Positions 1-64,000 of a DNA stretch of 64,000 nt are shown here, one piece after another (positions within the stretch are counted from its first letter, which is position 1; each line of letters starts with the position of its first letter). The translations under genes were made by a program, and so were the position numbers. Where the stretch lies: assembly GCA_049302075.1 (NCBI GenBank), contig JBAQLS010000046.1, positions 148,436-212,435 on the forward strand, in the 5' to 3' direction. Origin of the DNA: Carboxydocellales bacterium (GTDB lineage Bacteria; Bacillota; GCA-003054495; Carboxydocellales; JAJZTU01). Below the pieces are notes generated by a model. That model did no database searches and was not told where the DNA came from. It was given only the letters and a program-made list of their open reading frames with translations.

Positions 1-269
1 TGCAGCGCCTCCTGCAGAGGCGGGATGGTCAGGGGTACTCCCGGACTGGTAACCACCAACCGGTATTTATTGCCCACCTCCTGGGGGTAACTGCCCAGAA
101 CCAGTTCAATGCCCAGCTCTTCCAGCTCCGCTGCGGCTGCTTCCTGCTGTTCCCTAGGTTTAGAGTCGGTTATGGTTACTTTAGCTTGCTTGCTGTGCAG
201 AAACCTGGCCGAGGCTATGCCACTACGGGCTAGGCCTATGATCAGGATGGGTAAACCTTTAACTTCCAT
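1..269 (-). CDS. murD: MurD, UDP-N-acetylmuramoylalanine--D-glutamate ligase (N-terminal part; gene continues past the window start)
   Basis: Reverse-strand translation from the ATG at 269..267 gives MEVKGLPILIIGLARSGIASARFLHSKQAKVTITD..., a typical MurD Rossmann N-terminus. A GGAGGA Shine-Dalgarno sits at 275-281 on the reverse strand. Position matches the dcw gene order after mraY. Confidence 0.75.
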   Translation of the reverse strand, partial: MEVKGLPILIIGLARSGIASARFLHSKQAKVTITDSKPREQQEAAAAELEELGIELVLGSYPQEVGNKYRLVVTSPGVPLTIPPLQEAL

Positions 270-314
270 AAGTCCTCCTTGTTATTCTGGTCTTTTTGTC
301 TGGGCTGTGCTCTC

Positions 315-538
315 CGGTCGGGAACCTATCCCGGTTCGGTACTCTTAGCTCCATGCCTTGTAACTGTAAGCTCGTTGGGCTAATCAAAGCACCCAGACCT
401 CGCCAATTCGTCGTCCGTGACTCAGTGGCGAGGCGTCCGCCGTCCATGGCGGCCGGGGTGCTTTGATTGCCCGCCTCGCTAACAGTTACTACGGCACTCC
501 GCCATGAGTACCTACACCGGAACAGGTTCCCGACCTGG
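315..538 (+). repeat. Structured interspersed repeat, family 1, copy 1 (~224 nt, nested stems)
   Basis: Shares ccggtcgg...cccgg..ggtgctcttagctccatgc...ctacggcactccaccatgagcacc..ccgg..ccgacctgg with 23646-23869 and 46046-46270. The outer stem (ggtcgggaacct / aggttcccgacc) pairs with a copy-specific sequence. Confidence 0.7.
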
Positions 539-809
539 GTCATGACCGGGGCGCAGACCTGAGCACAGACCAGGCCAGAAATACTGCGTCGTCCGGGATG
601 CTTGGGAGGGTTATTTATGCTTTACGCTAGTCTCAAATGCTTTTAAGAATCCTTTATTGCCCTTTATAATATCTAATATATATAAACCTATATTGGGTCG
701 AAAGCTTCTATACTCGTTGCTTTACTAGTAATCTAATCCCCAACTCTTTCACGCCCATCCCCACCTTCTTTGCCCTTCCCACTCCCCAGCTTAACCTTGC
801 GGGTCTGGC

Positions 810-1055
810 CCAGGGACGTGGGTAGGTGGGATAAGGCGCGCCTATGCGTAGGTCGGCATTGGGCATGCATGCGGTGGAAACAGGAGGACGCAGGATCCAC
901 GTTGGCTTACAGCCCAATGTAGTCAGCGTACTCTATATCCAGTTAAACACTATCCTGGCAGCGGAACACATATATCCGAAGTCCCCTGTTTCCACCGGCC
1001 GGAGGCCGGCCGGTGGCATCAAGTGCGCCGTTCCCACCTACCCATGTCCCGGCAA
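810..1055. repeat. Long nested inverted repeats in the mraY-murD intergenic insertion (function unknown)
   Basis: ggacgtgggtaggtgggataaggcgcgcc (813-845) is complementary to tgcgccgttcccacctacccatgtcccgg (~1020-1052). Inside, gcggtggaaacagg (~861-876) pairs with cctgtttccaccggc (~987-1001). Confidence 0.4.
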
Positions 1056-1069
1056 TTAGACAGTCAAGT

Positions 1070-2056
1070 TCAGCCTATATTATACATGCCCATGAGGCCG
1101 ATTAGGGAGCAGATTAGCGTGGCTAGCCAAAAGATGCGCACCACTTTTTGCTCTGACCAGCCCCCCAGCTCGAAATGGTGGTGGAGGGGGCTCATACGGA
1201 AAACCCTTTTGCCGGTGGATTGAAAGGAAATCACTTGTATAATTACCGAGAGCGTTTCGGCTACATAAACTCCGCCAATGATGGGTAGCAGTAATTCCGT
1301 TTTAGTTAGGATGGCCATTGTCGCCAGTCCCCCGCCTAGAGCCAGGGAGCCGGTGTCCCCCATGAATACCCGGGCTGGGTGGTTGTTATATCTTAAAAAC
1401 CCTAAACATCCTCCCGCCAGAGCGGCACCGAAGATAGCCACTTCTGGTTTATTGATCATTAAACTTATAATGGTAAAGGCTGAGGCGGTAATCACGGTAA
1501 TTCCTGCTGCCAGACCGTCTAGCCCGTCTGTCAGGTTAACTGCATTGGCAGCCCCTACTGTGACTACCCAAATAAATACAAAATATACCAAAAAGCCGTA
1601 GTCTAATACCGTTCCTGAAAATGGTATTACGATACCAGTCCCCAGCTTTAGGGGGTATGCTGCCACAAAAGCGAGAAATAAGGCCATTAGTGACTGGCCG
1701 AGGATTTTTTCCTTGGCTCTTAAACCAAGGGAGCGCTTTTTGATTACTTTAATGTAATCATCGGTAAAACCTAACAGGCCGTAAAACAGGGTAACCCCGA
1801 TTAACAGCCAGACTTCCGGGCCTCGTCGGCTTACTAATAGTGCTGCTGCCACCAGGCCAGCTAAAAACATCACTCCACCCATAGTAGGGGTGCCCGCTTT
1901 TTGCAAATGCCGCTGCGGACCGTCATTACGAATATTCTGGCCAAATTTTAAGCGATGTAAAAATGGAATGAAAAATGGCCCTGTGATTACCGTCAGTATC
2001 GCTGACAGCCCTAAAGCAATAATGACCCGTTCCATCTCTGCTCTGCCCCTCCCCAC
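1070..2056 (-). CDS. mraY: Phospho-N-acetylmuramoyl-pentapeptide transferase MraY
   Basis: 328-aa polytopic membrane protein whose family motifs (DDYIKV, NAVNLTDGLDGLA, MGDTGSLALGG, PLHHHFE) are diagnostic of MraY. Sits in dcw order. Confidence 0.92.
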   Translation of the reverse strand: MGRGRAEMERVIIALGLSAILTVITGPFFIPFLHRLKFGQNIRNDGPQRHLQKAGTPTMGGVMFLAGLVAAALLVSRRGPEVWLLIGVTLFYGLLGFTDDYIKVIKKRSLGLRAKEKILGQSLMALFLAFVAAYPLKLGTGIVIPFSGTVLDYGFLVYFVFIWVVTVGAANAVNLTDGLDGLAAGITVITASAFTIISLMINKPEVAIFGAALAGGCLGFLRYNNHPARVFMGDTGSLALGGGLATMAILTKTELLLPIIGGVYVAETLSVIIQVISFQSTGKRVFRMSPLHHHFELGGWSEQKVVRIFWLATLICSLIGLMGMYNIG

Positions 2057-2148
2057 AATCCAGCTTTAATTCTGCTTTATACTGCATTAATACCGCTTAT
2101 ACTGCTATAACTGCTTTATATGCTATTACTGCTTTAATACTTCTGGTT

Positions 2149-3612
2149 CTATTCTATTGACGCTGCTATTTCTTCCATTTTCATCCCCCGGGAACCCTTC
2201 ACCAGCACTACATCCCCCGGCTGCAGTATAGCTTGTAGCTGCCTGATGGCCTGCTCTTTTTCTGTACAGGCGAAAATTGACCTTTGCTTCATACCTCGGG
2301 TAGCTGCTTGTGCTGCTATCCATCCGGCTAATTCTCCTAGGGTAACTAAGCTGTCTAGGCCCAGGCTGGCTACAGTATCACCGATTGATCGGTGACCTTT
2401 TTCCGCCTGTTCCCCCAACTCCAGCATATTTCCTAAAACAGCTATCCGCTTACCCTGGCAAGGATATCCGGCCAGCACCTCCAGTGCTGCTCGCATCGAA
2501 GATGGGTTGGCATTATAGGCATCATTAATTACTGTCCAGGGCTTACCTGTCCTAATCTCCAGCCTCATTGCGGAAAGGGCTAACTCTGTTAACCCCTGGC
2601 CAATCTCCTCCTGGCTTAATCCTAACTCTAGCCCTACTCCAATTGCTGCTAAAGCATTTAAGACATTGTGCCGGCCGGGAACGGGTATCTGCACTGACAT
2701 TGGCTTATGTCCTGACACCTTCACCTTAAATTCACTATTGGTTGGCCCGGTCATTTGCCAGTCCGTGGCCTGTAAGTGATTGTTTTCCCCAAAGCCATAG
2801 TAAATGGCCTGACGGTCTAATCCTTCTCCCAGCTTACGCAGCCAGGGATCATCTCCATTTAAGATAGCTGCTCCTGTTGCCGGGAGTTCCGCCAAAAGTT
2901 CACCTTTAGCCTGAGCAATGTTTTCCATTGAACCCAACAGCTCTATATGGGCTTCCCCAATGTTGGAAATCACTCCAATGTCCGGCTGAGCAATCCGGGC
3001 TAGCTGCTGGATTTCCCCCCGGCCTCGCATCCCCATTTCCACAATTGCCGCTTGATGCTCCGGTCCTAGCTCTAATAAGGTTAAGGGCAGACCGATTTCA
3101 TTATTAAAATTGCCACCGGTCTTTAACACCCTGTACTTTTGTTCCAACACTGCGGCAATCATATCCTTGACACTAGTCTTCCCAGTACTGCCGGTAACCG
3201 CCACCACCGGGACTCCGGCTTTCCTGCGATTATACCCAGCTAAATGCTGTAATGCTTGGAGCGTATCTTCCACTAAAATAACCGGAATTGCAATATTTAG
3301 CTCCCTTGAGCTGCCAACCCCAAGCTTTGAGACGTCGGCCTGATGTAGCTCGCTTGTCTGGCTACTCTGAATACCATGTAATTTAGTCCAAGCCTCTGGT
3401 TGGCTGATGATTAGTGCCCCTGCTCCCCCAGCAATAGCCTGAGCCAAAAAATCATGGGCGTCAAACCGCTCTCCCTTTAAGGCTGCAAAAATGCTTCCCG
3501 GCCTTACTTTTCGCGTATCCGTGGAAACCAGATCAAACACCGCATCCGGGTCCCCCTGAATTATCCTTCCCCCTACCGAAGAGGCTATTTCTGTCCAGCT
3601 AAATTGGTACAT
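2149..3612 (-). CDS. murF: UDP-N-acetylmuramoyl-tripeptide--D-alanyl-D-alanine ligase MurF
   Basis: Mur ligase motifs (VTGSTGKTS, central and C-terminal Mur domains). The long ORF extends to 3636, but the ATG at 3612 (MYQFSWTEI...) has an AGGAGG SD and lies 2 nt after the murE stop. Confidence 0.9.
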   Translation of the reverse strand: MYQFSWTEIASSVGGRIIQGDPDAVFDLVSTDTRKVRPGSIFAALKGERFDAHDFLAQAIAGGAGALIISQPEAWTKLHGIQSSQTSELHQADVSKLGVGSSRELNIAIPVILVEDTLQALQHLAGYNRRKAGVPVVAVTGSTGKTSVKDMIAAVLEQKYRVLKTGGNFNNEIGLPLTLLELGPEHQAAIVEMGMRGRGEIQQLARIAQPDIGVISNIGEAHIELLGSMENIAQAKGELLAELPATGAAILNGDDPWLRKLGEGLDRQAIYYGFGENNHLQATDWQMTGPTNSEFKVKVSGHKPMSVQIPVPGRHNVLNALAAIGVGLELGLSQEEIGQGLTELALSAMRLEIRTGKPWTVINDAYNANPSSMRAALEVLAGYPCQGKRIAVLGNMLELGEQAEKGHRSIGDTVASLGLDSLVTLGELAGWIAAQAATRGMKQRSIFACTEKEQAIRQLQAILQPGDVVLVKGSRGMKMEEIAASIE

Positions 3613-3614
3613 GC

Positions 3615-5168
3615 TTAACCTCCTGTCTGCAAACACTGGCGAGCCACTGCCCGGTCATCAAAAGGCAGTGTTTTGTCCCCGATGATTTGATAGCTTTCGT
3701 GGCCTTTGCCAGCTATCAGCACCAGATCCTCCGGTCCGGCCATACTAATGGCATAAGCTATGGCCTCCCTGCGATCCAATACCTTAGCGTACTGCTCAGA
3801 CCCTACAAAATCTCTAATACCTGCTTCTATTTCCTCGATAATAACCACCGGGTCTTCACTCCGCGGGTTATCAGAGGTAATTATGGTATAATCACTCAGT
3901 CGGGCGGCAATGCTGCCCATAATCGGCCGCTTGGTCCGATCTCGGTCGCCGCCACAGCCAAACACTGTAATAATTCGCCCTAAGACAAATTGATTAGCGG
4001 TGTGCAACACATTTTCCAAGCTGTCCGGGGTATGGGCATAATCCACAATCACCCCGAAGCTTTGCCCTTCGTCAATTAGTTCAAAACGACCGGGCACTCC
4101 GGTAACCCCTTCCAACACCTGCTTAATTTCTCCTAAATCTATCTTTTCCAGCAAGCCCACACAAATCGCAGCCAAGGCGTTATAGACACTAAAGATACCC
4201 GTCATGCGTAATTTAAAGTCCGCTTTGCCCCAGGGGGTGGTCACCCCAAAGGATACCCCGCTGGCTTTGACCAAGACGTTGCTAGCCTTAACTGTTGCCT
4301 CACTTTTGATACCATAGGTAAGCACCTGTCCCCGGCTTTTTCCCTGGATAAAGCGTCCGGCCGGGTCATCGATATTAATAATACCATATTTCGGGTGTGC
4401 TTTCCCTCCTGTAGGGTTTAGACCGCTAAAGAGTTTAGTCTTGGCCGCCAGGTAGGCTTCCATATTTTCATGAAAATCCAGGTGATCCTGAGTTAAGTTG
4501 GTAAAAACCGCTATATCAAACTCAATGGCTTCAACCCGACCTAACTCCAGGGCGTGGGAGGATACCTCCATTACTCCATAATCCGCCCCTTTGTCCACCA
4601 TTTTGGCTAGCAGTTGTTGCAGCTCTAGTGGCAAAGGAGTGGTATTGTTAACTGGCAGCACTTCCTCGCCTATTTTGCTATGAATGGTGCCAATTAGTCC
4701 CACTCGATGTCCCCGGGCTTTTAACAGCGCTTCAATTAGATGAGTGCTGGTGGTCTTACCGTTAGTCCCCGTCACCCCAATCATGGTCATTTTCTGAGCC
4801 GGGAATTGGTAGAACCGGGCACTAACCCAGGCTAAAGCTGTTCTGGTGTTATCCACCTGTACCCAACATACCTTGTCCAGCACTTCTGGAGGAAGTCCCA
4901 AAGCTGTGGGGTCCTTTTCCACCAACAGCGCCGCTGCTCCTTGCTCCACCGCCTGGAGGATATAGTTATGCCCATCAACCTTATAGCCCACAATACAAGT
5001 AAACATAAACCCTGGTGCTACCTTCCGGGAATGATGAGCAAGCCCTAGGATTGGAGTTTGCAGCTCCCCTTGGCTTTGTTTTATTTGTAGGTCCTGTACC
5101 AAAGCTTGTAGTTTCATAATTTCCTGTCTTTGCACACCACCAGCCCCCTTGTTTCTAATTTTTGCCAT
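3615..5168 (-). CDS. murE: UDP-N-acetylmuramoyl-L-alanyl-D-glutamate--2,6-diaminopimelate ligase MurE
   Basis: Mur ligase with GVTGTNGKTT P-loop and the DNPR motif typical of DAP-adding MurE. An alternative start is possible at 5117 (MKLQALV...). Confidence 0.88.
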   Translation of the reverse strand: MAKIRNKGAGGVQRQEIMKLQALVQDLQIKQSQGELQTPILGLAHHSRKVAPGFMFTCIVGYKVDGHNYILQAVEQGAAALLVEKDPTALGLPPEVLDKVCWVQVDNTRTALAWVSARFYQFPAQKMTMIGVTGTNGKTTSTHLIEALLKARGHRVGLIGTIHSKIGEEVLPVNNTTPLPLELQQLLAKMVDKGADYGVMEVSSHALELGRVEAIEFDIAVFTNLTQDHLDFHENMEAYLAAKTKLFSGLNPTGGKAHPKYGIINIDDPAGRFIQGKSRGQVLTYGIKSEATVKASNVLVKASGVSFGVTTPWGKADFKLRMTGIFSVYNALAAICVGLLEKIDLGEIKQVLEGVTGVPGRFELIDEGQSFGVIVDYAHTPDSLENVLHTANQFVLGRIITVFGCGGDRDRTKRPIMGSIAARLSDYTIITSDNPRSEDPVVIIEEIEAGIRDFVGSEQYAKVLDRREAIAYAISMAGPEDLVLIAGKGHESYQIIGDKTLPFDDRAVARQCLQTGG

Positions 5169-5263
5169 TCATGGAAATTCTATACCTGAATCAAGAAAAG
5201 ACTCAGAACAAAGTGGAATAAGGGAATTCCAACTCCAACTCTGAGTCCTGCAAAAATTTTCAG

Positions 5264-7498
5264 TTATGGTGCTTCCTTGACCGCCCCTTCAGCGCCAGTA
5301 GGATACTGGGTTTGGTTTGAAGGCAAAGGTGCTAGAGTCGGTCCCCCTTGGGGCTGGTTGGGTGAGCCAAATTTGACTTTTACCACCGTACCCGCTCTAA
5401 CCTTGGTCCTGGGGGCAATACTTTGACTTTCGGCAACTCCGGAACCTTCCAGATCCATTTTTAAACCTGCTAACGCTAAGGTGGCTGCCGCCTCCCGGAG
5501 AGTTTTGCCAACTAGATTCGGTACTGAAACTATACTATCTCCCGGAACTCCTTGCGTAGATTTACCCAGGTACAGAGTAATCTTGGTGCCTTCCCCAATC
5601 TCAGCACCAGGCAGCGGAAACTGGCCTAACACTATTTTCCCTTCGCCTTCAGTGGTCCAGGAGAATTTCTCCTTATACAAAATATTCTGGGCCTCTCCCA
5701 AAGGCAGGTTGATCACTTGGGGAACTATTGCTACGGCCTTAGCCGGTTGTTCGAGTTTTGGCTTTAGCTTATCCGGGGTTAATTGAGGAGGAACCCCCAA
5801 GTATTTTAAGGTATCGCCTACTACCGCCTTAAATGCCGGGGCAGCTATCTGGCCTCCGTAATAGACCTGTCCTTGGGGCTCGTCTATAACCACCAGAGCT
5901 GCTATCCGGGGATTATCCGCCGGGGCAAAGCCGGCAAAAGAAGCAACATATTTACCCTGCTGGTATCCACCGGTAGGCATGGCTTTCTGGGCTGTACCCG
6001 TCTTGCCAGCTGCCCGGTAGCCTTCCAAATAGGCCTTTTCACCAGTTCCATTGGCTACCACACTTTCTAAAATCCCTGAGAGTTCCCGTGCTGTGGACTT
6101 GGAGATTACCTGTCTAACTTGTTTAGGCTGGATTTGCTGAACTTGACCGTTTACATCCCGAATTTCTTTAACAAGCTGAGGCTTCATTAGCACCCCGTCA
6201 TTAGCTACTGCAGCTACTGCGGTAATTAACTGGATGGCCGTAACTGCATTGGATTGGCCAATGGACATGGTAGCTAGGTCTAACTGGGTTGCTCTTTTGG
6301 GATTAACCAAAATACCTGTCGCTTCTCCGGGCAGGTCAATTTCCGTTTGTCGCCCAAAGCCAAAAGCCTGCAGATACTGGTTGAATTTCTCCACACCTAG
6401 AGCCAGGCCGATGGTGATAAAGCCAGGGTTACAGGAATTTTCTGCAACCTCAAGAAAGCTTAGGGCCCCATGTCCGCCTGCTTTCCAGCACTTGATTTTC
6501 TTACCTAAAACCTCTATATAACCAGGGTCATAAAACCGGTCATTGGGCTTAACCACCCCTTCTTCCAGAGCAGCGGCTGCCGTGATTACCTTAAAAGTTG
6601 AACCCGGTTCATAGGAATCAGAAACAGCGAAATTACGCCAAGTTTTTTGATCAAATTCCCAATATTTATTCGGGTTATAATCCGGGCGATTGGCCATGGC
6701 CAATATATCCCCGGTCTTGGGATCTATGATAATAATAGCGGCATTGAGGGGATTATAGGTTAACATAAGTGCATCTAATTCCCGCTCCACAAAATGCTGG
6801 ATGGTTTCGTCAATGGTCAGAACCAGACTTTTGCCTTCAATGGGAGGTATGTACTTAGACTCCCCATTGGGAATTTCCCGTCCGGTCGCATCCCGTTCCG
6901 AAACAATTTTTCCCGCTATGCCCTTTAATTCTTTATCCAAGGCCCCCTCTATCCCACCGGCGCCGTCAGCATCCGTCCTAGTGGCAAAGCCTAATACATG
7001 GGCCGCCAAATTGTCATTGGGATAGAAGCGGGAACTCTCCGGAATAAAGCGAATTCCTGTTAACTCTCCTTGTTTAGAGTTTTCCAGTTGTTTTAGCTGA
7101 TTAATTTTACTGTCTTCCACTTTCCGTTTGATCCAGACAAAACCCGTTTTCTTAGTTAATAATTTTTTAATAGCTTCCTTTTCCATCCCCAAAACTGTAG
7201 CCAGTTTGGCCGCAGTGGCCTCCGGGTCAATTATCCGTCTGGGTTCAGCAGCTACCGTTTCCGAGGTGATGCTCACCGCCAGTTCCTTGCCATTACGGTC
7301 ATAAATAGTTCCCCGTCGTGCTTCTACGGGGACTTCGCGCAAACGGTTATCAATTGCTTTATCGGTTAGCTCAGCGCCCTTGATAAACTGCAAATAAGCT
7401 AACCTGGACATTAGCAACAATAAAACCATTGATATTAGCGTCAACAGTATGGTAATTCTTTTTCGCATATCCACACTGGTGTTGTACAACTGCTCCAC
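5264..7498 (-). CDS. Class B penicillin-binding protein (FtsI/PBP2B/SpoVD family) with C-terminal PASTA domain
   Basis: N-terminal TM helix and dimerisation domain. Transpeptidase motifs STFK, SCN, KTGTA. The C-terminal ~60 aa is PASTA-like (VPNLVGKTLREAAATLALAGLK...). Sits in the dcw position of ftsI/spoVD. Confidence 0.88.
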   Translation of the reverse strand: MEQLYNTSVDMRKRITILLTLISMVLLLLMSRLAYLQFIKGAELTDKAIDNRLREVPVEARRGTIYDRNGKELAVSITSETVAAEPRRIIDPEATAAKLATVLGMEKEAIKKLLTKKTGFVWIKRKVEDSKINQLKQLENSKQGELTGIRFIPESSRFYPNDNLAAHVLGFATRTDADGAGGIEGALDKELKGIAGKIVSERDATGREIPNGESKYIPPIEGKSLVLTIDETIQHFVERELDALMLTYNPLNAAIIIIDPKTGDILAMANRPDYNPNKYWEFDQKTWRNFAVSDSYEPGSTFKVITAAAALEEGVVKPNDRFYDPGYIEVLGKKIKCWKAGGHGALSFLEVAENSCNPGFITIGLALGVEKFNQYLQAFGFGRQTEIDLPGEATGILVNPKRATQLDLATMSIGQSNAVTAIQLITAVAAVANDGVLMKPQLVKEIRDVNGQVQQIQPKQVRQVISKSTARELSGILESVVANGTGEKAYLEGYRAAGKTGTAQKAMPTGGYQQGKYVASFAGFAPADNPRIAALVVIDEPQGQVYYGGQIAAPAFKAVVGDTLKYLGVPPQLTPDKLKPKLEQPAKAVAIVPQVINLPLGEAQNILYKEKFSWTTEGEGKIVLGQFPLPGAEIGEGTKITLYLGKSTQGVPGDSIVSVPNLVGKTLREAAATLALAGLKMDLEGSGVAESQSIAPRTKVRAGTVVKVKFGSPNQPQGGPTLAPLPSNQTQYPTGAEGAVKEAP

Positions 7499-7537
7499 TC
7501 CTTTAAGGGAGGTTAATCGCCAGTGCTAAGCGCCAGG

Positions 7538-8059
7538 TCATTGGCCAGTATTGGCTTCCACCGGAGTAGAACCCTTATCCCATTGCTGGAATAGGGAGGT
7601 CATAACTCCCAGCACCCCTTGGCTCAGCCCAGGCTTAGCTCCCTGAACTCCGTTTAGTTGTCCGTTACCACCCTGATCCTGACTGTAGGCATTACCCGAA
7701 CCGTTTTTAATGGCGATAAATTGAACGTTCCGTGGAGCTACCATACCTAATCTGGTGGTAGCAATCTTCTCAATTCGGTCGAGAGATTTTAGTTGATTTA
7801 ATTCGACATTCAATCGCTGATTTTCCTTCTCTAAAACGCTCATGGCAGCATTTAATTTACTTAATTGATAGCCCATTACCGCCACGTGAGTATACCTGGA
7901 AGCAACCGTCAGCCCTAGAATAAAGGCCAGCATTACAAGCAGGAGGTAACCTTTTTGAGTCTTCTTATGCATCTTCGGTGCCTTGCGGACCATCTTCCGG
8001 GGAGCGGCTTTTTCTGTTTCCCAGCTTCGATAGTCATATTTTTCTTTTGCTAGTATCAA
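7538..8059 (-). CDS. ftsL: Cell division protein FtsL-like (single TM plus coiled coil, with extended tails)
   Basis: Placed between rsmH and the PBP. Has the TM segment YLLLVMLAFILGLTV followed by a heptad-rich segment. Longer than a typical FtsL, so the N-terminal start is uncertain. Confidence 0.6.
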   Translation of the reverse strand: MILAKEKYDYRSWETEKAAPRKMVRKAPKMHKKTQKGYLLLVMLAFILGLTVASRYTHVAVMGYQLSKLNAAMSVLEKENQRLNVELNQLKSLDRIEKIATTRLGMVAPRNVQFIAIKNGSGNAYSQDQGGNGQLNGVQGAKPGLSQGVLGVMTSLFQQWDKGSTPVEANTGQ

Positions 8060-8103
8060 CTTTATGCTACCTCCTTTCCTACTAGAACACTGACGCTGCT
8101 ATA

Positions 8104-9045
8104 CTACCTGTGTTCGGCAATCCGCAGCTTAGCACTGCGGGCCCTTGGGTTGGCGGTAATTTCCGCCTCAACCGGGAGAATTGGCTTATTAGTTATAACT
8201 TTCACTACTTGTTCTTTGTTGCATCTGCAAATGGGTAATTCCGGTGGGCAAATGCATTTTTTAGCTAGCTCGCTAAAAACCTGTTTGGCAATCCGGTCTT
8301 CCAGAGAATGAAAAGTAATTACACACACTCTCCCGCCCGGTTTCAGCCGATTAACTCCCTGGCGCAAGGCCTGTTCAAAACGGTTTAGTTCATCATTTAC
8401 CGCTATCCGCAGGGCTTGAAAAGTACGCTTGGCAGGGTGAGGACCCTCCCGCCTAGCCCCGGATGGAACCGCCTTTTTAATAACCTCTACCAAGTCACCG
8501 GTGGTCTCAATGGGCTTTTGCTGTCTTTCCTGAACAATAAACTGGGCTATGCGTTTGGCCCAGCGTTCCTCGCCATATTCCCAAATAATTTGGTTTAATT
8601 GTTCTGCGGACCAAGTGTTTACCAGGTCCCGAGCTGTGGGATCAGCCCCGGAAGTATTCATCCGCATATCTAACAAAGCATTATGCTGATAGCTAAACCC
8701 CCGCTCAGCTGTATCCAACTGATAGGAGGAAACTCCTAAGTCAAAGAGCACACCATCCACCAGGTCAATTTCCAACTCATCCAGGACGGCCTCTAGATTG
8801 TAAAAATTATTATGTACCAGGGTCACCCTGTCCCCGTAGTCCAGGAGGCGCTCCCTAGCAGCTTCCAGGGCTGTCCTGTCCTGGTCAATGCCAATAAGTC
8901 TGCCGGTAGGTCCGGTTCGCTCCAGGATAGCTCTGCTATGTCCTGCTCCCCCTAAGGTGCAGTCCACAAAAGTACCCTCATCAGCATGCAGCTTTAAGCC
9001 CTGCATACATTCTTCCAGGAGTACGGAAATGTGGTGAAATTCCAT
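8104..9045 (-). CDS. rsmH: 16S rRNA (cytosine1402-N4)-methyltransferase RsmH (MraW)
   Basis: [12 protein letters not shown]..., [20 protein letters not shown]: canonical RsmH motifs. Sits in dcw order. Confidence 0.93.
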
Positions 9046-9136
9046 GGGTAGGCACCTTCCTCGGTTTTTCTCCTGCCTTGGCCTGATAGCCTATATTAGC
9101 TTGGTAACCTGTGTCAGCTTATCAGCCTGTCTTGGA

Positions 9137-9574
9137 TTAGATACCAATATCCAGGTCCACAATCTTTTCGGCAACCTCAGTGTAGGTTTCTTCAGCCTGA
9201 TGGCTGTAGGTACCCCACAGGTCTTTGCTCCAGATTTCTACCCGGGAGGAAACCCCCAGCAGGACAACATCTTTATCCAGCTTAGCGTATTCCCGCAGAT
9301 TGGCAGGGATTAATATTCTACCCTGCTTGTCTACCTCACATTCGGTAGCCCCGGAAAAGAAGAAGCGCACAAAAGATCGAGCATCAGCACGGGTGAAAGG
9401 CAGGGATTTTAGCTTCTGCTCCATGAGCTTCCACTCGTCCATGGGGTAAACAAAGAGACAGTTATCTAAACCCTTGGTGGCTACAAACTTTTCCCCCAAC
9501 CCCTCTCGGAGCTTAGCAGGGACAATTAGCCGCCCCTTCGGGTCAATAGTATGTTGATACTCCCCCATGAACAT
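9137..9574 (-). CDS. mraZ: Transcriptional regulator MraZ
   Basis: 145 aa with the duplicated MraZ/SpoVT-AbrB fold, [14 protein letters not shown] and [14 protein letters not shown]. It is the first gene of the dcw operon. Confidence 0.93.
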
Positions 9575-9636
9575 CCACTTTCACCCCACTTTCCCTCCAC
9601 ATGTAACCACTTTAAACCACTTCACTCCACTATATT
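9575..9636 (-). promoter_or_regulatory. Array of six GTGG direct repeats at ~10.5-bp spacing, likely the MraZ operator/dcw promoter region
   Basis: CCAC on the + strand at 9575, 9586, 9597, 9607, 9617 and 9627 (GTGG on the gene strand), immediately upstream of the mraZ start. Confidence 0.6.
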
Positions 9637-9675
9637 CTATCTTATCGTTTGATTTCCTGCAATACTTTAGGGCGA

Positions 9676-9712
9676 AATAAAAAAACCTGCGAGGATTCGC
9701 AGGTTTTAATAG
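9676..9712. terminator. Bidirectional rho-independent terminator-like hairpin
   Basis: aaaaaaacctgcgaggattcgcaggtttt: a 9-bp GC-rich stem flanked by an A-run on one side and a T-run on the other. Confidence 0.6.
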
Positions 9713-9882
9713 GGAAACTTATTGAACCATACCCCAAACCGATACGGAAAAAGCAAGAGAGAGGCATTATCTCATCTAGGGATAGTGCCTCTTTTACGTA
9801 GAGCTAAAAAGGTTGTGAATATTCATTCGACAGAGGTTATCATAACAAGCATATAATATTAAGGGAGGCGGCGGATTGGATT

Positions 9883-10185
9883 ATGAAAGAGGGTGTCAAG
9901 ATGAGTAAAGCAGGAGTGAAATTTGAAGATATTAAAGCGAGGTTGATGAAGGACGAGGAATTTAAGGCAGAATACGAAAAATCAAAACCTCGTTATAAGT
10001 TGATCGCACAAATCATTGATGCTCGGAATCAGCTAAACATTACTCAGGAAGAGCTTGCCTTGCGTGTCGGGACACCATAATCCAACATATCCCGTTTTGA
10101 AAGCGGTGCCTACAACCCTTCGTTGGATTTTGTCACTAAAATCGCCCGCAGCCTTGGTAAGGAAATCCATATTACGATTAACTGA
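9883..10185 (+). pseudogene. XRE-family HTH (HigA/antitoxin-like) gene interrupted by an in-frame TAA
   Basis: ...ITQEELALRVGTP*SNISRFESGAYNPSLDFVTKIARSLGKEIHITIN. The helix-turn-helix is split by TAA at 10078-10080 and the same frame continues to the TGA at 10183-10185. Confidence 0.6.
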
Positions 10186-10447
10186 AAAATCTCTGCCTAA
10201 TGGCTTTTAACGCAAACAATGAAAGCAGACATCTATTCACTATTATGTGGGTTGATATCTGCTTTTTTGATGAAATATGAATTTTGCACGCTCTCGGAGG
10301 GGTAGGTTTTGCGTCCGAAGAAAACACGGCGGGCATATGGATTGTTGCGGGATGCATGGTATCGGTGACCAAGACGATGTTTCTCTGCTAAATAACCGTC
10401 GAATATGATATACTGACGACAAGAAACGATGCCATGAACGGAGGAAA

Positions 10448-10880
10448 TCCAATGGACAATAATTCAGACTGATGAGACACAAAGTAAGGAGTTTAACTTC
10501 AAGAAGTATTGGGATCCGGATGATTATCGTCCACGCATCGTATTTGACAGAAGCTCAACCATGCAATGTGTATATAGCGGAGATGTAGCGACTCGCGGGA
10601 ACACTGTCCGTCAAAATTTTTTTTGACAAAACCATTTCCGCCGGATTTGCCAGTCGTTCCAGTATGCAAAAAATGCAACAACAGCTTTGCCCAGGATGAA
10701 TTATATTTGAAAGCGTTTCTTCAGTTCTTTGAGGTTCGGGATGCCAAGGAACGGATGGAGAGTGTCATAAGGCTCCAGCAAATTGCTCGCGATCCTCGAA
10801 TCGAGAGGATTCTTACCAAGTTAGCTATATGCCATTCTGAATATGAGCTGACAGCAAACTCCATACTGTTAGCTTGTTAG
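10448..10880 (+). pseudogene. Hypothetical CxxC protein, probably frameshifted at a T8 homopolymer
   Basis: Frame 1 (...DPDDYRPRIVFDRSSTMQCVYSGDVATRGNTVRQNFF*) and frame 3 (LTKPFPPDLPVVPVCKKCNNSF..., TTG start at 10623) abut at the T8 run 10617-10624. One extra T would fuse them. Confidence 0.3.
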
Positions 10881-10883
10881 TCC

Positions 10884-12170
10884 TTAACTTAAATAAACAA
10901 AATAAATATAGATATTAGCCATCACAATAGATAGCAGCATTAAGGGAAAACCCACTTTCATGAAACCCCAAAAGGAAATTAATACTCCGTTCTTTTCGGC
11001 GATTCCAGCCACAATTACATTGGCGGAAGCACCTATTAGTGTCCCGTTACCTCCAAAACAGGCCCCCAAGGCCAAGGACCACCACAGCGGTTCCAGATTA
11101 GTTATCCCGCCTAGTTGACCCATCGTCTTAATCATAGGAATCATAGTGGCCACGAAAGGAATATTATCTATTAGAGCGGAGGCTAGCGCCGATAACCATA
11201 ACACTAACACCGATGTAACAACTGGTTCCCCGCCGGTCAAATTTAATGCACCCTGGGCAATTGCGTGAATAATACCCACCTTTTCAATACCACCAACCAG
11301 GATAAATAACCCGGCAAAAAAGAAAATTGTCGGCCATTCCACCGTTAATAGTATATCTTCCGGTTCCTCCCTGGCTATTATCATCAACAAGATCGCTCCC
11401 GATAAGGCAACTACCGAGGAATCCCAATGGAGCATTTGATGTAACCCAAAGCCAATAATTGTCAAGCCTAAAACAAACAGACTTTGCTTCATCAAAGCAT
11501 AATCTTTTATTTCTCCCAATGGGTCTATCGACATAAGTTTAGCGGCAAGCTCCGGATTATACACCATTTCTTTGCGATACATCCAATAAAGGATACCCAT
11601 TGTAACAATCATCACTAGAACGGCGATAGGTGCCAAATTAATGACAAAATCCATAAAGCTAAGTTCCGGTACAGCGCTCCCTATCATGATGTTGGGCGGG
11701 TCACCGATTAAGGTGGCTGTTCCGCCTATATTGGAGGCTAATATTTCGGTCACGAGAAATGGCATGGGGTTAAGTCTTAAGGTATTTACTATGGAAAAGG
11801 TCACCGGAACTACCAGCAAAACAGTGGTAACATTATCCAAGAGAGCTGACAAAACCGCAGTTATGACTGCCATTGAAACTAATATTTTCAGGGGTTTTCC
11901 TTCCGCCCAAATTGCAGCTTTGATGGCCAAATATTCGAAAACACCTGACCTGCGGGTAATCCCCACAATTATCATCATCCCGATTAATAAGCCAATAGTA
12001 TTTAATTCCAGGGCTTTTTTTGCTTCTTCAAAGTTGATAATTGTGAGCAGGAGCATTAATAGCCCTCCAGCCAGGGCAGCGGTACTCCGGTGAATTTTTT
12101 CAGAAATAATTAAGGCATACGTGGTTATAAAAATTATGGTGGCAAACACAAGTGGGGTATTCAATTCCAT
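10884..12170 (-). CDS. ArsB/NhaD-superfamily permease (anion/Na+ transporter-like)
   Basis: 428-aa polytopic membrane protein with about 12 TM segments and internal repeat architecture, typical of the ArsB/NhaD/CitMHS ion transporter superfamily. Confidence 0.7.
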   Translation of the reverse strand: MELNTPLVFATIIFITTYALIISEKIHRSTAALAGGLLMLLLTIINFEEAKKALELNTIGLLIGMMIIVGITRRSGVFEYLAIKAAIWAEGKPLKILVSMAVITAVLSALLDNVTTVLLVVPVTFSIVNTLRLNPMPFLVTEILASNIGGTATLIGDPPNIMIGSAVPELSFMDFVINLAPIAVLVMIVTMGILYWMYRKEMVYNPELAAKLMSIDPLGEIKDYALMKQSLFVLGLTIIGFGLHQMLHWDSSVVALSGAILLMIIAREEPEDILLTVEWPTIFFFAGLFILVGGIEKVGIIHAIAQGALNLTGGEPVVTSVLVLWLSALASALIDNIPFVATMIPMIKTMGQLGGITNLEPLWWSLALGACFGGNGTLIGASANVIVAGIAEKNGVLISFWGFMKVGFPLMLLSIVMANIYIYFVYLS

Positions 12171-12372
12171 AAAGCCCTCCTCATAAAATGTAAGTAATTT
12201 ACTTTTGGCATTTTGCCTCCTCCCAATTATAGCCGCAAGTGGTGCTGAAAATCAAATTATAAATATTTCTTCCAGTTCCTATCTAGATACCCTTCCTGTT
12301 CATTTAATAGTTAACTGTTCAACAAACTAATGTCCTAATTTCTTTTCCTGCATATCTTATAGTATAAATTTC

Positions 12373-12726
12373 TTAAGTATCTTCTATACGAGGGGGAATA
12401 ACTATGTCATCCCATAAAAAAGGCCATGAAAAAATATGGTTGTGCGTAAGTACAGCCAACAAAACAAACTCCCTAGGAACGGTTCCCACCGTTTTTCCCT
12501 TCTTTTTCACCCGAAGCACACCTGGGTCAACAACTTTAAGAATTGTTCCCGTTGGACAAACGGCACACCAAGCTTTAGGACTATATATACCAAAGAGTAA
12601 TGCCCCAATAGTAGGTACAATACATAAGAGGAACCCTGCAGCTAAAGCACCTATAGTAAATCCGACATAGGTTACTTGGGAAATAAGCACTATGAAAATC
12701 AAGGCGCTCACCCACCCTAAGTGCAT
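12373..12726 (-). CDS. 4Fe-4S-binding membrane protein, C-terminal part (CAVCP motif); probably the same gene after a frameshift
   Basis: TM helix plus WCAVCPTGT as a second cysteine motif. Both reading frames are open across 12727-12790. An A5/T5 run at 12763-12767 is a candidate slip site. Confidence 0.5.
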   Translation of the reverse strand: MHLGWVSALIFIVLISQVTYVGFTIGALAAGFLLCIVPTIGALLFGIYSPKAWCAVCPTGTILKVVDPGVLRVKKKGKTVGTVPREFVLLAVLTHNHIFSWPFLWDDIVIPPRIEDT

Positions 12727-12989
12727 CCATTTTGGTACTGGTTTATTGAAGCTGAAGGGTTTAAAAACCTTTCCATAAAAGCCGCCCTAGGACAAGCCCA
12801 ACCGCAGAATCCCCGGGACCAGAAAAAGGCGGAAATAATCATCAGCGGGATTAGCATTAGCGGAAGATAGGCAACTTTCGGCCAGACAAAAAAGAGAATA
12901 ATGTTAAGTAGCACAAAACCTAAGGCAAGAAAGATTTGTAGAGTAGCACGCTTCTTTAACAAACTACTAACTTGTTCTTTGCTGTTCAT
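12717..12989 (-). CDS. 4Fe-4S-binding membrane protein, N-terminal part (CGWACP motif)
   Basis: TM helices followed by GFCGWACPRAAF, a NapH/MauN-like cysteine motif. Overlaps the next ORF by 10 nt in another frame. Confidence 0.5.
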   Translation of the reverse strand: MNSKEQVSSLLKKRATLQIFLALGFVLLNIILFFVWPKVAYLPLMLIPLMIISAFFWSRGFCGWACPRAAFMERFLNPSASINQYQNGCT

Positions 12990-13027
12990 TTGATTTTCCT
13001 CCCCTTTAATTGTTTTTTCACGTTAAT

Positions 13028-13933
13028 TTATTGTGGTTGTTTTTGTTCTAGCCCGGTATTACGAGTTTTGGTTCGTATGCGGTAAACTATCAAAAGTAGG
13101 CAAACTGTTGCAAAGCTTACCCCACTGACCCACATTGTGCTTTTTCCGTAGTGCTCCAACTGGGACAAACCCATCCGCAAAGCCGTTCCGGCGATTAACA
13201 CCGCCAAAATTCCGCGTAAAGTAGCAGTTTGTACCCATTTGCTGAGCTTAGCTCCTACTTGGGCTCCTATTACCGCTCCTGAGGCTACAACTATAGCCAT
13301 CAGCAAGGGTATCTGTTCGGTGCCCCATTTGCCGATAAATCCGGCCAAGGCTGAAAGAAAGGCTATAGCCACAGAACTGCCTAAAGCAATCCTGGTTGGG
13401 ATACGCAGGATATAAAGCATCAAAGGAATCAGTAGAAAAGCTCCGCCCTGACCAATGATTCCCCCTAGCAGCCCCACCACCAAGCCGATTGCAGCGGCTA
13501 GTGCTTTATTAAAATGAACCTGGGCAAGCTCCTTTTCCTCATTTTCATTTTTGAGGGGCAGAAAGAGCAAAGCACTTCCTAAAAGAGCTAAGACGGCAAA
13601 AATACTCAACATAGTATTACCGGAAAGGTGGTTTGACCAGACAGATCCAATAAAGGCGCCCACTAAACTGCTTGTGCCCATAAACAGGACAAGGGAAGGG
13701 TGGATAAAGTGGTTCCGCCGGTGGCTGAGCAAAGCGGAAAGGGAGCCGCCCAAACTTTGCACCATGGTTATACCAGCTGCCATTTTCATGTTGATAGCAG
13801 TAAGCCCCAGCAAAGGTGGGGTATATAGTAGCAGGGGAACCATAATAATTCCCCCGCCTATACCCAGCAGTCCGGAAAAAAATCCACCAATTAGTCCCAG
13901 TATCAGTAAGGTTATCAGAAAGACAGGAGTCAT
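13028..13933 (-). CDS. Sulfite exporter TauE/SafE family membrane protein
   Basis: 301 aa with duplicated 4-TM halves, each carrying GxGGG-like motifs (GLLGIGGGIIMVPLL and GLLGGIIGQGGAFLLIPL). Confidence 0.8.
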   Translation of the reverse strand: MTPVFLITLLILGLIGGFFSGLLGIGGGIIMVPLLLYTPPLLGLTAINMKMAAGITMVQSLGGSLSALLSHRRNHFIHPSLVLFMGTSSLVGAFIGSVWSNHLSGNTMLSIFAVLALLGSALLFLPLKNENEEKELAQVHFNKALAAAIGLVVGLLGGIIGQGGAFLLIPLMLYILRIPTRIALGSSVAIAFLSALAGFIGKWGTEQIPLLMAIVVASGAVIGAQVGAKLSKWVQTATLRGILAVLIAGTALRMGLSQLEHYGKSTMWVSGVSFATVCLLLIVYRIRTKTRNTGLEQKQPQ

Positions 13934-13969
13934 CGGGTTCCACTCCTCACTTAAGCTCCAGGGATTACT

Positions 13970-14155
13970 CTAAGGGATTACTTGTATACGGCAAGCCGCG
14001 TCTGCTACTATCTCCCCGACAATAGCCACTACCGGCACTTTGCCCAAGCTGATTTTCGCCCCTACACCACTACCCTTAACCATTTCGTGCAGGTGGCCAA
14101 GAAAGCCGAAGCCGGTTATGTCGGTGCAGGCATTAACTCCCACCTCAACCATCAC
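13970..14155 (-). pseudogene. selD: Internal fragment of selenide, water dikinase SelD (gene remnant)
   Basis: [28 protein letters not shown] matches the conserved SelD block (...[24 protein letters not shown]...). Neither the N-terminal glycine-rich region nor the C-terminus is present. Confidence 0.5.
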
Positions 14156-14308
14156 TAAATTAAGATTTTCTTGCTAATACTCGCTCCTTACAAAAATTTC
14201 TCATTAAAAGAAATCCCCCTGATTGTTGTAACAAAACAAAGGATAAGATAGAATGTATCGCTAATATCTGTTATTATGAAAAAGATATTGGTTGAGGAGT
14301 GATAAATT

Positions 14309-14917
14309 TTGTTAGACCAATTAAGCAATTGGGTTATGAACGAGGTTACCCAGTACGGATATTGGGCGGTTTTTATTGGAATGTTTCTCGAAAGCGCTTG
14401 TATTCCCATACCCAGTGAAATAATCATGCCCTTTGGGGGACTTCTAGCGTCTCGAGGGGAACTAAATCTCTGGTTGGTAGGTTTACTAGGCGCAATTGCT
14501 AACGTAATAGGTTCCTGGTTTGCCTATGCCGTAGGACGCTACGGGGGCAGAGACTTTATTGAAAAATACGGTAGGTACCTGCTGCTTTCCAAGCGGCATT
14601 TAGCTTTAGCTGACCGCTGGTTCATCGAAAAGGGAGAAATTACTGTTTTTATAACCCGGCTGCTTCCCGGAATTCGGACTTTTATTTCACTGCCGGCCGG
14701 AATTTTCCAGATGAATTTTGTCCGGTTTACTCTATTCTCTTTCCTGGGAGTACTGCCCTGGTCTTACTTATTAACTTATTTAGGGTATGCTTTAGGTAAA
14801 AACTGGGATGCTTTAACTGGATATTTACATTCGGCTAACTTTGTCCTTTGGGGTATACTGGCCTTGGCCTTACCACTGCTCTATTGGTGGCAGCAAAAAA
14901 GGTCAAGTAGAAAATAG
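14309..14917 (+). CDS. DedA/SNARE-associated family membrane protein
   Basis: 202 aa. YGYWAVFIGMFLESACIPIPSEIIMPFGG is the DedA signature. Confidence 0.85.
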   Translation: MLDQLSNWVMNEVTQYGYWAVFIGMFLESACIPIPSEIIMPFGGLLASRGELNLWLVGLLGAIANVIGSWFAYAVGRYGGRDFIEKYGRYLLLSKRHLALADRWFIEKGEITVFITRLLPGIRTFISLPAGIFQMNFVRFTLFSFLGVLPWSYLLTYLGYALGKNWDALTGYLHSANFVLWGILALALPLLYWWQQKRSSRK

Positions 14918-14926
14918 GCCTTTGAT

Positions 14927-14966
14927 AAACGCCGTAGTTCAATCAGCTTGTGGCGTTTTTTATTTT
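14927..14966 (+). terminator. Rho-independent terminator after dedA-like gene
   Basis: aacgcc...ggcgtt stem followed by ttttttattttt. Confidence 0.5.
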
Positions 14967-15113
14967 TAGTTTTTATTTTTTGGTTTTTATTTAGTTATCC
15001 AACCGGGTTAATTTATGTTAGTATACCATTATAAGCTAATTAATAAAAATATATTGTTTTAATGCTAACTATTGATTTTATAAATAATCGGCATATGGAG
15101 TGGAGGCGCAACT

Positions 15114-16007
15114 TTGAATTTTAATCATTTGAAGGTATTCTGGGCAGTGGCCAAAAATTTAAGTTACTCCCGTGCCGCTGAAGAGCTTTACCTCAGTCAA
15201 CCCACAGTTTCGATTCAATTAAAAAAACTGGAAGAAGCGCTTGGACTAGATCTTTTGGAACAATTGGGCAAGAAAATCTATTTAACCCAAGCAGGAGAAC
15301 TACTTTATCCCTATGTAAACAGGATTTTTTCCTTAGCAACTGAAGCAGAGTCAGCTATTCAGGAATTAAAAGGACTCCGGGCTGGTCGAATAATTATTGG
15401 GGCTAGTACGACACCGGGTATTTATCTTTTACCAGCCATTATCAGCTCTTTTCAGCAGAATTACCCCCGATTAGAAATCTCTCTGGAAATTTCTAACACC
15501 CATCAAGTGCAAGAACACTTGTTGCTTAATCAACTGGACTTGGGAGTGGTGGGGGAAGAACTAACCATAGATCCTCAGCTGATTATCCAACCTTTACTGG
15601 CAGATAAATTACTGATTATCGCTGCTAAAGAACATCCTTTGGCCTTAAGGAAGTCAGTTTCCTTTGCGGAGTTCCTAACCCAACGTTTGATCTTACGAGA
15701 GCGTGGTTCCAGTACCCGAGAGATTTTGGAGCAATCTGTCCACAGTCGTGGCCTGCAGCTAAAGGTTGCTATGCAATTGAACAGCATAGAAGCTATTAAA
15801 CAGGCGGTAATCGCCAATTTAGGTGTGTCCGTTATTTCTAAATTAACAGTAGGCATGGAAGTGAAAGCCGGATTGTTAAGAGCCATCCCCTTTAGTGACC
15901 TGTCCCTATCCAGGCATATTAATCTAGCTTATCACAAGGAGAAAAAACTCTCCCCGGTTATGCAGGCATTTGTCCAGGATATAAAAAAACAGCTGCTAGG
16001 TAAGTAA
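15114..16007 (+). CDS. LysR-family transcriptional regulator
   Basis: N-terminal LysR HTH (NLSYSRAAEELYLSQPTVSIQLKKLEEALG) plus a substrate-binding domain. TTG start. Confidence 0.9.
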   Translation: MNFNHLKVFWAVAKNLSYSRAAEELYLSQPTVSIQLKKLEEALGLDLLEQLGKKIYLTQAGELLYPYVNRIFSLATEAESAIQELKGLRAGRIIIGASTTPGIYLLPAIISSFQQNYPRLEISLEISNTHQVQEHLLLNQLDLGVVGEELTIDPQLIIQPLLADKLLIIAAKEHPLALRKSVSFAEFLTQRLILRERGSSTREILEQSVHSRGLQLKVAMQLNSIEAIKQAVIANLGVSVISKLTVGMEVKAGLLRAIPFSDLSLSRHINLAYHKEKKLSPVMQAFVQDIKKQLLGK

Positions 16008-16130
16008 ATAGCAACCCGGCAAGAAAACTTGCAGAGTTGCTGATAACGTGAAACCTGGGTTATAGGCTAATTGCCTATCGGGAAGCATATCCGGCAGGAA
16101 GAAAGTTAGCTCTGTCAAATTATCATAGAA

Positions 16131-16180
16131 TGTCAATAATCAGTGGTATGTCAATAATCAGTGGTATGTCAGCATTCAGG
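16131..16180 (+). promoter_or_regulatory. Tandem 18-bp direct repeats (2.7 copies) just upstream of the methyltransferase RBS
   Basis: tgtcaataatcagtggta twice, then tgtcagcattcagg. AGGAGG SD at 16177-82 and ATG at 16192. Confidence 0.5.
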
Positions 16181-16191
16181 AGGAAGCAGCT

Positions 16192-17193
16192 ATGCCTGTT
16201 AACAAGGATCGGGCCGGTCGTAATCGAACCTTAACCCTCACCCCGGAAGAACGTCTTCATTATACTTCCATGCTTAAAAAAGTTACCACGCCCCTAACCA
16301 AGCCGGAGGAGGTTGTCGATAGCATTATTTATGGGGATACCTTTCTAACCCTAGCGTTATTACCTTGTCAATCGGTGGATTTACTGGTAGTCGACCCACC
16401 ATATAACCTAACCAAAGCTTTTAACTCCAACACCTTTGCCAGTAGAAGTTCCACAGCTTATGCCGAGTGGCTGGAGGGCTGGTTCACCCTGGTTTTACCT
16501 TTACTAAAACCTACAGCTTCCCTGTACATTTGTGGGGATTGGCGCTCTTCCACCCCCATTCATCAGGTGCTGGACAAGTATGTCCTGGTCCGGAACCGGA
16601 TTACCTGGGAACGGGAAAAAGGCCGAGGCGCCTTAAATAACTGGAAAAACGCTTCCGAGGATATTTGGTTTGCTACTGTCGGCAAGGAGTTTACCTTTAA
16701 TGTGGAGGCTGTAAAGCTCAAGCGCAAGGTTATTGCCCCCTACCGGGATCAAGCAGGCTCCCCCAAAGACTGGGAGGAGGGTGCGGAGGGTAACTATCGA
16801 CTAACTCATCCTTCCAACCTCTGGTCTGACTTAACCGTACCCTTTTGGTCCATGCCAGAAAACACCGACCACCCCGCCCAAAAACCGGAAAAGTTGGTGG
16901 CAAAAATAATCCTGGCTAGTTCCCAGCCAGGACAAGTAATTCTTGATCCCTTTTTAGGTTCAGGTACCACGGCAGTTGTAGCCAAAAAATTAGGCCGCAG
17001 GTTTATCGGCATTGAATTGGATCAGGACTATTGTTGTCTAGCCGCCAAGCGCTTAGCTTTAGCTGAAAAGAACCCGGACATTCAAGGCTACAGCGGCGGT
17101 TACTTCTGGGAAAGAAACAGTATGAGTGAACAGAAACAACAGGGAGCAACCTCGAAAACCACACCCAATTTAACCATCGATACTTTATTTTAG
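16192..17193 (+). CDS. Beta-class amino DNA methyltransferase (N6-adenine or N4-cytosine), apparently orphan
   Basis: Motif IV (VVDPPYNL) precedes motif I (DPFLGSGTT), i.e. beta-class order. No endonuclease candidate next to it. Confidence 0.85.
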   Translation: MPVNKDRAGRNRTLTLTPEERLHYTSMLKKVTTPLTKPEEVVDSIIYGDTFLTLALLPCQSVDLLVVDPPYNLTKAFNSNTFASRSSTAYAEWLEGWFTLVLPLLKPTASLYICGDWRSSTPIHQVLDKYVLVRNRITWEREKGRGALNNWKNASEDIWFATVGKEFTFNVEAVKLKRKVIAPYRDQAGSPKDWEEGAEGNYRLTHPSNLWSDLTVPFWSMPENTDHPAQKPEKLVAKIILASSQPGQVILDPFLGSGTTAVVAKKLGRRFIGIELDQDYCCLAAKRLALAEKNPDIQGYSGGYFWERNSMSEQKQQGATSKTTPNLTIDTLF

Positions 17194-17212
17194 CCTGCTT
17201 CAGTCCATTTCT

Positions 17213-17644
17213 CTATCCCAAGCTAATTTCCTGACTAGCTACCAGGAATTTTTCGCCGGCGTCCCGAGTATTCCCACCATCTCGAGTATTCCCACCATCT
17301 CGAGTATTCCCACCTTCCGGCTGTTTACCCTCTCCCAGAAAATAAGCTTTAACCACATATCTTCCCGGTTTTAGCGGATTTCCTAAGCTATCCTGTTTAG
17401 GCCAGGCCACCTCATAAGGGGTTACAGTCTGGCCTTTAGTTATTTTTTTATCATGAACGGCCATAGTAAAGGCTCGGTCTTCCGACCAGCGCCAAACCGG
17501 TTTGCCCTGGTATTCAATGACAAAATCCACTTCCTGACTACTGCGAAAAGTAAAACTCCGGTCTGCACTTCCCTGATTACTAATCAGCAGCCGGAGGGTA
17601 ATTTGCTTGGACCCTTGCTTAACCTCCAGGTTACATTCCAGCAT
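17213..17644 (-). CDS. BsuPI-like (intracellular proteinase inhibitor domain) protein with C-terminal GGNTRD x3 repeat
   Basis: ITLRLLISNQG...FTFRSSQEVDFVIEYQGKPVWRWSEDRAFTMAV...GQTVTPYEVAW matches BsuPI family consensus. Three tandem 18-bp repeats at 17265-17318 encode GGNTRD. Confidence 0.65.
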   Translation of the reverse strand: MLECNLEVKQGSKQITLRLLISNQGSADRSFTFRSSQEVDFVIEYQGKPVWRWSEDRAFTMAVHDKKITKGQTVTPYEVAWPKQDSLGNPLKPGRYVVKAYFLGEGKQPEGGNTRDGGNTRDGGNTRDAGEKFLVASQEISLG

Positions 17645-17656
17645 TTCTCACTCCCC

Positions 17657-18463
17657 CTAAAAGTCCAAAGGGATTAGTTTTAGCTTGCGCTGCCGAAAGG
17701 TGGCTATTTGTTTAAACCCGATGTCTTTCAGTAGATCCACAGCCTCCCTAAACCCTGCAGCTACCAGGTTCGGGTGGTGGGCGTCCGAGCCCAAGGTTAC
17801 CGGCACCCGGTAATGACAGCATCTTTCCAAAAATTCCGGGTGTGGGTAAATTTCTTTAACCTTAACTCGCCAGCCGGCAGTATTCACCTCAACGCATACC
17901 CCCGCATCCCGAAACACCCTAGCCGTTTCTTCGTAAATCTGGTCTAAGGGTTCAGGGCAACGAAAGCCCAGCTTCTTAATTAAGTCTGTGTGCGCCATAA
18001 TTTGGAAATACCCGGTTTTAGCCGCAGCCTGAACCAGGCCAAAATAATGCCGGTATAGTTCCGCTAGGTCCCACTTGGCATACTCCGCAATTTGGCGTTC
18101 ATCATCAAAACCCCAGTTGCCAATCCAGTGGATGGAGCCCAAAACATAGTCAAAATCATAACTTTTCAGCAAACTAACTAGCTTGTTCTCTTGCCCCTGG
18201 GCATAATCCGCTTCCAAACCCAGCAACAGATTGATATCCGGAAAGGCCTGGCGCAGCCGATAAACCTCACCTACGTATTGCTCCAGTTCCTCCTCGCTCA
18301 TGGCGAAGCCGGGAACCACTTCCTGAAAATACATGGGAATGTGGTCAGAGAAACCCATTTCCCGCAGTCCTGCTTTCAGAGCGGCCAAAACATACTCCTC
18401 CATCTCGCCGCCGGCATGACCACATAATTTGGTGTGGATATGATAGTCCAGTGCTCCCTGCAT
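17657..18463 (-). CDS. Histidinol-phosphatase, PHP family (HisJ/HisK type)
   Basis: YHIHTKLCGHAGG, SDH, HTD: PHP-domain metal ligands in HisJ order. 268 aa. Confidence 0.8.
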   Translation of the reverse strand: MQGALDYHIHTKLCGHAGGEMEEYVLAALKAGLREMGFSDHIPMYFQEVVPGFAMSEEELEQYVGEVYRLRQAFPDINLLLGLEADYAQGQENKLVSLLKSYDFDYVLGSIHWIGNWGFDDERQIAEYAKWDLAELYRHYFGLVQAAAKTGYFQIMAHTDLIKKLGFRCPEPLDQIYEETARVFRDAGVCVEVNTAGWRVKVKEIYPHPEFLERCCHYRVPVTLGSDAHHPNLVAAGFREAVDLLKDIGFKQIATFRQRKLKLIPLDF

Positions 18464-18483
18464 TCCCTTCCCACCTCCCTCGC

Positions 18484-19578
18484 TTATAGCTTATTCCACT
18501 TTTCCGCTATCCCCGCAGTATAGACATAGATTTTTTGAGCAGTATCTAGAGATAACAAACCAGTCCCACAGCTAGGGGTAATTAGCGCCTGATTAATTAA
18601 CCGCTCCACCGGCAAGCCCCGCTTAACCAAAATTTCCAACTGCCCCTGCAGTTTATTAAACAGATTATCCACACTTTCCCCGTGGACTTTATCCGAGGTA
18701 GGGACAATACCCCAGCCCACAACTCCGCCTCTGTCCAAGAATTTCCCTAACACTTCAGTATATGGTGCTAGGCTTTCAAAGTACTCATAGGTGTCCAAAA
18801 ACAGCACATCCACCTCAGTCTCCAAAACGATTGACCAGTCCGCACCAGCGCAAACATGCACCCCGGTTAGGCCGCCACCTTGGTGAATGGTATCGATAAT
18901 CGCCCTTAAATCCTGCTGAATCATCTCTTTAGTTAGGGTAATATGAGTAGAAAGGCCACAGGCATAAATACCTGGCTCGTCAATGGAAATCAGCACGGGA
19001 AGCCCCAGCGCTTTTAGCTGCTGTAACTGCCATTTGGCCTGTAATTCCACAGTTTTCACTATTACATCCCGCAAATCACTATGGTAATAAGCCGCCCGCC
19101 GCTCATGGTCGGTCATGACGAAACCCACAGTAATTGGCCCGCTAACCTGACCCTTAAGCAGCTGAGCTCGCACCCCGGCTTCCTCTTTAGGGTGTTGCAG
19201 GTTTTCCAGAAAGGCATAAAAGCCCTGCACTCCATCCCGAGGAAAGGCAAATTTGTCTAGAGCAGCTACATCTCCCTCTACCGCCGCCAGATACTGGCTG
19301 TAAAACTCCGTCAGGTTTTCCGTCCACGACCGTTGATCCATCAAAAACGCCAACCGCTCATTCTCCCCAGGCTTAGACATAACTTTGGCTAAACCAAAAG
19401 CTATTAGCGGATAGGCTGATTGCTCCACAAAGCCTTCCCGAACCTCCCCTTGAGGCAACTGGGGCCAGTGAGGAAACCGGGTAAAATATTTATTAATCAT
19501 TGCTAGCGCCTGATCAGCAGTGCTGTGAGGAAGGCTGCCAATACCAGTAGCCAGACCTTTGGGTTTCCACTCGTTCAT
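18484..19578 (-). CDS. MetE-like / UroD-MetE superfamily methyltransferase (cobalamin-independent methionine synthase C-terminal-domain-like)
   Basis: 364 aa. GIGSLPHSTADQAL resembles the MetE C-terminal-domain motif (IGSFPRT). Exact function unclear. Confidence 0.45.
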   Translation of the reverse strand: MNEWKPKGLATGIGSLPHSTADQALAMINKYFTRFPHWPQLPQGEVREGFVEQSAYPLIAFGLAKVMSKPGENERLAFLMDQRSWTENLTEFYSQYLAAVEGDVAALDKFAFPRDGVQGFYAFLENLQHPKEEAGVRAQLLKGQVSGPITVGFVMTDHERRAAYYHSDLRDVIVKTVELQAKWQLQQLKALGLPVLISIDEPGIYACGLSTHITLTKEMIQQDLRAIIDTIHQGGGLTGVHVCAGADWSIVLETEVDVLFLDTYEYFESLAPYTEVLGKFLDRGGVVGWGIVPTSDKVHGESVDNLFNKLQGQLEILVKRGLPVERLINQALITPSCGTGLLSLDTAQKIYVYTAGIAEKWNKL

Positions 19579-19669
19579 TAACTTTTACCCCCAAATATAG
19601 TAGATTAGTTAAATGTAAAATGTTAGCAAGAACAATGTTAGCTTATGACTAATTTTGCTTAATAATTCT

Positions 19670-20596
19670 TTAGTTTAGTTTTAGAATTTCTGGAGTAAAC
19701 TCTAGCTCTCTAAACATATCTTGGGTTTGCCCAGAGGCTTGCGCCAACGGCTGCCCAAGCTCTAACTGTTCTGAGGCTGCTCCGTAAATAACCCGCAGCA
19801 CCCCTTCCCAAACATTAGCTGCCAGCGCCCGACCGGCTAGCATGGGAGCGGTGGTTATTAACAGGCTGACACCCCGTTGTTTTAGTAATCGCACATCTTC
19901 CGGGCGTACTGTACTGGTGATGATTATTTTATCATGCAAATTAGCCGGTAGGTGGCGGTAAATAAAGTGAAAATCCCCGGCAATGACCTGAGCCCAGTGA
20001 TAATACTTTTGGAAGCGAGGGACAATGGTATTTTGCTTTTCCCCCAAAGGGTATAAATAAGCTAAAGGTAGTAGGCGCAACACCGGTAAAGTAAGCTTCG
20101 CCATAAAATTAAACAGAGCCAGACTGTGAAAAGCCACCGGCAATCCTAGCCCAAACATAGCATCTCCCACCACAAGGGGACATCCCAACTGGGTAAAGAT
20201 TTTGGCCATGGTTGGTCTGTCCAGAGCCGACACCAGTAACACCCGTTTACCCTTAAGCTGCACTTCCCCAGCTGTAGCCAATTCAGCGATTACCTGGGGC
20301 TCCCAATAATTTTTAACCCAACTACCATCCATCAAAGGAGTGTGCTTAACAGCTGCCGCCAGCCTTTGCCCCATGGGCATGGGGAAAGCCTTGTGCCCAG
20401 CATAGTAAAAGCGATTTACACCCCCCAGGCATAACACATCTACTTTTCCGTCCAACTTCCGGAGCAGTTCCACCGCTGCAGCCACATTTCCGTCAGTCCC
20501 CACCCGTTCAATTTGGATTTCCCTACCCCTTAATGTTAAGGTATGTTGAAAATCCCCCCGGGGTGAACCGAGACTAACACTGACCACTCTTGGCAA
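19670..20596 (-). CDS. Conserved hypothetical protein (possible Rossmann-like, unknown function)
   Basis: 308-aa ORF with good coding character and 4-nt overlap with the downstream gene. I recognise no family. Confidence 0.4.
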   Translation of the reverse strand: MPRVVSVSLGSPRGDFQHTLTLRGREIQIERVGTDGNVAAAVELLRKLDGKVDVLCLGGVNRFYYAGHKAFPMPMGQRLAAAVKHTPLMDGSWVKNYWEPQVIAELATAGEVQLKGKRVLLVSALDRPTMAKIFTQLGCPLVVGDAMFGLGLPVAFHSLALFNFMAKLTLPVLRLLPLAYLYPLGEKQNTIVPRFQKYYHWAQVIAGDFHFIYRHLPANLHDKIIITSTVRPEDVRLLKQRGVSLLITTAPMLAGRALAANVWEGVLRVIYGAASEQLELGQPLAQASGQTQDMFRELEFTPEILKLN

Positions 20597-20599
20597 CCC

Positions 20600-21115
20600 T
20601 TACCCCTCCCTAGTGACCGGCCATTTATTTAAATGCTGTTCCAATACCAGCTGTAAGGTTAGGGAAGGCTGGATAAACACTGCTTTGTACTCCGCTGCTA
20701 TGTGCCCCGCAGCATTGTTTCCAACCCTTCCGAAAATTATTACCGTCACTTCCTTGGACCCCCCAAGTTTAGGAACAGCTTGAATTCTTTGATGCTGAAT
20801 TTCCCTTAAGGCTGTGCTCTTAACCAGTTCCCGAAAAGTACCTCGGTAAACTCCCTTTATTCCGGCTAAGGGAATATGAATCAGCACAGTTTCCCTTTGT
20901 TTAAGCAATAATTGGTCAATAGTTAACACATAACTAGTCTGGAGCCTATTCACTAGATTCCTCACTTCAAACAAAAGATTAGCCCCAATTAGGGCTAACC
21001 AGTACCAAGCCCCTCCCAGAGCAGCAAATAGTATTAGCATACCGGCCCAAAGGGCTATACCAACCAACTGGCGCCTGGTTGCGGTTAATTTTTCCTCATG
21101 GACAAATGTATCCAT
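20600..21115 (-). CDS. Hypothetical membrane protein (2 TM plus a possible bacterial PH-like domain)
   Basis: 171 aa. N-terminal hydrophobic hairpin (LVGIALWAGMLILFAALGGAWYWLALIGANLL) then a soluble domain. Confidence 0.4.
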   Translation of the reverse strand: MDTFVHEEKLTATRRQLVGIALWAGMLILFAALGGAWYWLALIGANLLFEVRNLVNRLQTSYVLTIDQLLLKQRETVLIHIPLAGIKGVYRGTFRELVKSTALREIQHQRIQAVPKLGGSKEVTVIIFGRVGNNAAGHIAAEYKAVFIQPSLTLQLVLEQHLNKWPVTREG

Positions 21116-21164
21116 TAATCCACCCCTAAGTTACCTAAGTAAAGAAAAAGAGGCTTACGCCTCT

Positions 21165-21362
21165 TTACCCGTTAATTGCATCATTTAAATCCTGCATAAG
21201 TTTGTCAATATCAATTCCGTGGGCTAGGCCACCCTGTTCAATATTTTCAAATCTTGCTGCTGCACAGCCAAAGCATCCCATTCCGTGGGCTTGAAAAACC
21301 GGGATAGTTTGGGGATATTTGGCCACCACTTCGCCTATTCCCATTTCTTTGGAGATTTTCAC
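21165..21362 (-). CDS. DUF1858-domain protein (hybrid-cluster-protein-associated redox disulfide family)
   Basis: 65 aa. TIGEVVAKYPQTIPVFQAHGMGCFGC resembles the conserved DUF1858 core. Confidence 0.6.
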   Translation of the reverse strand: MKISKEMGIGEVVAKYPQTIPVFQAHGMGCFGCAAARFENIEQGGLAHGIDIDKLMQDLNDAING

Positions 21363-21430
21363 GGCTATTTCCCCCTTTCTTTATCAAAATTGTAGCATAG
21401 GCATTGCAAGAAATCAAACATAGAATTTTA

Positions 21431-21553
21431 CAGGCTGTTGAAATTCCCCGTCCAGCGTTGTCAGCAGAATCGCCAAGATCCTCAACGTACAGCCAGTACG
21501 CCTGCGGCCTTGGCGATTCTGCTTCCTAGCTGGACGAGTTTTTCAACAGCCTG
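21431..21553 (-). repeat. Near-palindromic structured repeat, family 2, copy A (~123 nt, inverted relative to the other copies)
   Basis: caggctgttgaaattccccgtccagc...ccaaggccgcaggcgtactggctgtacgttgagg...gctggacgagtttttcaacagcctg. Shares core and ends with copies at 32684, 47316, 51871 and 57943. Flanked by a 16-bp direct repeat aaacatagaattttac (21414-21429 and 21594-21609). Confidence 0.7.
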
Positions 21554-21607
21554 CCTGGGGTCATAGCTTTCCGCCTAGCTCCGCTAGACGCATTGAAACA
21601 TAGAATT

Positions 21608-23572
21608 TTACTTTTCCTTGGCACGCTCCATAACTGCCTTCCAGATTCTCGCTGGATAGGACCCACCCACAACTCCCTGTAGATAATGCTTCCGGTCAGT
21701 CCGGTCATAACCCACCCAGACTGCAGCAACTAACTCCGGGGTATAGCCAACAAACCAGGCATCCTTATTACCCTTAATGCCCCGAAACTCCGGGGTGTTC
21801 GGTAGTTGGGTAGTTCCTGTCTTGCCGGCCGCCGAAAAATTATACCTAGCTGTTATAATAGCGTCTTGCCCAGCACCTCGCCCAATGGCTTGCCCATATA
21901 CTGCTGCCTCCACCGTCAATCTGGCCTCACGTCCGGTGCCGGAGTTTACTGCTTCCGCTAATAAACCGGTCATCTTTTGGGCGGTATCCTCAGTTATCAC
22001 CTGTTCCACCCTCAGTTTTTTCCCTTTAATCTCCAGTCCATTACTACCCACCAACCGTATAATTGTAGTTGGTTCTCGGTATATTCCCTCAGCCCCAAAA
22101 GTACCAAAGGCAGCCGCCATTTGATAAGGAGAAACTCCCCCTGTTAAACCCCCCAGAGCCAAAGACAGGTTGCGGTCCCCTTCCACTAAGGGCAAGCCTA
22201 GTCCAACTCCCATCCGAAAACCGGAGTTTACCCCAATCTCCTTCAACAGCTTAACTGCATATACATTGACCGAATTACGCAAAGCAAAGGTCATATCCAT
22301 GGAGCCATAACTATGACCCCCATAATTCTGAGGTCTGTAACCCCCTAAAGCGGTAATGCTATCATCCAGACGGTAACTGACCGGGTAGCCTTTTTCTAAG
22401 GCTGGAGCATAGACTACCAATGGTTTAATGGTCGAACCCGGTTGACGTTTTAACTGAGTTGCCCGGTTAAAAGCCCGGACTGTAGGATAATCCCGCCCTC
22501 CCACTAAAGCCCGTACTTCCCCTAGATGATAGTCCACCACTGCAATCGCCCCCTGAACCTGGACTCCATTCACACCGGCTGGAAACTGGCTGCCATCTGC
22601 CAGCACTGCCTCTGCCGCTCCTTGCACTTTGGGATCCAGGGAGGAATAAATGCTGTAACCTCCGGTATATAGCTGTTCCTCTTCAATCCCATATCTATCC
22701 CGGGCTTCCCGGATAACCTGATCCACAAAATAGGGAAACCGGTAACCCGCCAAATTCCTCAGCCCCACCACCTGAACGGCCGCGGCCCTGGCCTTATCTG
22801 CATCCATTGGAGGAATCAGCCCATAACCCTCCATTAAGGTGAGCACCAAATTCCTTCTGATTGCAGCAGCCTGCATATTGCGGTAGGGTGAATAAAGTCC
22901 CGGATTTTTGGCAATCCCGGCCAACAAAGCTGCCTCTTCCGGTTTTAGCTTGTCTACATCTTTGCCATAATAAAGCCGGGAAGCTGCTTGCACTCCATAA
23001 ACCCCGTGACCAAAATAAATCCGGTTTAAATACAGCCCTAGAATTTCGTCCTTAGAATATCTTAACTCTAGCTCTCTAGCCATCACTAACTCTTTGAGCT
23101 TTCGTTGCCAGGTCTTCTCCTTTGAAAGAAAAGCATTGCGGGCTAACTGCTGCGTGATGGTGCTCCCGCCTTGGGACAGTTCTTCCTCCCGAATATTTAC
23201 TAGTGCAGCCCTGGCAATCCCAATTACATCTAAGCCGGGATGGTCATAAAAGCGAACATCTTCCACCGCAAGAAAGGCATCTTTTAACTGTTGAGGAATA
23301 TGGTCATACTTAACAACCACCCTATTTTCCGGGCCATGAAGCTGGGCGATTAACATCCCCGTCCGGTCATAAACCATGGTGTTACTAGCCGCCACCAAGT
23401 CCCCATTAACCCATTGGTGTTTGTACTGCTCATAAAAAGCCATCCCCAGCCCTGTAACCATGGCCCCAACTGCCAACAGGCTAAAGATAATCAACAGTAT
23501 CAAGCCTAGGACCAGCTGCTTAAAGGATACTTTACTCCGCTGTGACTTGTGCCCCATCTGTCGTTGCCCCAT
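21608..23572 (-). CDS. Class A penicillin-binding protein (PBP1A-type, bifunctional glycosyltransferase/transpeptidase)
   Basis: GT51 motifs (EDVRFYDHPGLD, RQGGSTITQQL), then transpeptidase STIK...KTGTT. The ORF runs to 23728 through the family-1 repeat. The ATG at 23572 (MGQRQMGHKSQRS... then TM) is the likelier start. Confidence 0.85.
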   Translation of the reverse strand: MGQRQMGHKSQRSKVSFKQLVLGLILLIIFSLLAVGAMVTGLGMAFYEQYKHQWVNGDLVAASNTMVYDRTGMLIAQLHGPENRVVVKYDHIPQQLKDAFLAVEDVRFYDHPGLDVIGIARAALVNIREEELSQGGSTITQQLARNAFLSKEKTWQRKLKELVMARELELRYSKDEILGLYLNRIYFGHGVYGVQAASRLYYGKDVDKLKPEEAALLAGIAKNPGLYSPYRNMQAAAIRRNLVLTLMEGYGLIPPMDADKARAAAVQVVGLRNLAGYRFPYFVDQVIREARDRYGIEEEQLYTGGYSIYSSLDPKVQGAAEAVLADGSQFPAGVNGVQVQGAIAVVDYHLGEVRALVGGRDYPTVRAFNRATQLKRQPGSTIKPLVVYAPALEKGYPVSYRLDDSITALGGYRPQNYGGHSYGSMDMTFALRNSVNVYAVKLLKEIGVNSGFRMGVGLGLPLVEGDRNLSLALGGLTGGVSPYQMAAAFGTFGAEGIYREPTTIIRLVGSNGLEIKGKKLRVEQVITEDTAQKMTGLLAEAVNSGTGREARLTVEAAVYGQAIGRGAGQDAIITARYNFSAAGKTGTTQLPNTPEFRGIKGNKDAWFVGYTPELVAAVWVGYDRTDRKHYLQGVVGGSYPARIWKAVMERAKEK

Positions 23573-23645
23573 TTCCCATGTATGTTCAAGCTTGATTTTA
23601 TCATAAAAAAACAACCAAGACATGTTCTGAGTTGAAAAACATTGA

Positions 23646-23869
23646 CCGGTCGGATACAGGTCCCGGCTGGGTGCTCTTAGTTCCATGCTTAGCGGCTCTA
23701 AGCTGGTTTGGATAATAAAATTGACCAACCTCGACGATACGGCATCCTTGCCTAGGCGTTGAGGTTTCCGACGTCCTTGTCGGAAAGGTCGATTTTATTA
23801 CCCAACTGCGCTAAGAGCCGCTACGGCACTCCACCATGAGCACCCCACCGGAACCGGTATCCGACCTGG
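23646..23869 (+). repeat. Structured interspersed repeat, family 1, copy 2
   Basis: Same architecture as 315-538. Outer stem ggtcggatac / gtatccgacc. Inner hairpin stems carry two G-U pairs when read on the + strand. Confidence 0.7.
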
Positions 23870-23920
23870 CGGGTTTTTGGGGAGATGGCGGGGTGGGGTA
23901 TTTAGATAAAGCCGGGGTTG

Positions 23921-26413
23921 CTATGGCCGCCCATGACGGCGTCCTTTGTCCTTATCTCTATCATTAGGAAGATTGCCATCTGTGCTGCCTGAGAGGGGTG
24001 GTGTAGTATCGCTAGTAATGCCGCCAGGCGACCCCAAAGGATCTGTAACTCCTGTAGGGTCGGTGGAACCTGAGTCATTGGGAACTTTTCCTCCTGTTGG
24101 ACCTCCGGCCCCACTACCGTGGCTGACTATATCCCCAGCATTACCAGTACCTCCATCGGTTCCCGAATTACCTGGACTTCCTGGGCTACCAGGACTCCCT
24201 ATTGTTCCCGTATTGCCTGAATTACCTGTATTACCTGTATTACCTGAATTAACCGTATTGCCGGTACTGCCATTTGCCCCGGTAGTGTTTTGCTCCCCGG
24301 TGGGTTTTCCTCCCCCTGGGGTCTGCTGACCTTTGCTCCCAGGCGAAACGCCCTCCCCCTGGCCAGAGTGCCTAGCCAGTTCTTCCGGTGATAGTGAATC
24401 CCAGACCCGAACATCCTTACGGTAGATGAATTTCCCTTGATACTTGGGGAAACTCTTTTTAGGTACGCCGGCTAAGGCTTGTTCCATCACCTTTTTCCAT
24501 AGCACTGCCGGATATGAACCGCCAACTACGCCCCGCAGGTAATGGGCTGTATCGGTGCGGTCATAGCCAATCCATACCGCTGCAACCAGTTCGGGTGTAT
24601 AACCGACAAACCAAGCATCCTTATTACCGCTGATTTTTTTAAATTCCGGGCTGTCGGGAAGCTGGGTGGTACCCGTCTTTCCGGCCACGGGTCGATCCAA
24701 CCTGGCCCTGGTCCCTGTTCCTCCTCGGACTACCTCTTGGAGCATTTCCGTCATTACTGCAGCGGTATGGGAATGCATTACTTTATTTACTTTGGGCAGG
24801 TCGTCAAAAACCACCGCCCCGGAGTAATCAGTAATCTTCACTATGGCGTGAGGCTCCACTTGAATTCCCTGGTTGGCAAAAGCCCCATAGGCTGAGGCCA
24901 TTTGCAGCGGTGAAACCCCGTGGGTCAGTCCGCCTAGAGCCAAGGGCAGTACTTTGTCCGAGGGTACCAGTTCAAAGCCTAACTTGCAGGCAAAATTATA
25001 GCCTGTTTCCAGCCCAATTTTAGCTAATAATTTTACCGCACAAATATTAACTGAATACTTCAGCGCTGAAGCCATGGTCATATACCCTCGAGAACCACCG
25101 CTATAGTTTTCCGGCGCATATTTCCCAAAACGAACGGGAAAATCATCCAGCAGCATATAAGGAGGGTACTTGGCCTCCAAAGCTGGTCCGTACACTGCTA
25201 TCGGCTTAAAGGTTGACCCAGGCTGACGCCGGGAGTCTACCGCCCGGTTAAAGCCCCGCTTGACATCATAGCCTCTGCCCCCTACTAAAGCTTTGATTTC
25301 TCCATTATTATAATCCAACACAGCAACCGCGCCCTGTACTGGCAGCTTATCTGGGCCTGTGGATGGAAAATTATAATTGTACGACCACACCGTCTGAGCA
25401 GCCTGCTGAACTTTGCTATCCAGAGCGGTGTAAATCCTCAACCCCCCGCCGTAAACCTCTTTTTCACTGATTCCCAGGCGCTTCCCGGCCTCATCTACCA
25501 CAGCATCCACATAATAAGGATACTCATAGGGATTGTTCAGCGGGGTGGAAGCTAATTTGCAGCCATCCAGTTTAGCCTGCTCTTCCTGCTTCTTAGTAAT
25601 AAACTCGTTTTCCTCCATTAGACTGAGGACAGTCTCCATCCTTTGCCTGGCCTCCTCCGGCTCCCGAAAGGGGGAATACCGATTAGGCGCTTTTAGTAAA
25701 CCAGCTAAAACAGCAGCCTCCGGCAGGTTTAAGTCCTTGGCAGTTTTGCCAAAATAAGTCCGGGCGGCAGCCTCCAAGCCATAAGCCCCATGGCCAAAAT
25801 AAATGCGGGTCAGGTACATATTTAAAATCTCTTCCTTGGAATACTTCTTCTCTAGTTCCAGAGCCAAAAGAACTTCTTTGATTTTGCGATTATAGGTTTT
25901 CTCCGGGGTTAGCAGGGAGTTTTTCACCAACTGCTGGGTAATAGTACTGGCCCCTTCGACAATCCGCCCCTCCCGGAAGTTAGCTACCATGGCTCTAACC
26001 ACAGCTTCCAGATCAACCCCCATATGATGATAAAAGCGCACATCCTCAGTAGCTACAAAAGCATCCTTCACCACCTGGGGCAGCTCCCCAGGCAATGGCA
26101 GGCGGTCCTCCACCCCTTTAAGTATGGCAATGACCCTGCCATCCCGATCATAGATGATGGTATTAAAAGCTGTAGCCAAGTCCGCCGCAGTCCAAGCCGG
26201 AGTGGCCGGAAGGGCCATGGCTACTACTATGTATCCTAAGAAAAAAGCAAGCAGCAGAGTAAAGAAAAAAACGCCCGTCCCCCCCGATAGCATAAACCTT
26301 TTACCCTTTTTGTCCTTTGACTTATCCGTTTGCTTAACCGTTGACGTATCTGTCGACTTACCTGTTGGCTTATCTGTTGGCTTATCTGTTGGCTTATCTG
26401 TTGGTTCAACCAT
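23921..26413 (-). CDS. Class A penicillin-binding protein (second PBP1A paralog) with Lys/Thr/Asp-rich N-terminal tail and Gly/Ser/Thr/Asn-rich C-terminal tail
   Basis: GT51 (EDVRFYHHMGVD, GASTITQQL) plus transpeptidase (STFK, KTGTT). ATG at 26413 follows an AAGGGGTGAG SD. 12-bp tandem repeats at ~26344-26403 encode (PTDK)n. The ~190-aa C-terminal tail is low complexity. Confidence 0.85.
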   Translation of the reverse strand: MVEPTDKPTDKPTDKPTGKSTDTSTVKQTDKSKDKKGKRFMLSGGTGVFFFTLLLAFFLGYIVVAMALPATPAWTAADLATAFNTIIYDRDGRVIAILKGVEDRLPLPGELPQVVKDAFVATEDVRFYHHMGVDLEAVVRAMVANFREGRIVEGASTITQQLVKNSLLTPEKTYNRKIKEVLLALELEKKYSKEEILNMYLTRIYFGHGAYGLEAAARTYFGKTAKDLNLPEAAVLAGLLKAPNRYSPFREPEEARQRMETVLSLMEENEFITKKQEEQAKLDGCKLASTPLNNPYEYPYYVDAVVDEAGKRLGISEKEVYGGGLRIYTALDSKVQQAAQTVWSYNYNFPSTGPDKLPVQGAVAVLDYNNGEIKALVGGRGYDVKRGFNRAVDSRRQPGSTFKPIAVYGPALEAKYPPYMLLDDFPVRFGKYAPENYSGGSRGYMTMASALKYSVNICAVKLLAKIGLETGYNFACKLGFELVPSDKVLPLALGGLTHGVSPLQMASAYGAFANQGIQVEPHAIVKITDYSGAVVFDDLPKVNKVMHSHTAAVMTEMLQEVVRGGTGTRARLDRPVAGKTGTTQLPDSPEFKKISGNKDAWFVGYTPELVAAVWIGYDRTDTAHYLRGVVGGSYPAVLWKKVMEQALAGVPKKSFPKYQGKFIYRKDVRVWDSLSPEELARHSGQGEGVSPGSKGQQTPGGGKPTGEQNTTGANGSTGNTVNSGNTGNTGNSGNTGTIGSPGSPGSPGNSGTDGGTGNAGDIVSHGSGAGGPTGGKVPNDSGSTDPTGVTDPLGSPGGITSDTTPPLSGSTDGNLPNDRDKDKGRRHGRP

Positions 26414-26810
26414 TAGCTCACCCCTTATCCCGGTGCACAAAAAAAACCGGACAATAATGAGCATAACAGTAAATATCTGTAAAATCAAACATAATTATCC
26501 TGCAAAAAACACAAAAAAAAGCAACCCTCACCAGTTCCCCCTTTTTTCCAAGCCATAGCCTTCCCTTTCAAAAATCGCTTATGAAAAAGCATATCCCAAA
26601 TTTAGATAAAAACGCAACCCCTCTAGCCTATTGTTATAGTCATCAAAATGCCAGCTCAAAACTAATGATAAAACTGTCTCTTAAGGTAGTTATTAAAAAT
26701 TTCTCCAGAAGTTTTCTCACAACCCGTAAAGGTTGTGTTTGCGCTTTTCAACCCTTATGGGTTGTCCTATTATAATTAAATAGTCATGTTCGAACAGTCC
26801 GTCCCCCTCC

Positions 26811-27902
26811 CTAGCCAACTATAACTTTCCTGGCCAGCATATCCACAAAGGCCTCAACTCTAGTTTTCATGCCCACATCAGAGGAATTCTCATCCACCAC
26901 CAGATTTAGCACCGGTATCCCGCAAGTGGCGCTAACTTTAGGCAAAATACCTTTGGCCACAATCTCCGGCATACAGGTCAGGGGCAAAATCTGAATCACC
27001 CCGTCATAACCCTGCGCAGCATAGTTTACCGTATTGCCCACAGAATCCAGTCCGTGTCCCCCCACCGTTGAGCCTAAAAAAGGCCGAGCCGCCCGAAGCA
27101 GACCCTTCCCGTAGCTGGTGCGTTCTAAGCCAATCAGATTAGTGCTTACCCAGTGGGATAGGTAAATTGACCGGGTCACTTCCACCCCCAGCTCACCTAA
27201 AAACTCTTCAATATGGGCATTACATACCGGTTCCAACAGCATATAAATATCCCCTACCAGACCAATCTTGAGGGGCCTGGCTTTATTTTTAGATTGGCCT
27301 TTTTCCGCCTTCAGCAGGTGGTTCAAAGCTCCCAAAGCCTCTGCCCGGCATTGCTCTACATCCCCGCTGGATTTGGCTTCCGCTAAGCTCTCCAGAAACT
27401 CTTGATAAATCCGGCTAGTTGCCCCACGCTCTTGCTCCCATGGCCTAACCAGGTGAGTTTCCCCTTCCACCCCATCCATAGCCTTTAGCATGGACCAGCC
27501 TAAGCGAATAGCCTGTCCCACCTCCGGCCAAGACTTGCCTCCAGCCTGTTGACGCAGGTGGTCAATATTAGCCTTAAAATTGCCCTTTTCCAAAATGAGC
27601 ATCGGGAAATTATAGCCCAAGTCTTGGAGAATAGCCTGATGCAGCCTGCCAAAATAGCCGAACCGGCAAGGCCCGGAGCCTCCCAGCATGACAATGGTAT
27701 CTGCTCCTAGCTCAAAGGCCTGGAGATAGTTGCCTAAATTAATCTTAAAAGGCAGACAAGCTCCCTCCCGGGCATACTTGCTGCCTAAGGCGATAGTTTG
27801 CTGATTAGTCTTGGGGGGGAGAATAACCTCCAACTCAAGTGCTTCAAACATAGCTTTTAAGGCAATGGCCAGATTGCCCATGTGGGGAAAGGTGATTTTC
27901 AT
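26811..27902 (-). CDS. DUF2229 'CoA-substrate-specific enzyme activase' domain protein (solitary paralog of 33746-34843)
   Basis: MKITFPHMGNLAIALKAMFEALELEVILPP...GGSGPCRFGYFGRL is a clear paralog of MKVTFPYMGTSHIAFKHLVNNLGHQALVPP...GGNGPCRAGIYGML. Confidence 0.6.
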   Translation of the reverse strand: MKITFPHMGNLAIALKAMFEALELEVILPPKTNQQTIALGSKYAREGACLPFKINLGNYLQAFELGADTIVMLGGSGPCRFGYFGRLHQAILQDLGYNFPMLILEKGNFKANIDHLRQQAGGKSWPEVGQAIRLGWSMLKAMDGVEGETHLVRPWEQERGATSRIYQEFLESLAEAKSSGDVEQCRAEALGALNHLLKAEKGQSKNKARPLKIGLVGDIYMLLEPVCNAHIEEFLGELGVEVTRSIYLSHWVSTNLIGLERTSYGKGLLRAARPFLGSTVGGHGLDSVGNTVNYAAQGYDGVIQILPLTCMPEIVAKGILPKVSATCGIPVLNLVVDENSSDVGMKTRVEAFVDMLARKVIVG

Positions 27903-27977
27903 GGTATTCCTCCGGTTATAAGGGGTCTACCATGTAATATTACCCAAGGGGGTGGGGGGTTAAACTTGGTAAATAAA

Positions 27978-28020
27978 AATCCAGAAAAAAGAAAACGCCA
28001 AACACTTTTCGTTTGGCGTT
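27978..28020 (-). terminator. Rho-independent terminator at the left edge of the AT-rich island
   Basis: aacgccaaac / gtttggcgtt stem with a T-run on the minus strand (A-run 27981-27990 on +). Confidence 0.6.
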
Positions 28021-28102
28021 CATGATGAATCAGCTACGTTAGTTGCTACCCTGCAGCATTTTCCTGCTGATCTTTTTGCTCATCTTCATCTTATGTAATT
28101 TC

Positions 28103-28492
28103 CTAGGTAAGCTGAAGTTTTTGATGTACAAAATTCATCACATGGTCAGCATCAACAACAGCTTTTTGCATATCGCTTTCTAAAATTTCAATCTCAAAAG
28201 GATATCTTGGCTGTACACCATATGGCGTAAGATTTACACAAGATTGACTTATCTCATCAAAGGTTTCATCAATATCGGCACACATTTTACATATTAATCT
28301 TAAGTCGTGAGTCCTAGGTGGCTCTACATCTTGATGTATAAGATAGCCTTTTAGCACTTTCTCTGCTGCTTGCTCACAGTGATAGCAAATGATTTCTATG
28401 GGAACCGGGCGCATATCTAAGAGATACTTTGCACAGCTGATATCTTTGTTTGCAAAATCAAGCCATTCTTTGACTATGTTGATTTTGTCCAT
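28103..28492 (-). CDS. HEPN-domain protein (toxin component of HEPN/MNT pair)
   Basis: 129 aa, all-helical. AEKVLKGYLIHQDVEPPRTHDLRLI fits the HEPN R-x(4-6)-H region. Overlaps the upstream MNT gene by 35 nt. Confidence 0.8.
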   Translation of the reverse strand: MDKINIVKEWLDFANKDISCAKYLLDMRPVPIEIICYHCEQAAEKVLKGYLIHQDVEPPRTHDLRLICKMCADIDETFDEISQSCVNLTPYGVQPRYPFEIEILESDMQKAVVDADHVMNFVHQKLQLT

Positions 28493-28805
28493 GCAGCATC
28501 ACCCCATCTCTGGCAACTGTTCTTTCGATAGTAGGCAACAGCTTGCGCTGATGAAAATTACTGGCTCTGCTTACGAGGATATCAATTGGCTTCTTTTGTT
28601 CTTTGTAGATGGCACTGCCAATGAGCTGCATGGCTTCAATTGGACGAATGCCGCCATCAGGAATCACTATATAAAGGTCGAAATCACTATCTTCTGAGGG
28701 CGTACCATAAGCATAGGAGCCAAAGAGGTATATCGCATCGGCTTCAACTGTATTCAGAATCGTTTGCTTAATATTTTCCAACTCATTGCTCGTTTGGATA
28801 TTCAT
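28458..28805 (-). CDS. Minimal nucleotidyltransferase (MNT; antitoxin component of HEPN/MNT pair)
   Basis: IYLFGSYAYGTPSEDSDFDLYIVIP is the GS...DxD polymerase-beta-type nucleotidyltransferase motif. Confidence 0.85.
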   Translation of the reverse strand: MNIQTSNELENIKQTILNTVEADAIYLFGSYAYGTPSEDSDFDLYIVIPDGGIRPIEAMQLIGSAIYKEQKKPIDILVSRASNFHQRKLLPTIERTVARDGVMLHGQNQHSQRMA

Positions 28806-29227
28806 ATCATCACCTACTTTATATGCTAATTATATCCATTTCCAAACTTTCGTCAAGCCAAGACGGTTAAGCATTTTGGTTTTTATACTCACGCAATACA
28901 GCCTCATTAGCCCGGAACAGATGGGCAGCAAGTTCTGTGCTGCCCATCTGTTCAAGTATTTTTTTCTTTTTCTCTAAGCCTTTTCGTTTATGTAGTATTG
29001 GAGCCTATCTCAACCATTTTCATGACGTCACGAAAATGGTCTACCATATTGATATTGCTGTTTTCACAGGCTTCCTTGGCTTTTTCTATAACATTATAGA
29101 AATTTTCCCAGCGGGCATATTCAAGAACAGGAGCCAATTCCCTTGCCAGCCAATATTCCTCTCCATATTCATTAAGGTGCTTAATTTCCTCAAAGGTTTT
29201 ATCGCTATACCTCTGAATATTACTCAT
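28806..29227 (-). pseudogene. DinD-like (DNA-damage-inducible protein D) gene, truncated/frameshifted
   Basis: 28988-29227 encodes the DinD N-terminus (FEEIKHLNEYGEEYWLARELAPVLEYARWENFYNVIEKAKEACENS...) and then stops. A DinD-like continuation (LEQMGSTELAAHLFRANEAVLREY) sits in another frame. A 13-bp perfect palindrome lies at 28918-28950. Confidence 0.5.
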
Positions 29228-29329
29228 GATCCCAACTCCTTGAGATACTTGGCCATTTGTGCTTCGACCAAACCTTACTATTTTTTGGTAAATTTTACAT
29301 ACAAAGATTTTAAAAGGTACTGTAGTGAT

Positions 29330-29599
29330 TTACTGCGGTCGGTAACCTATTTGCACTTCCCTAGTCAACTGCTTCCATGTTTTGCTCAGAAGGGTGTTGC
29401 CTTCTCCGCCCAGCAAATGCTTGAATGGATCAGGAAAGCCAGGGTCCCGAGGTTCCTCCAAGATGATTGTCCATCTCAGCCTCCGGAATTTGCTATAGGG
29501 AAAAATATCCCTCAGCTGGTTGGACACATCGTCCATGGTCTTACATCCCTTGGCCAACTCTCGAATCGTCTTGTTTGAATATCTTGCATAAATGATCAC
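29330..29599 (-). CDS. Hypothetical protein, possibly a mobile-element gene fragment
   Basis: 89-aa ORF in the AT-rich island. No confident family assignment. Confidence 0.25.
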   Translation of the reverse strand: MIIYARYSNKTIRELAKGCKTMDDVSNQLRDIFPYSKFRRLRWTIILEEPRDPGFPDPFKHLLGGEGNTLLSKTWKQLTREVQIGYRPQ

Positions 29600-29695
29600 T
29601 CTCCTTAAAGGAAATTATAACCACCTGCACAAAACTCAAAACGTTCTCCAAAATTATTGGCACACCCCTTACCCGTTGTTGCATTAAGCTTCACA

Positions 29696-31456
29696 TTATA
29701 CTTTAAGTAAAAACGATATAACCTTTTTTGCGTTTCGCGCATATATGGCGGTCATTTTTTCTTCAACAATCGTTAGATTTTTGTTTGCATGAAGATAGTA
29801 TTGAACAATTGGCAGTCGATAAGTATTATTATCAAGCACACGTTCCTTATCACTTTTACTGAGATTCATGAATTCCCGTCCGAGCAAAGATAACGACACT
29901 GTTCCCAACTTATTATCTTTATTCAAAACAATGAGATCTAGAAGTGCCATTATTCTTAATTCGTCGATAAGTGATTTTCTTTCTTTTTGATTGGAAATAC
30001 CAACACAGTCTTCAATATGTTTTATGCTAAAAGTTGCGCTTGAACTATCGGCAAAGATTTTTACCAACAAATCGATATAGTGTCCTGTACTATGGTCAGG
30101 AACGATACAAATACTTCTATCAAGTTCCACCATATCTGTATCATTTTGAATTATATTAACAATCTCATCCCTGGTTAAGTTAATGATAAGCTTAGCCAGA
30201 TATTTACCTACTATGCTATCCCTGGTTTCACACTCAGCATTTTTATATTTTAGGCAGTTACAATCAATCTCCTTTTCATAATACATCTTAATTACTTTTT
30301 CCCTGCTCAAATAACCATTAATAATAGCATCCCAAGTCTCCTTTTTTTCCTTGCATTGCGCACATTCCTGCTTGTTGCAGAATCTTCTACCATACCCCAA
30401 ATTAATAGTATATAAATTCTCATTCATCATCTTCAAATCGAAATATTTTTGAGCTATTTCAGGGTGCTCCGCTTCAAAGTCAACCATAGCACGATAAGCC
30501 GAACAAAACGTATCCGGATTAGGATGATAATATTGATTCCTTTCGCAGAATTCTCGGAAGGACATTTTCTTATAAAATTGGGGCTGGTTACACCATCTCG
30601 CAATTTGGATATATATGCCTTTATACCTACTCACTTTGTAAGCCTCATACCGCATTATATATGGCATACATCCAAATTTCATAAGGATGTGAATTCTCTC
30701 AAATACATCAATGATATCTTTCTCGTCTTGAGAATTATATGCACTTAAAATGTACATTTTGGGGTACTTGTTTGAATATCTCTTCCACAACTGCACTTTG
30801 CTAATGATTACATCTTTGTCGCTTAAATAGTCAAACGCAAAGATAACATCACCATAATATTTCACTTGATTAAGGCGGTGCGCTTTGTGCTCAGTGATTA
30901 ACCTTAAATCAATACCCTGTCTAAATTGAAATGGTTTTCCCGTTTCAACTAATTCATCAATAACTTCTTCCCAGTCGGGATAGCCAAGAATATTATCATC
31001 CCAAAGGTAAATTTTGGGGCGTTTTTCATCTAAAAACTCACGAACATATGCATGCCTCTGTACACGGTCGTATTTTTTATTGACACAAAAAACACACTTC
31101 CTAAAACATCCTCTTGTTGTGAAGCCAATTGAGAAATTCAAATAATCCGAATACCGTTGCATATCTTTACCATTTGCAACTTGATCCTCCCTTATCCCCG
31201 ATAAAACAGCCAAACGGCTAAAGGAGGTCTTACTATAGAAAGCCTTGATTTCCAGATGGTAATACTCCAAAAACCTTGATAGCGTTGGCCTCTCATCGGT
31301 ATCCTCCTGGAAGGAGGCCAGCTTGGTTACTAGCCCGGTCAGTCGTCCAAAGGCACTGCGAATGTTTTCCAGGACATACTCAGACGCCTTTTTCTCCAGC
31401 TGGATAAAACAGCCCTTGGGTAGATTTCCAAAGCCCTCTTTCAAGTCTCGACCCAT
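29696..31456 (-). CDS. Large radical SAM protein with uncharacterised ~250-aa Cys-rich C-terminal domain
   Basis: CxxxCxxC (GCFRKCVFC) preceded by TTR, with a DDN motif shortly after. The ORF is open to 31561, but its first 16 codons cross a perfect 14-bp palindrome/terminator. I place the start at the ATG at 31456; starting instead at the ATG at 31162 would put the Cys motif ~18 aa in. Confidence 0.7.
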   Translation of the reverse strand: MGRDLKEGFGNLPKGCFIQLEKKASEYVLENIRSAFGRLTGLVTKLASFQEDTDERPTLSRFLEYYHLEIKAFYSKTSFSRLAVLSGIREDQVANGKDMQRYSDYLNFSIGFTTRGCFRKCVFCVNKKYDRVQRHAYVREFLDEKRPKIYLWDDNILGYPDWEEVIDELVETGKPFQFRQGIDLRLITEHKAHRLNQVKYYGDVIFAFDYLSDKDVIISKVQLWKRYSNKYPKMYILSAYNSQDEKDIIDVFERIHILMKFGCMPYIMRYEAYKVSRYKGIYIQIARWCNQPQFYKKMSFREFCERNQYYHPNPDTFCSAYRAMVDFEAEHPEIAQKYFDLKMMNENLYTINLGYGRRFCNKQECAQCKEKKETWDAIINGYLSREKVIKMYYEKEIDCNCLKYKNAECETRDSIVGKYLAKLIINLTRDEIVNIIQNDTDMVELDRSICIVPDHSTGHYIDLLVKIFADSSSATFSIKHIEDCVGISNQKERKSLIDELRIMALLDLIVLNKDNKLGTVSLSLLGREFMNLSKSDKERVLDNNTYRLPIVQYYLHANKNLTIVEEKMTAIYARNAKKVISFLLKV

Positions 31457-31499
31457 GCTTCGGGTGGTATTAACCAGTACGATGAGATTTTTTGAGAGT

Positions 31500-31545
31500 G
31501 CAACCCCCAAAACACAAGAAATACTCCTTAGGAGCATGCTCCTAA
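31500..31545 (-). terminator. Perfect palindrome plus T-run: terminator of the SPFH gene
   Basis: tactccttaggagc atg gctcctaaggagta (14-bp arms), followed on the minus strand by tttcttgtgtttt. Confidence 0.6.
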
Positions 31546-31579
31546 GGAGTACATCAAACACTGTTTAATTTAAGAAGGT

Positions 31580-32422
31580 CTATCTTGTTTGATTGATATC
31601 AACGAAAGGAGTCGCTCCACCAGTTACAGTTGGGAGTTTACCGTCCCATTTCTCAATGGCTTTCATTTGAGCTTCAATTTGTCTCAAATCAATTAACTCT
31701 TGAGTAACTTCTTGTTTTTGAAGACGCAGAGATTCGGCTTCAGCTTTAGCCTGCTCAATTTTTTGCTGTGCCTCAACTGTGATCCGTTGCAGGTCAAGCT
31801 TTGCTTTTAAGGCGTTTTGTTCAGCGATTTGTTTTTGCTCAATGGCGTTATTGTATTCTTTACTGAACCTAAATTCAGTAATGTTAATTTCATCTAGAGA
31901 CATAAAGTAAGTTGAAAGTTTAGCGGCAAGGGTTTCCTTAACCTTGGAACTGACTTCTGACCGTTTGGAAATCAGTTCTTCAGCGGTGTATTGTGCAGTA
32001 ACTGCTTTAACTGCTTCACCAATTGCAGGAGCCACAATTCGGTCATCATAGGCTAAACCAACATTTTGATAAAGCTTATTGACTTCGTCCGGAACTAGGT
32101 GAAAGTTTACAGCGACCGTTGTGGTAACAATTTGTAAATCCTTGGAAGCAGCAGTTTGATCTGACTGGGATTTTCCAACTCGCACATCAATGGGGATAAC
32201 TTGTTGAATGAACGGAATTTTAAAATGAAATCCTGGACTCATGACAAGGGGTTTCACTGCGCCTAGTTGAAGTACAACTCCTCGTGTCCCTGCTTGAACA
32301 ACAACGACAGAGTTGAAAGCAATAAAGAGTAGAATAAGCCCTACTATGGCAAGGGGAATTAGTATTCTAGCAGCTTTTTCGCTTGGTTTTGGAATCATGT
32401 TAATCACTTTATCTGGATCCAT
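31580..32422 (-). CDS. SPFH/band-7 (prohibitin/stomatin-like) membrane protein
   Basis: N-terminal TM helix and SPFH core (VVVVQAGTRGVVLQLG...), then a C-terminal coiled coil (EQAKAEAESLRLQKQE...). Confidence 0.85.
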   Translation of the reverse strand: MDPDKVINMIPKPSEKAARILIPLAIVGLILLFIAFNSVVVVQAGTRGVVLQLGAVKPLVMSPGFHFKIPFIQQVIPIDVRVGKSQSDQTAASKDLQIVTTTVAVNFHLVPDEVNKLYQNVGLAYDDRIVAPAIGEAVKAVTAQYTAEELISKRSEVSSKVKETLAAKLSTYFMSLDEINITEFRFSKEYNNAIEQKQIAEQNALKAKLDLQRITVEAQQKIEQAKAEAESLRLQKQEVTQELIDLRQIEAQMKAIEKWDGKLPTVTGGATPFVDINQTR

Positions 32423-32683
32423 TACTCATCCTCCTTAATAAATTCGCTAATTATTTATTTAATTTGACTTCACAACTTATAGCATACCTTATGTGTCACT
32501 ATTTAGCTAGCAAACACTGAATAATTTTTCAAATCGGAATTTTTCAAATCATTTTTTGACATCTGGCAGTACCAGTCCTTCCACATTTTTCAAGCGATCC
32601 ACAACACCACACACTCCACATGTGCTGTATGTGTGAACGTGAACGTGAACATATCCACCGACCAAACCACTATTAGACCCGTG

Positions 32684-32806
32684 TAGGCTGTTGAAAAACC
32701 CGTCCAGCTAGGAAAAATCATTGCCAAGGCCGCAGGTGTACTGGCCGTACATCGAGGACCTTGGCAATGATTTTGACAACGCTGGATGGGGAATTTCAAC
32801 AGCCGT
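32684..32806 (+). repeat. Near-palindromic structured repeat, family 2, copy B
   Basis: taggctgttgaaaaacccgtccagc...ccaaggccgcaggtgtactggccgtacatcgagg...gctggatggggaatttcaacagcc. The middle stem keeps pairing with a different sequence (aaatcattgccaagg / ccttggcaatgattt). Preceded by a (gtgaac)x3 microrepeat. Confidence 0.7.
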
Positions 32807-32807
32807 A

Positions 32808-33761
32808 CTAGATGGTCTCCCATTTTCCGCATCTATCCCCCCACCGGGCCAGCAGCTGTTTATCCACCGAAATATTAATTACCTCGCACAGGTTGGAGCA
32901 CCCCTGGCACTCAAAGCTGCTAGCCCGGTAATCCATATCACTTACCGCAAAGCCCTTAAAGGCCGTCTCCTCCTTATGCTTAACCTCTTCTCTGGCTAAC
33001 AAAGCTACTCCGATGGCCCCCATTACATTAAAATGCTCCGGGATGATGATCTCCTTGCCCAACGCCTTCTCAAAAGCCGCCCTAATCCCCTGGTTGGCAG
33101 CCACCCCACCCTGGAACACTACCGGGGCCAAAACCTCCTTGCCTTTCCCCACATTGTTTAAGTAATTCCGCACCAAGGCTTCACACAGCCCGGCAATAAT
33201 ATCTTCCGTATTATGACCCATCTGTTGTTTATGGATCATATCCGACTCGGCAAATACCGAACACCGCCCGGCAATCCGCACCGGGGTTTTGGACTGTAAC
33301 GCCATATCCCCGAATTCCTCAATAGGAATATTCAGCCGGGAGGCCACTTGATCCAGGAATGACCCTGTTCCTGCCGCACATACCGTATTCATGGCAAAAT
33401 CCGTTACCACCCCGTGGCGCAGCAGAATAATCTTGGAATCCTGTCCCCCGATTTCTAGAATAGTCTGGGCCTGGGGCACCAGATGGGTAGCAGCCACCGC
33501 ATGAGCGGTAATTTCATTTTTGACTACATCCGCTCCCACCATTACGCCGGTAAGGTGGCGGGCGCTGCCGGTAGTCCCTACCCCACAAATCTGAAAATCC
33601 GCAGGCAAAAGGTTAGCCATTTCCCCCAGACCCTGTTTCACAGCCATAATGGGCTGGCCTTTAGTGCGGATATAAATACCTTGCAGTACCTTCCCCTGAG
33701 CATCTATCACCACCACATTGGTACTAACTGAGCCTACATCAATTCCTAAATAGCCGTCCAT
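32808..33761 (-). CDS. BadF/BadG/BcrA/BcrD-type ATPase (acyl-CoA dehydratase-activase family)
   Basis: LGIDVGSVSTNVVVID is the ASKHA phosphate-1 motif, GVGTTGS the phosphate-2 motif, plus conserved Cys pairs. 317 aa. Confidence 0.8.
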   Translation of the reverse strand: MDGYLGIDVGSVSTNVVVIDAQGKVLQGIYIRTKGQPIMAVKQGLGEMANLLPADFQICGVGTTGSARHLTGVMVGADVVKNEITAHAVAATHLVPQAQTILEIGGQDSKIILLRHGVVTDFAMNTVCAAGTGSFLDQVASRLNIPIEEFGDMALQSKTPVRIAGRCSVFAESDMIHKQQMGHNTEDIIAGLCEALVRNYLNNVGKGKEVLAPVVFQGGVAANQGIRAAFEKALGKEIIIPEHFNVMGAIGVALLAREEVKHKEETAFKGFAVSDMDYRASSFECQGCSNLCEVINISVDKQLLARWGDRCGKWETI

Positions 33762-34843
33762 CCTGTCCCCTCCTCCTTCCAGCGCCGTTTCTGCTCTAAC
33801 AGGTCCACAAACGCCTCCAAGCGAGTCTGCAGCCCTGCTTTGCCCGTTTGCTCATCCAGGAACACCGTCAGCACCGGTATCCCCAATTCCCGGCTAATTT
33901 TAGGCATCAGGCTTTTGACCACAATTTCCGGAATGCAGGTGAAGGGAGCTAGTTGAATTACCCCATCGTAGCCCTCCTGGGCGTATAATACAGTTTCCCC
34001 TACGCTGTTAATGCCATGACCCCCGATTAGTTGCGCTAAATAGGGTTGGGCCGCAGTTTTAGCATCGATTTTTTTACTGGTGGTATTCTCCCTGGTCCAA
34101 TCCGTCAGGTAAATGGAACGATTAGCGTAGACTCCCATTTCCCCTAAAGTCCTTTCCACATCCAAGTTTATAAAGGGCTCCAACAGCACATAGATTTCAC
34201 CGATAATGCCAATTTTCAACGGCTTCCTGGACTGATCCTGAGGCAACCCCTTCATAAGCTGAATGGTGCTGCTTTTAGCCTTGGCAATCTCTGCCCTGGT
34301 CTGAGCCAAATCAATCATTTCCACACATTGCTTAAATACCTTGGTAGTCTCTCCTCTGTTTTGCTCATAGGGCCTAACCTTATTGGCTAAAATTTCAATT
34401 TCGTCTAGGGCGCAAAGCTTAGCCCAGCTTTCTCGATACACCTTCACAAAGTTCAGCCAGGAAGTCCCCCCCGTCTTTAGCATTCGTCTAACCTTTTTTA
34501 GAAAGCTAAAGGGTTCCTGGAAGATGGATTCAAAAACTATCATTTCGAATTTATAGCCCAGACTTTTTAAAATTCGTTCATGGAGCATCCCATAAATACC
34601 GGCGCGACAGGGTCCATTGCCTCCGGAGGTAATAATTAATTCTGCCCCTAGCTCCAAAGCTTCAATATAACTCCCTAGAATCACCTTAAAAGGAATACAG
34701 GCAAACTCCGGAGCATGTTGGGTTCCATAAGTAAGGGTCCGTTTGCTGGGAGGTGGCGGCACCAAAGCCTGGTGACCCAAGTTGTTAACTAAATGTTTAA
34801 AGGCAATATGGGAGGTCCCCATATATGGAAAGGTTACTTTCAT
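33746..34843 (-). CDS. DUF2229 'CoA-enzyme activase' domain protein (subunit b)
   Basis: Paralog of 26811-27902. Overlaps both neighbouring genes, consistent with translational coupling in an operon. Confidence 0.65.
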   Translation of the reverse strand: MKVTFPYMGTSHIAFKHLVNNLGHQALVPPPPSKRTLTYGTQHAPEFACIPFKVILGSYIEALELGAELIITSGGNGPCRAGIYGMLHERILKSLGYKFEMIVFESIFQEPFSFLKKVRRMLKTGGTSWLNFVKVYRESWAKLCALDEIEILANKVRPYEQNRGETTKVFKQCVEMIDLAQTRAEIAKAKSSTIQLMKGLPQDQSRKPLKIGIIGEIYVLLEPFINLDVERTLGEMGVYANRSIYLTDWTRENTTSKKIDAKTAAQPYLAQLIGGHGINSVGETVLYAQEGYDGVIQLAPFTCIPEIVVKSLMPKISRELGIPVLTVFLDEQTGKAGLQTRLEAFVDLLEQKRRWKEEGTGWTAI

Positions 34844-35826
34844 CGGGCTTCCCTCCTCATCCGTACCATATCTACAAAGGCCTCTATCCGGGTTTGCATC
34901 CCCGCCTCTCCCGAGTGCTCATCTATGGTTATAGTCATAAAGGGGGTTGGTCCCTTTTCCCGGGCTTCCAGCTCGATTAACTTATCCACCATGGCATCCG
35001 GCCCACAGCCAAAAGCGGAAAGGTGAATTATCCCGTCAATATGGGGCTGCTCTATATAGTAGAATGCCGCCCTGATCACCAAATTGCTATAGTGCCAAAA
35101 TAGCGTCTTGGGTAGTTTTTTAGCCTGGCGGCGCAGCTCTCGGGCGGATACCATTTCTGCCGTCCACACCTTTACCCCCATTTTCTCCAAGTATTTTAAC
35201 ATGTTGACACTTACATAGGAATCATAAACCTCATAAGGATAACCAACTACTGCTAGGTTAACCAATCTAGCCTTGGCAATCAGAGGCATTTTCCCAGGGT
35301 TTTGCTCAACCCCGCTTAAGTAATCCAGGGCCTCCTGAGGGCGAAGCTTCCCCAGCAAAAGCTGTTGGTATTTCTTCTGGGCCTTCACCGCTTTATAATA
35401 GGCACCCATCACCAACCACAAGCCTTTACCCAGCTTTCCCCCGATTTCCCGGCACACCCGGAAAAGTTCAAACTTACCCCGTTTTAAGTCTATCCTGGTA
35501 TCAATAATTCCCGGCAGACCTTCTATGGAGTGTTTAATCATATCCGGCAACCCTAAAAATTTAGGGCAAAAGGTAGCCTCCCTAGTCACACTCACCATGC
35601 GCGGGATAAATAAATAGTCTACCTTGTCCTTTAAGGCTAATACATGACCATGAAAAAGCTTTACCGGTACACAGGCATCATTGACCGCTTCAGCTACACC
35701 ACAATCCATAATTTCTTTAGAAGTTGTGGGCGAAGCTACCACTTCAAAACCCAATTCTTCAAAGAAAGTTTTCCATAAGGGGAAATAACTGAAGTAAATC
35801 AGCGTTGTCGGAATTCCGATTCTCAT
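34840..35826 (-). CDS. DUF2229-related 'CoA-enzyme activase' domain protein (subunit a)
   Basis: MRIGIPTTLIYFSYFPLWKTFFEELGFEVV... is a distant relative of the same family. It is the first gene of the three-gene operon. Confidence 0.55.
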   Translation of the reverse strand: MRIGIPTTLIYFSYFPLWKTFFEELGFEVVASPTTSKEIMDCGVAEAVNDACVPVKLFHGHVLALKDKVDYLFIPRMVSVTREATFCPKFLGLPDMIKHSIEGLPGIIDTRIDLKRGKFELFRVCREIGGKLGKGLWLVMGAYYKAVKAQKKYQQLLLGKLRPQEALDYLSGVEQNPGKMPLIAKARLVNLAVVGYPYEVYDSYVSVNMLKYLEKMGVKVWTAEMVSARELRRQAKKLPKTLFWHYSNLVIRAAFYYIEQPHIDGIIHLSAFGCGPDAMVDKLIELEAREKGPTPFMTITIDEHSGEAGMQTRIEAFVDMVRMRREAR

Positions 35827-36029
35827 CCAGCCACTGCTCCTTTTGGGCCTTTATCCCCCAATTTAATCTTACGTACCGCTTAATGTATATTTACGGATTT
35901 AGCTATATTTTATTATTAAATAAAAATAGGTGTCAACCATACATTGCAATACACTAACGTTGCATTAAAATAATTTTGAACAGAGTTAAATTTTTTATCT
36001 CTAATTTGCTCTCATTCACAAATCGTCTA

Positions 36030-37172
36030 TTATTCCTTTACTTCCACACCATCGGCTAATCGATCTGCCCCTTGAACAACAATCAGCTCACCCGCATGCA
36101 AACCCTGGACAATAACTGTTGATTCTTCACTTCTAAGACCTGTATGAACAGCGGTTTTCACTGCTTTACCTTCTTTCACGACCATGACATAATCCTTGTC
36201 GTCCCGTCTCAGAAGCGCAAAATTGGGAATGACTAAAACCGATGGATTTTTCACAGTAATTTTAGCCGTAGCCGTCATCCCTGCTTTTAACACACCCTCC
36301 GGATTATCTACGGCTACTTTTACCGGGAAAAACTGTCCCGTTGGAATGGATATTGGACTGACATAAGAAATTTTTCCCGTAAAGGTTCGGTTTGGAATAG
36401 AATCTACGGTGACTTCTACAGGATTTTCTACCTTAACATAGTTTATATAGCTCTCTGAGAGATTTCCAGTTAAAGCCAGTTGATTTGTTGCTATAATCGT
36501 TGCTACAGGGATGCCGGGGCCAACCGTATCTCCAACAGAAACATTACATGTTACTAAAATTCCATTGATCGGACTCTTGATATCCATTTTTGCTAAATTT
36601 ATGTTGATTGCATTGATTGTTGCTTGAGTTGCATTAAGACCCGCCCCTTTAGCAGCTTCATATTGGAATTTGGCAATATCCCTTTTTAAGGAAATTTGTT
36701 CCATTTGTTGTTGGGAAGTCGCTCCTGACTTATAGAGTTCCTGATATCGAGTATAATCCTTTTCCGAGTTTTCATAATTGATATGGGCCTGTTCTGCCAA
36801 TGCCTGACTATTGGCAAGCCCTGCTTTGGCCTGTTCTAGTTGGTTTAACAGGTCTGTTTTGTCTAAGGAAATAATATTATCTCCCTTTTTAACAAAGGTT
36901 CCTTCCTTAGCTCTTACTGCAATGACTTTTCCCGGAAGTTGGGCACTTAGATTGGACTTTTCCTGAACATCAATGACCCCGGTTAATGCTAAATCTCCGC
37001 CAAAATCCTGTAATTTGACTTCATCCGTTTTTACGAGTACTGGGGCTCCGACAGGGTCAGCGGCAGGTTTCGCTGGAATAGCGCATCCTATAAGAGCCAT
37101 AAATCCTGCTAAGGCTAAAAGGATCAGACTTATTTTTTTTTTATTTAGAACATTTGTGTTCATTTTCAACAT
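36030..37172 (-). CDS. Efflux membrane-fusion (periplasmic adaptor) lipoprotein, HlyD/RND-adaptor family
   Basis: Lipobox (ALIGC), then a coiled-coil hairpin, lipoyl-like and beta-barrel domains. The ORF is open to 37223, but starting at MLKMN avoids overlap. Confidence 0.75.
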   Translation of the reverse strand: MLKMNTNVLNKKKISLILLALAGFMALIGCAIPAKPAADPVGAPVLVKTDEVKLQDFGGDLALTGVIDVQEKSNLSAQLPGKVIAVRAKEGTFVKKGDNIISLDKTDLLNQLEQAKAGLANSQALAEQAHINYENSEKDYTRYQELYKSGATSQQQMEQISLKRDIAKFQYEAAKGAGLNATQATINAININLAKMDIKSPINGILVTCNVSVGDTVGPGIPVATIIATNQLALTGNLSESYINYVKVENPVEVTVDSIPNRTFTGKISYVSPISIPTGQFFPVKVAVDNPEGVLKAGMTATAKITVKNPSVLVIPNFALLRRDDKDYVMVVKEGKAVKTAVHTGLRSEESTVIVQGLHAGELIVVQGADRLADGVEVKE

Positions 37173-37191
37173 AATCCTTATCCTCTTTTCG

Positions 37192-37893
37192 TTATTCTGT
37201 GATATGGATTTTGGCCGTAACACTCGTCCCGGGTAAAAGCCCCAGTTTATTTATTTCCGGAAAGCGTATTTTTAGCGGAATCCGTTGCGTAACTTTGGTA
37301 AAGTTACCATTGGCAGATTGCATCGGTAAAATAGCAAAAGTTGAAAGTGCTGCTTTCCCAAGCTCATCTACCCTTCCCTGAAAGGTTTTTCCGGGTAAGG
37401 CATCAATCTTCAGTTCAACAAGTTGACCGACTTTTACTTTCCCTATTTCAGTTTCATCAATATTCACATCAACAAAGAGATCGCTTGTATCGGCTATCAC
37501 CGCGAGAGGTTGCCCAGTTCCGGCTAATTGCCCTACACGTACGGAAGTCTTAATCACTTGGCCGGAAATTGGTGCGGTAATCTCCGCTTTACTAACCACG
37601 ATGCTTCCTACGGGATTAATCGCACTGGGGTTTACACTCGCTGTACTGGCAATAGCATTTGTATCCTGCCACCCAATCGTTGCTCCGGCTTTAACATATT
37701 CCCCTTCAGAAACATTCCATGATGTTATTTTACCCGAGATGATCGGGCTTACATTTACTGTATAAGCATTAATACGTGCGTCATCCGTAGTAATATAACG
37801 AGACATTTGATACCAATAATAACCTCCAATTCCCCCGCCAATTATTAAGAGTACAATAAGTACCACTGAAATTACGATCTTTTGATTTTTCAT
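37192..37893 (-). CDS. HlyD-family membrane-fusion protein (EmrA-like, short)
   Basis: N-terminal TM anchor (IVISVVLIVLLIIGGGIGG), biotinyl/lipoyl-like half-motifs and a beta-barrel. Confidence 0.7.
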   Translation of the reverse strand: MKNQKIVISVVLIVLLIIGGGIGGYYWYQMSRYITTDDARINAYTVNVSPIISGKITSWNVSEGEYVKAGATIGWQDTNAIASTASVNPSAINPVGSIVVSKAEITAPISGQVIKTSVRVGQLAGTGQPLAVIADTSDLFVDVNIDETEIGKVKVGQLVELKIDALPGKTFQGRVDELGKAALSTFAILPMQSANGNFTKVTQRIPLKIRFPEINKLGLLPGTSVTAKIHITE

Positions 37894-37912
37894 GATTCTT
37901 CTTCCTCATTTC

Positions 37913-39457
37913 TTAACTTTGTTTTTCCCCACGAATCAAAACCATGATAGGCTTTTGAACTAAGAAAAGGGCAGGTAATATACCGATTAAGCCTAAGATC
38001 ATATTGGCGTAGAACGCATCTTGAAACGCTAAAACAGCCGCTTTTTCCTGGGCTATCCTATACAGAGTCAATAAATTAAGCACTTGGGCCTCAGGAGACT
38101 GAAGTCCCAAACCTTGAAATAAGGGAGTTAACGGTTCAAAGGACTGCACAGTATATGACCACGGGGTGGCGGTTGTAGCTAAATTAGCATAATGCCAAGG
38201 AGTCCGCTGCTGAATCAAGCTGGTAAGAATTGCTACGCCTACGGCACTTCCAATTTGACGTACCATATTAAAAAATGCTGACCCCTGATTAACTAATTCA
38301 TTTGGTAGCGAACTATAGGCTAACGTAACAGAAGGCATGATACCGAGACCAAGCCCCACTCCTATAATGAATAAGTACTGTCTAATTGCGCTTATACTTG
38401 TATTGATATCAAGATTAACGAAAAATAATGAGCCGAGCGTCATAATTACAATCCCAACAATGGTTAATATTGATCCTCCAATCCGGGGGAGAAGAACAGC
38501 ACTGACTGGAATGAAGAGAATAATACCCAAAACTTCCGGCAACAGCATCATGCCAGTTTCCATAGCACCTAATCCACTAAGTTGTTGCAAGAATAAAGGC
38601 AGGAGAAAGAGGCTGCCAAATAAACTCATGATAATAAAAAATGTAACGACTAGGGAACTTGAATAAATTCGGTTTTTAAATATTCTTAAGTCCAATATAG
38701 GATCAGTCGAATAGGCTTCCACAAGAAAAAACAAAATTAAACTACCTATCGCAATAAAAAAGAGAAAAACAATATTAAAAGACGTCCAACCTTCGTCGGT
38801 TCCGTTACTTAGAGCTAAGAGCAACGTAGAGAAACCTAATGCCGATAGTACAAAACCCCAAAAATCAAATTTTTTAGCAATCGTTTCAAATTCGTGTAAT
38901 AAAAAATATGATGCGTAGATCGCCAACAAACCGATGGGGAGGTTGATCCAAAAAATCATCCTCCAATTATAAGTCTCGACCAAATATCCACCGATCGTTG
39001 GTCCAATGGCAGGAGCAATCAGTAAAGGAATACCCATCAATCCCATAGCCAATGGGAGTTCTTTTTTAGTAAAGGTTTTCTCAACGATGGACAAAGCCAG
39101 AGGCATAATCATACCTCCACCAACCGCTTGGATAATCCGAAAGAAAATAAGGGTATTAATATTCCAAGCCAATGCAGATAAGATAGAACCGCCCATAAAA
39201 ATAAAGAGACTCAAAAGATATATCTTTTTCATTCCTCTTGTATCCGCCCAATAAGCCGTAATCGGTTCAAAAACACCGATGGTTACCATGTAAGCGGTAA
39301 CAATATACTGAGAAAGACGTATATCTGTCCCAAGTTCCAACATAATATCTGGGATGGCAACGTTAACAATCGTCATATCCATGATATCCATAGATAACCC
39401 TAGAACAACAGCAATTAGGCAAAGCCATTTCCCCCATTTTCCAAACATAATCCTCAC
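37913..39457 (-). CDS. MFS drug:H+ antiporter, DHA2 (EmrB/QacA) family, 14 TMS
   Basis: 514 aa, 14 predicted TM segments, MFS motif A-like loops. Operon with two membrane-fusion proteins. Confidence 0.85.
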   Translation of the reverse strand: MRIMFGKWGKWLCLIAVVLGLSMDIMDMTIVNVAIPDIMLELGTDIRLSQYIVTAYMVTIGVFEPITAYWADTRGMKKIYLLSLFIFMGGSILSALAWNINTLIFFRIIQAVGGGMIMPLALSIVEKTFTKKELPLAMGLMGIPLLIAPAIGPTIGGYLVETYNWRMIFWINLPIGLLAIYASYFLLHEFETIAKKFDFWGFVLSALGFSTLLLALSNGTDEGWTSFNIVFLFFIAIGSLILFFLVEAYSTDPILDLRIFKNRIYSSSLVVTFFIIMSLFGSLFLLPLFLQQLSGLGAMETGMMLLPEVLGIILFIPVSAVLLPRIGGSILTIVGIVIMTLGSLFFVNLDINTSISAIRQYLFIIGVGLGLGIMPSVTLAYSSLPNELVNQGSAFFNMVRQIGSAVGVAILTSLIQQRTPWHYANLATTATPWSYTVQSFEPLTPLFQGLGLQSPEAQVLNLLTLYRIAQEKAAVLAFQDAFYANMILGLIGILPALFLVQKPIMVLIRGEKQS

Positions 39458-39522
39458 CTCCTGGGGAGTATTTGCTTTAAATACCTAAAAGGCCCAAAAA
39501 ATATATAAATCAATTTCTTTAA

Positions 39523-40506
39523 TCATATATTGGATCGTATTAGGGTTGCCCCCCACGTTAATCCTGCTCCGAATCCTAACAATAAAAAAAGATCTCCTTT
39601 CTGTATCTTATGGTTTTCATAGGCTTCCGCTAAAGCGACGGGTATAGAGGCTGAAGACATATTTCCGTATTTTTCAATATTACAGTAAATTTTTTCGGGT
39701 GCTATCTCTAAGCGTTGTGAAACTGATTGTAAAATTCGTTTATTGGCCTGATGAGGGATAATCAAGCTGATTTTGTCGAGATTTACCGAAGACTTATAGA
39801 GAAGTTCCTGTACAGTTTTTTCAAAGATTTTTACGGCGAACTGAAATACAGCACTGCCATTCATAACTATTGTATTGGAATGGGCATTTAATAGCTCATG
39901 GGTAAGAGGCAGCCTGGAGCCTCCGGCCGGTACTTGCAGTAATTCCCATCCTGAACCGTCAGCCCCTAGTGTAGAGTTCAGGATTCCATACCCCTGGGGA
40001 ACTTCTCCGAGGATAAGTGCTCCTGCTCCATCTCCAAACAAGATACTTGTATGGAGATCTTCATCGTTGGTAATTTTTGAATAGATATCGGCACCAATCA
40101 GTAAGATTTTTTTGTAGCGTCCCGAAAGAAGGTAATTTGCAGCAATATCTAATCCATAGATAAAACCACTGCAGGCAGCGGAGACGTCAAAGGCTGCTGC
40201 TTTATAAGCTCCGATCGTGTTCTGAACCAGACAGGCAGTTGAAGGAAAGAGCATATCGGGTGTAGTTGTTGAGACTATAATTAAGTCAATGTCTGAAGGA
40301 GTAAGATTCGCATTATGCAAGGCAGATAATGCGGCTTTTGCAGCTAGGTCTGACGTACTTGCATCACTCCTAGCCTTTCTCCGTTCCTTGATGCCTGTTC
40401 TTTCTTCAATCCAGCTATCAGCTTTATTAAACCGCTGGGCAATTTCTAAATTAGTGATTACTAATTCAGGCAAGTAGTATCCATAACCTAAAATTCCTAT
40501 ACTCAT
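39523..40506 (-). CDS. 3-oxoacyl-ACP synthase III (FabH/KAS III)-like condensing enzyme
   Basis: Cys-His-Asn triad contexts: AACSGF, PHQAN, GNMSSAS. 327 aa. Confidence 0.85.
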   Translation of the reverse strand: MSIGILGYGYYLPELVITNLEIAQRFNKADSWIEERTGIKERRKARSDASTSDLAAKAALSALHNANLTPSDIDLIIVSTTTPDMLFPSTACLVQNTIGAYKAAAFDVSAACSGFIYGLDIAANYLLSGRYKKILLIGADIYSKITNDEDLHTSILFGDGAGALILGEVPQGYGILNSTLGADGSGWELLQVPAGGSRLPLTHELLNAHSNTIVMNGSAVFQFAVKIFEKTVQELLYKSSVNLDKISLIIPHQANKRILQSVSQRLEIAPEKIYCNIEKYGNMSSASIPVALAEAYENHKIQKGDLFLLLGFGAGLTWGATLIRSNI

Positions 40507-40571
40507 TATTGATTAAACAACTCCTTAAAAATAAAGTTTTAAATAATGCACTTAAATTTAGAATTAGAACA

Positions 40572-41042
40572 TCAATTCAAGAATTTTACTCTAAACAAAT
40601 ATCTAATTCTTACAAAAAACTCCTGCATTGTTACTGCTTTATCGGCAAACGAAACTAAAAAGGCTTCATAGCTAGAGGGCCAAAAAATAGTAAGCGGCCA
40701 CATGTGGCTAATAATAATGCCTTTTTCTTTAGAGTTAAGCTCAAAGCAACGCTCGGCATTTTGGCACGCAATCCGGGGATGTCGAAGACCGTGCCAGCGT
40801 GAACCATCGGGACGGGGTAAATGCCAGTCATAAAGGTAAAAATCATGGAGGAGTGCACCACGTGTCGCTGAGCGGACATCAAGTTTTATAATACTATTTA
40901 ATCTACCTGACCAAGAATAAGTTAAATGAGCAACATTAAGTGAGTGTTCCAAAATACTGAATGGATGGTGATGAGTAAAGTTTGCCAGTTGTTGAAATTC
41001 AGGATGCTCAAGAATGTCCTTGATTAAGTCATTAAAATTCAA
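40572..41042 (-). CDS. HD-domain phosphohydrolase
   Basis: H...HD metal motif (LEHSLNVAHL...LLHDFYLYDWH). 156 aa. Confidence 0.65.
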   Translation of the reverse strand: MNFNDLIKDILEHPEFQQLANFTHHHPFSILEHSLNVAHLTYSWSGRLNSIIKLDVRSATRGALLHDFYLYDWHLPRPDGSRWHGLRHPRIACQNAERCFELNSKEKGIIISHMWPLTIFWPSSYEAFLVSFADKAVTMQEFFVRIRYLFRVKFLN

Positions 41043-41060
41043 TGGAATCGTCCTTTCTGG

Positions 41061-41837
41061 TCATTTATCGCTTTTCATATGACGTATTTTCTCAAGAGAA
41101 TCTCTCTTAAGGTGTTCAAGCGCAGCCTGTTTTTCTTGAATAAAAGATACCGATTCTGAAAGTGTGTGGCGTATTTTTGGATAGGTTGAAATTAGCCGCC
41201 TAAAATAAACACGGGCCGAATGAAGATTGGGAGTCTCTAAATGTCCACTAATTTTATTTATAAAGCTAAGTGAGATATCAAATTGGTGTAAAAGAATAGT
41301 GGAAAGTACCAGGTCAATAACGAAATATATTGCAAAAATTGTGGCCAAGATTAATTTCAAACTGGGCGGGATTTGGATAAATAATGATTCAATGAAAGGT
41401 TGTAGATAATATTCAAAGACAAGTCCTAATCCCCCCCATAAAAGAGAAAAAGGTAGAGCAACCCGCCCTTTATAGTTTAGAGGAGTATCTTTATAACTCC
41501 ATAATTGCAAGTGAAAAAAACGTTCTAACAATATGCCGGACAAATACTCTATGATGGTACTTAGGAAAACGAAAAACACAAAAGCTTTTTCCCAAGAAGT
41601 AAGCAGCCAGTTCCCATCCGTTAGGACAACAATCAAAGCAAACGAACCATAAATCGGGAGCAAAGGCCCTTTCAACAAACCGGGATTTACAAAATGGCGC
41701 TGTTTCATTGAACGATAAGTCGTTTCTAATATCCAGCCTGCTAACGAATAAAACGCAAAGATTAATATTAAAAAGGCAATGTCATTAACCGGATGTGCTG
41801 TTACCATAGCCATTCGCTCCCCTGTTCCATTAAACAT
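41061..41837 (-). CDS. Polytopic membrane protein of unknown function
   Basis: 258 aa with about 6 TM segments. Divergent from the regulator gene. Confidence 0.5.
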   Translation of the reverse strand: MFNGTGERMAMVTAHPVNDIAFLILIFAFYSLAGWILETTYRSMKQRHFVNPGLLKGPLLPIYGSFALIVVLTDGNWLLTSWEKAFVFFVFLSTIIEYLSGILLERFFHLQLWSYKDTPLNYKGRVALPFSLLWGGLGLVFEYYLQPFIESLFIQIPPSLKLILATIFAIYFVIDLVLSTILLHQFDISLSFINKISGHLETPNLHSARVYFRRLISTYPKIRHTLSESVSFIQEKQAALEHLKRDSLEKIRHMKSDK

Positions 41838-41925
41838 ACAAGATAAAAAGTCAGTTGCTTTTTACTTTTTATTAGATTAAACTATACCCAAAAGACCCAA
41901 AAAGTATCTATTAAAAAGATATATC

Positions 41926-42660
41926 ATGCAATGGATAATTGTCAAGAAGGAAAAAAGGAAGAAGAATATGAATATGAATATGAATTTAACAGAGCGCCGT
42001 AAACAATTTCTTCAGCAGATAATGCGTCTATATGAAAAGTCGGGACTGCCGGTTCATTATGTGACTCTGGCTAATTTACTAGGTGTCAGCAAATGGACAG
42101 CTTATGATATGTTAAAAGAATTAGAAAAAAGCGGTTTATTAAAAAGAGACTATATGGTTAATCCCAATGAGTTAGGGCGTTCAGTTATTGTTTTTTCGCC
42201 TACAACTAAAGCAGATGAATTGTTTGGACAAATCAGAGAAGTAACATTTGATGCTGACCAACTGAAGGGGGTAAAGAAAAAGGTACTAAAAATGGTCTTT
42301 CAACTCCAGTCAACTAAGAATTTACAACAGTCCTTAGAATTTATTTTAAACGAAATTCCAAAAGTAAACGTCCGCACAGAATTTTGTATATATATCTTGG
42401 CAATATTAATTTTATATCTTCAGGTATTGGGAAAAGTTCAAAAAGATATGGTAAAAAATATTATTGAGGTTGCTGATCGTCATGATATAAAAATTACAGT
42501 CTTCGTAGGCATGGTCGTGGGCACGGCGATTCAGTCTGTTGCCCAGGAACTCGATCCGAGGATCAGTAATTTAATGGGTTCATTTTTAAAGCATCTTGAC
42601 CAATTGAATCTGAACGAAATGCAGATCCTTATTGAATTTCTTCAGGAAGCAATGAATTAG
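41926..42660 (+). CDS. Winged-HTH transcriptional regulator (DtxR/MarR-like N-terminus) with uncharacterised C-terminal domain
   Basis: ERRKQFLQQIMRLYEKSGLPVHYVTLANLLGVSKWTAYDMLKELEKSGLL fits a DtxR-type wHTH. The start region contains (AATATG)x3 encoding MNMNMN, so the real start may be at 41983. Confidence 0.55.
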   Translation: MQWIIVKKEKRKKNMNMNMNLTERRKQFLQQIMRLYEKSGLPVHYVTLANLLGVSKWTAYDMLKELEKSGLLKRDYMVNPNELGRSVIVFSPTTKADELFGQIREVTFDADQLKGVKKKVLKMVFQLQSTKNLQQSLEFILNEIPKVNVRTEFCIYILAILILYLQVLGKVQKDMVKNIIEVADRHDIKITVFVGMVVGTAIQSVAQELDPRISNLMGSFLKHLDQLNLNEMQILIEFLQEAMN

Positions 42661-42738
42661 TGTAATACAATGCAATCAGGAATAAAGGATAAGGAGCCTG
42701 AATAATTCGGGCTCCTTATCCCTAGGAAGGGAATTTGT

Positions 42739-44412
42739 ATGATTAGAAAGAGGATACGTCATATCGGTCGTTATAAAGAAGTTGCTGCAGTTCTAGCACG
42801 AAACGGTTTCGGTTTTATCTTAGTTGAAACTGGTTTATCTGATCTCCTGCCTTTTTCCAGGAGATTCATTCCTAAATTGGACACAGGTGAAATAATGTCT
42901 GTTGGGCAACGTATTAGGCAAGTGATTGAAGAATTAGGTCCGACTTTCATTAAAATGGGACAAATTGCAAGTACACGTCCAGATCTTGTTCCTGCAGCAA
43001 TAATTACTGAACTGGAAAAATTACAAGATAATGTACCGTCATTTCCTTTTAGCGAGATTCGCCAAATTATTCAAGAAGAACTCGGAATCCAAATCGAAAA
43101 GCTTTTTGTTGACTTTGAGGAGGTGCCATTAGCCGCAGCATCGATTGGGCAGGTTCATCGTGCGGTATTATTTAGCGGGGAAACTGTAGCAGTTAAAGTT
43201 CAACGTCCACATATTTCTACAATAATTGAAACTGATCTGGAAATTCTTATGGATATTGCGGGCCTTGCCGAGCAACGATTAGATTGGGCAAAAAGGTATC
43301 AAATTACGGAAATTATAGACGAATTCGCCAAATCCCTACGTGCTGAACTTGATTATACGATGGAAGGACGAAATGCGGAAAAAATGGCACTTCAATTTTC
43401 GGATAATTCCAAGATCAGCATTCCAAAAATCTATGAGGATTACTCTGCAAAAAAAGTACTGACCATGGAATATATTCAAGGTACGAAGCTAAGTCAAACC
43501 GAACGATTAATTGAATTAGGATATGACACTTCCGAGATTGCTAAACAGATTGTCGAAGCAATTTTTCATCAAATTCTAATTGAAGGCTTTTTTCATGGTG
43601 ATCCACATCCCGGAAATATTCTTGTTTTACCTGACCAGGTAATCACTTTTCTAGATTTTGGAATGGTTGGACGGCTGGCACCTCAAATGAAACATCATTT
43701 TGCATCGTTAGTTATTAGCATGCTCCGGAAAAATACGGATGATATGATTCGAGTGATCTTAGATATGGGAATTGTCCCCAGCGATATAAATATCTCTAGA
43801 TTACGCAGTGATATCGATGCTTTAAGAGACAAATATCTGGATATTCCATTTAAACAAGTTAGTTTAGGTCGGGCGGTTAATGAACTATTTACTGTTGCTT
43901 TCAATCATCGGATTAGGATATCGCCAGATTTAACTCTTTTGGGAAAAACACTTCTCACGCTCGAAGGGAGCGTAGAGAAACTTGCACCTGACTTAAGTGT
44001 AATGGATATAGCTCGACCTTTCGGATATAAGTTGCTAAAAGAGCGTTATAATATCAATACAATTACCAAAAAAACTTTCAAAAAAATTAATGAATATGTA
44101 GATATTCTTTTAGATTTACCAAAGCTCATCAAGGAAATGACACATAATTTAAAAGACGGTAAAATTAGGGTTGAAGTGAGGATTTCAGAAATTGGTTTAG
44201 TTTTGAAAAAATTAGATCGAATCAGTAATCAATTGTCTTTTAGCATAGTTTTGTTGTCTTTTAGTATTTTAATGATGGGTATAATTATCGCGTCGGCTTT
44301 AGGAGATCGGCTGTTTATTTGGCATTTTTCGGCGGTTGATTTAGGATTTATGATAGCATCTTTAATGTTCGTTTGGCTGCTATTTTCCATTCTAAGGTCC
44401 GGAAGGTTCTAG
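42739..44412 (+). CDS. ABC1/UbiB-family atypical protein kinase with C-terminal TM helices
   Basis: 557 aa with the characteristic UbiB N-terminal region (YKEVAAVLARNGFGF), kinase-like core (AAASIGQVHRA, HGDPHPGNIL, DFG) and C-terminal hydrophobic segments. Confidence 0.85.
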   Translation: MIRKRIRHIGRYKEVAAVLARNGFGFILVETGLSDLLPFSRRFIPKLDTGEIMSVGQRIRQVIEELGPTFIKMGQIASTRPDLVPAAIITELEKLQDNVPSFPFSEIRQIIQEELGIQIEKLFVDFEEVPLAAASIGQVHRAVLFSGETVAVKVQRPHISTIIETDLEILMDIAGLAEQRLDWAKRYQITEIIDEFAKSLRAELDYTMEGRNAEKMALQFSDNSKISIPKIYEDYSAKKVLTMEYIQGTKLSQTERLIELGYDTSEIAKQIVEAIFHQILIEGFFHGDPHPGNILVLPDQVITFLDFGMVGRLAPQMKHHFASLVISMLRKNTDDMIRVILDMGIVPSDINISRLRSDIDALRDKYLDIPFKQVSLGRAVNELFTVAFNHRIRISPDLTLLGKTLLTLEGSVEKLAPDLSVMDIARPFGYKLLKERYNINTITKKTFKKINEYVDILLDLPKLIKEMTHNLKDGKIRVEVRISEIGLVLKKLDRISNQLSFSIVLLSFSILMMGIIIASALGDRLFIWHFSAVDLGFMIASLMFVWLLFSILRSGRF

Positions 44413-44470
44413 ATAACAGTATAAATTTCATACTTAGTATTTATTTTAACAATACCTAAGGATTTTTCCT

Positions 44471-45178
44471 CTACGATGCTTTTCTACCGTATTTGAATAC
44501 CAGGCCACCTTTATAGGCAGGTATTTCCACTAGGTCCACCTTGGAAATTTTAATTATTACTCCAGCCCCCTCTAGGTCAGCAATTAGACCATAGGTCACT
44601 TTCAGCATGTTTTCCATATTCTCTGGGTCCCCAATTGCCGAAATCTCAAAGGGTATACCCTGAGTGCGGTTTATAGGTAATTTGTTCACCAACAGGTTAC
44701 GTCCTGCTTCATGGACCGAGGTGTTAGCCACCACCCGTTGGCCATTGACAGCTATAGCTTCCGCCCCTGCATAACGTAGAATGTTAATAATATCCTTAAT
44801 ATCCCCGGAAAAAACCTGAGTAGCCGTAGTCTTCCGATCATCCATAGTTACGTACAGTCCAGGACCTCGTAGTGGTACCTCCCCAGTTAGCATTTGTATT
44901 TGGGTTATCTCCTTAGAAACCTCCGCCGACCTACCCGTCACCACAACTCCACTTTTATTACGTTCCAGCTCCTGACGCAGCTTGGTAACCCGGCCAGTAA
45001 GCTGGGTCTGCTTTAACTTGGCCTGGTTTAAAACCGCAATCATGGATTGATAACGCTGGGTGGAATTATTAACTTGTTTGCGGATTTCCATTGTCGCCTT
45101 TGCCTGGGTCGATAGCAGTAAGCCCAACACAATACTAACCGCAAAAAGCGAAAGATAAAAGTGCCAATAACGAGACAA
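44471..45178 (-). CDS. DUF881 (YlxW/YlxX-like, division-cluster associated) protein
   Basis: N-terminal TM segment, coiled coil and DUF881 core. Tandem with a paralog. Confidence 0.75.
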   Translation of the reverse strand: MSRYWHFYLSLFAVSIVLGLLLSTQAKATMEIRKQVNNSTQRYQSMIAVLNQAKLKQTQLTGRVTKLRQELERNKSGVVVTGRSAEVSKEITQIQMLTGEVPLRGPGLYVTMDDRKTTATQVFSGDIKDIINILRYAGAEAIAVNGQRVVANTSVHEAGRNLLVNKLPINRTQGIPFEISAIGDPENMENMLKVTYGLIADLEGAGVIIKISKVDLVEIPAYKGGLVFKYGRKAS

Positions 45179-45213
45179 TCCAGTTCACCTCTTGATATGT
45201 GTTTATATATACC

Positions 45214-45927
45214 TTAGATCAATGGGTTGGAAAAATGAAACTGGGGTTTCTCCCTGTAGGGCGGTAAGCTTAGCACCCGTACCTCCTGAACATCCACCTT
45301 TATACCATAGCGTTGCTCTAAGCTGCTTAGTAATGGCATTACATCCATATTAATTGAGGTACTCAACGCTCTAGCTTCACCAACAGCCATTATTTTATAA
45401 GGTGGTGCAACCAGTACCTTATTAATAAAAATGGTGGTGCCTCCACAAAATATTTCAGAATTAGCAATCAGCCTCAGGTCATTAACCGCCACCCCCTCCG
45501 CACCGCCTGTCCAGAAAGCATTGACAATTTCCCGGAGAAAGGATTCATGGATAAAATAATTATTAGGGTCTGTACCCTGTTCGTGTGTTTTTTCACTGTC
45601 ACTCAGCGTTACAATCAAGCCCGGACCTTTCAGTCCCTCCAAGCCGGCCCGCATTTTAGTGGCCGCTAGCTCATCCTCCAGACTTTTAGACAGGTTGTTC
45701 GATTGCTGATATTCCCTAATGCGCTTTTCCAAGCTATCTGCTTCTTTTCGCATATTCTCCGAATCCTGCTCTACTTGGATGAGGGTTCCGATAATATCCT
45801 CACTGCGCAAGTTGGACACACTATTGCGGACGATACTTTGCTCAGCCTTATACTGGGTCATGGCCAGAATGCCAAAAATAAAAAACGCAATAGCCACCAA
45901 AACCTGCCAGGACATTTTCTTCATCAC
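45214..45927 (-). CDS. DUF881 (YlxW/YlxX-like) protein, paralog
   Basis: Same architecture as 44471-45178. Confidence 0.75.
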   Translation of the reverse strand: MMKKMSWQVLVAIAFFIFGILAMTQYKAEQSIVRNSVSNLRSEDIIGTLIQVEQDSENMRKEADSLEKRIREYQQSNNLSKSLEDELAATKMRAGLEGLKGPGLIVTLSDSEKTHEQGTDPNNYFIHESFLREIVNAFWTGGAEGVAVNDLRLIANSEIFCGGTTIFINKVLVAPPYKIMAVGEARALSTSINMDVMPLLSSLEQRYGIKVDVQEVRVLSLPPYREKPQFHFSNPLI

Positions 45928-46045
45928 TATACCTCCTGAAGTTAACTAAGGAATAACCCTCCCTGCTAGGTTACCCGTAAAAAACTTACATAATTCAGGT
46001 TAGTGTGGAGTTTACCATTTGCAGTTTGCGTTTGGGGTCTAGTCT

Positions 46046-46270
46046 CCGGTCGGTTGCCTAACCCGGCGGGGTGCTCTTAGCTCCATACCGTGCGGCTCTA
46101 AGCACAGATGGCCTAATAAAATTGACCGACCTGGACAATACGGCATCCTTGCCTAGGTGTCCAGGTTGCCGCCTTCCGTGGCGGCAAGGTCAATTTTATT
46201 GGCCATCTGCGCTTAGAGCCGCTACGGTACTCCACCAGGAGCACCCCACCGGGCCAGGCAACCGACCTGG
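46046..46270 (+). repeat. Structured interspersed repeat, family 1, copy 3
   Basis: Same architecture as copies 1 and 2. Outer stem ggtcggttgcc / ggcaaccgacc differs in sequence from the other copies but still pairs. Middle stem gcggctctaagc / gcttagagccgc. Inner hairpin loop atacggcatccttgcctagg is shared with copy 2. Confidence 0.7.
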
Positions 46271-46529
46271 GCTGTTTCATATGACCTGGGCTGTATCTTT
46301 GGCCCGGGCTAAACCTTCTGCACTATCCAAGCCGTATAACCTGCTTCTGTAAGTTGTTTTGATGGGTGTGGGGGTGTTGCTTAGTGAAAAACACCAGAGC
46401 ACCTGACTTACATGAGGCTATCAATATAGAGCTTAATACCTCTTGGAATTTCTTATATGCCTGAGTAACTTGCGCTTCCGGTCCCAAATAAGGTTGATAC
46501 CATCCTTTTTTTACTGTCAAAGCAGTAAA

Positions 46530-47180
46530 TTAAAAGGAGTCCAAACAAATATCATCCAAGTTCACCAGACCGGCCTGAACTGCAAAAAGAACTACCTGGG
46601 TCCGGGTTTTAACCCGGAGCTTTTGCCGCACATTGCGAATATGGTTGCGGACTGTTTTTTCACTAATCACCAGAATTGAAGCAATCTTGCGGTCTCCAAA
46701 GCCCTTAGCCAAAAGTGAAACCACTTCTAATTCCCTTTTAGTAAGGGGAAGGGCCGTTTTAGTCCCTGATTGTACCGGAACACTCACTTGACCCGCAGCC
46801 ATCCGATTAAATTCCTCCATAATTTTGGCCGAGAGTTCAGGATACTGCTGATCTTTGGCAGCTAACAGCCCCCCCAAATCCTGATAGGGTATGGCTCTAG
46901 GAAGGTAATAAACCTGCTCTAGGGGCTTAAATAAAATATACAGATAAGACACTGTAGGCAGAATTTCCGTTAGGATGCGCACGGAGTTTAAAAACCGGAG
47001 ACCCGGTAAGTCTAAACTGACCAGTAAAGAATCCGGTCTAAGTTCTGAAATTTGAGTAGTAAGTTGGTGCAAGTCACCGACCTTGGCCACTATTTCCATG
47101 TTTTTATTCAGAGTTAATAGTCTCTTTAAATCAATGCCTTTGCCGAAAAAGTCCCCAACAATTAATGTTTGTCTGACCAT
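46530..47180 (-). CDS. NarL/FixJ-family response regulator (receiver plus LuxR-type HTH)
   Basis: LuxR HTH (TKRELEVVSLLAKGFGDRKIASILVISEKTVRNHIRNV). Receiver with the SLDLPG aspartate. ATG at 47180 has a GGAGGG SD. The ORF tool's start at 47282 is probably an artefact. Confidence 0.8.
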   Translation of the reverse strand: MVRQTLIVGDFFGKGIDLKRLLTLNKNMEIVAKVGDLHQLTTQISELRPDSLLVSLDLPGLRFLNSVRILTEILPTVSYLYILFKPLEQVYYLPRAIPYQDLGGLLAAKDQQYPELSAKIMEEFNRMAAGQVSVPVQSGTKTALPLTKRELEVVSLLAKGFGDRKIASILVISEKTVRNHIRNVRQKLRVKTRTQVVLFAVQAGLVNLDDICLDSF

Positions 47181-47315
47181 TACCCGTCCCTCCTCTCTAG
47201 AAAGTCTGGTCAATGGTATAGTATGAAGGACTAGAGCAAAGGGTGTGTATAAACAGTAGTATAAACATAGGATATCCCGCATAAAGTTGCCATGGCGGGG
47301 AATTTTCCGACCCTA

Positions 47316-47441
47316 GGCAGGCTGTTGAAATACCCGTCTGACTGGAAGCAGAATCACCCCTATGCCCATGGCGTACTGCTGTACGTCGAAGACATGAGGG
47401 TGATTTTGGTGACAACGCTAGACGGGGATTCAGCAGCCTGC
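47316..47441 (+). repeat. Near-palindromic structured repeat, family 2, copy C (most diverged)
   Basis: aggcaggctgttgaaatacccgtctgac...gcgtactgctgtacgtcgaag...gacggggattcagcagcctgc. Immediately 3' of the bshA stop. Confidence 0.6.
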
Positions 47442-48554
47442 TCCGCATACCCGCCGATAGAAGTCCTCATACTGGGCAACAACCTTATCTACATGAAACT
47501 CGTTAATTGCTCGCTCCCGGGCAGCTAAGCCCATTTTGTTATGAAGATCCCGGTCCTGCAGTAAGTTAACCGCCAAACTAGTCATCCCTTCAATATCACC
47601 GATGGCGGCTAGGTATCCTGTAACCCCGTTCACCACAACCTCTGGGACACCACCAGTTTTGGTGGCAATGACCGGAACCTCACAGGCCATGGCCTCCAAA
47701 GCCGACAAGCCAAAGCTTTCCTTCTCTGAGGGTAGTAGAAACAAATCCGCTTGGGACAGAATTTGCACCACAGCTTCCTGCTTGCCCAGAAAATGCACCC
47801 TGTGGGCTATCCCTAGTTCTTGAGCCAGATGTTGGGCCGCCAGACGGTCTGGCCCATCACCAACCAGCAGTAATTGGCTGGACAACTGGCGGTTAATTCC
47901 GGCGAAAATCCTTACTACATCCAGTACCCGCTTTAACGGGCGAAAATTGGAGGTGTGCACAATTATCTTGTCCTCCTGTTTGCTAAATACACCTCGGCAA
48001 CAAGGCTGGTAATTCCGATTATATACCGCAGGATCAATGAAGTTATAGATTGTTTCCACTTCCTTAATCCCAAAAAGCTCTCTTGTTTCCCTACTAAGGT
48101 TTTCTGAAACTGCGGTAACTCCATCACTTTCTTCCAGACAAAACTTAGTAATATCATAAAACTGCCGGTCATTACTTAGAATGGTGATATCTGTACCGTG
48201 CAAGGTGGTCACAACGGGTATGCCTTGTTCCCGGAGCATCTGCTTGGCTAGGTATCCACTCACCGCATGGGGAATAGCATAATGGGCATGCAGGATATCC
48301 AGGTTATGGGTCCGTACCACATCAGCAATTGTACTAGCCAGAGCAATCGAATAGGGCGGGAATTTAAACAAAGGATAGTCAAAAACCTCAACCTCGTGGA
48401 GAAAAAGGTTCCCGTGAAACCCCCGCAACCGAAAAGGCCGTTCATAACTAATAAAGTGTACCTCATGTCCACGGTCAGCCAGGTGCTCCCCCAGTTCGGT
48501 GGCTACCACCCCGCTGCCTCCGTAGGAAGGATAACATATCATGCCTATTTTCAT
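47430..48554 (-). CDS. bshA: GT4 glycosyltransferase BshA (N-acetyl-alpha-D-glucosaminyl L-malate synthase)
   Basis: MKIGMICYPSYGGSGVVATELGEHLADRGHEVHFIS is a BshA-type GT4 N-terminus. Operon with bshB1 and bshC. Confidence 0.75.
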   Translation of the reverse strand: MKIGMICYPSYGGSGVVATELGEHLADRGHEVHFISYERPFRLRGFHGNLFLHEVEVFDYPLFKFPPYSIALASTIADVVRTHNLDILHAHYAIPHAVSGYLAKQMLREQGIPVVTTLHGTDITILSNDRQFYDITKFCLEESDGVTAVSENLSRETRELFGIKEVETIYNFIDPAVYNRNYQPCCRGVFSKQEDKIIVHTSNFRPLKRVLDVVRIFAGINRQLSSQLLLVGDGPDRLAAQHLAQELGIAHRVHFLGKQEAVVQILSQADLFLLPSEKESFGLSALEAMACEVPVIATKTGGVPEVVVNGVTGYLAAIGDIEGMTSLAVNLLQDRDLHNKMGLAARERAINEFHVDKVVAQYEDFYRRVCGAGC

Positions 48555-48635
48555 CCATACCCCTCCTGCTATGCTTTAACTCCAATGATTTTGCCATGTA
48601 TCCAATGGTTTTGCCTTATCTCCAATGGTTAGCCC

Positions 48636-49388
48636 TTATTTCCAAAACTCCAGGGGATCTTTAATCGCTAACATATTCCTCACCACAAAACCTTCGCCAA
48701 ATTCCGCATTAATTTTGGCCCCCTGGTGACGATCCCGGCTATCCAGGCGGTAGGGAAAGCGAGTGTTAAGCACCGTGGGTATCATGGGGTTCTTCCGCCC
48801 AAACTGGGACTCATGAGCTTTAATTGCCTGGCGCTTTTGCTCGTAATAATCGGTTACGTTCACCACAAAGCTAGGTTCCTGTTCGTAATTTAAGAAGTAG
48901 TACAACATTTCCTTGGGACGGTAGGGCTTTAGTTCCGGTAAAAATTTAATCAATCCAGAAGTGAAATGCGCCTCGGTAACTAAATTACTTGCCGCCACAT
49001 GATCCGGGTGACGGTCATTCCAGTAGGGGATAATTATTAGGGTTGGCCTATATTCCCGAAGAACTTGAACCACTTTAATCAAATTCTCCTCAGTTCGTTG
49101 AATATTTCGATCGGGAATATCCAGGTTTTTTCGCCACACCGCTCCCAAAATTTTGGCCGCAGCTTCCCCCTCGGCTTGTCTTTCCTCAATAGTTCCATTG
49201 GTCCCCATTTCCCCCCTGGTTAAATCCACAATTCCCACCCGGTAACCCAGGGCTGCTTCTTTAGCCACCAGTCCGCCACAGCCGATTTCTACATCATCAG
49301 GATGGGCCCCAAAGGCTATTATATCTACCAGATTTAAATCTTCACTCAAACTATTCACCCTTTCCATCCTCATATGCTTCCTGCTCAC
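48636..49388 (-). CDS. bshB1: LmbE/PIG-L family deacetylase BshB1
   Basis: IIAFGAHPDDVEIGCGG is the LmbE zinc-site motif. Start may be at an internal Met (49367), which reduces the overlap with bshC. Confidence 0.75.
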   Translation of the reverse strand: MSRKHMRMERVNSLSEDLNLVDIIAFGAHPDDVEIGCGGLVAKEAALGYRVGIVDLTRGEMGTNGTIEERQAEGEAAAKILGAVWRKNLDIPDRNIQRTEENLIKVVQVLREYRPTLIIIPYWNDRHPDHVAASNLVTEAHFTSGLIKFLPELKPYRPKEMLYYFLNYEQEPSFVVNVTDYYEQKRQAIKAHESQFGRKNPMIPTVLNTRFPYRLDSRDRHQGAKINAEFGEGFVVRNMLAIKDPLEFWK

Positions 49389-51051
49389 CTAGAAACACCA
49401 CTCGGTGGCGAAAAGAAAAGTCCAGTTCCTCTACCAATAATCGTTCCAACAAACTGTTCCCATAATGTGCGTAGAACTGAACTATATTATAAGTTCTTTC
49501 CTGAAGTTTACCTTTAGGAAATAACGCCTGTGCGATAAAATGCAGTTCGTTAACCAAGGCTCGGTGTATTTTTCGCAAATGCTGGTATGCCTTCTTTTCC
49601 AAATATTCCAGTTGGTACATAATTCTGCTCTGATTTACCGGCCCCATTAGCTGCAGCCCAGGGTTACTGGAAGTAAGCTGTTCCATTAGTCCCTGGTGAG
49701 TCTTCGTTATACCTTCCCTGGCCTGAGCAAATATCCCGTCTAAATCCTGTTCCTCCTGAGCTTTCAGAACCTTATTCAACACCTGGGGCAGTTTCTGGTA
49801 AACCTCCCCTAATTCTACGCCTAGTCTCTCCATAATCTCCCCTACCTTTGGTTCGATTAGGGTAAAGCCCTGACGTGGAAAAACTACCGGCATTTGCTGG
49901 TTAAATAACGGATAAATATCTTTTAGCTGAGCAAAATAAGCAACTTCTCCCGGACCCCCTACATAGGCCACTGTTGGCAACAGGCAATCCTGGGCTATCG
50001 GCCTTAAATAAGCACTACAGCTCAACTGCTCAGGTGTTTTTGCTGCTAGCTGGATTAACTCCTGCTCCTCCCACTGTAACTCCTCCCGGATAGTAAATTT
50101 TCCTTCCCGGTAAATCAGCGGCAAGCGCTGCCCCTTTAGGATGGTAAACAGCCCGGTAATCCCGTCCTCAGTACCAAAAGGTACTGGATAACCCATCGCC
50201 TGTAATTCTTTCCCCTTTTTATTCAGGGCCTGCTTAATGGCCCTTCTCTGCCCAATAGCCCTCTGAAAAAAGGGGCTCAAAAGTTGTCGTAAGCCAGGAA
50301 GCAGTGGATCGACGATAATCAGCCCATAGCTGCCTAAAAAAGCAGTCATCAGCCGGGCAAACCACTCTCCTAAATTAGTCGAAGCTCTTGCGGTATCTCC
50401 CAATAGCTGCAGCATTGCGGCCTTATGTACAGTAGCCGGCAGGTAATTCTCCATCTGCGTAATAAAATCAAAAACCTGTTTCCCTACCGTAATCTCGCCT
50501 ATTGGTGGACTACCTTGCGGATATCCCGCCAGCGACAATCGCTCTGGCAAAGGTTCCCCTTTTCCCCAAAGCTCTGCTATTTTGGAGAAACTGCCAATTC
50601 CCTTCATGGCAAATATATGATTGATTTCCTGATAATCATGGTCCTCGCTGGCTACCCAAAATACCGGGACCACTGGAACCCCTAACTTTACTCTAAGTTT
50701 TTCGGCCAATTGAATAGTGGTAATAGCTTTATAAATGGTATATAGCGGGCCAGTTGCCACCCCAGCCTGCTGACCGGTAACCACCGCCAAAGTACCCTCT
50801 AAACCCAACAGGGCTATATTTTCTGCTGTGTCCCCACTACAACCCAACTGGTGATTATACTCCAGGAGCTGCTGGACTAAAACCTTCCGGCTTTGCCGGT
50901 ACCCTCGTTCCAGCCAAGCCTTACGACCCTGGAAGGAGGAAAGATCCCCCGGATTATACTCATAAAACTTGTTCACCTGGGTAAAATCGCGAGTATATGC
51001 TGAATAAAATGGGGAATTAGTGATTATTCCTTCCATGCTTTGCCTGCGCAC
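49351..51051 (-). CDS. bshC: Bacillithiol biosynthesis cysteine-adding enzyme BshC (YllA family)
   Basis: VTGQQAGVATGPLYTIYKAITTIQLAEKL...VPVVPVFWVASEDHDYQEINHI matches the conserved BshC block. 566 aa. GTG start with an AGGGGGA SD; an ATG at 51036 is the alternative. Confidence 0.8.
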   Translation of the reverse strand: MRRQSMEGIITNSPFYSAYTRDFTQVNKFYEYNPGDLSSFQGRKAWLERGYRQSRKVLVQQLLEYNHQLGCSGDTAENIALLGLEGTLAVVTGQQAGVATGPLYTIYKAITTIQLAEKLRVKLGVPVVPVFWVASEDHDYQEINHIFAMKGIGSFSKIAELWGKGEPLPERLSLAGYPQGSPPIGEITVGKQVFDFITQMENYLPATVHKAAMLQLLGDTARASTNLGEWFARLMTAFLGSYGLIIVDPLLPGLRQLLSPFFQRAIGQRRAIKQALNKKGKELQAMGYPVPFGTEDGITGLFTILKGQRLPLIYREGKFTIREELQWEEQELIQLAAKTPEQLSCSAYLRPIAQDCLLPTVAYVGGPGEVAYFAQLKDIYPLFNQQMPVVFPRQGFTLIEPKVGEIMERLGVELGEVYQKLPQVLNKVLKAQEEQDLDGIFAQAREGITKTHQGLMEQLTSSNPGLQLMGPVNQSRIMYQLEYLEKKAYQHLRKIHRALVNELHFIAQALFPKGKLQERTYNIVQFYAHYGNSLLERLLVEELDFSFRHRVVFLGEQEAYEDGKGE

Positions 51052-51211
51052 AAACCCGGTCCCCCTTTGTCTACAGCTCTGCTTGCTTATTTTGTGTATT
51101 TATAGCGAAGATAACTTTATTTTAGCATTATGCCTAGGCAAAAACAAACTACTAGTCACTAAGAAAAGACTTGTCGACTCAAGCTTAATCTATCTAGGTT
51201 TCAGCTAATTA

Positions 51212-51247
51212 TAAATTATAAAGAGGAGCGGCTCAACCCCTCCTCTT
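51212..51247 (-). terminator. Terminator hairpin downstream of hsp20
   Basis: aagaggagcggctcaacccctcctctt, followed by a T-rich run on the minus strand. Confidence 0.55.
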
Positions 51248-51272
51248 GCTATGGTATTTTACTTACCAGAGC

Positions 51273-51725
51273 CTAGTCAATATGAATTTTTACACCCCGG
51301 CTGCTTTTCCCCCCCGATTTAGGTAGTTTGATTTCCAAAAGACCGTCCTTAAATTTGGCTTGGGATTTTTCGGGGTTAACCGGCTCATTTAGTGGCACAC
51401 TTCGGATAAAAGCACCGGCTCGTTGTTCCTGGAGCAAGTATTCCTGGCTTTCCTGCCTGGTTTCTTCCGCGAAGGAACCTATAATCGTGACCAAATTTTC
51501 CTCAACATGAATATCTAGATTTTTGATGTCAATGCCTGGCAAATGCGCTTTAACTATAATCTCCCTACCCGGATCCTCTACTTCGATACTGAAATTACTG
51601 TTTAATCCGAACAAACTGCTTTCAGAAAAATCACCAAAGGTAAAGAGTTCCTCAAAAAGGGCATCCATTTTTTTGCGGATCACAGACATGTGCTTAGCAG
51701 AATCAAAAGGAATCAATTCTCCCAT
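51273..51725 (-). CDS. Hsp20/alpha-crystallin family small heat-shock protein
   Basis: Alpha-crystallin domain (DIHVEENLVTIIG...FKDGLLEIKLPK). 150 aa. Confidence 0.9.
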   Translation of the reverse strand: MGELIPFDSAKHMSVIRKKMDALFEELFTFGDFSESSLFGLNSNFSIEVEDPGREIIVKAHLPGIDIKNLDIHVEENLVTIIGSFAEETRQESQEYLLQEQRAGAFIRSVPLNEPVNPEKSQAKFKDGLLEIKLPKSGGKSSRGVKIHID

Positions 51726-51870
51726 AATATCACCTCATCAAGTACAAACACCTGCGACTACTATTATCTTCCCTCTTCTATATAATATTCAGCTGCCACC
51801 AATTTGCTCTCCACAAAAACAGAACACCCTGATAGGTGTTTCCAGTTTGTTAATAAACACTCTTCTTCTC

Positions 51871-52004
51871 CTGACCCGAGTAGGCTGATTAAAAAACCCG
51901 CATGGCAGGTCGCCATCTGCGACAAGGCCGCAGGCGTACTCTTTGTGCATCGAGGACCTTGTCACAACTGGCGACAAAGCTAGGTGGGGAATTTTAACAG
52001 CCTA
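51871..52004 (+). repeat. Near-palindromic structured repeat, family 2, copy D
   Basis: taggctgattaaaaaacccg...ccgcaggcgtactctttgtgcatcgaggacc...ggggaattttaacagcc. Immediately 3' of the ABC ATPase stop. Confidence 0.7.
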
Positions 52005-52007
52005 AAC

Positions 52008-52790
52008 CTATATTTGAAATTCTAACTCCTGCCGATGCACCAACTCAAACTCCTGAAAAACCTTGTCCCTAATCGTCGTAAAGTCATATCCCGTCCGTAC
52101 CCTAGGCCGTCCAATAGGTACCTCCAACACCCGCTTAACCCGCCCGGGATGTGGAGACATGAGGACAATTCGGTCAGCCAGGTAGACCGCCTCATCAATA
52201 TCATGGGTAACAAAAACAATGGTCTTATGCTTTTCCTGCCAGATTCGGGAAATCTCCTCCTGCATCTTATATCTGGTCATGGCATCTAAGGCCCCAAAGG
52301 GTTCATCCATAAAAATAATTTCCGGATCTACTGCCAGTGCCCTGGCAATGGCCACTCGCTGCTGCATTCCTCCCGAGAGTTCATTAGGATGATGGCTCTC
52401 GAACTTCTCTAAACCAACCAGGCTAATATACTCCCGGGCAATCTCCTGGCGTTTCCGCCGGGGAACCCCCTGAACCTCCAGCCCGTATTCCACATTACCC
52501 AGAACTGTCCGCCAGGGAAATAAGCCATAGCTTTGAAACAAGGTTAAATGTTTGGGGTCCGGGCCGGTAACCTGCTCTCCGTCTATTAGGATATTACCCC
52601 CGCTGGGCTGGTCAAAACCGGCGGCCATATTGAGCAAGGTTGTTTTTCCACAACCGCTGGGACCCAAAAGACAGACAAATTCACCTTCGCGAATTTCTAG
52701 GTCTACGCTAGATAACACTTCCTGCCAGGTCCCATCTTTATTTTGAAAAGATTTTTCCACCCCTTGAATAACTATCTTGGCATTGCCCAT
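52008..52790 (-). CDS. ABC transporter ATP-binding protein (NitT/TauT, SsuB-like)
   Basis: Walker A (GPSGCGKTT), signature (LSGGMQQR), Walker B (IIFMDEP). Confidence 0.9.
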   Translation of the reverse strand: MGNAKIVIQGVEKSFQNKDGTWQEVLSSVDLEIREGEFVCLLGPSGCGKTTLLNMAAGFDQPSGGNILIDGEQVTGPDPKHLTLFQSYGLFPWRTVLGNVEYGLEVQGVPRRKRQEIAREYISLVGLEKFESHHPNELSGGMQQRVAIARALAVDPEIIFMDEPFGALDAMTRYKMQEEISRIWQEKHKTIVFVTHDIDEAVYLADRIVLMSPHPGRVKRVLEVPIGRPRVRTGYDFTTIRDKVFQEFELVHRQELEFQI

Positions 52791-52811
52791 GGTTTGACTC
52801 CCTCACTCTCA

Positions 52812-53594
52812 CTAATGGTTTTTGGCCACAAAACCCCAGTTTCTTTTTACCCATTTTTCAGCTAACCCCATTAATCTGTCCAGAGCCAGGCCTAGCAACC
52901 CAATCAGAATCATCCCCAGGATTATCCAGTCTGTGCGCAGGAAATTGCGCGAATCCACAATTAAATATCCCAGTCCGGACTGAGCTCCCAGCATTTCTCC
53001 GGCTACCAGGTGGATCCACCCCGTACCCAAAGCGATATGTAAGCCTACCATGATCTGGGGAAAAGCTGCTGGGACCACCACTTTCAGGAGAATATCCCTT
53101 TCCCTCGTCCGAAAGTTCCTAGCTACCTTAATATAGACGGCGTCCACATTCCGCACCGCACTCACTGTAGCTAATAAGCAAGGAAAAAAGACAGAAAGAA
53201 AGATGATAAATATTGCCGGCATATCACCTATGCCAAACCACAACACCGCAAGGGGAAACCAGGCAATAGGCGAGATGGGCCGCAAAATTTGGATAAAGGG
53301 ATCCACCGCTGTTAGTACTCTAGTATACCAGCCAAAAATTAGTCCCAGGGTAACACCACAAGTAACAGCTAGCAAATAGGCAACTCCAAAGCGGTACAAA
53401 CTTATCCCGATATGCTCCAGTAAAATACCCTTTTCCCAGAGTTCCCATCCACCTTTGGCTACCTGCACCGGACCTGGTAGATCTTCCGGGGTATAGATAC
53501 CTAACACTGCAACCATATGCCAAAGGCCTATCAACACCCCCAAAGTCAACAGCGGAGTGATATACTTTTCTCCCTTAAATCCCTGACCCCGCAA
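52812..53594 (-). CDS. ABC transporter permease (NitT/TauT, SsuC-like)
   Basis: 6-TM BPD-type permease. Confidence 0.85.
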   Translation of the reverse strand: MRGQGFKGEKYITPLLTLGVLIGLWHMVAVLGIYTPEDLPGPVQVAKGGWELWEKGILLEHIGISLYRFGVAYLLAVTCGVTLGLIFGWYTRVLTAVDPFIQILRPISPIAWFPLAVLWFGIGDMPAIFIIFLSVFFPCLLATVSAVRNVDAVYIKVARNFRTRERDILLKVVVPAAFPQIMVGLHIALGTGWIHLVAGEMLGAQSGLGYLIVDSRNFLRTDWIILGMILIGLLGLALDRLMGLAEKWVKRNWGFVAKNH

Positions 53595-53609
53595 GTTAAG
53601 CCCCCCTTC

Positions 53610-54623
53610 CTAGATTTTGTATGCTTTCCGGGCAAAGCTGTCATCCAGATAGGCGGACAGTTCCACAGGCTGCTGGGCAATGCCGAATTTGAGCATATAG
53701 TCTTGAGTTGCTTTCAGGTCCTCCATGGTGGGCAGCAGGTTATCAAAGGTTACCCGATCCTTAGGATTATTCAGCACATGTAAGATAACCTCAGACTTTT
53801 GTCCTAGATATTTAGTAGAGAGGTCGGCCGCTTGGGCACGATTGCCCTCGATAAACTGGCCTGCAGCAGCTAAACTGTCTACCAGTTCCTGAACCGCCTC
53901 AGCATTTTTAGCTATTATATCCTCCCGCACATTCAGCATGCAGCAAATGTGGTTAGGCCAAATATCCTTGGACAGCATCAGTACCTTGCCAACCTTTTGT
54001 AATTCAGCCTGACCCCCAAAGGGTTCCGCTACTATAAAGCCGCCAATTTGCTTGCTGGCAATGGCCTGCACCATTTCCGGCGGGGCCATATCAATTATCT
54101 TCAGGTCTTTATTGGCATCAATCCCTTTTTCCGAGAGGATTTTGCGCAGGAGAATATTATGGGTAGAGAATTTGCTGGGAATAGCAATTGTTTTGCCCTT
54201 CAGATCAGCGATTGCATTAATTTCATTGCCAACTCCGACGGTGATGGCACTCCCATTGCGATGTCCTAAGAGCACTCCTTTAATGGGCACACCTTTCTGC
54301 CTCAAAGTTAAGCTAATCGGAGTAAGGGCAAAGGCTGCTTCAATCTTCCCTGCTTTCAAGGCTTCCGCCAATTCCGGCCAACTGGAAAACTTAACCGGCT
54401 CTAAATTTAACTTTTGAAATTTAGTTTGGGCATGGCTGATCACAGTAAGGTGATCAGTTATTGGTAAATACCCTAGCTTGAGGGTAGGAACTCCGCTTGC
54501 TTGTCCAGCGGTCTTACTGGCATCACCTGAACCGCAGCCAACCAACCCTGTGGTCAAGGCACTTCCTAGCAGCAGGCCTCCTCCGGTAAGTTTGATAAAA
54601 TCTCTTCTGCTGATGTTTTTCAT
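53610..54623 (-). CDS. ABC substrate-binding lipoprotein (NMT1/THI5-like, SsuA/TauA family)
   Basis: Lipobox (LVGCGSG) and periplasmic-binding fold. First gene of the transporter operon. Confidence 0.8.
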   Translation of the reverse strand: MKNISRRDFIKLTGGGLLLGSALTTGLVGCGSGDASKTAGQASGVPTLKLGYLPITDHLTVISHAQTKFQKLNLEPVKFSSWPELAEALKAGKIEAAFALTPISLTLRQKGVPIKGVLLGHRNGSAITVGVGNEINAIADLKGKTIAIPSKFSTHNILLRKILSEKGIDANKDLKIIDMAPPEMVQAIASKQIGGFIVAEPFGGQAELQKVGKVLMLSKDIWPNHICCMLNVREDIIAKNAEAVQELVDSLAAAGQFIEGNRAQAADLSTKYLGQKSEVILHVLNNPKDRVTFDNLLPTMEDLKATQDYMLKFGIAQQPVELSAYLDDSFARKAYKI

Positions 54624-54761
54624 TCAATCTCCCCCACATTATCCAATTCTTGGTTTTTACACTGTGTTAATAAATTCACCCGATGTATTAACTCCCCACT
54701 TGCTATTAACTTTAGACTGTTCATTAACTCCATATTTGCTATTATCTTTATTACTGAGTAA

Positions 54762-56729
54762 TTAACTCCACCCCAGGCCTTTCCGCTTGCGTTGGATATG
54801 CATTTTAATGGTCTGGGCAGCCAATTTGGGATAAGGCTCGGTATAGATTTTGCCTCCCAAGAGTTTTAACACCCCATCATCACCGGCCAGGAAGTCTACA
54901 ATATCATTACTTCCCCGATCCATTTCCTCCGGGTTATCCTCCTTGGGCCTAGGAACCGGTACCGGCACTGGAGCTGGGAATCCCACCAGATTGCTTACCC
55001 CATGAGTCAGAAAGCTTAAGCCTTGACCCACAGTTTTTTCATTGCCCGGCTCAGGTCCTACAAACATAAAGGGCATATCCTTGATTGAAACTCCTGCCTC
55101 TTCAGCCAACTCAATAAACAATCTTAGGCTTCTGGTGTTGTCCACACAACCCCCTACTGCTAGCACGGGAGGAATTGCTAAGCTTTGGCAAACCGCTCCC
55201 AGTCCTTCTCCGGCCCAGTCAGCAGCCTCAGGCGAACACAACCCGGCATTGAATAAGGCGTGGGAGCAGCAGCCGGTGGTGGTGACCAGGATGTCTGCCT
55301 CAATGAGCTTGCGGACAATGGTCACATGATTATATTCATAAGGCACCTTCGGATTGTTGCAGCCAACCACGGTAGCAATACCTTTTATTTTGCCTTTTTT
55401 CAGCAGTTCCAAAAGCTTTGCCCGTCCCTCAAAGGTCTCCAGCAGAGCTTCTAAACTCCACCCCCCCATAGCTTTAGTTACTTCCTGGGGTATATGCATT
55501 TTGGAACGGTCCCGCTTGGCAAAGGCTTCCACCGCCTTTTTAGCCACCAGTAGTGCATCCTCATCCAGCGTCTCCGGATGCTCAGCATCAAAGGGGATGT
55601 GCAGAGCCCCGGCAATCCGGTTGGAATTACAGGTTGTAATAACCTCTGTCCCAAAGCAGTCTGCCACGGCTTTCAGCCCCGGAATAACGCATTGCATATC
55701 GACAATTACAGCATCCACCGCACCAGTACCTATAGCCAACTCCTGTCCAAGAATATTGGTGACTGTAGGGACACCATATCTGGCCATAAGCTCATCCCCA
55801 GTACAACACATTCCTGCCACCACAATACCTTTAGCACCGGCATCCCTAGCTAATTTTTGTATTTCCGGGGTTTTAATTTTCTCCAGAATTACTTCGGCCA
55901 TTACCGGGGAGTGCCCATGGACCAAAATATTCACTTGATCCGCCTTCATTACCCCATAGTTTACCGTGGTCAGGATAGGTCGGGGCAATCCAAACAGAAT
56001 TTCCGTAGCCATGGATGAACCAAACAGGGTACTGTAGCAATAGGCTAGGGCAGACCGCAATTCTTGGGCAGCTAAGGCTGTCCAGTCGGAGCAGCTTCCC
56101 AAGGTTGTCATGTGCAGGGACTCCATTATTTCATAAGCCGCCGACCGGGGCAGCACCCCAAGATTAGCCCACACCTGCCTGCGTTCCAAGGGGGCGTACG
56201 CCTCTAACATTTTGATCGGCTGGTCAAACATCCGGTTTAAGTCCTCTAACAGCACCAGGGCCACTTCTTTAGCTACTGTCAAGAATTCCTTACCGGCAGT
56301 GTCCAAGTGGAACTTTTCAGCCAGTTCCCAAACCCTGCTTTCCCCTTTGAGCGGAATATTAATCTTGCCATCGGCAACAGCGATAATACTCATAATACAT
56401 TCATGGGCATGCCGGGCATGTCCGGCCATACCTGCTACCAGGGCCCGGAGAATATTGCCTAGTACCATGGAATTCAGATCCTTGCCGCAAATCCCCCTAG
56501 GACTCTTGGGGCCTATCCGGCAGGGCCCCCACTGGCACATCCTGCAACAAAGTCCCCGCAGCCCAAAACCGCACTGGGGTTGCTGAGCTTCAAACCTATC
56601 CAGAAAGGTTTCCACTCCCAGTTTATCTAAACGGCTGATTATATCTTTAGTGGCCCGGTTGGGGGTAAGTGCTAAAACATCCTCTTTTCCGGGCATCTCC
56701 GCATTTAAGAATGGATATTGATATTTCAA
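54762..56729 (-). CDS. cooS: Anaerobic carbon-monoxide dehydrogenase catalytic subunit CooS
   Basis: N-terminal CGFGLRGLCCRMCQWGPCRI...GICG cluster-binding motifs characteristic of Ni-CODH. 655 aa. Confidence 0.85.
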   Translation of the reverse strand: MKYQYPFLNAEMPGKEDVLALTPNRATKDIISRLDKLGVETFLDRFEAQQPQCGFGLRGLCCRMCQWGPCRIGPKSPRGICGKDLNSMVLGNILRALVAGMAGHARHAHECIMSIIAVADGKINIPLKGESRVWELAEKFHLDTAGKEFLTVAKEVALVLLEDLNRMFDQPIKMLEAYAPLERRQVWANLGVLPRSAAYEIMESLHMTTLGSCSDWTALAAQELRSALAYCYSTLFGSSMATEILFGLPRPILTTVNYGVMKADQVNILVHGHSPVMAEVILEKIKTPEIQKLARDAGAKGIVVAGMCCTGDELMARYGVPTVTNILGQELAIGTGAVDAVIVDMQCVIPGLKAVADCFGTEVITTCNSNRIAGALHIPFDAEHPETLDEDALLVAKKAVEAFAKRDRSKMHIPQEVTKAMGGWSLEALLETFEGRAKLLELLKKGKIKGIATVVGCNNPKVPYEYNHVTIVRKLIEADILVTTTGCCSHALFNAGLCSPEAADWAGEGLGAVCQSLAIPPVLAVGGCVDNTRSLRLFIELAEEAGVSIKDMPFMFVGPEPGNEKTVGQGLSFLTHGVSNLVGFPAPVPVPVPRPKEDNPEEMDRGSNDIVDFLAGDDGVLKLLGGKIYTEPYPKLAAQTIKMHIQRKRKGLGWS

Positions 56730-56795
56730 GCCTGTCTCCTCCTTTGGTTGTCCTTTAATTGTCCTATGGTTGTCCGGTGCATATCCGGCGCTTGT

Positions 56796-57710
56796 CTATT
56801 CAAATAAACCGGTGGACAGGTAGCGTTCCCCCGTATCGGGCAGAATGACCACAATCTTTTTCCCCTTATTTTCAGGCCGTTTAGCTATCTCTAGGGCTGC
56901 ATAAGCAGCTGCGCCCGCAGAAATTCCCACTAGTAATCCTTCGGTTCGAGCTAATTGTCTTGCCGTAGCAAAAGCCTGTTCACTCTTCACCTGAAAAATC
57001 TCGTCTATCACTTCCACGTTGACAATCTCGGGTACAAACCCAGCCCCAATTCCCTGAATCTTATGAGGCCCGGCCAAACCACCCGACAATACCGGTGAAT
57101 CAACAGGCTCTACAGCCACAATTTTTACCCCCGATTTCTTTGCCTTTAGCACTTCACCCACCCCGGTCAAAGTTCCCCCGGTACCTACACCGGCTACGAA
57201 TATATCCACCTGACCGTCTGTATCCTCCCAGATTTCCAGAGCAGTAGTTTTTCTATGTATCTCCGGATTAGCCAAGTTGGCAAACTGCTGGGGAATGAAA
57301 GAGTCAGTTATCTCCTGGCCCAGTGCCTCAGCCTTCCGAATAGCCCCTTTCATTCCCTCTGCTCCAGGAGTCAACACCAGTTCCGCCCCATAAGCCTTTA
57401 ACAAGTTGCGCCGCTCCATACTCATACTATCCGGCATGGTGAGAATTAACTTATAACCCCGGGCTGCCGCTACCATCGCTAGGGCGATACCGGTATTACC
57501 GCTAGTGGGCTCAATAATCACTGCACTAGGTTTTAACAGTCCTTGTTCTTCAGCTGCCGCAATCATGTTTAAACCAATGCGATCCTTCACACTCCCACCA
57601 GGATTAAAAGCTTCCAATTTAGCCAACACCTCAGCCTCACTACCGTTGACTTTTGTTAACCGGAGCAGCGGTGTCCTACCAATTAGCTCAGTAATGTTAC
57701 TATAAATCAT
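56796..57710 (-). CDS. cysK: Cysteine synthase (O-acetylserine sulfhydrylase) CysK/CysM
   Basis: PLP-lysine region (GGSVKDR), SGNTG and GTGGT motifs. ATG at 57710 follows a GGTGAGGAGGAG SD. The ORF is open to 57752. Confidence 0.9.
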
Positions 57711-57942
57711 AATTTTCTCCTCCTCACCTATTGTTATATTTTGAGGTAACACCTCGCTTATGGTTGTTTAAGGACAATTCCAGTAAAGCCCGCAGGGCAT
57801 ACTCCCCTTTTGCCGATATTTTCAATCCCTGCACCATCCCCATTAAGTCTATCAACTTAGTATGGTTTCGGTTTTATTTTAATTCAGTCCCTCTAATTCG
57901 TCAAGCATTATTTTTATAATTCCACACGGAATACTCGGATTT

Positions 57943-58067
57943 GCAGACTGTTAAAAAACCCGTCTAGCACGAAGACAGCTGTCCCAAGGTCGCAGGCGTA
58001 CTCTTTGTACGTCGAGGACCTTGGCGATTCTGGCGACAAAGCTAGGCGGGGAATTTCAACAGCCTGC
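57943..58067 (+). repeat. Near-palindromic structured repeat, family 2, copy E
   Basis: gcagactgttaaaaaacccgtctagc...ccaaggtcgcaggcgtactctttgtacgtcgaggaccttgg...gctaggcggggaatttcaacagcctgc. Abuts the ylbF-like stop. Confidence 0.7.
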
Positions 58068-58068
58068 T

Positions 58069-58422
58069 TTATTTTTTTGCTTCTGGGAAATCATACTCAA
58101 ACCCCACAGACTGACCGATAATTTTCTGAACATCCATCATCATTTTAGAAAAGCGCATTTCTACCTGGAGAAACTCATTAATTTCCGGCTTAAGACAAAG
58201 TACCTGATACATTTGTTCTAACTGTTTTAACTTGGCCTCTGGATTTTCGCCCATTACCTGAGCTTGCTGAAGCTCCAGTTGTTTCATCCGGAAATCCTGT
58301 AGCATTTTAAGGTTTTCCTTATTTGATTCTAGTTTTTTTTGGGCCTCTACATACTGAAGGTATTCCACGCTTGTTGACAAAGCCCGGGCTAATTCATGAG
58401 CCCGATCATAAATATTGGACAT
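58069..58422 (-). CDS. YlbF/YmcA-family regulatory protein (UPF0342)
   Basis: MSNIYDRAHELARALSTSVEYLQYVEAQKKL... is an all-helical ~117-aa protein with the typical YlbF N-terminus. Confidence 0.7.
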   Translation of the reverse strand: MSNIYDRAHELARALSTSVEYLQYVEAQKKLESNKENLKMLQDFRMKQLELQQAQVMGENPEAKLKQLEQMYQVLCLKPEINEFLQVEMRFSKMMMDVQKIIGQSVGFEYDFPEAKK

Positions 58423-58646
58423 TCTACCATTCCTCCAAATAAATTATCTTATTTATCATATCATATTAATTTCTTGCTAAAAAGGAGGCCTGTCTGTAAA
58501 TATAGACTACTAAAGCCTTGTCATTCCAGGGTTTTAGTTGAATTTTGTCAAACTATATATCTTCAGACCATTGTTGACATCTCTGCACGAAAAAGATAAT
58601 ATAATGTTAGGAAAGCGATTAGTAAAATTTTTACATTTTTCGCGAG

Positions 58647-58853
58647 GTGTGTACTGTGCATATAAAAGACCTGCAGATTACCATTGACCCAAGTAATACC
58701 CGAGCCATCCTAACAATCAAAACTCGTGATGGTTCAACAATTGAATTAATCGCCGACCCAGATCAGGTTAAAAACCTGCAAAAAGTTGTTCAATATACCG
58801 CAAATCACATTGCAGCTACCAATAGCTCTAGTTTGAACTTTGTTGTGAACTAA
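58647..58853 (+). CDS. Small hypothetical protein behind a near-consensus sigma-A promoter
   Basis: TTGACA (58574-79), a 17-nt spacer and TAATAT (58597-602). GAGGTG SD. 66-68 aa with no family call. Confidence 0.45.
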   Translation: MCTVHIKDLQITIDPSNTRAILTIKTRDGSTIELIADPDQVKNLQKVVQYTANHIAATNSSSLNFVVN

Positions 58854-58866
58854 AACCTAGTCATTA

Positions 58867-59658
58867 CTAATTAACACCACTACTATCGCCATTTTTAACT
58901 GGCTTTTCTGCTATAATTAGCAATTGCTTACTTGCAAGGGAAACTGGACGCAGATTAAAACCACCATACACCTTAATTACCATTAAACCAGCCTTTTCCA
59001 GGACCATTTGGAGCTCTTGCAAGGTGTAAATGCGACAGGAATGGGTAAACTTCCGAATCTCACCTTTAACAATATATTTAGTCTTGATAACATCACGACC
59101 GGTCGCTGAATCAAACTGATAATTATTTATCTCCACAATTCCACCAAACTCCCGTTGCTCTTCACCGGATTGGAAATTATGTACCACCCAGTCTCTGTTC
59201 AGTACATCCAACAACAACTTTCCACCAGGTTTTAGCACTCGGGTAATTGACTTCATGGCTTTAAGGTGTTCCTCCTCATTTTCTAGATAACCAAAGCTAC
59301 TCCAGAGATTTAACACAACGTTAAACTTATCCTGAAAAGGTAGTTCCCGCATATCTCCCTGAATAAACTCTACTTTTAGACCTTCTTCTTGAGCCTTGCG
59401 GTTGGCTGCCTGCAAAAGCCTTGGGCTGGCATCAAGACCTATCACCTGGAAGCCTGACTTGACCAGAGGAATAGTGTGCCTGCCAATTCCACAACACAAA
59501 TCCAAAATTTCGTGCTCTGGCTGTAATGCCAGGGCATTCTTTATTATTTCTACCTCTTTTTTCGCCTTTCTTAATATGTCCTTGTTTAACACAGTAAAAT
59601 ATTCTTCACCTACATAGTCAAATAAATCATAATACCAAGGCATATCCACCCTCCTCAA
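58867..59658 (-). CDS. Class I SAM-dependent methyltransferase
   Basis: Motif I (ILDLCCGIGRH) and post I (VIGLDAS). 263 aa. Confidence 0.85.
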   Translation of the reverse strand: MRRVDMPWYYDLFDYVGEEYFTVLNKDILRKAKKEVEIIKNALALQPEHEILDLCCGIGRHTIPLVKSGFQVIGLDASPRLLQAANRKAQEEGLKVEFIQGDMRELPFQDKFNVVLNLWSSFGYLENEEEHLKAMKSITRVLKPGGKLLLDVLNRDWVVHNFQSGEEQREFGGIVEINNYQFDSATGRDVIKTKYIVKGEIRKFTHSCRIYTLQELQMVLEKAGLMVIKVYGGFNLRPVSLASKQLLIIAEKPVKNGDSSGVN

Positions 59659-59735
59659 TTAAAAAAACCAGCTGGATTTACCCAATCTGGCTTTAGATTC
59701 TCAACTTATATCCCTTAAATAAATTCCCTTAGCTG

Positions 59736-59954
59736 CTATGTAATATGCAACCTACCCTCATTTAGAAATTGCAGTATTATTGTACTGGAAAGGCCGGTGC
59801 CTGCACTAACCTCAAAGACGCTAGACCCCTGATTATTTTCGATAAATTCTTTGATAATCCGGAATTGCTCATCCTTTACCTTAATACAGGCTTTACAATG
59901 GCTGCCTTCTGAAGTTTTAACAATTTTTCCGCAAATTGGACAGTTAGTAATCAT
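59736..59954 (-). CDS. YvyF-like zinc-ribbon protein (flagellar-operon protein family), short form
   Basis: NCPICGK...CKAC...FLNEGRL parallels B. subtilis YvyF (NCPKCN...CDNC...FLKEGRL). Adjacent to an MCP gene. Confidence 0.5.
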   Translation of the reverse strand: MITNCPICGKIVKTSEGSHCKACIKVKDEQFRIIKEFIENNQGSSVFEVSAGTGLSSTIILQFLNEGRLHIT

Positions 59955-60071
59955 GTTTCGGTCTCCTTCGTAACAAGCTTTCCAAAGTTATTTCTACAAT
60001 TATATTCCTTTTCCTGCCTATACCAAAAAATACCTTAAAACTAACCAGGAGTACAAATAATCGTAGACTAA

Positions 60072-61760
60072 CTAAACGGTAAATTTAGATGCCAAAACTT
60101 TTAACTCGTCGGCCAGTTGGGCTAGTAATTCAACCGAAGCAGCTACCTCCTGTATGGACGCTGTCTGTTCCTCAGAAGCTACTGCCACTTGCTGAGCACT
60201 GGCCGCTGTTTCCTCTGAAACGGCAGCAATATTTTCAATTGCATTAACAATTTCTTGTGCCCCTGCTGCCATCTCCTCTGTAGCTGAGGATACTTCGGAA
60301 ATTTTACTGTTCACCTCACCAATAGAACGAACAATTTCCTGAAAAGCTTCTCCCGCTTTGGTAACAACCTCAGCTCCTTCGGCAACCTCCTGTGTCTTTT
60401 CATTCATTACCAACACCGCATTATCCGTTTCCTTGCGAGTTTCTTTAATTAAGGCAGAAATTTGGGTTGCCGCCTCACCGGATTGTTCCGCTAGCTTCCG
60501 CACTTCGTCAGCTACCACGGCAAAGCCTCGACCGTGTTCACCAGCCCTAGCTGCTTCTATAGCCGCATTTAGGGCTAGTAAATTAGTTTGTTTGGCTATT
60601 CCAGTAATTACACCGACAATATTACCAATTTCCTGAGACCTAGTCCCTAGTGTCTTGATTTGTTTAGCAAAACTCGCCACCGATTCGTTAATAGTATGCA
60701 TACGCTTCACAGTTTCCTCGATAGCCAATCCGCCCATACTTGCAAGTTCAGCTGCACTGTCCGCCGCTAATAACATTTCATGGGCGTTTTCAGCTATCTG
60801 CATAGAACCCTTAGACATTTGGTTAATAATATGGGCAGTTTGCTCTACGCTTTTGGACTGGCTGCCCGTACCTTGCGCTACTTGATTAATAGTATAAGAA
60901 ATCTGCTCAATTGCTCGGCTTGACTGCTCCGTACCCGCACTTAATTGCTGGGACGAACTGGCTATTTGAACAGCAGCACTAAACACCTGATTAATTAAAA
61001 CGGACAGATTTTTCATCATGTTATTAAATGCCACAGCTAATTGTCCTAGCTCATCTTTAGTCTTAACCTTCACAGTACAGGTAAAGTCTCCTTGCTCTGC
61101 CTTACTCATACCCTGTTGTAATTCTCTAATCGGCTTATCCAGTTGTCGAGCTACCACAAAAGCAAACACATTGGCAACAAGTTGCCCAATTAGCATGGTT
61201 ATTAATAGTTTAAACCCTAAATCATTAATCTCCGAACTTAAATGGGTATAAGGAATACCAATATTCCATATACCGATTGTCTGGCCCTCGGCATTTTTAA
61301 GGGGTTCATAAGCAGCAAAATAATTTTGGCCGATATCTGTAACCTCACTAACAAAACCCGTCCCATCTTTAAGTACACTTTGAACTTCAAGGGAAGTGTT
61401 TACAGTATTATTAGCCCTGCTACTATCCTGGTTAAGTATAGTAGTAGCTACCCTTTTATTATTCAAATACAAGGTAACCGAAGCATTAGTAATTTTACTG
61501 ATTTTGTCTACCAAAAAATAATTTTCACTCATGGTTGCTTGTCCTTTGTACAAAATACCGTTTTCCTCTCGCCAGCTTCCCGGATATTGGACATCAATGT
61601 AGGCCAAACTCAAAGCCAATTCCGAATGTAGTTTATCGTGAAAAGAATTGGCTAACACAGACTTGGTATTTCCTATTGCATAAAGCCCGGTGGCTACAGC
61701 AGTTATAAAAACAGTCAGCATTAAAATGAGTGCTAACTTGTTTCTAAAATTTAATTTCAT
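60072..61760 (-). CDS. Methyl-accepting chemotaxis protein (N-terminal periplasmic sensor, HAMP, MA signalling domain)
   Basis: Two TM segments flanking a ~150-aa sensor domain. Highly conserved MA domain ([34 protein letters not shown]). Confidence 0.92.
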
Positions 61761-61965
61761 CTTCTCGACCTCCCCCGAATAATCTATCTAGGAAAAATTC
61801 GACTAAAACATCCAAATTCCTTCCTTAGAGGAAAAGATAAGTACTTAAGTTATAATATTTCCTCAAAAAAATACCTAGGTTATTAACTAACCTAGGGTAT
61901 CAATAAAAATTAATTGCAATCAAATTGTCAAACTAGCTATTAAATAGCTTCGTTAACTGCAACCT

Positions 61966-62133
61966 CTACTCATTTTCCTGCTTAGTTCGCATATATCGTA
62001 CAATAAGTTCATCAATTTCACAACTCTTAGTATAAACCATACCGTCCTGCAAAGGGTTAAGGGATTCGGCAGCAAGTTTAAGCATAAGATTTTGCTGTTT
62101 TCTAATTTCCCTAAGCATATGCTCTCTATCCAT
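61966..62133 (-). CDS. Spo0E-like sporulation regulatory protein (aspartyl-phosphate phosphatase family), not in the supplied ORF track
   Basis: ATG at 62133 follows a perfect AGGAGG SD. Encodes MDREHMLREIRKQQNLMLKLAAESLNPLQDGMVYTKSCEIDELIVRYMRTKQENE (55 aa), the Spo0E helical-hairpin pattern. Confidence 0.6.
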   Translation of the reverse strand: MDREHMLREIRKQQNLMLKLAAESLNPLQDGMVYTKSCEIDELIVRYMRTKQENE

Positions 62134-62406
62134 AGCACTGCCTCCTATATTAGTACACAGTGATCATAACAAAAAACCTACTTCCGCAGTAGACAAAATC
62201 TAAACGTCTACTTCAGTAACTCGACCATCTTAGCATTTTCATACCGTAGATACGTAGTTTTACGCCCCTATTTTTCAATAAGTTTGCATTTTCGATAATA
62301 ATTACCTTATGTTCCTAAAATATCGTTACTCTGTACATAATATAACATATTTTTTTTGTAACTCATGTAAAAATTTGTCGACAACTAAAATTTTTTATAA
62401 ATTTTT

Positions 62407-63681
62407 TTAATATAAATTTTTGTCACTAATTCCGTAAAGCCTTGTGCGGCGTTCTTTCCGACGTTCCTTGCGCAAAGCAGCCTTTCTAATTAACAAAAAT
62501 AAATAGACTAATCCTAAGGCCCATCCGCCTATCCAGATTACTTTTTTTACTGGAAATTTCTTAGGTTCCACATTATTGGCCGCCAATAATTCCACCTGCC
62601 CTAGTTCTTGCCCCCCAGAAGTATAAATTAGTTTTCCGACTACTGTTCCTTTGGGCACGGGTGCTCGCAGGTTTTTGGTCAATTCCACACTAGGCTGGGG
62701 ATTAAGCACACCCCCCCGGTTAACTGTATAAGCTAGACTTCTGGCAGTTAGAGCTTGGACAGGTATTTCAGCATTTTGTACCGTCACTGTCTTTACCAAC
62801 TTATTCCCCTCGATTAATTTAACCGTTTGGAAGTTAGCAAATCCAAAGTCTAAGAGCTTGGTGACATCACCCCAGATGCTTCCTCCCGTACTACCTAAAA
62901 CCACAGCTATAAACTCCTGGTCATCCTTTTTCGCAGAACCAACTAAACATTGCTGAGCCTGAACAGTATAACCGGTCTTAATTCCATTAGCTCCTTCGTA
63001 GCGCCAGAGTAACTTGTTATGGTTGATTAACCTAGTTAGAGCATCAGCAGGAACGCGGTTAATATCCTTGACCTTACTTCCCACAATCTTCCTAAATTCG
63101 GGGTTACCCATCGCTGCTTTAGCTATCAGGGCCAAATCATGGGTTGTTGTATAATGGTCGGGACTAGGAAGTCCATTTGGATTCACAAAATTGGATTCTA
63201 CCGCACCTAATTGCTTGGCCTTATCATTCATTATTTTTGTAAAACCCTGAACTGAACCACCAATATGCTTGGCTATTGCCACTGCAGCATCATTAGCCGA
63301 ATTAAGTAGAAGGGACCAGATTAGTTCCTCTAGAGTAACCTCTTCCCCTTCCTTCAACCAAATGGAAGAGCCTCCAGCTTCAGTGGGTTCCTTATCTATA
63401 ATAACTTTGTCCCCCAGCTTTCCCTGCTCCAGAGCAACTAAGGCTGTTAAAATTTTGGTGGTGCTAGCAGGGTACAATCTGCCATGCTCATTTTTAGCAA
63501 ACAGAATTTGACCGGTGTTAGTATCAATTAAAACGGCACCATTCCCTACTACAGGAGGTGGAGTTGGAGTTGGAATAACAAGCTCAGGTTTATCCATTGT
63601 TGGAACTATTGGGTTGGCCACAGCCCTACTAACTGGAGTTAGCAATATTACAAGGGCTAAAAAAATTCTTATCAGCTTCAT
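62407..63681 (-). CDS. D-alanyl-D-alanine carboxypeptidase (PBP5/DacB/DacF family)
   Basis: Signal peptide, ASTTKILTA (SxxK), SLN and KTG motifs, and a C-terminal membrane anchor. Confidence 0.9.
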   Translation of the reverse strand: MKLIRIFLALVILLTPVSRAVANPIVPTMDKPELVIPTPTPPPVVGNGAVLIDTNTGQILFAKNEHGRLYPASTTKILTALVALEQGKLGDKVIIDKEPTEAGGSSIWLKEGEEVTLEELIWSLLLNSANDAAVAIAKHIGGSVQGFTKIMNDKAKQLGAVESNFVNPNGLPSPDHYTTTHDLALIAKAAMGNPEFRKIVGSKVKDINRVPADALTRLINHNKLLWRYEGANGIKTGYTVQAQQCLVGSAKKDDQEFIAVVLGSTGGSIWGDVTKLLDFGFANFQTVKLIEGNKLVKTVTVQNAEIPVQALTARSLAYTVNRGGVLNPQPSVELTKNLRAPVPKGTVVGKLIYTSGGQELGQVELLAANNVEPKKFPVKKVIWIGGWALGLVYLFLLIRKAALRKERRKERRTRLYGISDKNLY

Positions 63682-63725
63682 CTCATCACCCTTAGTTTGT
63701 AGTTATAATTATAAATAGTACTAAT

Positions 63726-64000
63726 TTAATAGGTTAAGGCGTCAAAATCAAAGTAAAGCTGGACATTGTTTTTATTGCGAGATTTTACATAATACAAGGC
63801 TTTATCGGCCTTTTCAATTAGTTCTTCTTTTGTGGTAGCATCAGTGGGATAGTTGGAAATTCCAATGGAGACGGTAATTCTTCCATCAGGTTGGCTGGAG
63901 CACCCGGTAAAAGGGTGACTCTCTACTGCTTCCAGAATTCGACGGGCGGCAATTAACGCTCCTTCATTGCAGGTATCAGCCAAAATTATGGCAAACTCTT
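63726..64000 (-). CDS. GGDEF-domain protein (diguanylate cyclase), C-terminal part; gene continues past the window end
   Basis: ...RITVSIGISNYPTDATTKEELIEKADKALYYVKSRNKNNVQ is the GGDEF C-terminal half. The frame stays open to position 64000. Confidence 0.7.
   Translation of the reverse strand, partial: EFAIILADTCNEGALIAARRILEAVESHPFTGCSSQPDGRITVSIGISNYPTDATTKEELIEKADKALYYVKSRNKNNVQLYFDFDALTY

Follow-up and report, generated by a model that had tools for sequence, protein, structure and literature searches.

An 800-nt insertion between mraY and murD in a Carboxydocellales bacterium, with a TwoAYGGAY-class RNA element as its predicted core

The mraY-murD junction

The sequence analysed here (the window) is a 64,000-nt stretch of a contig from a Carboxydocellales bacterium, and at its start lie murD and mraY, two genes of the dcw operon. 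The features of this region, and two further sites in the window, are listed in Table 1. The portion of murD that is present encodes the Pfam MurD-like_N domain (E 6.7e-14), and its product is 97 % identical to the N-terminus of MurD from L081, a strain whose MraY is 98 % identical to that of the window and which served as the reference for the selection comparison presented below. The MraY homologues reach at most 98 % identity, and every one of them contains the Pfam domain Glycos_transf_4. All of the local genes are on the minus strand, and mraY and murD are separated by 800 nt (270-1069).

Table 1. Positions of the features of the mraY-murD gap and of the two further element copies in the window
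Feature	Position	Strand	Remarks
murD, 5′ part	1..269	-	ATG at 269-267; gene leaves window
murD Shine-Dalgarno, AAGGAGGA	273..280	-	Read from the sequence; 31 nt beyond the 3′ end of element copy 1
TwoAYGGAY-class RNA element, copy 1	312..540	- (operon sense)	Rfam RF01731, fold, model R1
Copy 1 closing stem	517-539 with 314-334	-	
Copy 1 GGA/GGA internal loop	within 489-503 and 342-357	-	
Copy 1 apical hairpin 1	437-452	-	Loop AUGGAC at 447-442
Copy 1 apical hairpin 2	398-434	-	Loop ACGGAC at 418-413
Fast-evolving spacer	541..800	.	Between element copy 1 and second hairpin
Promoter-like TTAAGA-16-TATAAT	643-670 (TTAAGA 643-648, TATAAT 665-670)	+	10/12 consensus positions
Second long hairpin, nested inverted repeats	801..1054	.	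254 nt; single occurrence in window
Inverted-repeat arms	813-831/1032-1050		19 nt, 95 % complementary
Inverted-repeat arms	872-884/985-997		13 nt, 100 % complementary
GC palindrome	987-1021		
mraY	1070..2035 (longest ORF to 2056)	-	TGA stop 1070-1072
Element copy 2	23644..23872	-	R1 255.1 bits; RF01731 42.7 bits, 0.3 under cut-off
Element copy 3	46044..46273	-	R1 262.5 bits; RF01731 56.7 bits

The ORFs found in the gap (94, 71, 69, 56, 55 and 50 aa) gave no Pfam match, even at E≤1, which, with the gene coordinates, confirms the claim of the first-pass annotation that the two genes lie 800 nt apart with no credible ORF between them. That annotation had also held that mraY and murD normally adjoin, and a comparison of the junction in related genomes bears this out: only 10 nt separate the two genes in L086, 26 nt in L085, 37 nt in L088 and 62-63 nt in L001 and L082-L084, all species with MraY proteins 69-84 % identical to that of the window. 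The 800 nt are thus an insertion into the dcw operon that is specific to this lineage. A search for plasmid or phage similarity with the gap sequence yielded no match. That the gap is the remnant of a decayed protein-coding gene is close to refuted, nothing having been found in favour of it; in addition to the lack of Pfam matches for the gap ORFs, the seven related dcw clusters contain no gene between mraY and murD, and the substitutions in the gap are compensatory in stems and do not follow codon positions.

Identity and structure of the element

A search of the gap against Rfam produced a match to RF01731, the TwoAYGGAY family, of 47.8 bits at 346-504, the curated gathering score being 43 bits. 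Copy 1 scores 235.6 bits with R1, a covariance model built in this analysis. The remaining Rfam matches were sub-threshold ones to mir-5985 on the GC palindrome, and were dismissed as chance. The first-pass annotation had reported no known ncRNA family in the gap, and had stated that its view of the gap as unmatched RNA would fall with such a match; RF01731 is one. The repeat that it had placed at 315-538 is real (312-540 in this analysis), and two more copies are present in the window. The conserved core of the gap is one copy of a known RNA repeat rather than a new class of RNA.

The predicted stem of copy 1 comprises approximately 45 bp, with interruptions, and includes a symmetric GGA/GGA internal loop of the tandem-GA type. 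Folding of 310-542 gave -148.3 kcal/mol for the minus strand (z -13.2 versus shuffled sequences) and -129.4 kcal/mol for the plus strand, so that the minus strand is more stable by 19 kcal/mol. The same strand bias is apparent in the pairing, where 26 G-U cells were counted versus 9 A-C cells.

The TwoAYGGAY motif was described by Weinberg et al. 2010 (PMC2864571) as two adjacent terminal hairpins with A-Y-GGA-Y loops and a closing P1 stem that is often very long, and a tandem-GA feature in its stem has also been noted (PMC4333381). Copy 1 likewise has two adjacent AYGGAY terminal hairpins and a very long closing stem; the tandem-GA feature is shared, as are the multiple copies per genome seen in the seed sequences, the occurrence in a Clostridia-type lineage and a structure backed by covariation. 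Copies 1 and 3 exceed the 43-bit cut-off, and copy 2 falls just below it. The window elements differ from the family in three respects: the closing stem is longer than the Rfam model by approximately 30 nt per side, the loops of copies 2 and 3 are of the form A-A-GGA-Y or A-C-GGA-A, and the copies are situated inside operons, directly before genes on the same strand, whereas Weinberg et al. 2010 judged TwoAYGGAY not to be cis-regulatory (PMC2864571). The alignment file of that study contains no gene-context annotation for the motif.

Copy 2 is located between two tandem class A PBP genes (Pfam Transgly and Transpeptidase in both); it starts 51 nt after the stop codon of the upstream one, and a further 73-85 nt separate it from the start of the downstream one. 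Copy 3 precedes a tandem pair of DUF881 genes (Pfam DUF881), at a distance of 119 nt from the first. The copies within the genome are 70-84 % identical to each other, and neither a target-site duplication nor a shared flanking motif was seen in their aligned flanks.

For the three window copies alone, compensatory changes were observed in 26 of the 90 consensus pairs. In an alignment of six members, changes on both sides were observed in 44 of the 90 pairs and 95.4 % of the cells were paired, although fitting the alignment to the structure of the model itself inflates these pair counts somewhat. None of 500 shuffles reached the observed six-member covariation, and sliding the partners by 1-3 columns gave far lower values. 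The outer helix accounts for 34 of the 90 pairs, with 96 % of its cells paired.

The apical loops of the six members conform to C-A-N-GGA-N-G in 10 of 12 cases. One apical loop in L085, GCAGGACG, is shorter and keeps AGGA, and the second apical loop in L091, UUAGGGAUAA, is off consensus. In the loops of copies 2 and 3 (AAGGAC, AAGGAU and ACGGAA) A-N-GGA-N is kept, with the Y positions relaxed. Conservation of the ANGGAN loops extends to a genome of the Selenomonadales, and the Rfam family from Gammaproteobacteria also has them.

The pattern GGAGTNCCGTAG-N(120-150)-ATGGANCTAAGAG had no match in genome contigs or JGI metagenomes, and a looser pattern gave six metagenome matches with no family member among them. 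A candidate in L094, at 39.7 bits, was rejected as an unrelated GCATATGC-type repeat.

Conservation in relatives and the remainder of the gap

Comparison with L081 reveals that constraint is unevenly spread over the gap. Element copy 1 is 96 % identical between the two strains, versus 88-90 % for third codon positions, 81 % for the spacer (over aligned columns, with 97 gap columns) and 84 % for the second hairpin. Nine differences were found in the element; four of them constitute two compensatory pairs, and two are loop changes that keep A-N-GGA-N. Since the orthologue is 96 % identical and the neighbouring noncoding DNA only 81-84 %, the constraint would act at the copy 1 locus itself and not only at a master copy. 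Copy 1 is thus under purifying selection, and the AT-rich spacer and the 254-nt hairpin evolve at about the neutral rate. The gap is not one unit, with constraint on 229 of its 800 nt only, or about a quarter.

The spacer includes an AT-rich stretch at approximately 601-720 (33 % G+C) and a segment rich in G runs on the minus strand at approximately 728-790. The nested inverted repeats beyond it, reported in the first-pass annotation, are real, and the folding that it had called for gave energies far better than those of shuffled sequences in both 310-542 and 780-1069 (z -4.5 on the minus strand and -7.5 on the plus strand for the latter). No other copy of the second hairpin was found in the window or in the related loci. 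The possibility that it is a degenerate, inverted copy of the element was considered (33 bits with R1 on the plus strand) and rejected, the pairwise z being ≤1 versus shuffled; hairpins of a second, unrelated repeat family in the window (135 nt, five copies) score approximately 20 bits with R1. A candidate pairing of 581-594 with 883-896 was dropped, as it is not kept in L081.

The second hairpin folds better on the plus strand (-147 versus -131 kcal/mol), and the promoter-like site in the spacer faces the same way, in accord with the proposal that an independent antisense ncRNA starts at 643-670 and runs through the hairpin into the 3′ end of mraY. A similar sequence, TTAAGA-17-TATATA, was read from the alignment in L081. 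The first-pass annotation had paired the TATAAT with a TTGCCC (657-662) that ends only 2 nt before it; it is TTAAGA that gives the 16-nt spacing and the fit of 10 in 12 positions. Such sites are, however, found at chance level in this AT-rich stretch, four being observed in the region versus 2.4 +/- 1.8 expected in shuffled sequence. The hairpin itself is only 84 % identical in L081, in line with a neutral rate, its inner pairing there has decayed, and an ordinary G-C pair stands there in place of the single A-C mismatch in favour of the plus strand. An antisense or otherwise independent ncRNA, which the earlier annotation had also entertained, is highly improbable on these data.

The element itself is distributed irregularly among related species. 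The orthologue of copy 2 is present in L091, and no element was found at the PBP-PBP site in L090, where the gap is 98 nt, or in L092. Related elements were identified upstream of a patatin-like phospholipase gene in L085, in antisense orientation between murG and murC in L086, and between cistrons, 45 nt upstream of murG, in L020 (Selenomonadales). The related loci were gathered via MraY, and any element match in them is necessarily near the dcw cluster.

This pattern is a point in favour of a selfish DNA-level hairpin repeat, of the MITE or REP/REPIN-like type, which would be moved as single- or double-stranded DNA by a transposase encoded elsewhere, its hairpin and conserved unpaired bases being features for enzyme recognition and its RNA serving no separate function. 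The 64 kb contain three copies, beside the five copies of the unrelated 135-nt family; the mraY-murD and PBP-PBP sites are filled in the window lineage and empty in sister species; related copies occur elsewhere and in another orientation; and in L085 and L086, as in the window gap, several hairpins are grouped together. TwoAYGGAY seed sequences from Psychromonas ingrahamii are multi-copy, with repeated flanks, and G-T wobble in single-stranded DNA would yield an equal strand bias. REP/BIME/REPIN, ERIC and Correia (NEMIS) elements are likewise dispersed, multi-copy, imperfect palindromes in intergenic or intercistronic positions, present or absent among close relatives and clustered with other hairpins, and an effect on mRNA processing is expected of them as of the present element. 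Copies of such a family are, however, usually near-identical within a genome, and the families are usually confined to a single lineage; for several of them transposases are known, or terminal repeats with target duplications. The element shares their dispersed presence and absence, but not their near-identity or target-site duplications: its copies, at 70-84 % identity, argue against a recent burst and are held together by covariation, no common flanking motif is apparent, and Pfam annotation revealed no transposase gene in the window. The conservation of the orthologous copy above that of the surrounding noncoding DNA also runs counter to a selfish repeat, as does the loop motif, common to several phyla and kept in the Selenomonadales and in Rfam members from Gammaproteobacteria. 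We therefore consider this explanation possible, but rather unlikely.

Putative CsrA docking and the operon transcript

The explanation that we favour, with a probability of about 0.5, is that the gap is an insertion in the dcw operon whose TwoAYGGAY core acts as a CsrA docking module, transcribed by read-through, and whose remainder (the AT-rich spacer and the 254-nt hairpin) would be a passenger. Copy 1 would most likely be transcribed by read-through from mraY, within the operon mRNA. Scans revealed no terminator-like site between mraY, copy 1 and murD, and no sense-strand promoter match for copy 1. Sigma-54-like and sigma-70-like sense promoters picked by eye upstream of copy 1 were set aside, as the candidates are not conserved in L081. 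The first-pass annotation had offered, as one possibility, a dcw mRNA with a large structured spacer; the sense-strand element, with its stability bias and G-U excess, and the lack of terminators fit that suggestion. The position of copy 2, 51 nt after a PBP stop codon, was also counted toward read-through.

ANGGAN is the hexaloop and SELEX consensus of CsrA/RsmE (PMC7652899), and the C-A-N-GGA-N-G loops of the element match it. Two adjacent C-A-N-GGA-N-G loops at the tip of a stem would represent the high-affinity type of CsrA/RsmE site, and one CsrA-type dimer may clamp the pair. The element would then be a docking or titration module for CsrA inside the mRNA, 31 nt before the murD ribosome-binding site, and its long double-stranded stem may act as a barrier or processing site that separates the mraY and murD parts of the transcript. 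A direct effect on murD translation is not evident, because 130-170 nt separate the loops from the Shine-Dalgarno sequence, which does not pair with any part of the element. The fact that the family comes and goes between related species, at unrelated sites, is a point against the docking explanation, as this is the pattern of a selfish repeat.

Binding of CsrA by TwoAYGGAY was already proposed in 2015, in Clostridia (PMC4333381), and no published report of an experimental test of such binding was found. A tblastn search of the 64-kb window with CsrA gave no match; the presence of a gene for a chemotaxis receptor (60072-61760) is a hint of motility. RF01731 belongs to the Rfam clan CL00106 (Csr/Rsm-binding), of which CsrC is also a member. 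With the CsrB/CsrC/RsmX/Y/Z sponges of this clan the element shares GGA in ANGGAN hairpin loops, and its two neighbouring apical loops are approximately 29 nt apart, a spacing suitable for one CsrA dimer. The sponges are, in contrast, sRNAs that are transcribed independently, from a promoter and to a terminator of their own, and that contain many short hairpins, whereas the element, a putative CsrA binder, has only two loops on a long stem and occurs as several copies dispersed inside mRNAs; neither a sense promoter match nor a flanking terminator was found around 312-540, and copy 2 closely follows a stop codon.

The stem could also act without any protein partner of the loops. As a protein-independent element working on its own transcript, it would be cleaved by RNase III, or would stabilise the RNA at the 5′ side against RNase J, and would uncouple the stabilities of the mraY and murD parts of the operon mRNA, the loops being structural only. 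In favour of this are the length and near-perfect pairing of the stem, the intercistronic position of copies 1 and 2 and of the L020 copy, and the lack of a terminator between copy 1 and its flanking genes. ERIC and Correia repeats act as mRNA processing or stability elements, which was also counted for this explanation. It does not account, however, for the conservation of C-A-N-GGA-N-G between distant taxa in loops whose stems are free to covary, and we regard it as unlikely.

The genes that follow the element point to a further alternative, a regulatory leader or riboswitch dedicated to peptidoglycan and cell-division genes. All three window copies precede such genes (murD, class A PBP and DUF881), where approximately 13 of the 54 window genes are of this kind (rough chance 0.014), and the L020 copy precedes murG. 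The nearness of the related copies to the dcw cluster is, however, built into their collection through MraY; the downstream genes are mixed, the L085 copy preceding the phospholipase gene, and the L086 copy is antisense; and orthologous genes in sister species lack the element. No expression platform is apparent, as there is no terminator and the Shine-Dalgarno sequence is not sequestered, and the copies end anywhere between 42 and 119 nt before the start codon. Such a leader is very unlikely.

A broader form of the docking proposal is that, in this Carboxydocellales-type Firmicute, TwoAYGGAY modules have been recruited into peptidoglycan and division mRNAs (murD, class A PBP and DUF881, and murG in a genome of the Selenomonadales) as embedded CsrA docking sites, which would couple wall synthesis to the CsrA-FliW motility checkpoint or turn these abundant operon transcripts into a distributed CsrA sponge. 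We consider this speculative and distinctly unlikely. To our knowledge, the FliW protein is the only established CsrA antagonist in Firmicutes, and no titrating RNA is known there; if the proposal were true, this group would have its first case of an RNA module of such a kind that antagonises CsrA or is targeted by it.

TwoAYGGAY is an orphan RNA family, and the window provides three diverged, well-defined loci for testing it, each within an operon and directly before a cell-envelope gene, with purifying selection seen where an orthologue was comparable and with sister species that lack the element at the same sites as natural controls. The insertion also explains an odd break in one of the most tightly packed bacterial operons. 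For annotation, some caution is warranted, as repeats of this type are annotated as small ORFs and may interrupt the assembly of metagenomes. The two contigs from close relatives are only approximately 3 kb long.

A structured RNA in or before a cell-wall gene cluster has a counterpart in the mraW RNA motif, which forms the leader of the mraW-ftsI-mur operon in Actinobacteria (Weinberg et al. 2010; PMC2864571) and to which the Rfam search of the gap gave no match. The mraW motif is a single-copy element upstream of mraW, in Actinobacteria only, whereas the gap described here lies between mraY and murD.

Content of the mraY–murD gap

At its left end, the window has genes on the minus strand only. 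The mraY stop codon ends at 1070 and the murD ATG starts at 269; the gap therefore comprises 800 nt (270–1069), as the first-pass annotation had claimed. Its further observations were also borne out: the gap holds no credible ORF (those present are of at most 94 aa, without a Pfam match at E≤1), a repeat copy (placed at 315–538) and nested inverted repeats. The latter two, here termed the element and the second hairpin, are each predicted to fold much more stably than shuffled sequence. No support was found for a decayed gene, an origin that is hardly conceivable, and no similarity of the gap to plasmids and phages was detected.

The element occupies an intercistronic position devoid of transcription signals: scans of the sense (minus) strand between mraY and murD yielded neither a terminator-like site nor a promoter match. 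The plus-strand promoter proposed earlier (TTGCCC-16 nt-TATAAT) was a misreading, as the two motifs are 2 nt apart. The plus-strand scan paired TATAAT (665–670) with TTAAGA (643–648), but promoter-like matches in the region were at chance level (4 versus 2.4 ± 1.8 expected). This, and the neutral rate at which the second hairpin evolves, make an independent antisense RNA most unlikely.

The stretch between the two hairpins (about 728–790, minus strand) contains GGGG/GGG tracts, with a plus-strand GC skew of −0.57, and could be a candidate G-quadruplex former. It is shorter in L081, a contig of a close strain, where G tracts are still plentiful.

Features of the gap, copies of the element, and the second repeat family (window positions unless another locus is named; L085 and L086 are related mraY loci)
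Feature	Position	Strand or direction	Remarks
murF	2149–3636	minus	
mraY	1070–2035	minus	stop TGA at 1070–1072
Second, long hairpin	1054–801	operon direction	
G-run-rich stretch	about 790–728	operon direction	
AT-rich stretch	about 720–601	operon direction	33% GC
Structured element (copy 1)	540–312	minus	
Linker, element to murD Shine–Dalgarno	311–281	minus	31 nt
murD Shine–Dalgarno	280–273	minus	AAGGAGGA
murD	from ATG 269	minus	
Element copy 2	23644–23872	minus	
Element copy 3	46044–46273	minus	
Related element, L085	upstream of patatin gene adjoining mraZ		145 bits
Related element, L086	between murG and murC	antisense	63.5 bits; truncated tip
Related element, L020 (Selenomonadales MAG)	45 nt upstream of murG		48 bits; both loops AUGGAC
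Intergenic hairpin, about 135 nt	21428–21563	minus	
Intergenic hairpin, about 135 nt	32674–32808	plus	
Intergenic hairpin, about 135 nt	47308–47443	plus	
Intergenic hairpin, about 135 nt	51872–52006	plus	
Intergenic hairpin, about 135 nt	57941–58076	plus	

Identity, structure and constraint of the element

Inspection by eye had suggested no known ncRNA family, but an Rfam search matched the element to TwoAYGGAY (RF01731; 346–504, minus strand, 47.8 bits, cut-off 43). With filters relaxed, copies 3 and 2 scored 56.7 and 42.7 bits, respectively, the latter against the same cut-off of 43. The predicted fold is a long interrupted stem with a symmetric GGA/GGA internal loop, ending in copy 1 in two adjacent hairpins with the predicted loops AUGGAC and ACGGAC. 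The closing stem is longer than that of the Rfam model, and copies 2 and 3 are less strict at the Y positions of the loops. Family membership agrees with the score, the loops, the long closing stem and the covariation, and the element very probably is of the TwoAYGGAY class. The gap is genuine, and is explained by the insertion, at an unusual place, of a member of an already described RNA family of putative function.

Compensatory changes are present in 26 of the 90 pairs among the three window copies alone. Adding the copies of L081, L091 (a 94% strain) and L085 to these three gave a six-member structural alignment. In this alignment, whose fitting to the model favours structure somewhat, 95.4% of cells are paired and both sides have changed in 44/90 pairs; none of 500 shuffles reached these values, which were far lower when partners were slid by 1–3 columns. 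The apical loops of the six members read C-A-N-GGA-N-G in 10 of 12 cases, with AGGA in a shorter loop in one more. The operon sense strand is the favoured strand, with a fold energy of −148.3 kcal/mol versus −129.4 for the opposite strand, and with 26 G-U versus 9 A-C cells in the alignment.

In L081 (an ENA contig; MraY 98% identical) the mraY–murD gap is 706 nt long, and the second hairpin is present in it alongside the element (223.7 bits). Identity to the window is 96% (220/229) for the element, 84% for the second hairpin, 81% plus 97 gap columns for the spacer, and 90 and 88% for third codon positions of mraY and murD, respectively. The element shows nine differences, of which four make up two compensatory pairs and another two fall in loops, where A-N-GGA-N is preserved. 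Taken together, these comparisons indicate purifying selection on the element and none on the remainder of the gap.

Occurrence among relatives and proposed function

The closest MraY in the species-representative collection, from a Bacillota MAG, is 83% identical; closer relatives were found by protein search, and the closest PBP homologue is assigned to Carboxydocellales bacterium in one source. In keeping with the first-pass view that mraY and murD normally adjoin, their gaps in related genomes (MraY 69–84% identical) are 62–63, 26, 10 and 37 nt, so that the 800 nt represent an insertion. The element is gained and lost among relatives. The site between two class A PBP genes is occupied in L091 (231.6 bits), and no element was found there in two relatives with 77–78% identical PBP, one of which (L090) has a gap of just 98 nt. 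The L091 copy (865–1102) differs from the orthologous copy 2 in 38 columns, with ten pairs changed on both sides; it is an apparent mosaic of window copies, having helix variants in common with copies 1 and 3, which hints at exchange, gene conversion or replacement between copies.

A selfish repeat acting at the DNA level would account for this gain and loss, as well as for copy number and clustering. The copies are, however, just 70–84% identical to each other, and the constraint at the orthologous locus and the conservation of the loops across phyla also render this explanation unlikely. REP, ERIC and Correia repeats resemble the element in genomic distribution and differ from it in the identity of their copies and in their terminal features.

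The three window copies all lie upstream of cell-envelope genes (murD, a class A PBP gene and a DUF881 gene), a type to which about 13 of the 54 genes in the window belong. The window is the sole unbiased sample of copy context (n=3), and in these three copies the association is suggestive; a link to cell-wall genes is possible. The L085, L086 and L020 loci were gathered by way of MraY, so the proximity of their copies to dcw clusters reflects the sampling. A leader serving cell-wall genes specifically is very unlikely, being contradicted by the patatin copy and the antisense copy and having no expression platform. Scanning genomes and JGI metagenomes for sequence patterns revealed no additional family members.

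A 2015 paper proposed that TwoAYGGAY is an RNA of Clostridia that binds CsrA, and noted tandem-GA pairs in a stem (PMC4333381). The site that CsrA/RsmE binds with high affinity is an ANGGAN hexaloop inside the SELEX consensus RUACARGGAUGU (PMC7652899). In the judgement of its original authors, the family is not cis-regulatory (PMC2864571); the 2010 alignment holds no gene-context data, and the present element differs from the family in being embedded in an operon. Read-through dcw mRNA would carry the element, which is likely to be co-transcribed with the operon. One CsrA-type dimer might clamp both loops, about 29 nt apart; such binding, suggested by the loop sequences, is advanced tentatively, its chances being a little below even. 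The element would then be an embedded docking or titration module immediately before murD, and its long stem may also be where the transcript is processed, or where exonucleases are halted, between the mraY and murD segments. An element acting on processing or stability without any protein partner would leave the loop conservation unexplained and is quite unlikely. The reading as a whole, a TwoAYGGAY-class element that is read through and docks a CsrA-type protein, has a probability of about 0.5. Its likeness to Csr/Rsm sponge modules would lie in the proposed mode of action; CsrB- and RsmZ-type RNAs, in contrast, are stand-alone sRNA genes. No csrA gene was found in the 64-kb window. The loci, with their natural controls, offer a clean test bed for the CsrA hypothesis in Firmicutes.

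CsrC bears the same Rfam clan label as TwoAYGGAY. A weak CsrC match at 42667–42825 (plus strand; 27.5 bits, cut-off 61), with a GGA-rich leader (CAGGAA, AAGGAU, AAGGAG) and a strong hairpin before an ABC1-kinase gene, is probably a composition effect only. A c-di-GMP-I riboswitch aptamer (62212–62298, minus strand, 67 bits, full model matched) is followed about 450 nt downstream by a methyl-accepting chemotaxis protein gene (60072–61760), the next minus-strand ORF of at least 100 aa.

Other hairpins and repeats

The second hairpin (801–1054) has no further copy in the window or at any locus except its L081 orthologue, in which the inner helix has decayed, and its sequence is not significantly similar to that of the element. 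Its 33-bit score with our own model of the element (R1) reflects hairpin geometry only, and its reading as a degenerate inverted copy was rejected as unproven. In L085 a second hairpin (1227–1426) adjoins the element copy. The 955-nt murG–murC gap of L086 (5177–6130; MraY 74% identical) contains two related hairpins in inverted orientation (5185–5387 and 5908–6000), with short direct repeats in the spacer. A Bacillota MAG (L002) has a group II intron catalytic domain match (RF00029; 11645–11718, 58.4 bits), which lies downstream of mraY at a distance of about 2.3 kb.

The five intergenic hairpins of about 135 nt form a second family unrelated to the element (consensus AGGCTGTTGAAA...TTTCAACAGCCT; mutual identity 71–86%), so that intergenic hairpin repeats are abundant in this genome. 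In four of them the plus strand, antisense to neighbouring genes, gives the more stable fold; the family is absent from the relatives' loci. Tandem paralogues occur beside two of the element copies: one copy lies between class A PBP genes (21608–23560 and 23921–26488) and another upstream of the first of two DUF881 genes (44471–45178 and 45214–45924). A toxin–antitoxin-type HEPN and nucleotidyltransferase gene pair (28103–28805, minus strand) is flanked by a perfect 16-bp hairpin with a T-run (28911–28965) that resembles a bidirectional terminator.

Follow-up and report, generated by a model that had tools for sequence, protein, structure and literature searches.

TwoAYGGAY RNA elements in intergenic spacers of a Carboxydocellales bacterium behave as a multicopy, lineage-specific repeat with a selectively maintained fold

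Results

Three copies of a long hairpin lie in intergenic spacers

The window analyzed here, a 64-kb stretch of DNA from a Carboxydocellales bacterium, contains three full copies of an element of approximately 225 nt. The copies, which share 70 to 80% identity and are all assigned to the minus strand, are referred to here as c1 (positions 314 to 538), c2 (23646 to 23869), and c3 (46046 to 46270). c1 occupies the mraY-murD spacer (mraY stop at 1070, murD start at 270), and 44 nt separate its 3' end from the murD ATG downstream. The neighbors of the other two copies were named by Pfam annotation. c2 is flanked by tandem PBP1A genes (23921 to 26488 and 21608 to approximately 23600), and c3 is flanked by a GerE/LuxR regulator gene (46530 to 47282) and a DUF881 gene (45214 to 45927), the start of which lies 119 nt downstream. 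There is no reading frame that stays open in all of the copies. An initial annotation of this DNA had reported three copies of about 224 nt beside these same mraY/murD, PBP1A, and DUF881 genes; the copies and neighbors are as it described, except that c1 starts at 314 rather than 315, and all of the helix sequences that it quoted were found and are complementary. The covariance model that it had proposed as a check was built (R1) and run on the window, where it scored c1, c2, and c3 at 247.8, 241, and 244.5 bits, respectively, and found exactly these three copies, also with filters off.

Each copy is one extended hairpin of approximately 87 pairs, topped by two apical stem-loops. In c1, the loop of hairpin 1 (435 to 454, minus strand) reads AUGGAC and the apex of hairpin 2 (397 to 434, minus strand), UCACGGACGA, contains ACGGAC; both fit AYGGAY. 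The loop of hairpin 1 is AAGGAC in c2 (23766 to 23785, minus strand) and ACGGAA in c3 (46167 to 46186, minus strand). Hairpin 2 of c2 (23728 to 23765, minus strand) and of c3 (46129 to 46166, minus strand) have the same apex, CCUAGGCAAGGAUGCCGUAU, with the loop motif AAGGAU. A 20-nt apex, atacggcatccttgcctagg, is identical between these two copies even though the supporting stems differ, with compensatory changes in the stem beneath it in c3. The strict AYGGAY motif is relaxed in c2 and c3 to ARGGAY or ACGGAA, that is, at position 2 or 6.

Below the two hairpins, a closing stem of approximately 68 pairs is broken by a symmetric GGA/GGA internal loop on the minus strand, formed in c1 by a 5' GGA at 498 to 500 and its partner at 350 to 352, in c2 by 23830 to 23832 and 23682 to 23684, and in c3 by 46231 to 46233 and 46082 to 46084. 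In an alignment of five sequences, comprising c1, c2, c3, and two orthologous copies, this loop is unchanged in all five and has two invariant G-U pairs on its flanks; together, the two apical loops and the internal loop supply four invariant GGA motifs per element. An outer helix of approximately 34 pairs extends beyond the inner ~160 nt that are covered by the Rfam model described below. Its termini, CCAGGTCGG and CCGACCGG, are conserved in all copies, and the next stretch of stem varies. Upstream of c1 in the RNA sense (539 to 586, minus strand) lies an array of 12-nt units ending in C-N-GGT (GGCCTGGT, CTGTGCTCAGGT, CTGCGCCCCGGT, and CATGACCCAGGT), the last of which is the 5' end of the element. 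This array is shorter by one unit in a 98%-related strain, and its counterpart at c3 is a duplicated 19-mer (46271 to 46308).

Selection maintains the pairing

RNAalifold analysis of the three copies yielded 90 pairs, with compensatory changes in 26. In the five-sequence alignment, pairing is kept in 96.1% of 435 cells, and both sides have changed in 28 of the 87 pairs, compared with 16.2 ± 2.3 in shuffled alignments; none of 500 shuffles reached 28, which bears out the earlier proposal of a structured family with selected pairing. When the 3' partners were slid by 1 to 3 columns, the number of double-changed pairs fell to between 0 and 3. A single copy has a folding energy of -136 kcal/mol (z = -12), and the plus-strand fold is nearly as good as that of the minus strand.

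Comparison with orthologous copies in related strains provided a small but clean natural experiment. c2 and its orthologue L011 differ at 27 paired positions, and L011 has just 3 nonpairs, whereas the null expectation is a mean of 23.9 and a minimum of 14. c1 and its orthologue L004 are 96% identical within the element and 86 to 87% identical in the flanks, indicating that constraint on c1 continued after insertion. Because the orthologues have accumulated changes at or below the rate of the flanking spacer and yet keep almost all of their pairs, these results demonstrate that selection acts on a single-stranded fold, which is actively maintained after insertion.

The elements belong to the TwoAYGGAY family

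The initial annotation could match the element to no RNA family. We found that all three copies match the Rfam family TwoAYGGAY (RF01731) end to end, each covering model positions 1 to 168, on the minus strand only. Against a curated gathering score of 43 bits, c1 scored 47.8 bits (346 to 504), c3 scored 56.7 bits, and c2 scored 42.7 bits, 0.3 under the threshold. A whole-window Rfam run at the gathering score reported c1 alone, owing to the speed filters that were on in that run. The elements are therefore members of a described RNA family, of a type with a long P1 stem, and not a new antisense RNA; in annotation, the hairpins should be labeled RF01731 on the sense strand. A large closing stem (P1), often of more than 20 pairs, is a trait of the family according to the supplement of Weinberg et al. 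2010 (PMC2864571), and such a stem can be seen in the Pelotomaculum and gut members whose sequences have been published. A tandem-GA feature of TwoAYGGAY is mentioned in PMC4333381. Several copies per genome also occur in Psychromonas and Pelotomaculum. For the sequence subfamily found here, a search of 185,579 species-representative genomes returned nothing beyond one remnant, and a search of JGI metagenomes returned no match.

The minus strand is favored, in the sense of the neighboring genes

We infer both the minus strand and the ends of the element from sequence. In the five-sequence alignment, 23 cells are G-U when read on the minus strand, compared with 6 on the plus strand (A-C cells on the minus strand), and two G-U pairs are invariant on the minus strand. 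This excess, together with the Rfam match, suggests that the element is sense, rather than antisense, to its neighbors. The opposite had been suggested earlier, namely, that the plus strand was functional and antisense to every neighboring gene, on the basis of two stem positions that are G-U on the plus strand only. c2 has 3 such pairs, but minus-only G-U pairs are far commoner. The strand assignment is confounded by replication, in that the G-rich leading strand is again the minus one, and mutational bias, or single-stranded DNA hairpins on the lagging-strand template, would produce an equal G-T asymmetry.

No promoter or terminator was found flanking any copy on the minus strand in a consensus scan. 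The element has no recognizable signals of its own and is therefore most likely transcribed within host operon RNAs. That it is instead a trans-acting sRNA gene with its own promoter and terminator, of the CsrB/RsmZ sponge type, or an antisense RNA read from the plus strand, seems to us improbable. A sponge would fit the Rfam clan that the family shares with Csr/Rsm RNAs, the short T-run that c2 and L011 carry 7 nt past the stem, and the occurrence of several copies, since Rsm sponges can be multicopy. However, c1 and c3 lack a T-run, neither strand has a sigma-70-like promoter upstream of the element, the consensus scan of the minus strand revealed no separate transcription unit, and each element offers two loop GGA sites and no more. 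For an antisense RNA, the plus strand folds almost equally well, and its hairpin 1 is followed by a T-rich stretch with a terminator-like score in c2 and c3. Against this, the Rfam model scores on the minus strand alone, and on the plus strand, two invariant positions would be conserved mismatches of C with A.

Orthologous sites are filled in close relatives and empty in more distant ones

We compared the three sites with their counterparts in related genomes. Filled orthologous sites were found in L004 (98% identity in MraY), L011 (94% in PBP1A), and L005 (97% in DUF881). The mraY-murD site is empty in L001 to L003 (62-nt gap), the PBP1A-PBP1A site in L010 (98-nt gap, which contains a terminator), and the GerE-DUF881 site in L006 and L007 (147-nt gap). 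The relatives with empty sites are about 70 to 84% identical, compared with 94 to 98% for those with filled sites, and all three sites are empty in a sister species (about 77 to 84% protein identity). The sequences of the empty sites are too diverged to define insertion boundaries. The sister species carries an internally deleted remnant next to glyS (L009, 2412 to 2487) that matches the 3' arm of c1 at 90% identity (E = 8e-9). All four independent insertions, namely, c1, c2, c3, and the glyS remnant, are sense to the flanking genes. The elements thus behave as a multicopy, lineage-specific repeat that was gained, or is being lost, in intergenic spacers, and the filled and empty sites and the decayed remnant show that it turns over like a mobile repeat.

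These comparisons bear on whether the element could be a 5' untranslated leader, on the sense strand, that senses a signal or protein and controls murD, PBP1A, and DUF881. All three intact copies precede a cell envelope gene by 44 to 119 nt and are sense to it, as a leader would be. Of the approximately 59 junctions between genes in the window, approximately 16 involve cell envelope genes, for a nominal chance of about 0.02 that three of three would do so, a weak statistic because the category was chosen after the fact. The functional tie to cell wall genes that the initial annotation had implied is not supported, however. At none of the three junctions is the position upstream of the orthologous genes conserved across species; the orthologous junctions work without the element in related genomes, and the fourth independent insertion follows glyS. 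Within the window, the element is likewise missing beside a D-Ala-D-Ala carboxypeptidase gene and at six other dcw junctions. The family as a whole was judged not to be cis-regulatory by Weinberg et al. 2010 (PMC2864571), and several gut members in the published alignment have a reversed stop-codon mark (PTS) downstream, which was read as the end of a convergent gene. We therefore regard control of these genes by the element as very improbable.

The same turnover raises the question of a purely selfish, nonautonomous DNA repeat, MITE- or REP-like, whose RNA has no role. A transposase encoded elsewhere would require its hairpin, in single-stranded DNA, to excise and insert it, or hairpin-templated repair would keep its arms complementary, and the transposase would recognize the conserved loops and termini. 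Several copies, filled or empty orthologous sites, and one decayed remnant are what such a repeat would leave, and the termini CCAGGTCGG...CCGACCGG are conserved beside a variable stem. An unrelated hairpin nearby (810 to 1052) has similar termini, CCAGGGACG...CGTCCCGG, and a TSD-like repeat of 15 nt flanks a second family of hairpin repeats in the window. L011 has a mosaic structure, with segments like those of c1, c2, and c3, suggesting conversion between copies, one metagenome contig ends inside the element, and the favored minus strand is the lagging-strand template. The initial annotation had named terminal repeats and target-site duplications as the marks of a simple MITE. Presence/absence polymorphism was found at all three sites, and terminal inverted repeats are present, although these are unspecific since the whole element is a hairpin, but no target-site duplication accompanies any copy. 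No direct repeat abuts both ends of c1, c2, or c3, and words of at least 7 nt common to both 120-nt flanks all lie 17 to 106 nt away from the ends. Moreover, there is no transposase in the window or in the fetched loci, and no match to the element in plasmids, phages, or viral contigs. A single transposase poorly explains GGA loops that are conserved from Gammaproteobacteria to Clostridia over very different stems, and the conservation of c1 above its flanks between strains points to constraint in place. A purely selfish repeat is, in our view, rather unlikely.

Discussion

We consider it reasonably probable that the element is a multicopy, structured RNA repeat that is likely mobile, is cotranscribed with its host operons, and may bind CsrA. 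As part of the host operon RNA, with the minus strand as the sense strand, the ~225-nt hairpin would offer its twin GGA hairpins as a putative docking site to a GGA-reading, dimeric RNA-binding protein, and its long double-stranded stem could stabilize the transcript or turn it into an RNase III substrate. TwoAYGGAY has been an orphan family since 2010, and its sole functional proposal is binding by CsrA, hypothesized in PMC4333381. [quoted passage not shown] This core is the consensus of high-affinity sites. The loop GGA sites of an element are approximately 30 nt apart, a spacing within the range that a CsrA dimer could bridge. A chemotaxis receptor gene encoded in the window suggests that the organism is motile; neither csrA nor fliW is present in the window or in the fetched loci.

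A more far-reaching form of this reading is that TwoAYGGAY is a mobile posttranscriptional module, in which a nonautonomous repeat would spread among intergenic spacers, always in the sense orientation, and plant a predicted high-affinity twin-GGA site for CsrA, or another dimeric protein, in operons, preferentially those of the cell envelope. We regard this version as a long shot. If it were true, Firmicutes would gain RNA-based titration or recruitment of CsrA, which to our knowledge has been shown so far in Proteobacteria only; we know of no established RNA antagonist of CsrA in Firmicutes, whose known antagonist of this protein is FliW. The copies alone reveal no new kind of system, but they could be used in any test for RNA partners of CsrA in Firmicutes.

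The copies share with published TwoAYGGAY RNAs the two adjacent GGA-loop hairpins, GGA/GA internal loops within a closing stem of great length, multiple copies per genome, and occurrence in Clostridia; they differ in the relaxation of the loop to ANGGAN in c2 and c3. Bacillaceae-1 RNA (RF01690), likewise an orphan motif, has GGA in two hairpin loops and is a separate family, with no match at c1, c2, or c3. It is far shorter and has no giant closing stem. It was put forward as a CsrA binder together with TwoAYGGAY in PMC4333381.

The CsrB, CsrC, and RsmX/Y/Z sponges resemble the element in displaying GGA in hairpin loops and in belonging to clan CL00106. Each of those sponges is a gene in its own right, with a promoter, a terminator, and many GGA sites, whereas the element has only two loop GGAs and one internal loop and lies in operon spacers, where no promoter or terminator of its own was found. 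In their genomic habit, the copies resemble MITEs and Correia/NEMIS, ERIC, RUP, BOX, and REP/BIME repeats, which are also multicopy, intergenic, long hairpins that are cotranscribed with their neighbors, differ in presence among close relatives, and decay through internal deletion. The element is set apart from these repeats by the lack of a detected target-site duplication and of a known cognate insertion sequence, by a nonpalindromic apex of two distinct hairpins with conserved loops, and by its membership in a family that spans phyla with its loop motifs conserved.

Three intergenic elements have a TwoAYGGAY-type fold under constraint

The three hairpin elements reported in the initial annotation, here c1, c2, and c3, were recovered at 314-538 (first placed at 315), 23646-23869, and 46046-46270. 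They can be aligned end to end with pairwise identities of 70 to 80%. All of the helix sequences originally quoted are present in the copies and are complementary, and, as described, a conserved apex sits over a changing stem: the inner hairpin ends in the same apex in c2 and c3, with a different stem below it. The start-to-start distances of 23,332 and 22,400 nt are nearly even, which may be coincidence with only three copies. R1, a covariance model derived from the copies, retrieved exactly these three from the window, also with filters off.

The initial annotation had not been able to match the elements to an RNA family. Comparison with Rfam 15 assigned all three to RF01731 (TwoAYGGAY), with scores of 47.8 bits for c1, 42.7 for c2, and 56.7 for c3 against a curated threshold of 43. 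Every match is on the minus strand and spans model positions 1-168, the whole model; a run over the entire window gave c1 only, because of its speed filters. Read on the minus strand, the element is composed of an outer helix of ~34 pairs that lies beyond the Rfam model, a symmetric GGA/GGA internal loop, further helices contributing ~34 more pairs, and an apex where two neighboring hairpins each carry GGA in their loop. The apical loops of c1 (AUGGAC and ACGGAC) fit AYGGAY exactly, and those of c2 (AAGGAC and AAGGAU) and c3 (ACGGAA and AAGGAU) are relaxed variants. These results show that the element has a TwoAYGGAY-type fold and that its family was already known.

A single copy folds into one extended hairpin (-136 kcal/mol, z = -12), and RNAalifold on c1-c3 gave 90 pairs, 26 of them with compensatory changes. 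We then examined pairing in five sequences, namely c1, c2, c3, and two orthologous copies from related genomes (L004 and L011). Pairing was kept in 96.1% of 435 cells. Both sides had changed in 28 of 87 pairs. Column shuffles gave 16.2 ± 2.3 such pairs, and so high a count occurred in 0 of 500; when partners were slid by 1 to 3 columns, the number of such pairs dropped to 0-3. The earlier claim of selection on pairing is upheld by this alignment, and the structure is both genuine and constrained. A protein-coding reading was rejected since no frame is open throughout all copies; gene callers did not call element-derived ORFs in L004.

Orthologous copies retain the fold

Within the element, c1 and its orthologue L004 are 96% identical, compared with 86-87% in the flanking spacer, so that the element is conserved like adjacent coding sequence. 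Divergence between c2 and L011 is equal inside and outside the element (85% identity; flanks, 86%). Substitutions between these two fall in 27 paired columns, and L011 has only 3 non-pairs, compared with a mean of 23.9 and a minimum of 14 when the substitutions were placed at random. L011 combines c1-, c2-, and c3-like states in a mosaic; part of the compensation may therefore reflect conversion between copies rather than independent changes. These comparisons show that selection, or a process equivalent to it, has kept the fold.

The minus strand is likely functional

The initial annotation chose the plus strand from two G-U positions, a choice that is reversed by a count over all pairs. Pairs that are G-U only on the minus strand number 5 in c1, 4 in c2, 6 in c3, 4 in L004, and 4 in L011, compared with 1, 3, 0, 1, and 1, respectively, that are A-C there and G-U only on the plus strand. 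Two G-U pairs that border the GGA/GGA loop occur without exception in the five sequences; read on the plus strand, they would be C-A mismatches kept in every copy. The Rfam orientation and these patterns jointly indicate that the minus strand is likely the functional one. This is the sense strand for almost every gene of the window, so the element, which had been called antisense to its neighbors, is sense, on their coding strand. The minus strand is at the same time the leading strand and rich in G (plus-strand GC skew of -0.01 to -0.18 throughout), and the same G-U asymmetry would be expected from mutational bias or from single-stranded DNA hairpins on the lagging-strand template.

The element family turns over at the species scale

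Orthologous loci were reached via homologues of the neighboring proteins. The mraY-murD site of c1 is filled in L004 (98% MraY identity) and empty, with a 62-nt gap, in L001-L003 (84%). The site of c2 between two PBP1A genes is filled in L011 (94% PBP1A) and empty in L010 (77%; from the same MAG as L001), where a 98-nt gap holds an ordinary terminator. At the GerE-DUF881 site of c3, the contig of L005 (97% DUF881) ends inside a partial copy, and L006 and L007 (70%) are empty with a 147-nt gap. In the sister species, a pattern scan located an internally deleted remnant directly after glyS (L009 2412-2487), consisting of the 5' terminus and 57 nt of the 3' arm, with 90% identity to c1 (E = 8e-9). 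Apart from this remnant and the partial L005 copy, neither the window nor ~70 kb of DNA from relatives yielded further or degenerate copies. From the filled and empty sites and the remnant, we conclude that the family turns over at the species scale: copies are gained at intergenic positions that were empty before, and deletion removes them. Relative to their flanking genes, the four independent insertions all have the sense orientation. The element is multicopy and lineage specific.

The PBP1A tandem pair at 21608-26488 has DNA identity of up to 74% over a 135-nt stretch. The tandem arrangement is also present in the sister species (L010 7533-11977), so the duplication is older than the c2 insertion.

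Wider searches returned little. The two-block pattern GGAGTNCCGTAG...ATGGANCTAAGAG had 0 matches in species-representative genomes and JGI metagenomes, GGTNCTCNTGGNGGAGTNCCGTAG had 0 in metagenomes, and ATGGANCTAAGAGNACCNNNCCGG had one in genomes, the remnant itself, and 0 in viral contigs. The apex 18-mer had 0 matches in viral contigs, and blastn against plasmids and phages gave no match to the element. The JGI metagenome contig with the c3 orthologue stops inside the element in a noise-like, T-rich stretch (L005 1-75). This break fits repeats interrupting assemblies, which may be why the metagenome pattern scans were empty.

The main rival explanation is a purely selfish repeat acting at the DNA level. 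A target-site duplication, which the initial annotation had tied to a MITE, was looked for at c1-c3 and none was found, and no transposase lies near the copies. The behavior of the elements is that of lineage-specific repeats, not dedicated regulators.

A link to cell wall genes is unproven

All three copies lie at junctions with cell wall or division genes, as first described. Approximately 16 of the ~59 junctions in the window touch cell wall or division genes, giving a nominal chance near 0.02 for three of three, for a category picked after the fact. Other observations count against the association: relatives' equivalent junctions lack the element, as do other cell wall junctions in the window, including that of a D-Ala-D-Ala carboxypeptidase gene, and the neighbor of the L009 remnant is glyS. 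We consider the association unproven.

Other repeats in the window

A second hairpin family of ~125 nt occurs on the minus strand at 32691-32805, 51889-52003, and 57951-58065 (GGCTGTTGAAATTCCCC...CGGGTTTTTTAACAGCC), with a fourth, inverted copy at 21431-21553. RNAalifold on three copies gave 47 pairs, 12 with compensatory changes, and three copies begin 3-5 nt past a minus-strand gene's stop codon. The segment that holds the inverted copy has on its two sides a 15-nt direct repeat free of mismatches, TAAAATTCTATGTTT (21596-21610 and 21416-21430). Rfam gave no match to this family, even with the cutoff relaxed to E ≤ 10. The family may be more novel than the TwoAYGGAY copies.

The mraY-murD spacer also contains a third long hairpin (243 nt, 810-1052), at a distance of 270 nt from c1. 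Its plus strand folds at -136 kcal/mol (z = -9.7), and its two ends, CCAGGGACG...CGTCCCGG, are similar to the termini of the TwoAYGGAY-like copies. Rfam gave no match to this hairpin, and R1 with filters off aligned it end to end at 37 bits on the plus strand; it is kept in L004 and missing from L001. Degenerate extra copies of the terminal motif C-N-GGT (539-586 and 46271-46308 in the window, L004 2110-2144, and L009 2385-2411) lie immediately 5' of c1, c3, L004, and the L009 remnant, in 1-3 copies spaced 8-19 nt apart, with a 12-nt period at c1. The array of L004 is one unit shorter than that of c1, and c2 and L011 have none.

Elsewhere, a HEPN-domain gene adjoins a small overlapping ORF (28103-28805). 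The equivalent pair in L010 encodes a nucleotidyltransferase and a HEPN protein, and the pair looks like a toxin-antitoxin module.

Possible mode of action

An element with its own promoter and terminator was rejected, as a search of the minus strand next to each copy revealed neither a sigma-70-like promoter nor an intrinsic terminator. The elements would instead be transcribed within operon RNAs, where the twin GGA hairpins could dock a dimeric GGA-reading protein and the near-perfect double-stranded stem might also be an RNase III substrate. The two GGAs are ~30 nt apart, and hairpin 2 of c2 and c3 (GCAAGGAUGC) matches the high-affinity site for CsrA, a GGA-reading protein. Neither csrA nor fliW, encoding its antagonist, is present in the window or the relatives' loci. 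That the window encodes a chemotaxis receptor points to a motile organism. Upstream of a gene for a methyl-accepting chemotaxis protein (60072-61760) is a c-di-GMP-I riboswitch aptamer (62212-62298, minus strand), which scored 67 bits against a threshold of 35.

Comparison with known TwoAYGGAY members

TwoAYGGAY was first described by Weinberg et al. (2010, PMC2864571) from human gut metagenomes, Gammaproteobacteria, and Clostridiales, and was graded as probably an RNA and not cis-regulatory. Gardner and Eldai (PMC4333381) proposed from motif analysis that it binds CsrA in Clostridia; we found no later validation of this binding in the literature. To these accounts, our analysis adds a series of filled, empty, and remnant sites and evidence from orthologues for a maintained fold. 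In the published alignment, Psychromonas ingrahamii has at least 5 copies and Pelotomaculum thermopropionicum ~4. The closing stem is often very large (Weinberg et al. 2010, supplement), and the flanking arms of the gut and Pelotomaculum members pair over ~100 nt per side in that alignment. On the minus strand, the elements described here share this long-arm architecture.

Follow-up and report, generated by a model that had tools for sequence, protein, structure and literature searches.

Stop-adjacent hairpin repeats in a Carboxydocellales genome are probably MITEs with IS5-family ends

A 64-kb stretch of DNA from a Carboxydocellales bacterium, referred to here as the window, carries five copies (A–E) of a hairpin-forming repeat beside genes encoding PBP1A, a BadF/BcrA-type ATPase, BshA, an ABC ATPase and a YlbF-like protein. 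All five had been listed by a sequence-only reading of the window; we found each of them at essentially the coordinates it gave, and a profile search of the window returns exactly five. The unit is an imperfect palindrome of 121–125 nt with terminal inverted repeats (TIRs) CAGGCTGTTGAAA...TTTCAACAGCCTG, and its IRL side usually bears a leader of 28–42 nt made of degenerate end modules. The elements have no coding capacity; spurious proteins of 54–82 amino acids have already been predicted across them by gene callers.

Copy A is the best preserved in the window, with a hairpin core (21431–21553, minus strand; −85.9 kcal/mol) that has its IRL at 21553 and its IRR at 21431, and it alone turns the leader side to the upstream gene. 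Its 42-nt leader (21554–21595, minus strand) repeats the 3′ arm in degenerate form and has GACCCCAGG as its final bases. The suggestion that a 16-bp direct repeat at this copy is a target-site duplication is supported, with the refinement that what it flanks is 164 nt (21432–21595), the hairpin plus its leader; the distal copy of the duplication (AAACATAGAATTTTAC on the plus strand) occupies 21416–21431, and the gene-proximal copy (21596–21611) contains the PBP1A stop codon at 21608–21610. The other four copies lie on the plus strand. Copy B (32684–32807) has its IRR end 3 nt from the stop of the BadF/BcrA-type ATPase gene (32808–32810). The IRR of copy C (47318–47440) provides the last three codons of bshA and its TGA stop (47430–47432). 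This hairpin has a 34-nt leader (47284–47317, plus strand), a partial copy of the 3′ arm followed by GACCCTAGG, and a 7-nt target duplication with one copy within bshA (47443–47449) and a distal one (CCGCATA, 47277–47283), beyond which lie the ancestral bshA codons (G I S) that the insertion displaced. Copy D, previously taken to begin at 51871, is a genuine element with a later start: the hairpin spans 51881–52004, its IRR end lies 3 nt from the stop of the ABC ATPase gene (52008–52010), and the extra bases belong to a 38-nt leader (51843–51880, plus strand) that begins with a degenerate IRL (CAGTTTGTTAATAAAC) and abuts a native terminator hairpin at 51822–51841. Copy E (57944–58067), the IRR of which reaches to 1 nt from the ylbF-like gene's stop (58069–58071), looks like a recombinant and has an unpaired middle helix. 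Its putative 28-nt leader (57916–57943, plus strand) is bounded by an 8-nt repeat (TTATTTTT; 57908–57915 and 58069–58076), which is of low complexity and therefore weaker evidence for a leader and a duplication.

In addition to the window's five copies in 64 kb, eight more full copies occur in other contigs. Identity between copies is only 64–90%, and copy A is closest (90%) to a copy from another sample rather than to any in its own genome, a relationship that points to propagating master lineages rather than to evolution in place. The family is rare: we found it only in the Carboxydocellales source MAG, one other MAG and three related metagenome samples. That second MAG was the sole match when the genome collection was scanned with the 3′ end pattern. 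The same pattern returned nothing from the metagenome scan, a false negative, given that it is present in JGI contigs L008–L010. A scan of viral contigs gave no matches, a plasmid BLAST search with the element end gave only chance-level matches, and the end sequence as text in the literature returned only unrelated primers.

Every copy folds into a single long hairpin (−59 to −86 kcal/mol; z = −4.9 to −12.3), as the near-palindromic sequence had suggested, and none of 200 shuffled sequences folded as well as the real copies. The earlier observation that the internal stem changes between copies while remaining paired also holds. Among the ten full copies compared, 94.1% of cells are paired, and 19 of 49 pairs changed on both sides, against 10.5 ± 1.8 in shuffled sets (0 of 500 reached 19) and 4–7 in slid controls; the variable middle helix accounts for 12 of these 19. 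On the canonical strand, G–U pairs outnumber A–C mismatches (21 versus 9, with one invariant pair excluded). In each of the five window copies this strand folds better than its complement, by 3–13 kcal/mol, and it is the better fold in nine of ten trimmed cores. Gene transcripts, however, usually carry the sequence of the other strand, and the G–U excess and better fold on its complement thus argue against selection on an mRNA hairpin. The hairpin has probably been kept since master copies would need it to propagate, for example to bring the ends of so short an element together or through a single-stranded DNA form.

The termini place the repeats among known mobile elements. Over their terminal 12–20 nt (CAGGCTGTTGAAAAACCCGT) they match exactly the ends of insertion sequences of 1.2–1.5 kb, and the first 20 nt are the IRL of such elements that encode IS5_4 transposases. 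Searching metagenomes for the 5′ end pattern gave 89 contigs, and 86 of the 90 matches were a single variant, CAGGCTGTTGAAAAACCCGT, of the eight allowed. Sixteen matches open elements of more than 1 kb with an inverted end; 15 of these measure 1.2–1.53 kb and 12 have perfect 4-bp flanking repeats, mostly CTAG. These full-length relatives encode transposases of 360–390 amino acids with DUF772 and DDE_Tnp_1 domains; the transposase scores 269.9 bits on the NCBIfam IS5_4 model (cutoff 140). The first 12 nt of the short repeat also form both ends of an annotated ISMch8-family IS5 element on plasmid pCMU01 (CAGGCTGTTGAA at each end). Short families with identical ends, of 131, about 140 and about 264 nt, were likewise present in metagenomes. 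Pfam scans of 49 of the predicted proteins of the window, which include those of all genes flanking the five copies, identified no transposase, and a DDE transposase of the IS5 family encoded elsewhere in the genome would probably mobilize the elements in trans. The sequence-only reading had set its own interpretation against a match to a described MITE family; as the ends are those of IS5-family insertion sequences, the repeats fall under a known MITE type, the particular family being absent from Rfam and from the literature searched.

Empty sites in relatives and one validated target duplication establish that the elements are inserted DNA. In a syntenic relative (L005; BshA 79% identical), no copy occurs in the 21 kb fetched, which includes sites C and D, and a second relative (L004; BshA 84% identical) has site C without the element. 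The contig of a 91%-identical relative (L101) ends ...GCAGGCTGTTGA at the same position in bshA, so this insertion is shared. Joining the sequence across the 7-nt repeat of copy C restores ...RRVCGIS, matching ...RRICGISG and ...RRICGISE in relatives; the C terminus of BshA reads GAGC in the two carriers and GISG, GISE or GING in relatives lacking the element. We therefore regard it as probable (about 0.8) that the repeats are non-coding MITEs with IS5-family ends, mobilized in trans, that insert at or just before stop codons and are tolerated or exploited as 3′-untranslated-region hairpins. They share with ISMch8-like IS5-family MITEs the terminal inverted repeats, the small size, the dispersed multicopy distribution, the presence/absence polymorphism and the target duplication. 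They differ in the length of that duplication (7–22 nt rather than 4-bp YTAR), in the leader of degenerate end modules that lies inside it, and in being extremely biased to stop codons and to a single orientation.

The manner of insertion is accordingly atypical. Direct repeats of 7, 8, 16 and 22 nt enclose the hairpin and leader, the leader varies in length and sequence, and several copies have no duplication. The 4-bp YTAR duplication of the IS5 group is not found at the MITEs, whereas the full-length relatives do show 4 bp; direct repeats in the IS5 group of the IS5 family are 4–6 bp (PMC3281130, Table 2). Movement by a non-canonical route, in which the IRR is fixed and the other end variable (one-ended, IS1182-like, or by strand transfer at structured DNA near gene ends), would account for long and variable duplications and leaders combined with a precise IRR junction, as well as for truncated copies that consist of the 3′ part only (L002 882–934 and L003 440–470). 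At L001 the duplication is an entire terminator palindrome, and the outer degenerate IRL adjoins local hairpins in copy D, L001 and L103-2. The IS1182 model also gives 206.8 bits for the transposase of the full-length relatives, and IS1182 elements have direct repeats of 0–60 bp in ISfinder. We nevertheless hold this route to be rather unlikely: there are four duplications in all, two of them short or of low complexity, related short families with the same ends have ordinary 4-bp duplications, and the leaders are explicable as debris from earlier nested insertions.

The most distinctive property of the family is its position relative to genes. Every copy had been described as lying within a few nucleotides of a stop; this is true of B, D and E (1–3 nt) and of C, which contains the bshA stop, but not of A, where about 54 nt lie between the hairpin and the PBP1A stop. 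Under uniform insertion over the intergenic DNA of the window, four of the five copies would come to lie no more than 6 nt from a stop with P of about 5 × 10−6. Stop adjacency recurs in independent contigs at groEL, gpsA, a peptidase S8 gene and other genes, and at 12 of 13 loci it is the IRR that is turned to the gene or RNA gene upstream. The terminal repeat, read in one of its frames, gives a stop after three codons, and in five cases (C, L010, L103-1 and the partial copies of L002 and L003) it supplies the stop of the gene (...AGC*). Full-length insertion sequences of the wider superfamily show modest stop adjacency (15 of 72 junctions). A YTAR target preference was considered as the cause and rejected, as CTAG is not rare here and a stop is covered by only about 10% of the YTAR sites in non-coding DNA. 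Elements would insert at or just before stops, mostly with the IRR towards the gene, through either target preference or strong filtering, and an inserted element would become the start of the 3′ untranslated region of that gene. A stronger version, in which the MITE is aimed at stops or at the foot of terminators by a mechanism undescribed for IS5-type elements, through non-canonical insertion with 7–22-bp duplications, and serves as a portable stop and terminator module, seems to us improbable.

Transcripts in the common orientation would contain a hairpin followed by U5–6, which makes a role in termination or at the mRNA 3′ end, as proposed by the sequence-only reading, plausible. The reverse strand terminates in GGGUUUUU(U)CAAC in nine of ten copies (the canonical strand terminates in GGGGAAUUUC), and in it helix 2 (CCCCGUCUAGC/GCUAGACGGG) precedes the U5–6; the enclosed hairpin, at about 95 nt, is far above the usual length of a terminator. 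As judged from these features, the element may plausibly act as, or reinforce, an intrinsic terminator or protective 3′-end hairpin, an effect that would be a by-product of insertion, tolerated or exploited by the host. The native terminator survives downstream of the insertion at site D, where the element is therefore not needed as a terminator; no other terminator-like site was found downstream of C or E.

These observations could also describe a domesticated cis-acting RNA, selected by the host as a terminator or 3′-end stabilizer, as proposed for REP/BIME, ERIC and SPRITE, in which compensatory changes arose in place. The single orientation at 12 of 13 loci with U5–6 after the hairpin along the direction of transcription, the immediate adjacency to stops, the pairing maintained at an inter-copy identity of only 64–90%, the missing alternatives at C and E, and the small terminators at corresponding places in a relative all agree with it. 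We judge it unlikely, although far from negligible, given the G–U excess of the strand opposite to the one usually transcribed with the gene, the loss of middle-helix pairing in copy E, the native terminator kept after D, the opposite orientation of copy A and the greater similarity of that copy to one from another sample than to its own-genome counterparts. The same strand asymmetry, that is, the better folding and G–U surplus of the canonical strand, is what a free-standing small RNA gene or an antisense RNA transcribed from that strand would lead one to expect. We consider such an RNA very improbable, and nothing supports the stand-alone small RNA that the sequence-only reading had offered as one option. 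No conserved promoter was found, promoter-like matches within or beside the copies occur no more often than in shuffled sequence, and the loop and middle helix vary freely. No Rfam family matches: at gathering and permissive thresholds, only generic long-hairpin microRNA models were hit, at scores well under the gathering threshold (32 bits versus 140). The terminal inverted repeats, target duplication and empty sites are those of an insertion element.

A kinship with REP elements, also raised by the earlier reading, has still less to recommend it. REP or REPIN sequences moved by a RAYT (HUH Y1) transposase, and integron attC-like sites, are similarly palindromic, extragenic and adjoined to gene ends; attC sites also have a middle stem that varies while remaining paired, and the conservation of sequence on one flank only would fit. 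However, the ends match a DDE IS5-family element and read CAGGCTG, target duplications exist, and the window has no integrase, RAYT or Y1 transposase in Pfam scans of 49 of its predicted proteins. The box polarity (5′-GTTGAAA...TTTCAAC-3′) is opposite to that of attC (RYYYAAC...GTTRRRY). Whereas attC sites occur in arrays of promoterless cassettes with an IntI integrase, the copies are 4.5–15 kb apart amid syntenic housekeeping and core genes, with no cassette array. REPs are 20–40 nt long with a GTAG/CGTC head (PMC3733652); the units here are 121–125 nt, without that head. We find an origin of either kind barely credible.

The MITE reading has parallels in other bacterial repeats. REP/BIME and REPIN sequences are extragenic palindromes near gene 3′ ends with proposed terminator or mRNA-stabilizing roles and with pairing preserved by correlated changes, but REPs are moved by HUH enzymes without target duplication, whereas the ends here are of the DDE-type IS5 kind, with duplications. 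The ERIC/IRU sequences of enterobacteria (127-bp imperfect palindromes) are similar in size, long stem-loop transcript, MITE-like ends and location in transcribed intergenic DNA adjoining genes; they are unrelated in sequence and host and lack IS5-type ends. ERIC has short terminal inverted repeats (7 bp) with TA at the termini, and its effects on mRNA depend on orientation (PMC2229807). The SPRITE, BOX and RUP repeats of Streptococcus pneumoniae are small interspersed Gram-positive repeats, SPRITE being terminator-like, but their sequences are unrelated to those described here. RUP has been linked to IS630, which has a TA target, and we know of no report of stop-codon targeting by SPRITE, BOX or RUP. 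The pneumococcal repeats are modular and mosaic and insert into one another (PMC10969869), which resembles the nested end modules of the MITEs here.

Reading the repeats as transposon debris, rather than as a new class of regulatory RNA, guards against their mis-annotation. One IS5-type end sequence has given rise to several unrelated hairpin MITE families in various environments. The element is of an ordinary kind; unusual are its consistent landing on or next to stops, its orientation bias, the stops supplied by its terminal repeat and its long duplications. Our results refine known biology and introduce no new principle, and the precision at stops, the stops derived from terminal repeats and the atypical duplications offer a small, concrete system for how a MITE may come to choose gene ends and be reused as a terminator.

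Five copies of a hairpin element lie in the window at essentially the positions proposed in the sequence-only reading: copy A at 21431–21553 on the minus strand, and copies B (32684–32807), C (47318–47440), D (51881–52004) and E (57944–58067) on the plus strand. They align over ~125 nt with a mean column identity of 75%, and an HMM built from them recovers the same five matches, and no others, in the 64-kb window. As that reading had also claimed, every copy is one long hairpin (−59 to −86 kcal/mol, z = −4.9 to −12.3), and 0 of 200 shuffles fold as well as the real window copies. The canonical strand (plus for B–E, minus for A) is 3–13 kcal/mol stabler than its complement in all window copies and is also the stabler of the two in 9 of the 10 trimmed cores. 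Ten full copies give a consensus structure of 49 pairs in four helices, with standard pairs in 94.1% of cells, compared with 86.4% when partners were shuffled and 30–42% when partners were slid. The suggestion that pairing is kept while the sequence changes was confirmed: 19 pairs have changed on both sides, against 10.5 ± 1.8 in 500 shuffles, none of which reaches 19, and 4–7 when slid, and the variable middle helix holds 12 of these 19. The arms are not exact complements, and asymmetric internal loops are conserved in every copy, indicating that the palindrome was not simply regenerated by fold-back copying. Identity between copies ranges from 64 to 90%; the nearest match of copy A is a copy from another sample (L010, 90%), and two subfamilies coexist in the window and elsewhere, which indicates that master lineages keep the pairing as they propagate. 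Copy E is a composite of arms from two subfamilies, and its middle helix no longer pairs.

The affiliation of the element follows from its ends. Metagenome contigs were scanned for the 5′ end, YAGRCTGTTRAAAAACCCGT, with eight variants allowed; 89 contigs matched, with a single variant (CAGGCTGTTGAAAAACCCGT) in 86 of 90 matches, and the interiors behind these matches are unrelated to the window element. Pairing the matches with the inverted end TTTCAACAGCCTG gave 16 elements of more than 1 kb (15 of them 1.2–1.53 kb), with 4-bp flanking repeats that are perfect in 12 (mostly CTAG) and agree at 3 of 4 positions in four more. These long elements encode proteins of 360–390 amino acids with DUF772 and DDE_Tnp_1 domains. 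The transposase reaches 269.9 bits on the IS5_4 model of NCBIfam (IS5 family; cutoff 140) and 206.8 bits on the IS1182 model, below the cutoff of 270. Its closest relatives in annotated plasmids are labelled IS5 family, one of them ‘IS5-like element ISMch8 family’, and the ISMch8-family element on pCMU01 is 1494 bp long with CAGGCTGTTGAA at both ends. The size and 4-bp repeats of the long elements fit the IS5 group of the IS5 family (captured elements tabulated in PMC3281130). Pfam scans of 49 predicted window proteins, including the products of all genes flanking the five copies, found no transposase. Judged by ends held in common with transposase-coding elements of 1.2–1.53 kb, the window repeats are MITEs whose terminal inverted repeat is that of an IS5-family insertion sequence, and are not REP/BIME elements. 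The 4-bp duplication that is one defining feature of the IS5 group was tested for in the window MITEs and is absent.

Further short hairpin families (131, about 140 and about 264 nt) carry the same ends, with 4-bp duplications. In metagenomes of sediment and soil, a hairpin MITE family of 139–150 nt has the same 20-nt end (L017, L023, L026, L029, L030, L035–L037, L052, L062, L079, L086, L089, L094, L098) and duplications of TCAA, TTCA, TTTA, ATAA and others; its 5′ flank, TGTCAATnnTCAA (on the opposite strand TTGA..ATTGACA), is conserved, suggesting that the target is specific and promoter-like. The other two short families with these ends are 131 nt and 263–265 nt long (loci listed: L020, L042, L076; L061, L070, L087). 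The existence of several such families indicates that one IS5-type terminal repeat gave rise to several unrelated MITE families.

The reported adjacency to stop codons holds: in B, D and E, 1–3 nt separate the end of the right terminal inverted repeat (IRR) from the stop; in C, the two overlap. Four of the five window copies lie ≤6 nt from a stop (P of about 5 × 10−6 under uniform insertion in intergenic DNA), and the pattern recurs in independent contigs. The stop is 6 nt from the IRR at groEL (L008), 2 nt away at an unnamed gene (L009) and at a peptidase S8 gene (L102), and within the repeat at gpsA (L010), at the gene for a 245-aa protein (L103-1) and in the partial copies of L002 and L003; in L001, the element is placed after the terminator of a tRNA-SeC gene. 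Read in frame as GCA GGC TGT TGA (or TAA), the repeat supplies a three-residue tail, AGC, in five cases. The element has its IRR end towards the gene or RNA gene upstream at 12 of 13 loci. A YTAR target preference was rejected as the cause of the association with stops, as CTAG is not depleted (195 observed, 241 expected) and only ~1/10 of non-coding YTAR sites cover a stop codon. Across the wider superfamily, the junction is the end of a long ORF in only 15 of 72.

Comparison with relatives provides evidence of insertion. GCA_027420795.1 (L005; BshA 79% identical) has the gene order of the window over the interval bounded by the cysteine synthase and BadF-type ATPase genes, contains no copy in the 21 kb fetched, and has small terminator hairpins directly after the stop codons at sites C and D. 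At site D in the window, the native terminator (51822–51841) still lies directly after the inserted unit. At site C, the terminal repeat codes for the last three bshA codons and the stop (GCA GGC TGC TGA), and a repeat of 7 nt (TATGCGG when read along the gene) lies on both sides of the hairpin plus its leader, an extra stretch beside the left terminal inverted repeat (IRL). Joining across this repeat restores ...RRVCGIS, a match to ...RRICGISG and ...RRICGISE in relatives lacking the element, and a JGI contig of a 91%-identical relative ends ...TGCGGAGCAGGCTGTTGA, within the terminal repeat and at precisely this bshA position. Two close relatives thus share the insertion, which four more distant ones lack.

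The identifiable direct repeats are not at the two inverted repeats; the hairpin and the IRL-side leader lie between them. Copy A does have the 16-nt direct repeat noted earlier, which includes the PBP1A stop (leader 42 nt). The repeat is 7 nt in C (leader 34 nt), where it is validated by the BshA reconstruction, and 8 nt in E (leader 28 nt), where it is of low complexity and contains the stop; in the L001 copy (leader 36 nt) it is a perfect 22 nt and comprises the entire terminator palindrome. In L001, the tRNA-SeC gene (2915–3012) is followed by this palindrome twice (3031–3055 and 3214–3236), once on each side of the MITE unit. One type of leader is a partial 3′-arm copy followed by CCGACCCCAGG (A, C, L010, L103-1); the other consists of one or two degenerate IRL modules of ~36 nt (D, L001, L002, L008, L102, L103-2), the outermost of which adjoins a local G+C-rich hairpin in D, L001 and L103-2. 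Partial copies retaining only the 3′ part also exist (L002, L003). Leaders, long repeats and partial copies may be the debris of nested insertions, or the products of a non-standard reaction. For the IS1182 family, the ISfinder family table gives direct repeats 0–60 bp long.

A search of the species-representative genome collection for the 3′ end pattern gave three small contigs, all from a single further MAG (CAZKEO01, ‘uncultured Eubacteriales’), and nothing else; the viral contigs scanned lack the pattern. It had no match in the metagenome_contigs collection, though JGI contigs L008–L010 hold exact matches; that collection is without some JGI contigs, so its negatives are weak. Gene prediction sometimes places a small protein across the element. 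The peptide of one frame matched only three proteins in 5.8 billion clusters and that of another gave three convincing matches in 1.84 billion representatives, on contigs from three JGI samples (3300037814, 3300040965 and 3300040967), one of which also has the BshA 91% identical to that of the window. The window and these contigs together give 13 full and several partial copies. The few matches and their narrow sources indicate that the hairpin family is rare and confined to a narrow lineage.

The other repeat family in the window is the TwoAYGGAY RNA (RF01731), with three minus-strand copies at 346–504, 23678–23836 and 46078–46237 (47.8, 42.7 and 56.7 bits); scanning the whole window at the gathering threshold gave only 346–504, and 46078–46237 was above threshold when its region was scanned alone. 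A TwoAYGGAY RNA is located between tandem class A penicillin-binding protein paralogues (21608–23728 and 23921–26488) that share a stretch with 74% DNA identity. A gene for a methyl-accepting chemotaxis protein (60072–61760) has a c-di-GMP-I riboswitch upstream (62212–62298, minus strand, 67 bits), and overlapping HEPN and nucleotidyltransferase genes (28103–28805, minus strand) resemble a toxin–antitoxin module.

An attC site was rejected, as was a known RNA family: Rfam has no family for the element and returned only generic microRNA-hairpin models far below threshold. A terminator or 3′-end protecting role, as proposed for other MITEs (PMC10969869, PMC2229807), is plausible, given that in the common orientation the upstream gene would read through a G+C-rich helix (CCCCGUCUAGC...GCUAGACGGG) and then U5–6, and that no other terminator-like site lies downstream of copies C and E. 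On the opposite strand, only AAUUUC stands in place of U5–6, and a promoter-like site for the next gene directly follows copy E. Against selection at the mRNA level argue the broken helix in E, the native terminator kept at D, and the excess of G–U pairs on the canonical strand (21, one invariant pair left out, versus 9 A–C mismatches), the other strand being the one that is usually transcribed with the gene. On these three points, we treat function, with moderate probability, as a by-product and not as the reason for the existence of the family.

Neither Rfam nor the literature searched yielded this MITE family. It is similar to ERIC in size and behaviour, and to pneumococcal repeats in mosaic organization, but is unrelated to either in sequence. 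Its stop-codon targeting and long duplications are features that deserve a specialist’s second look.
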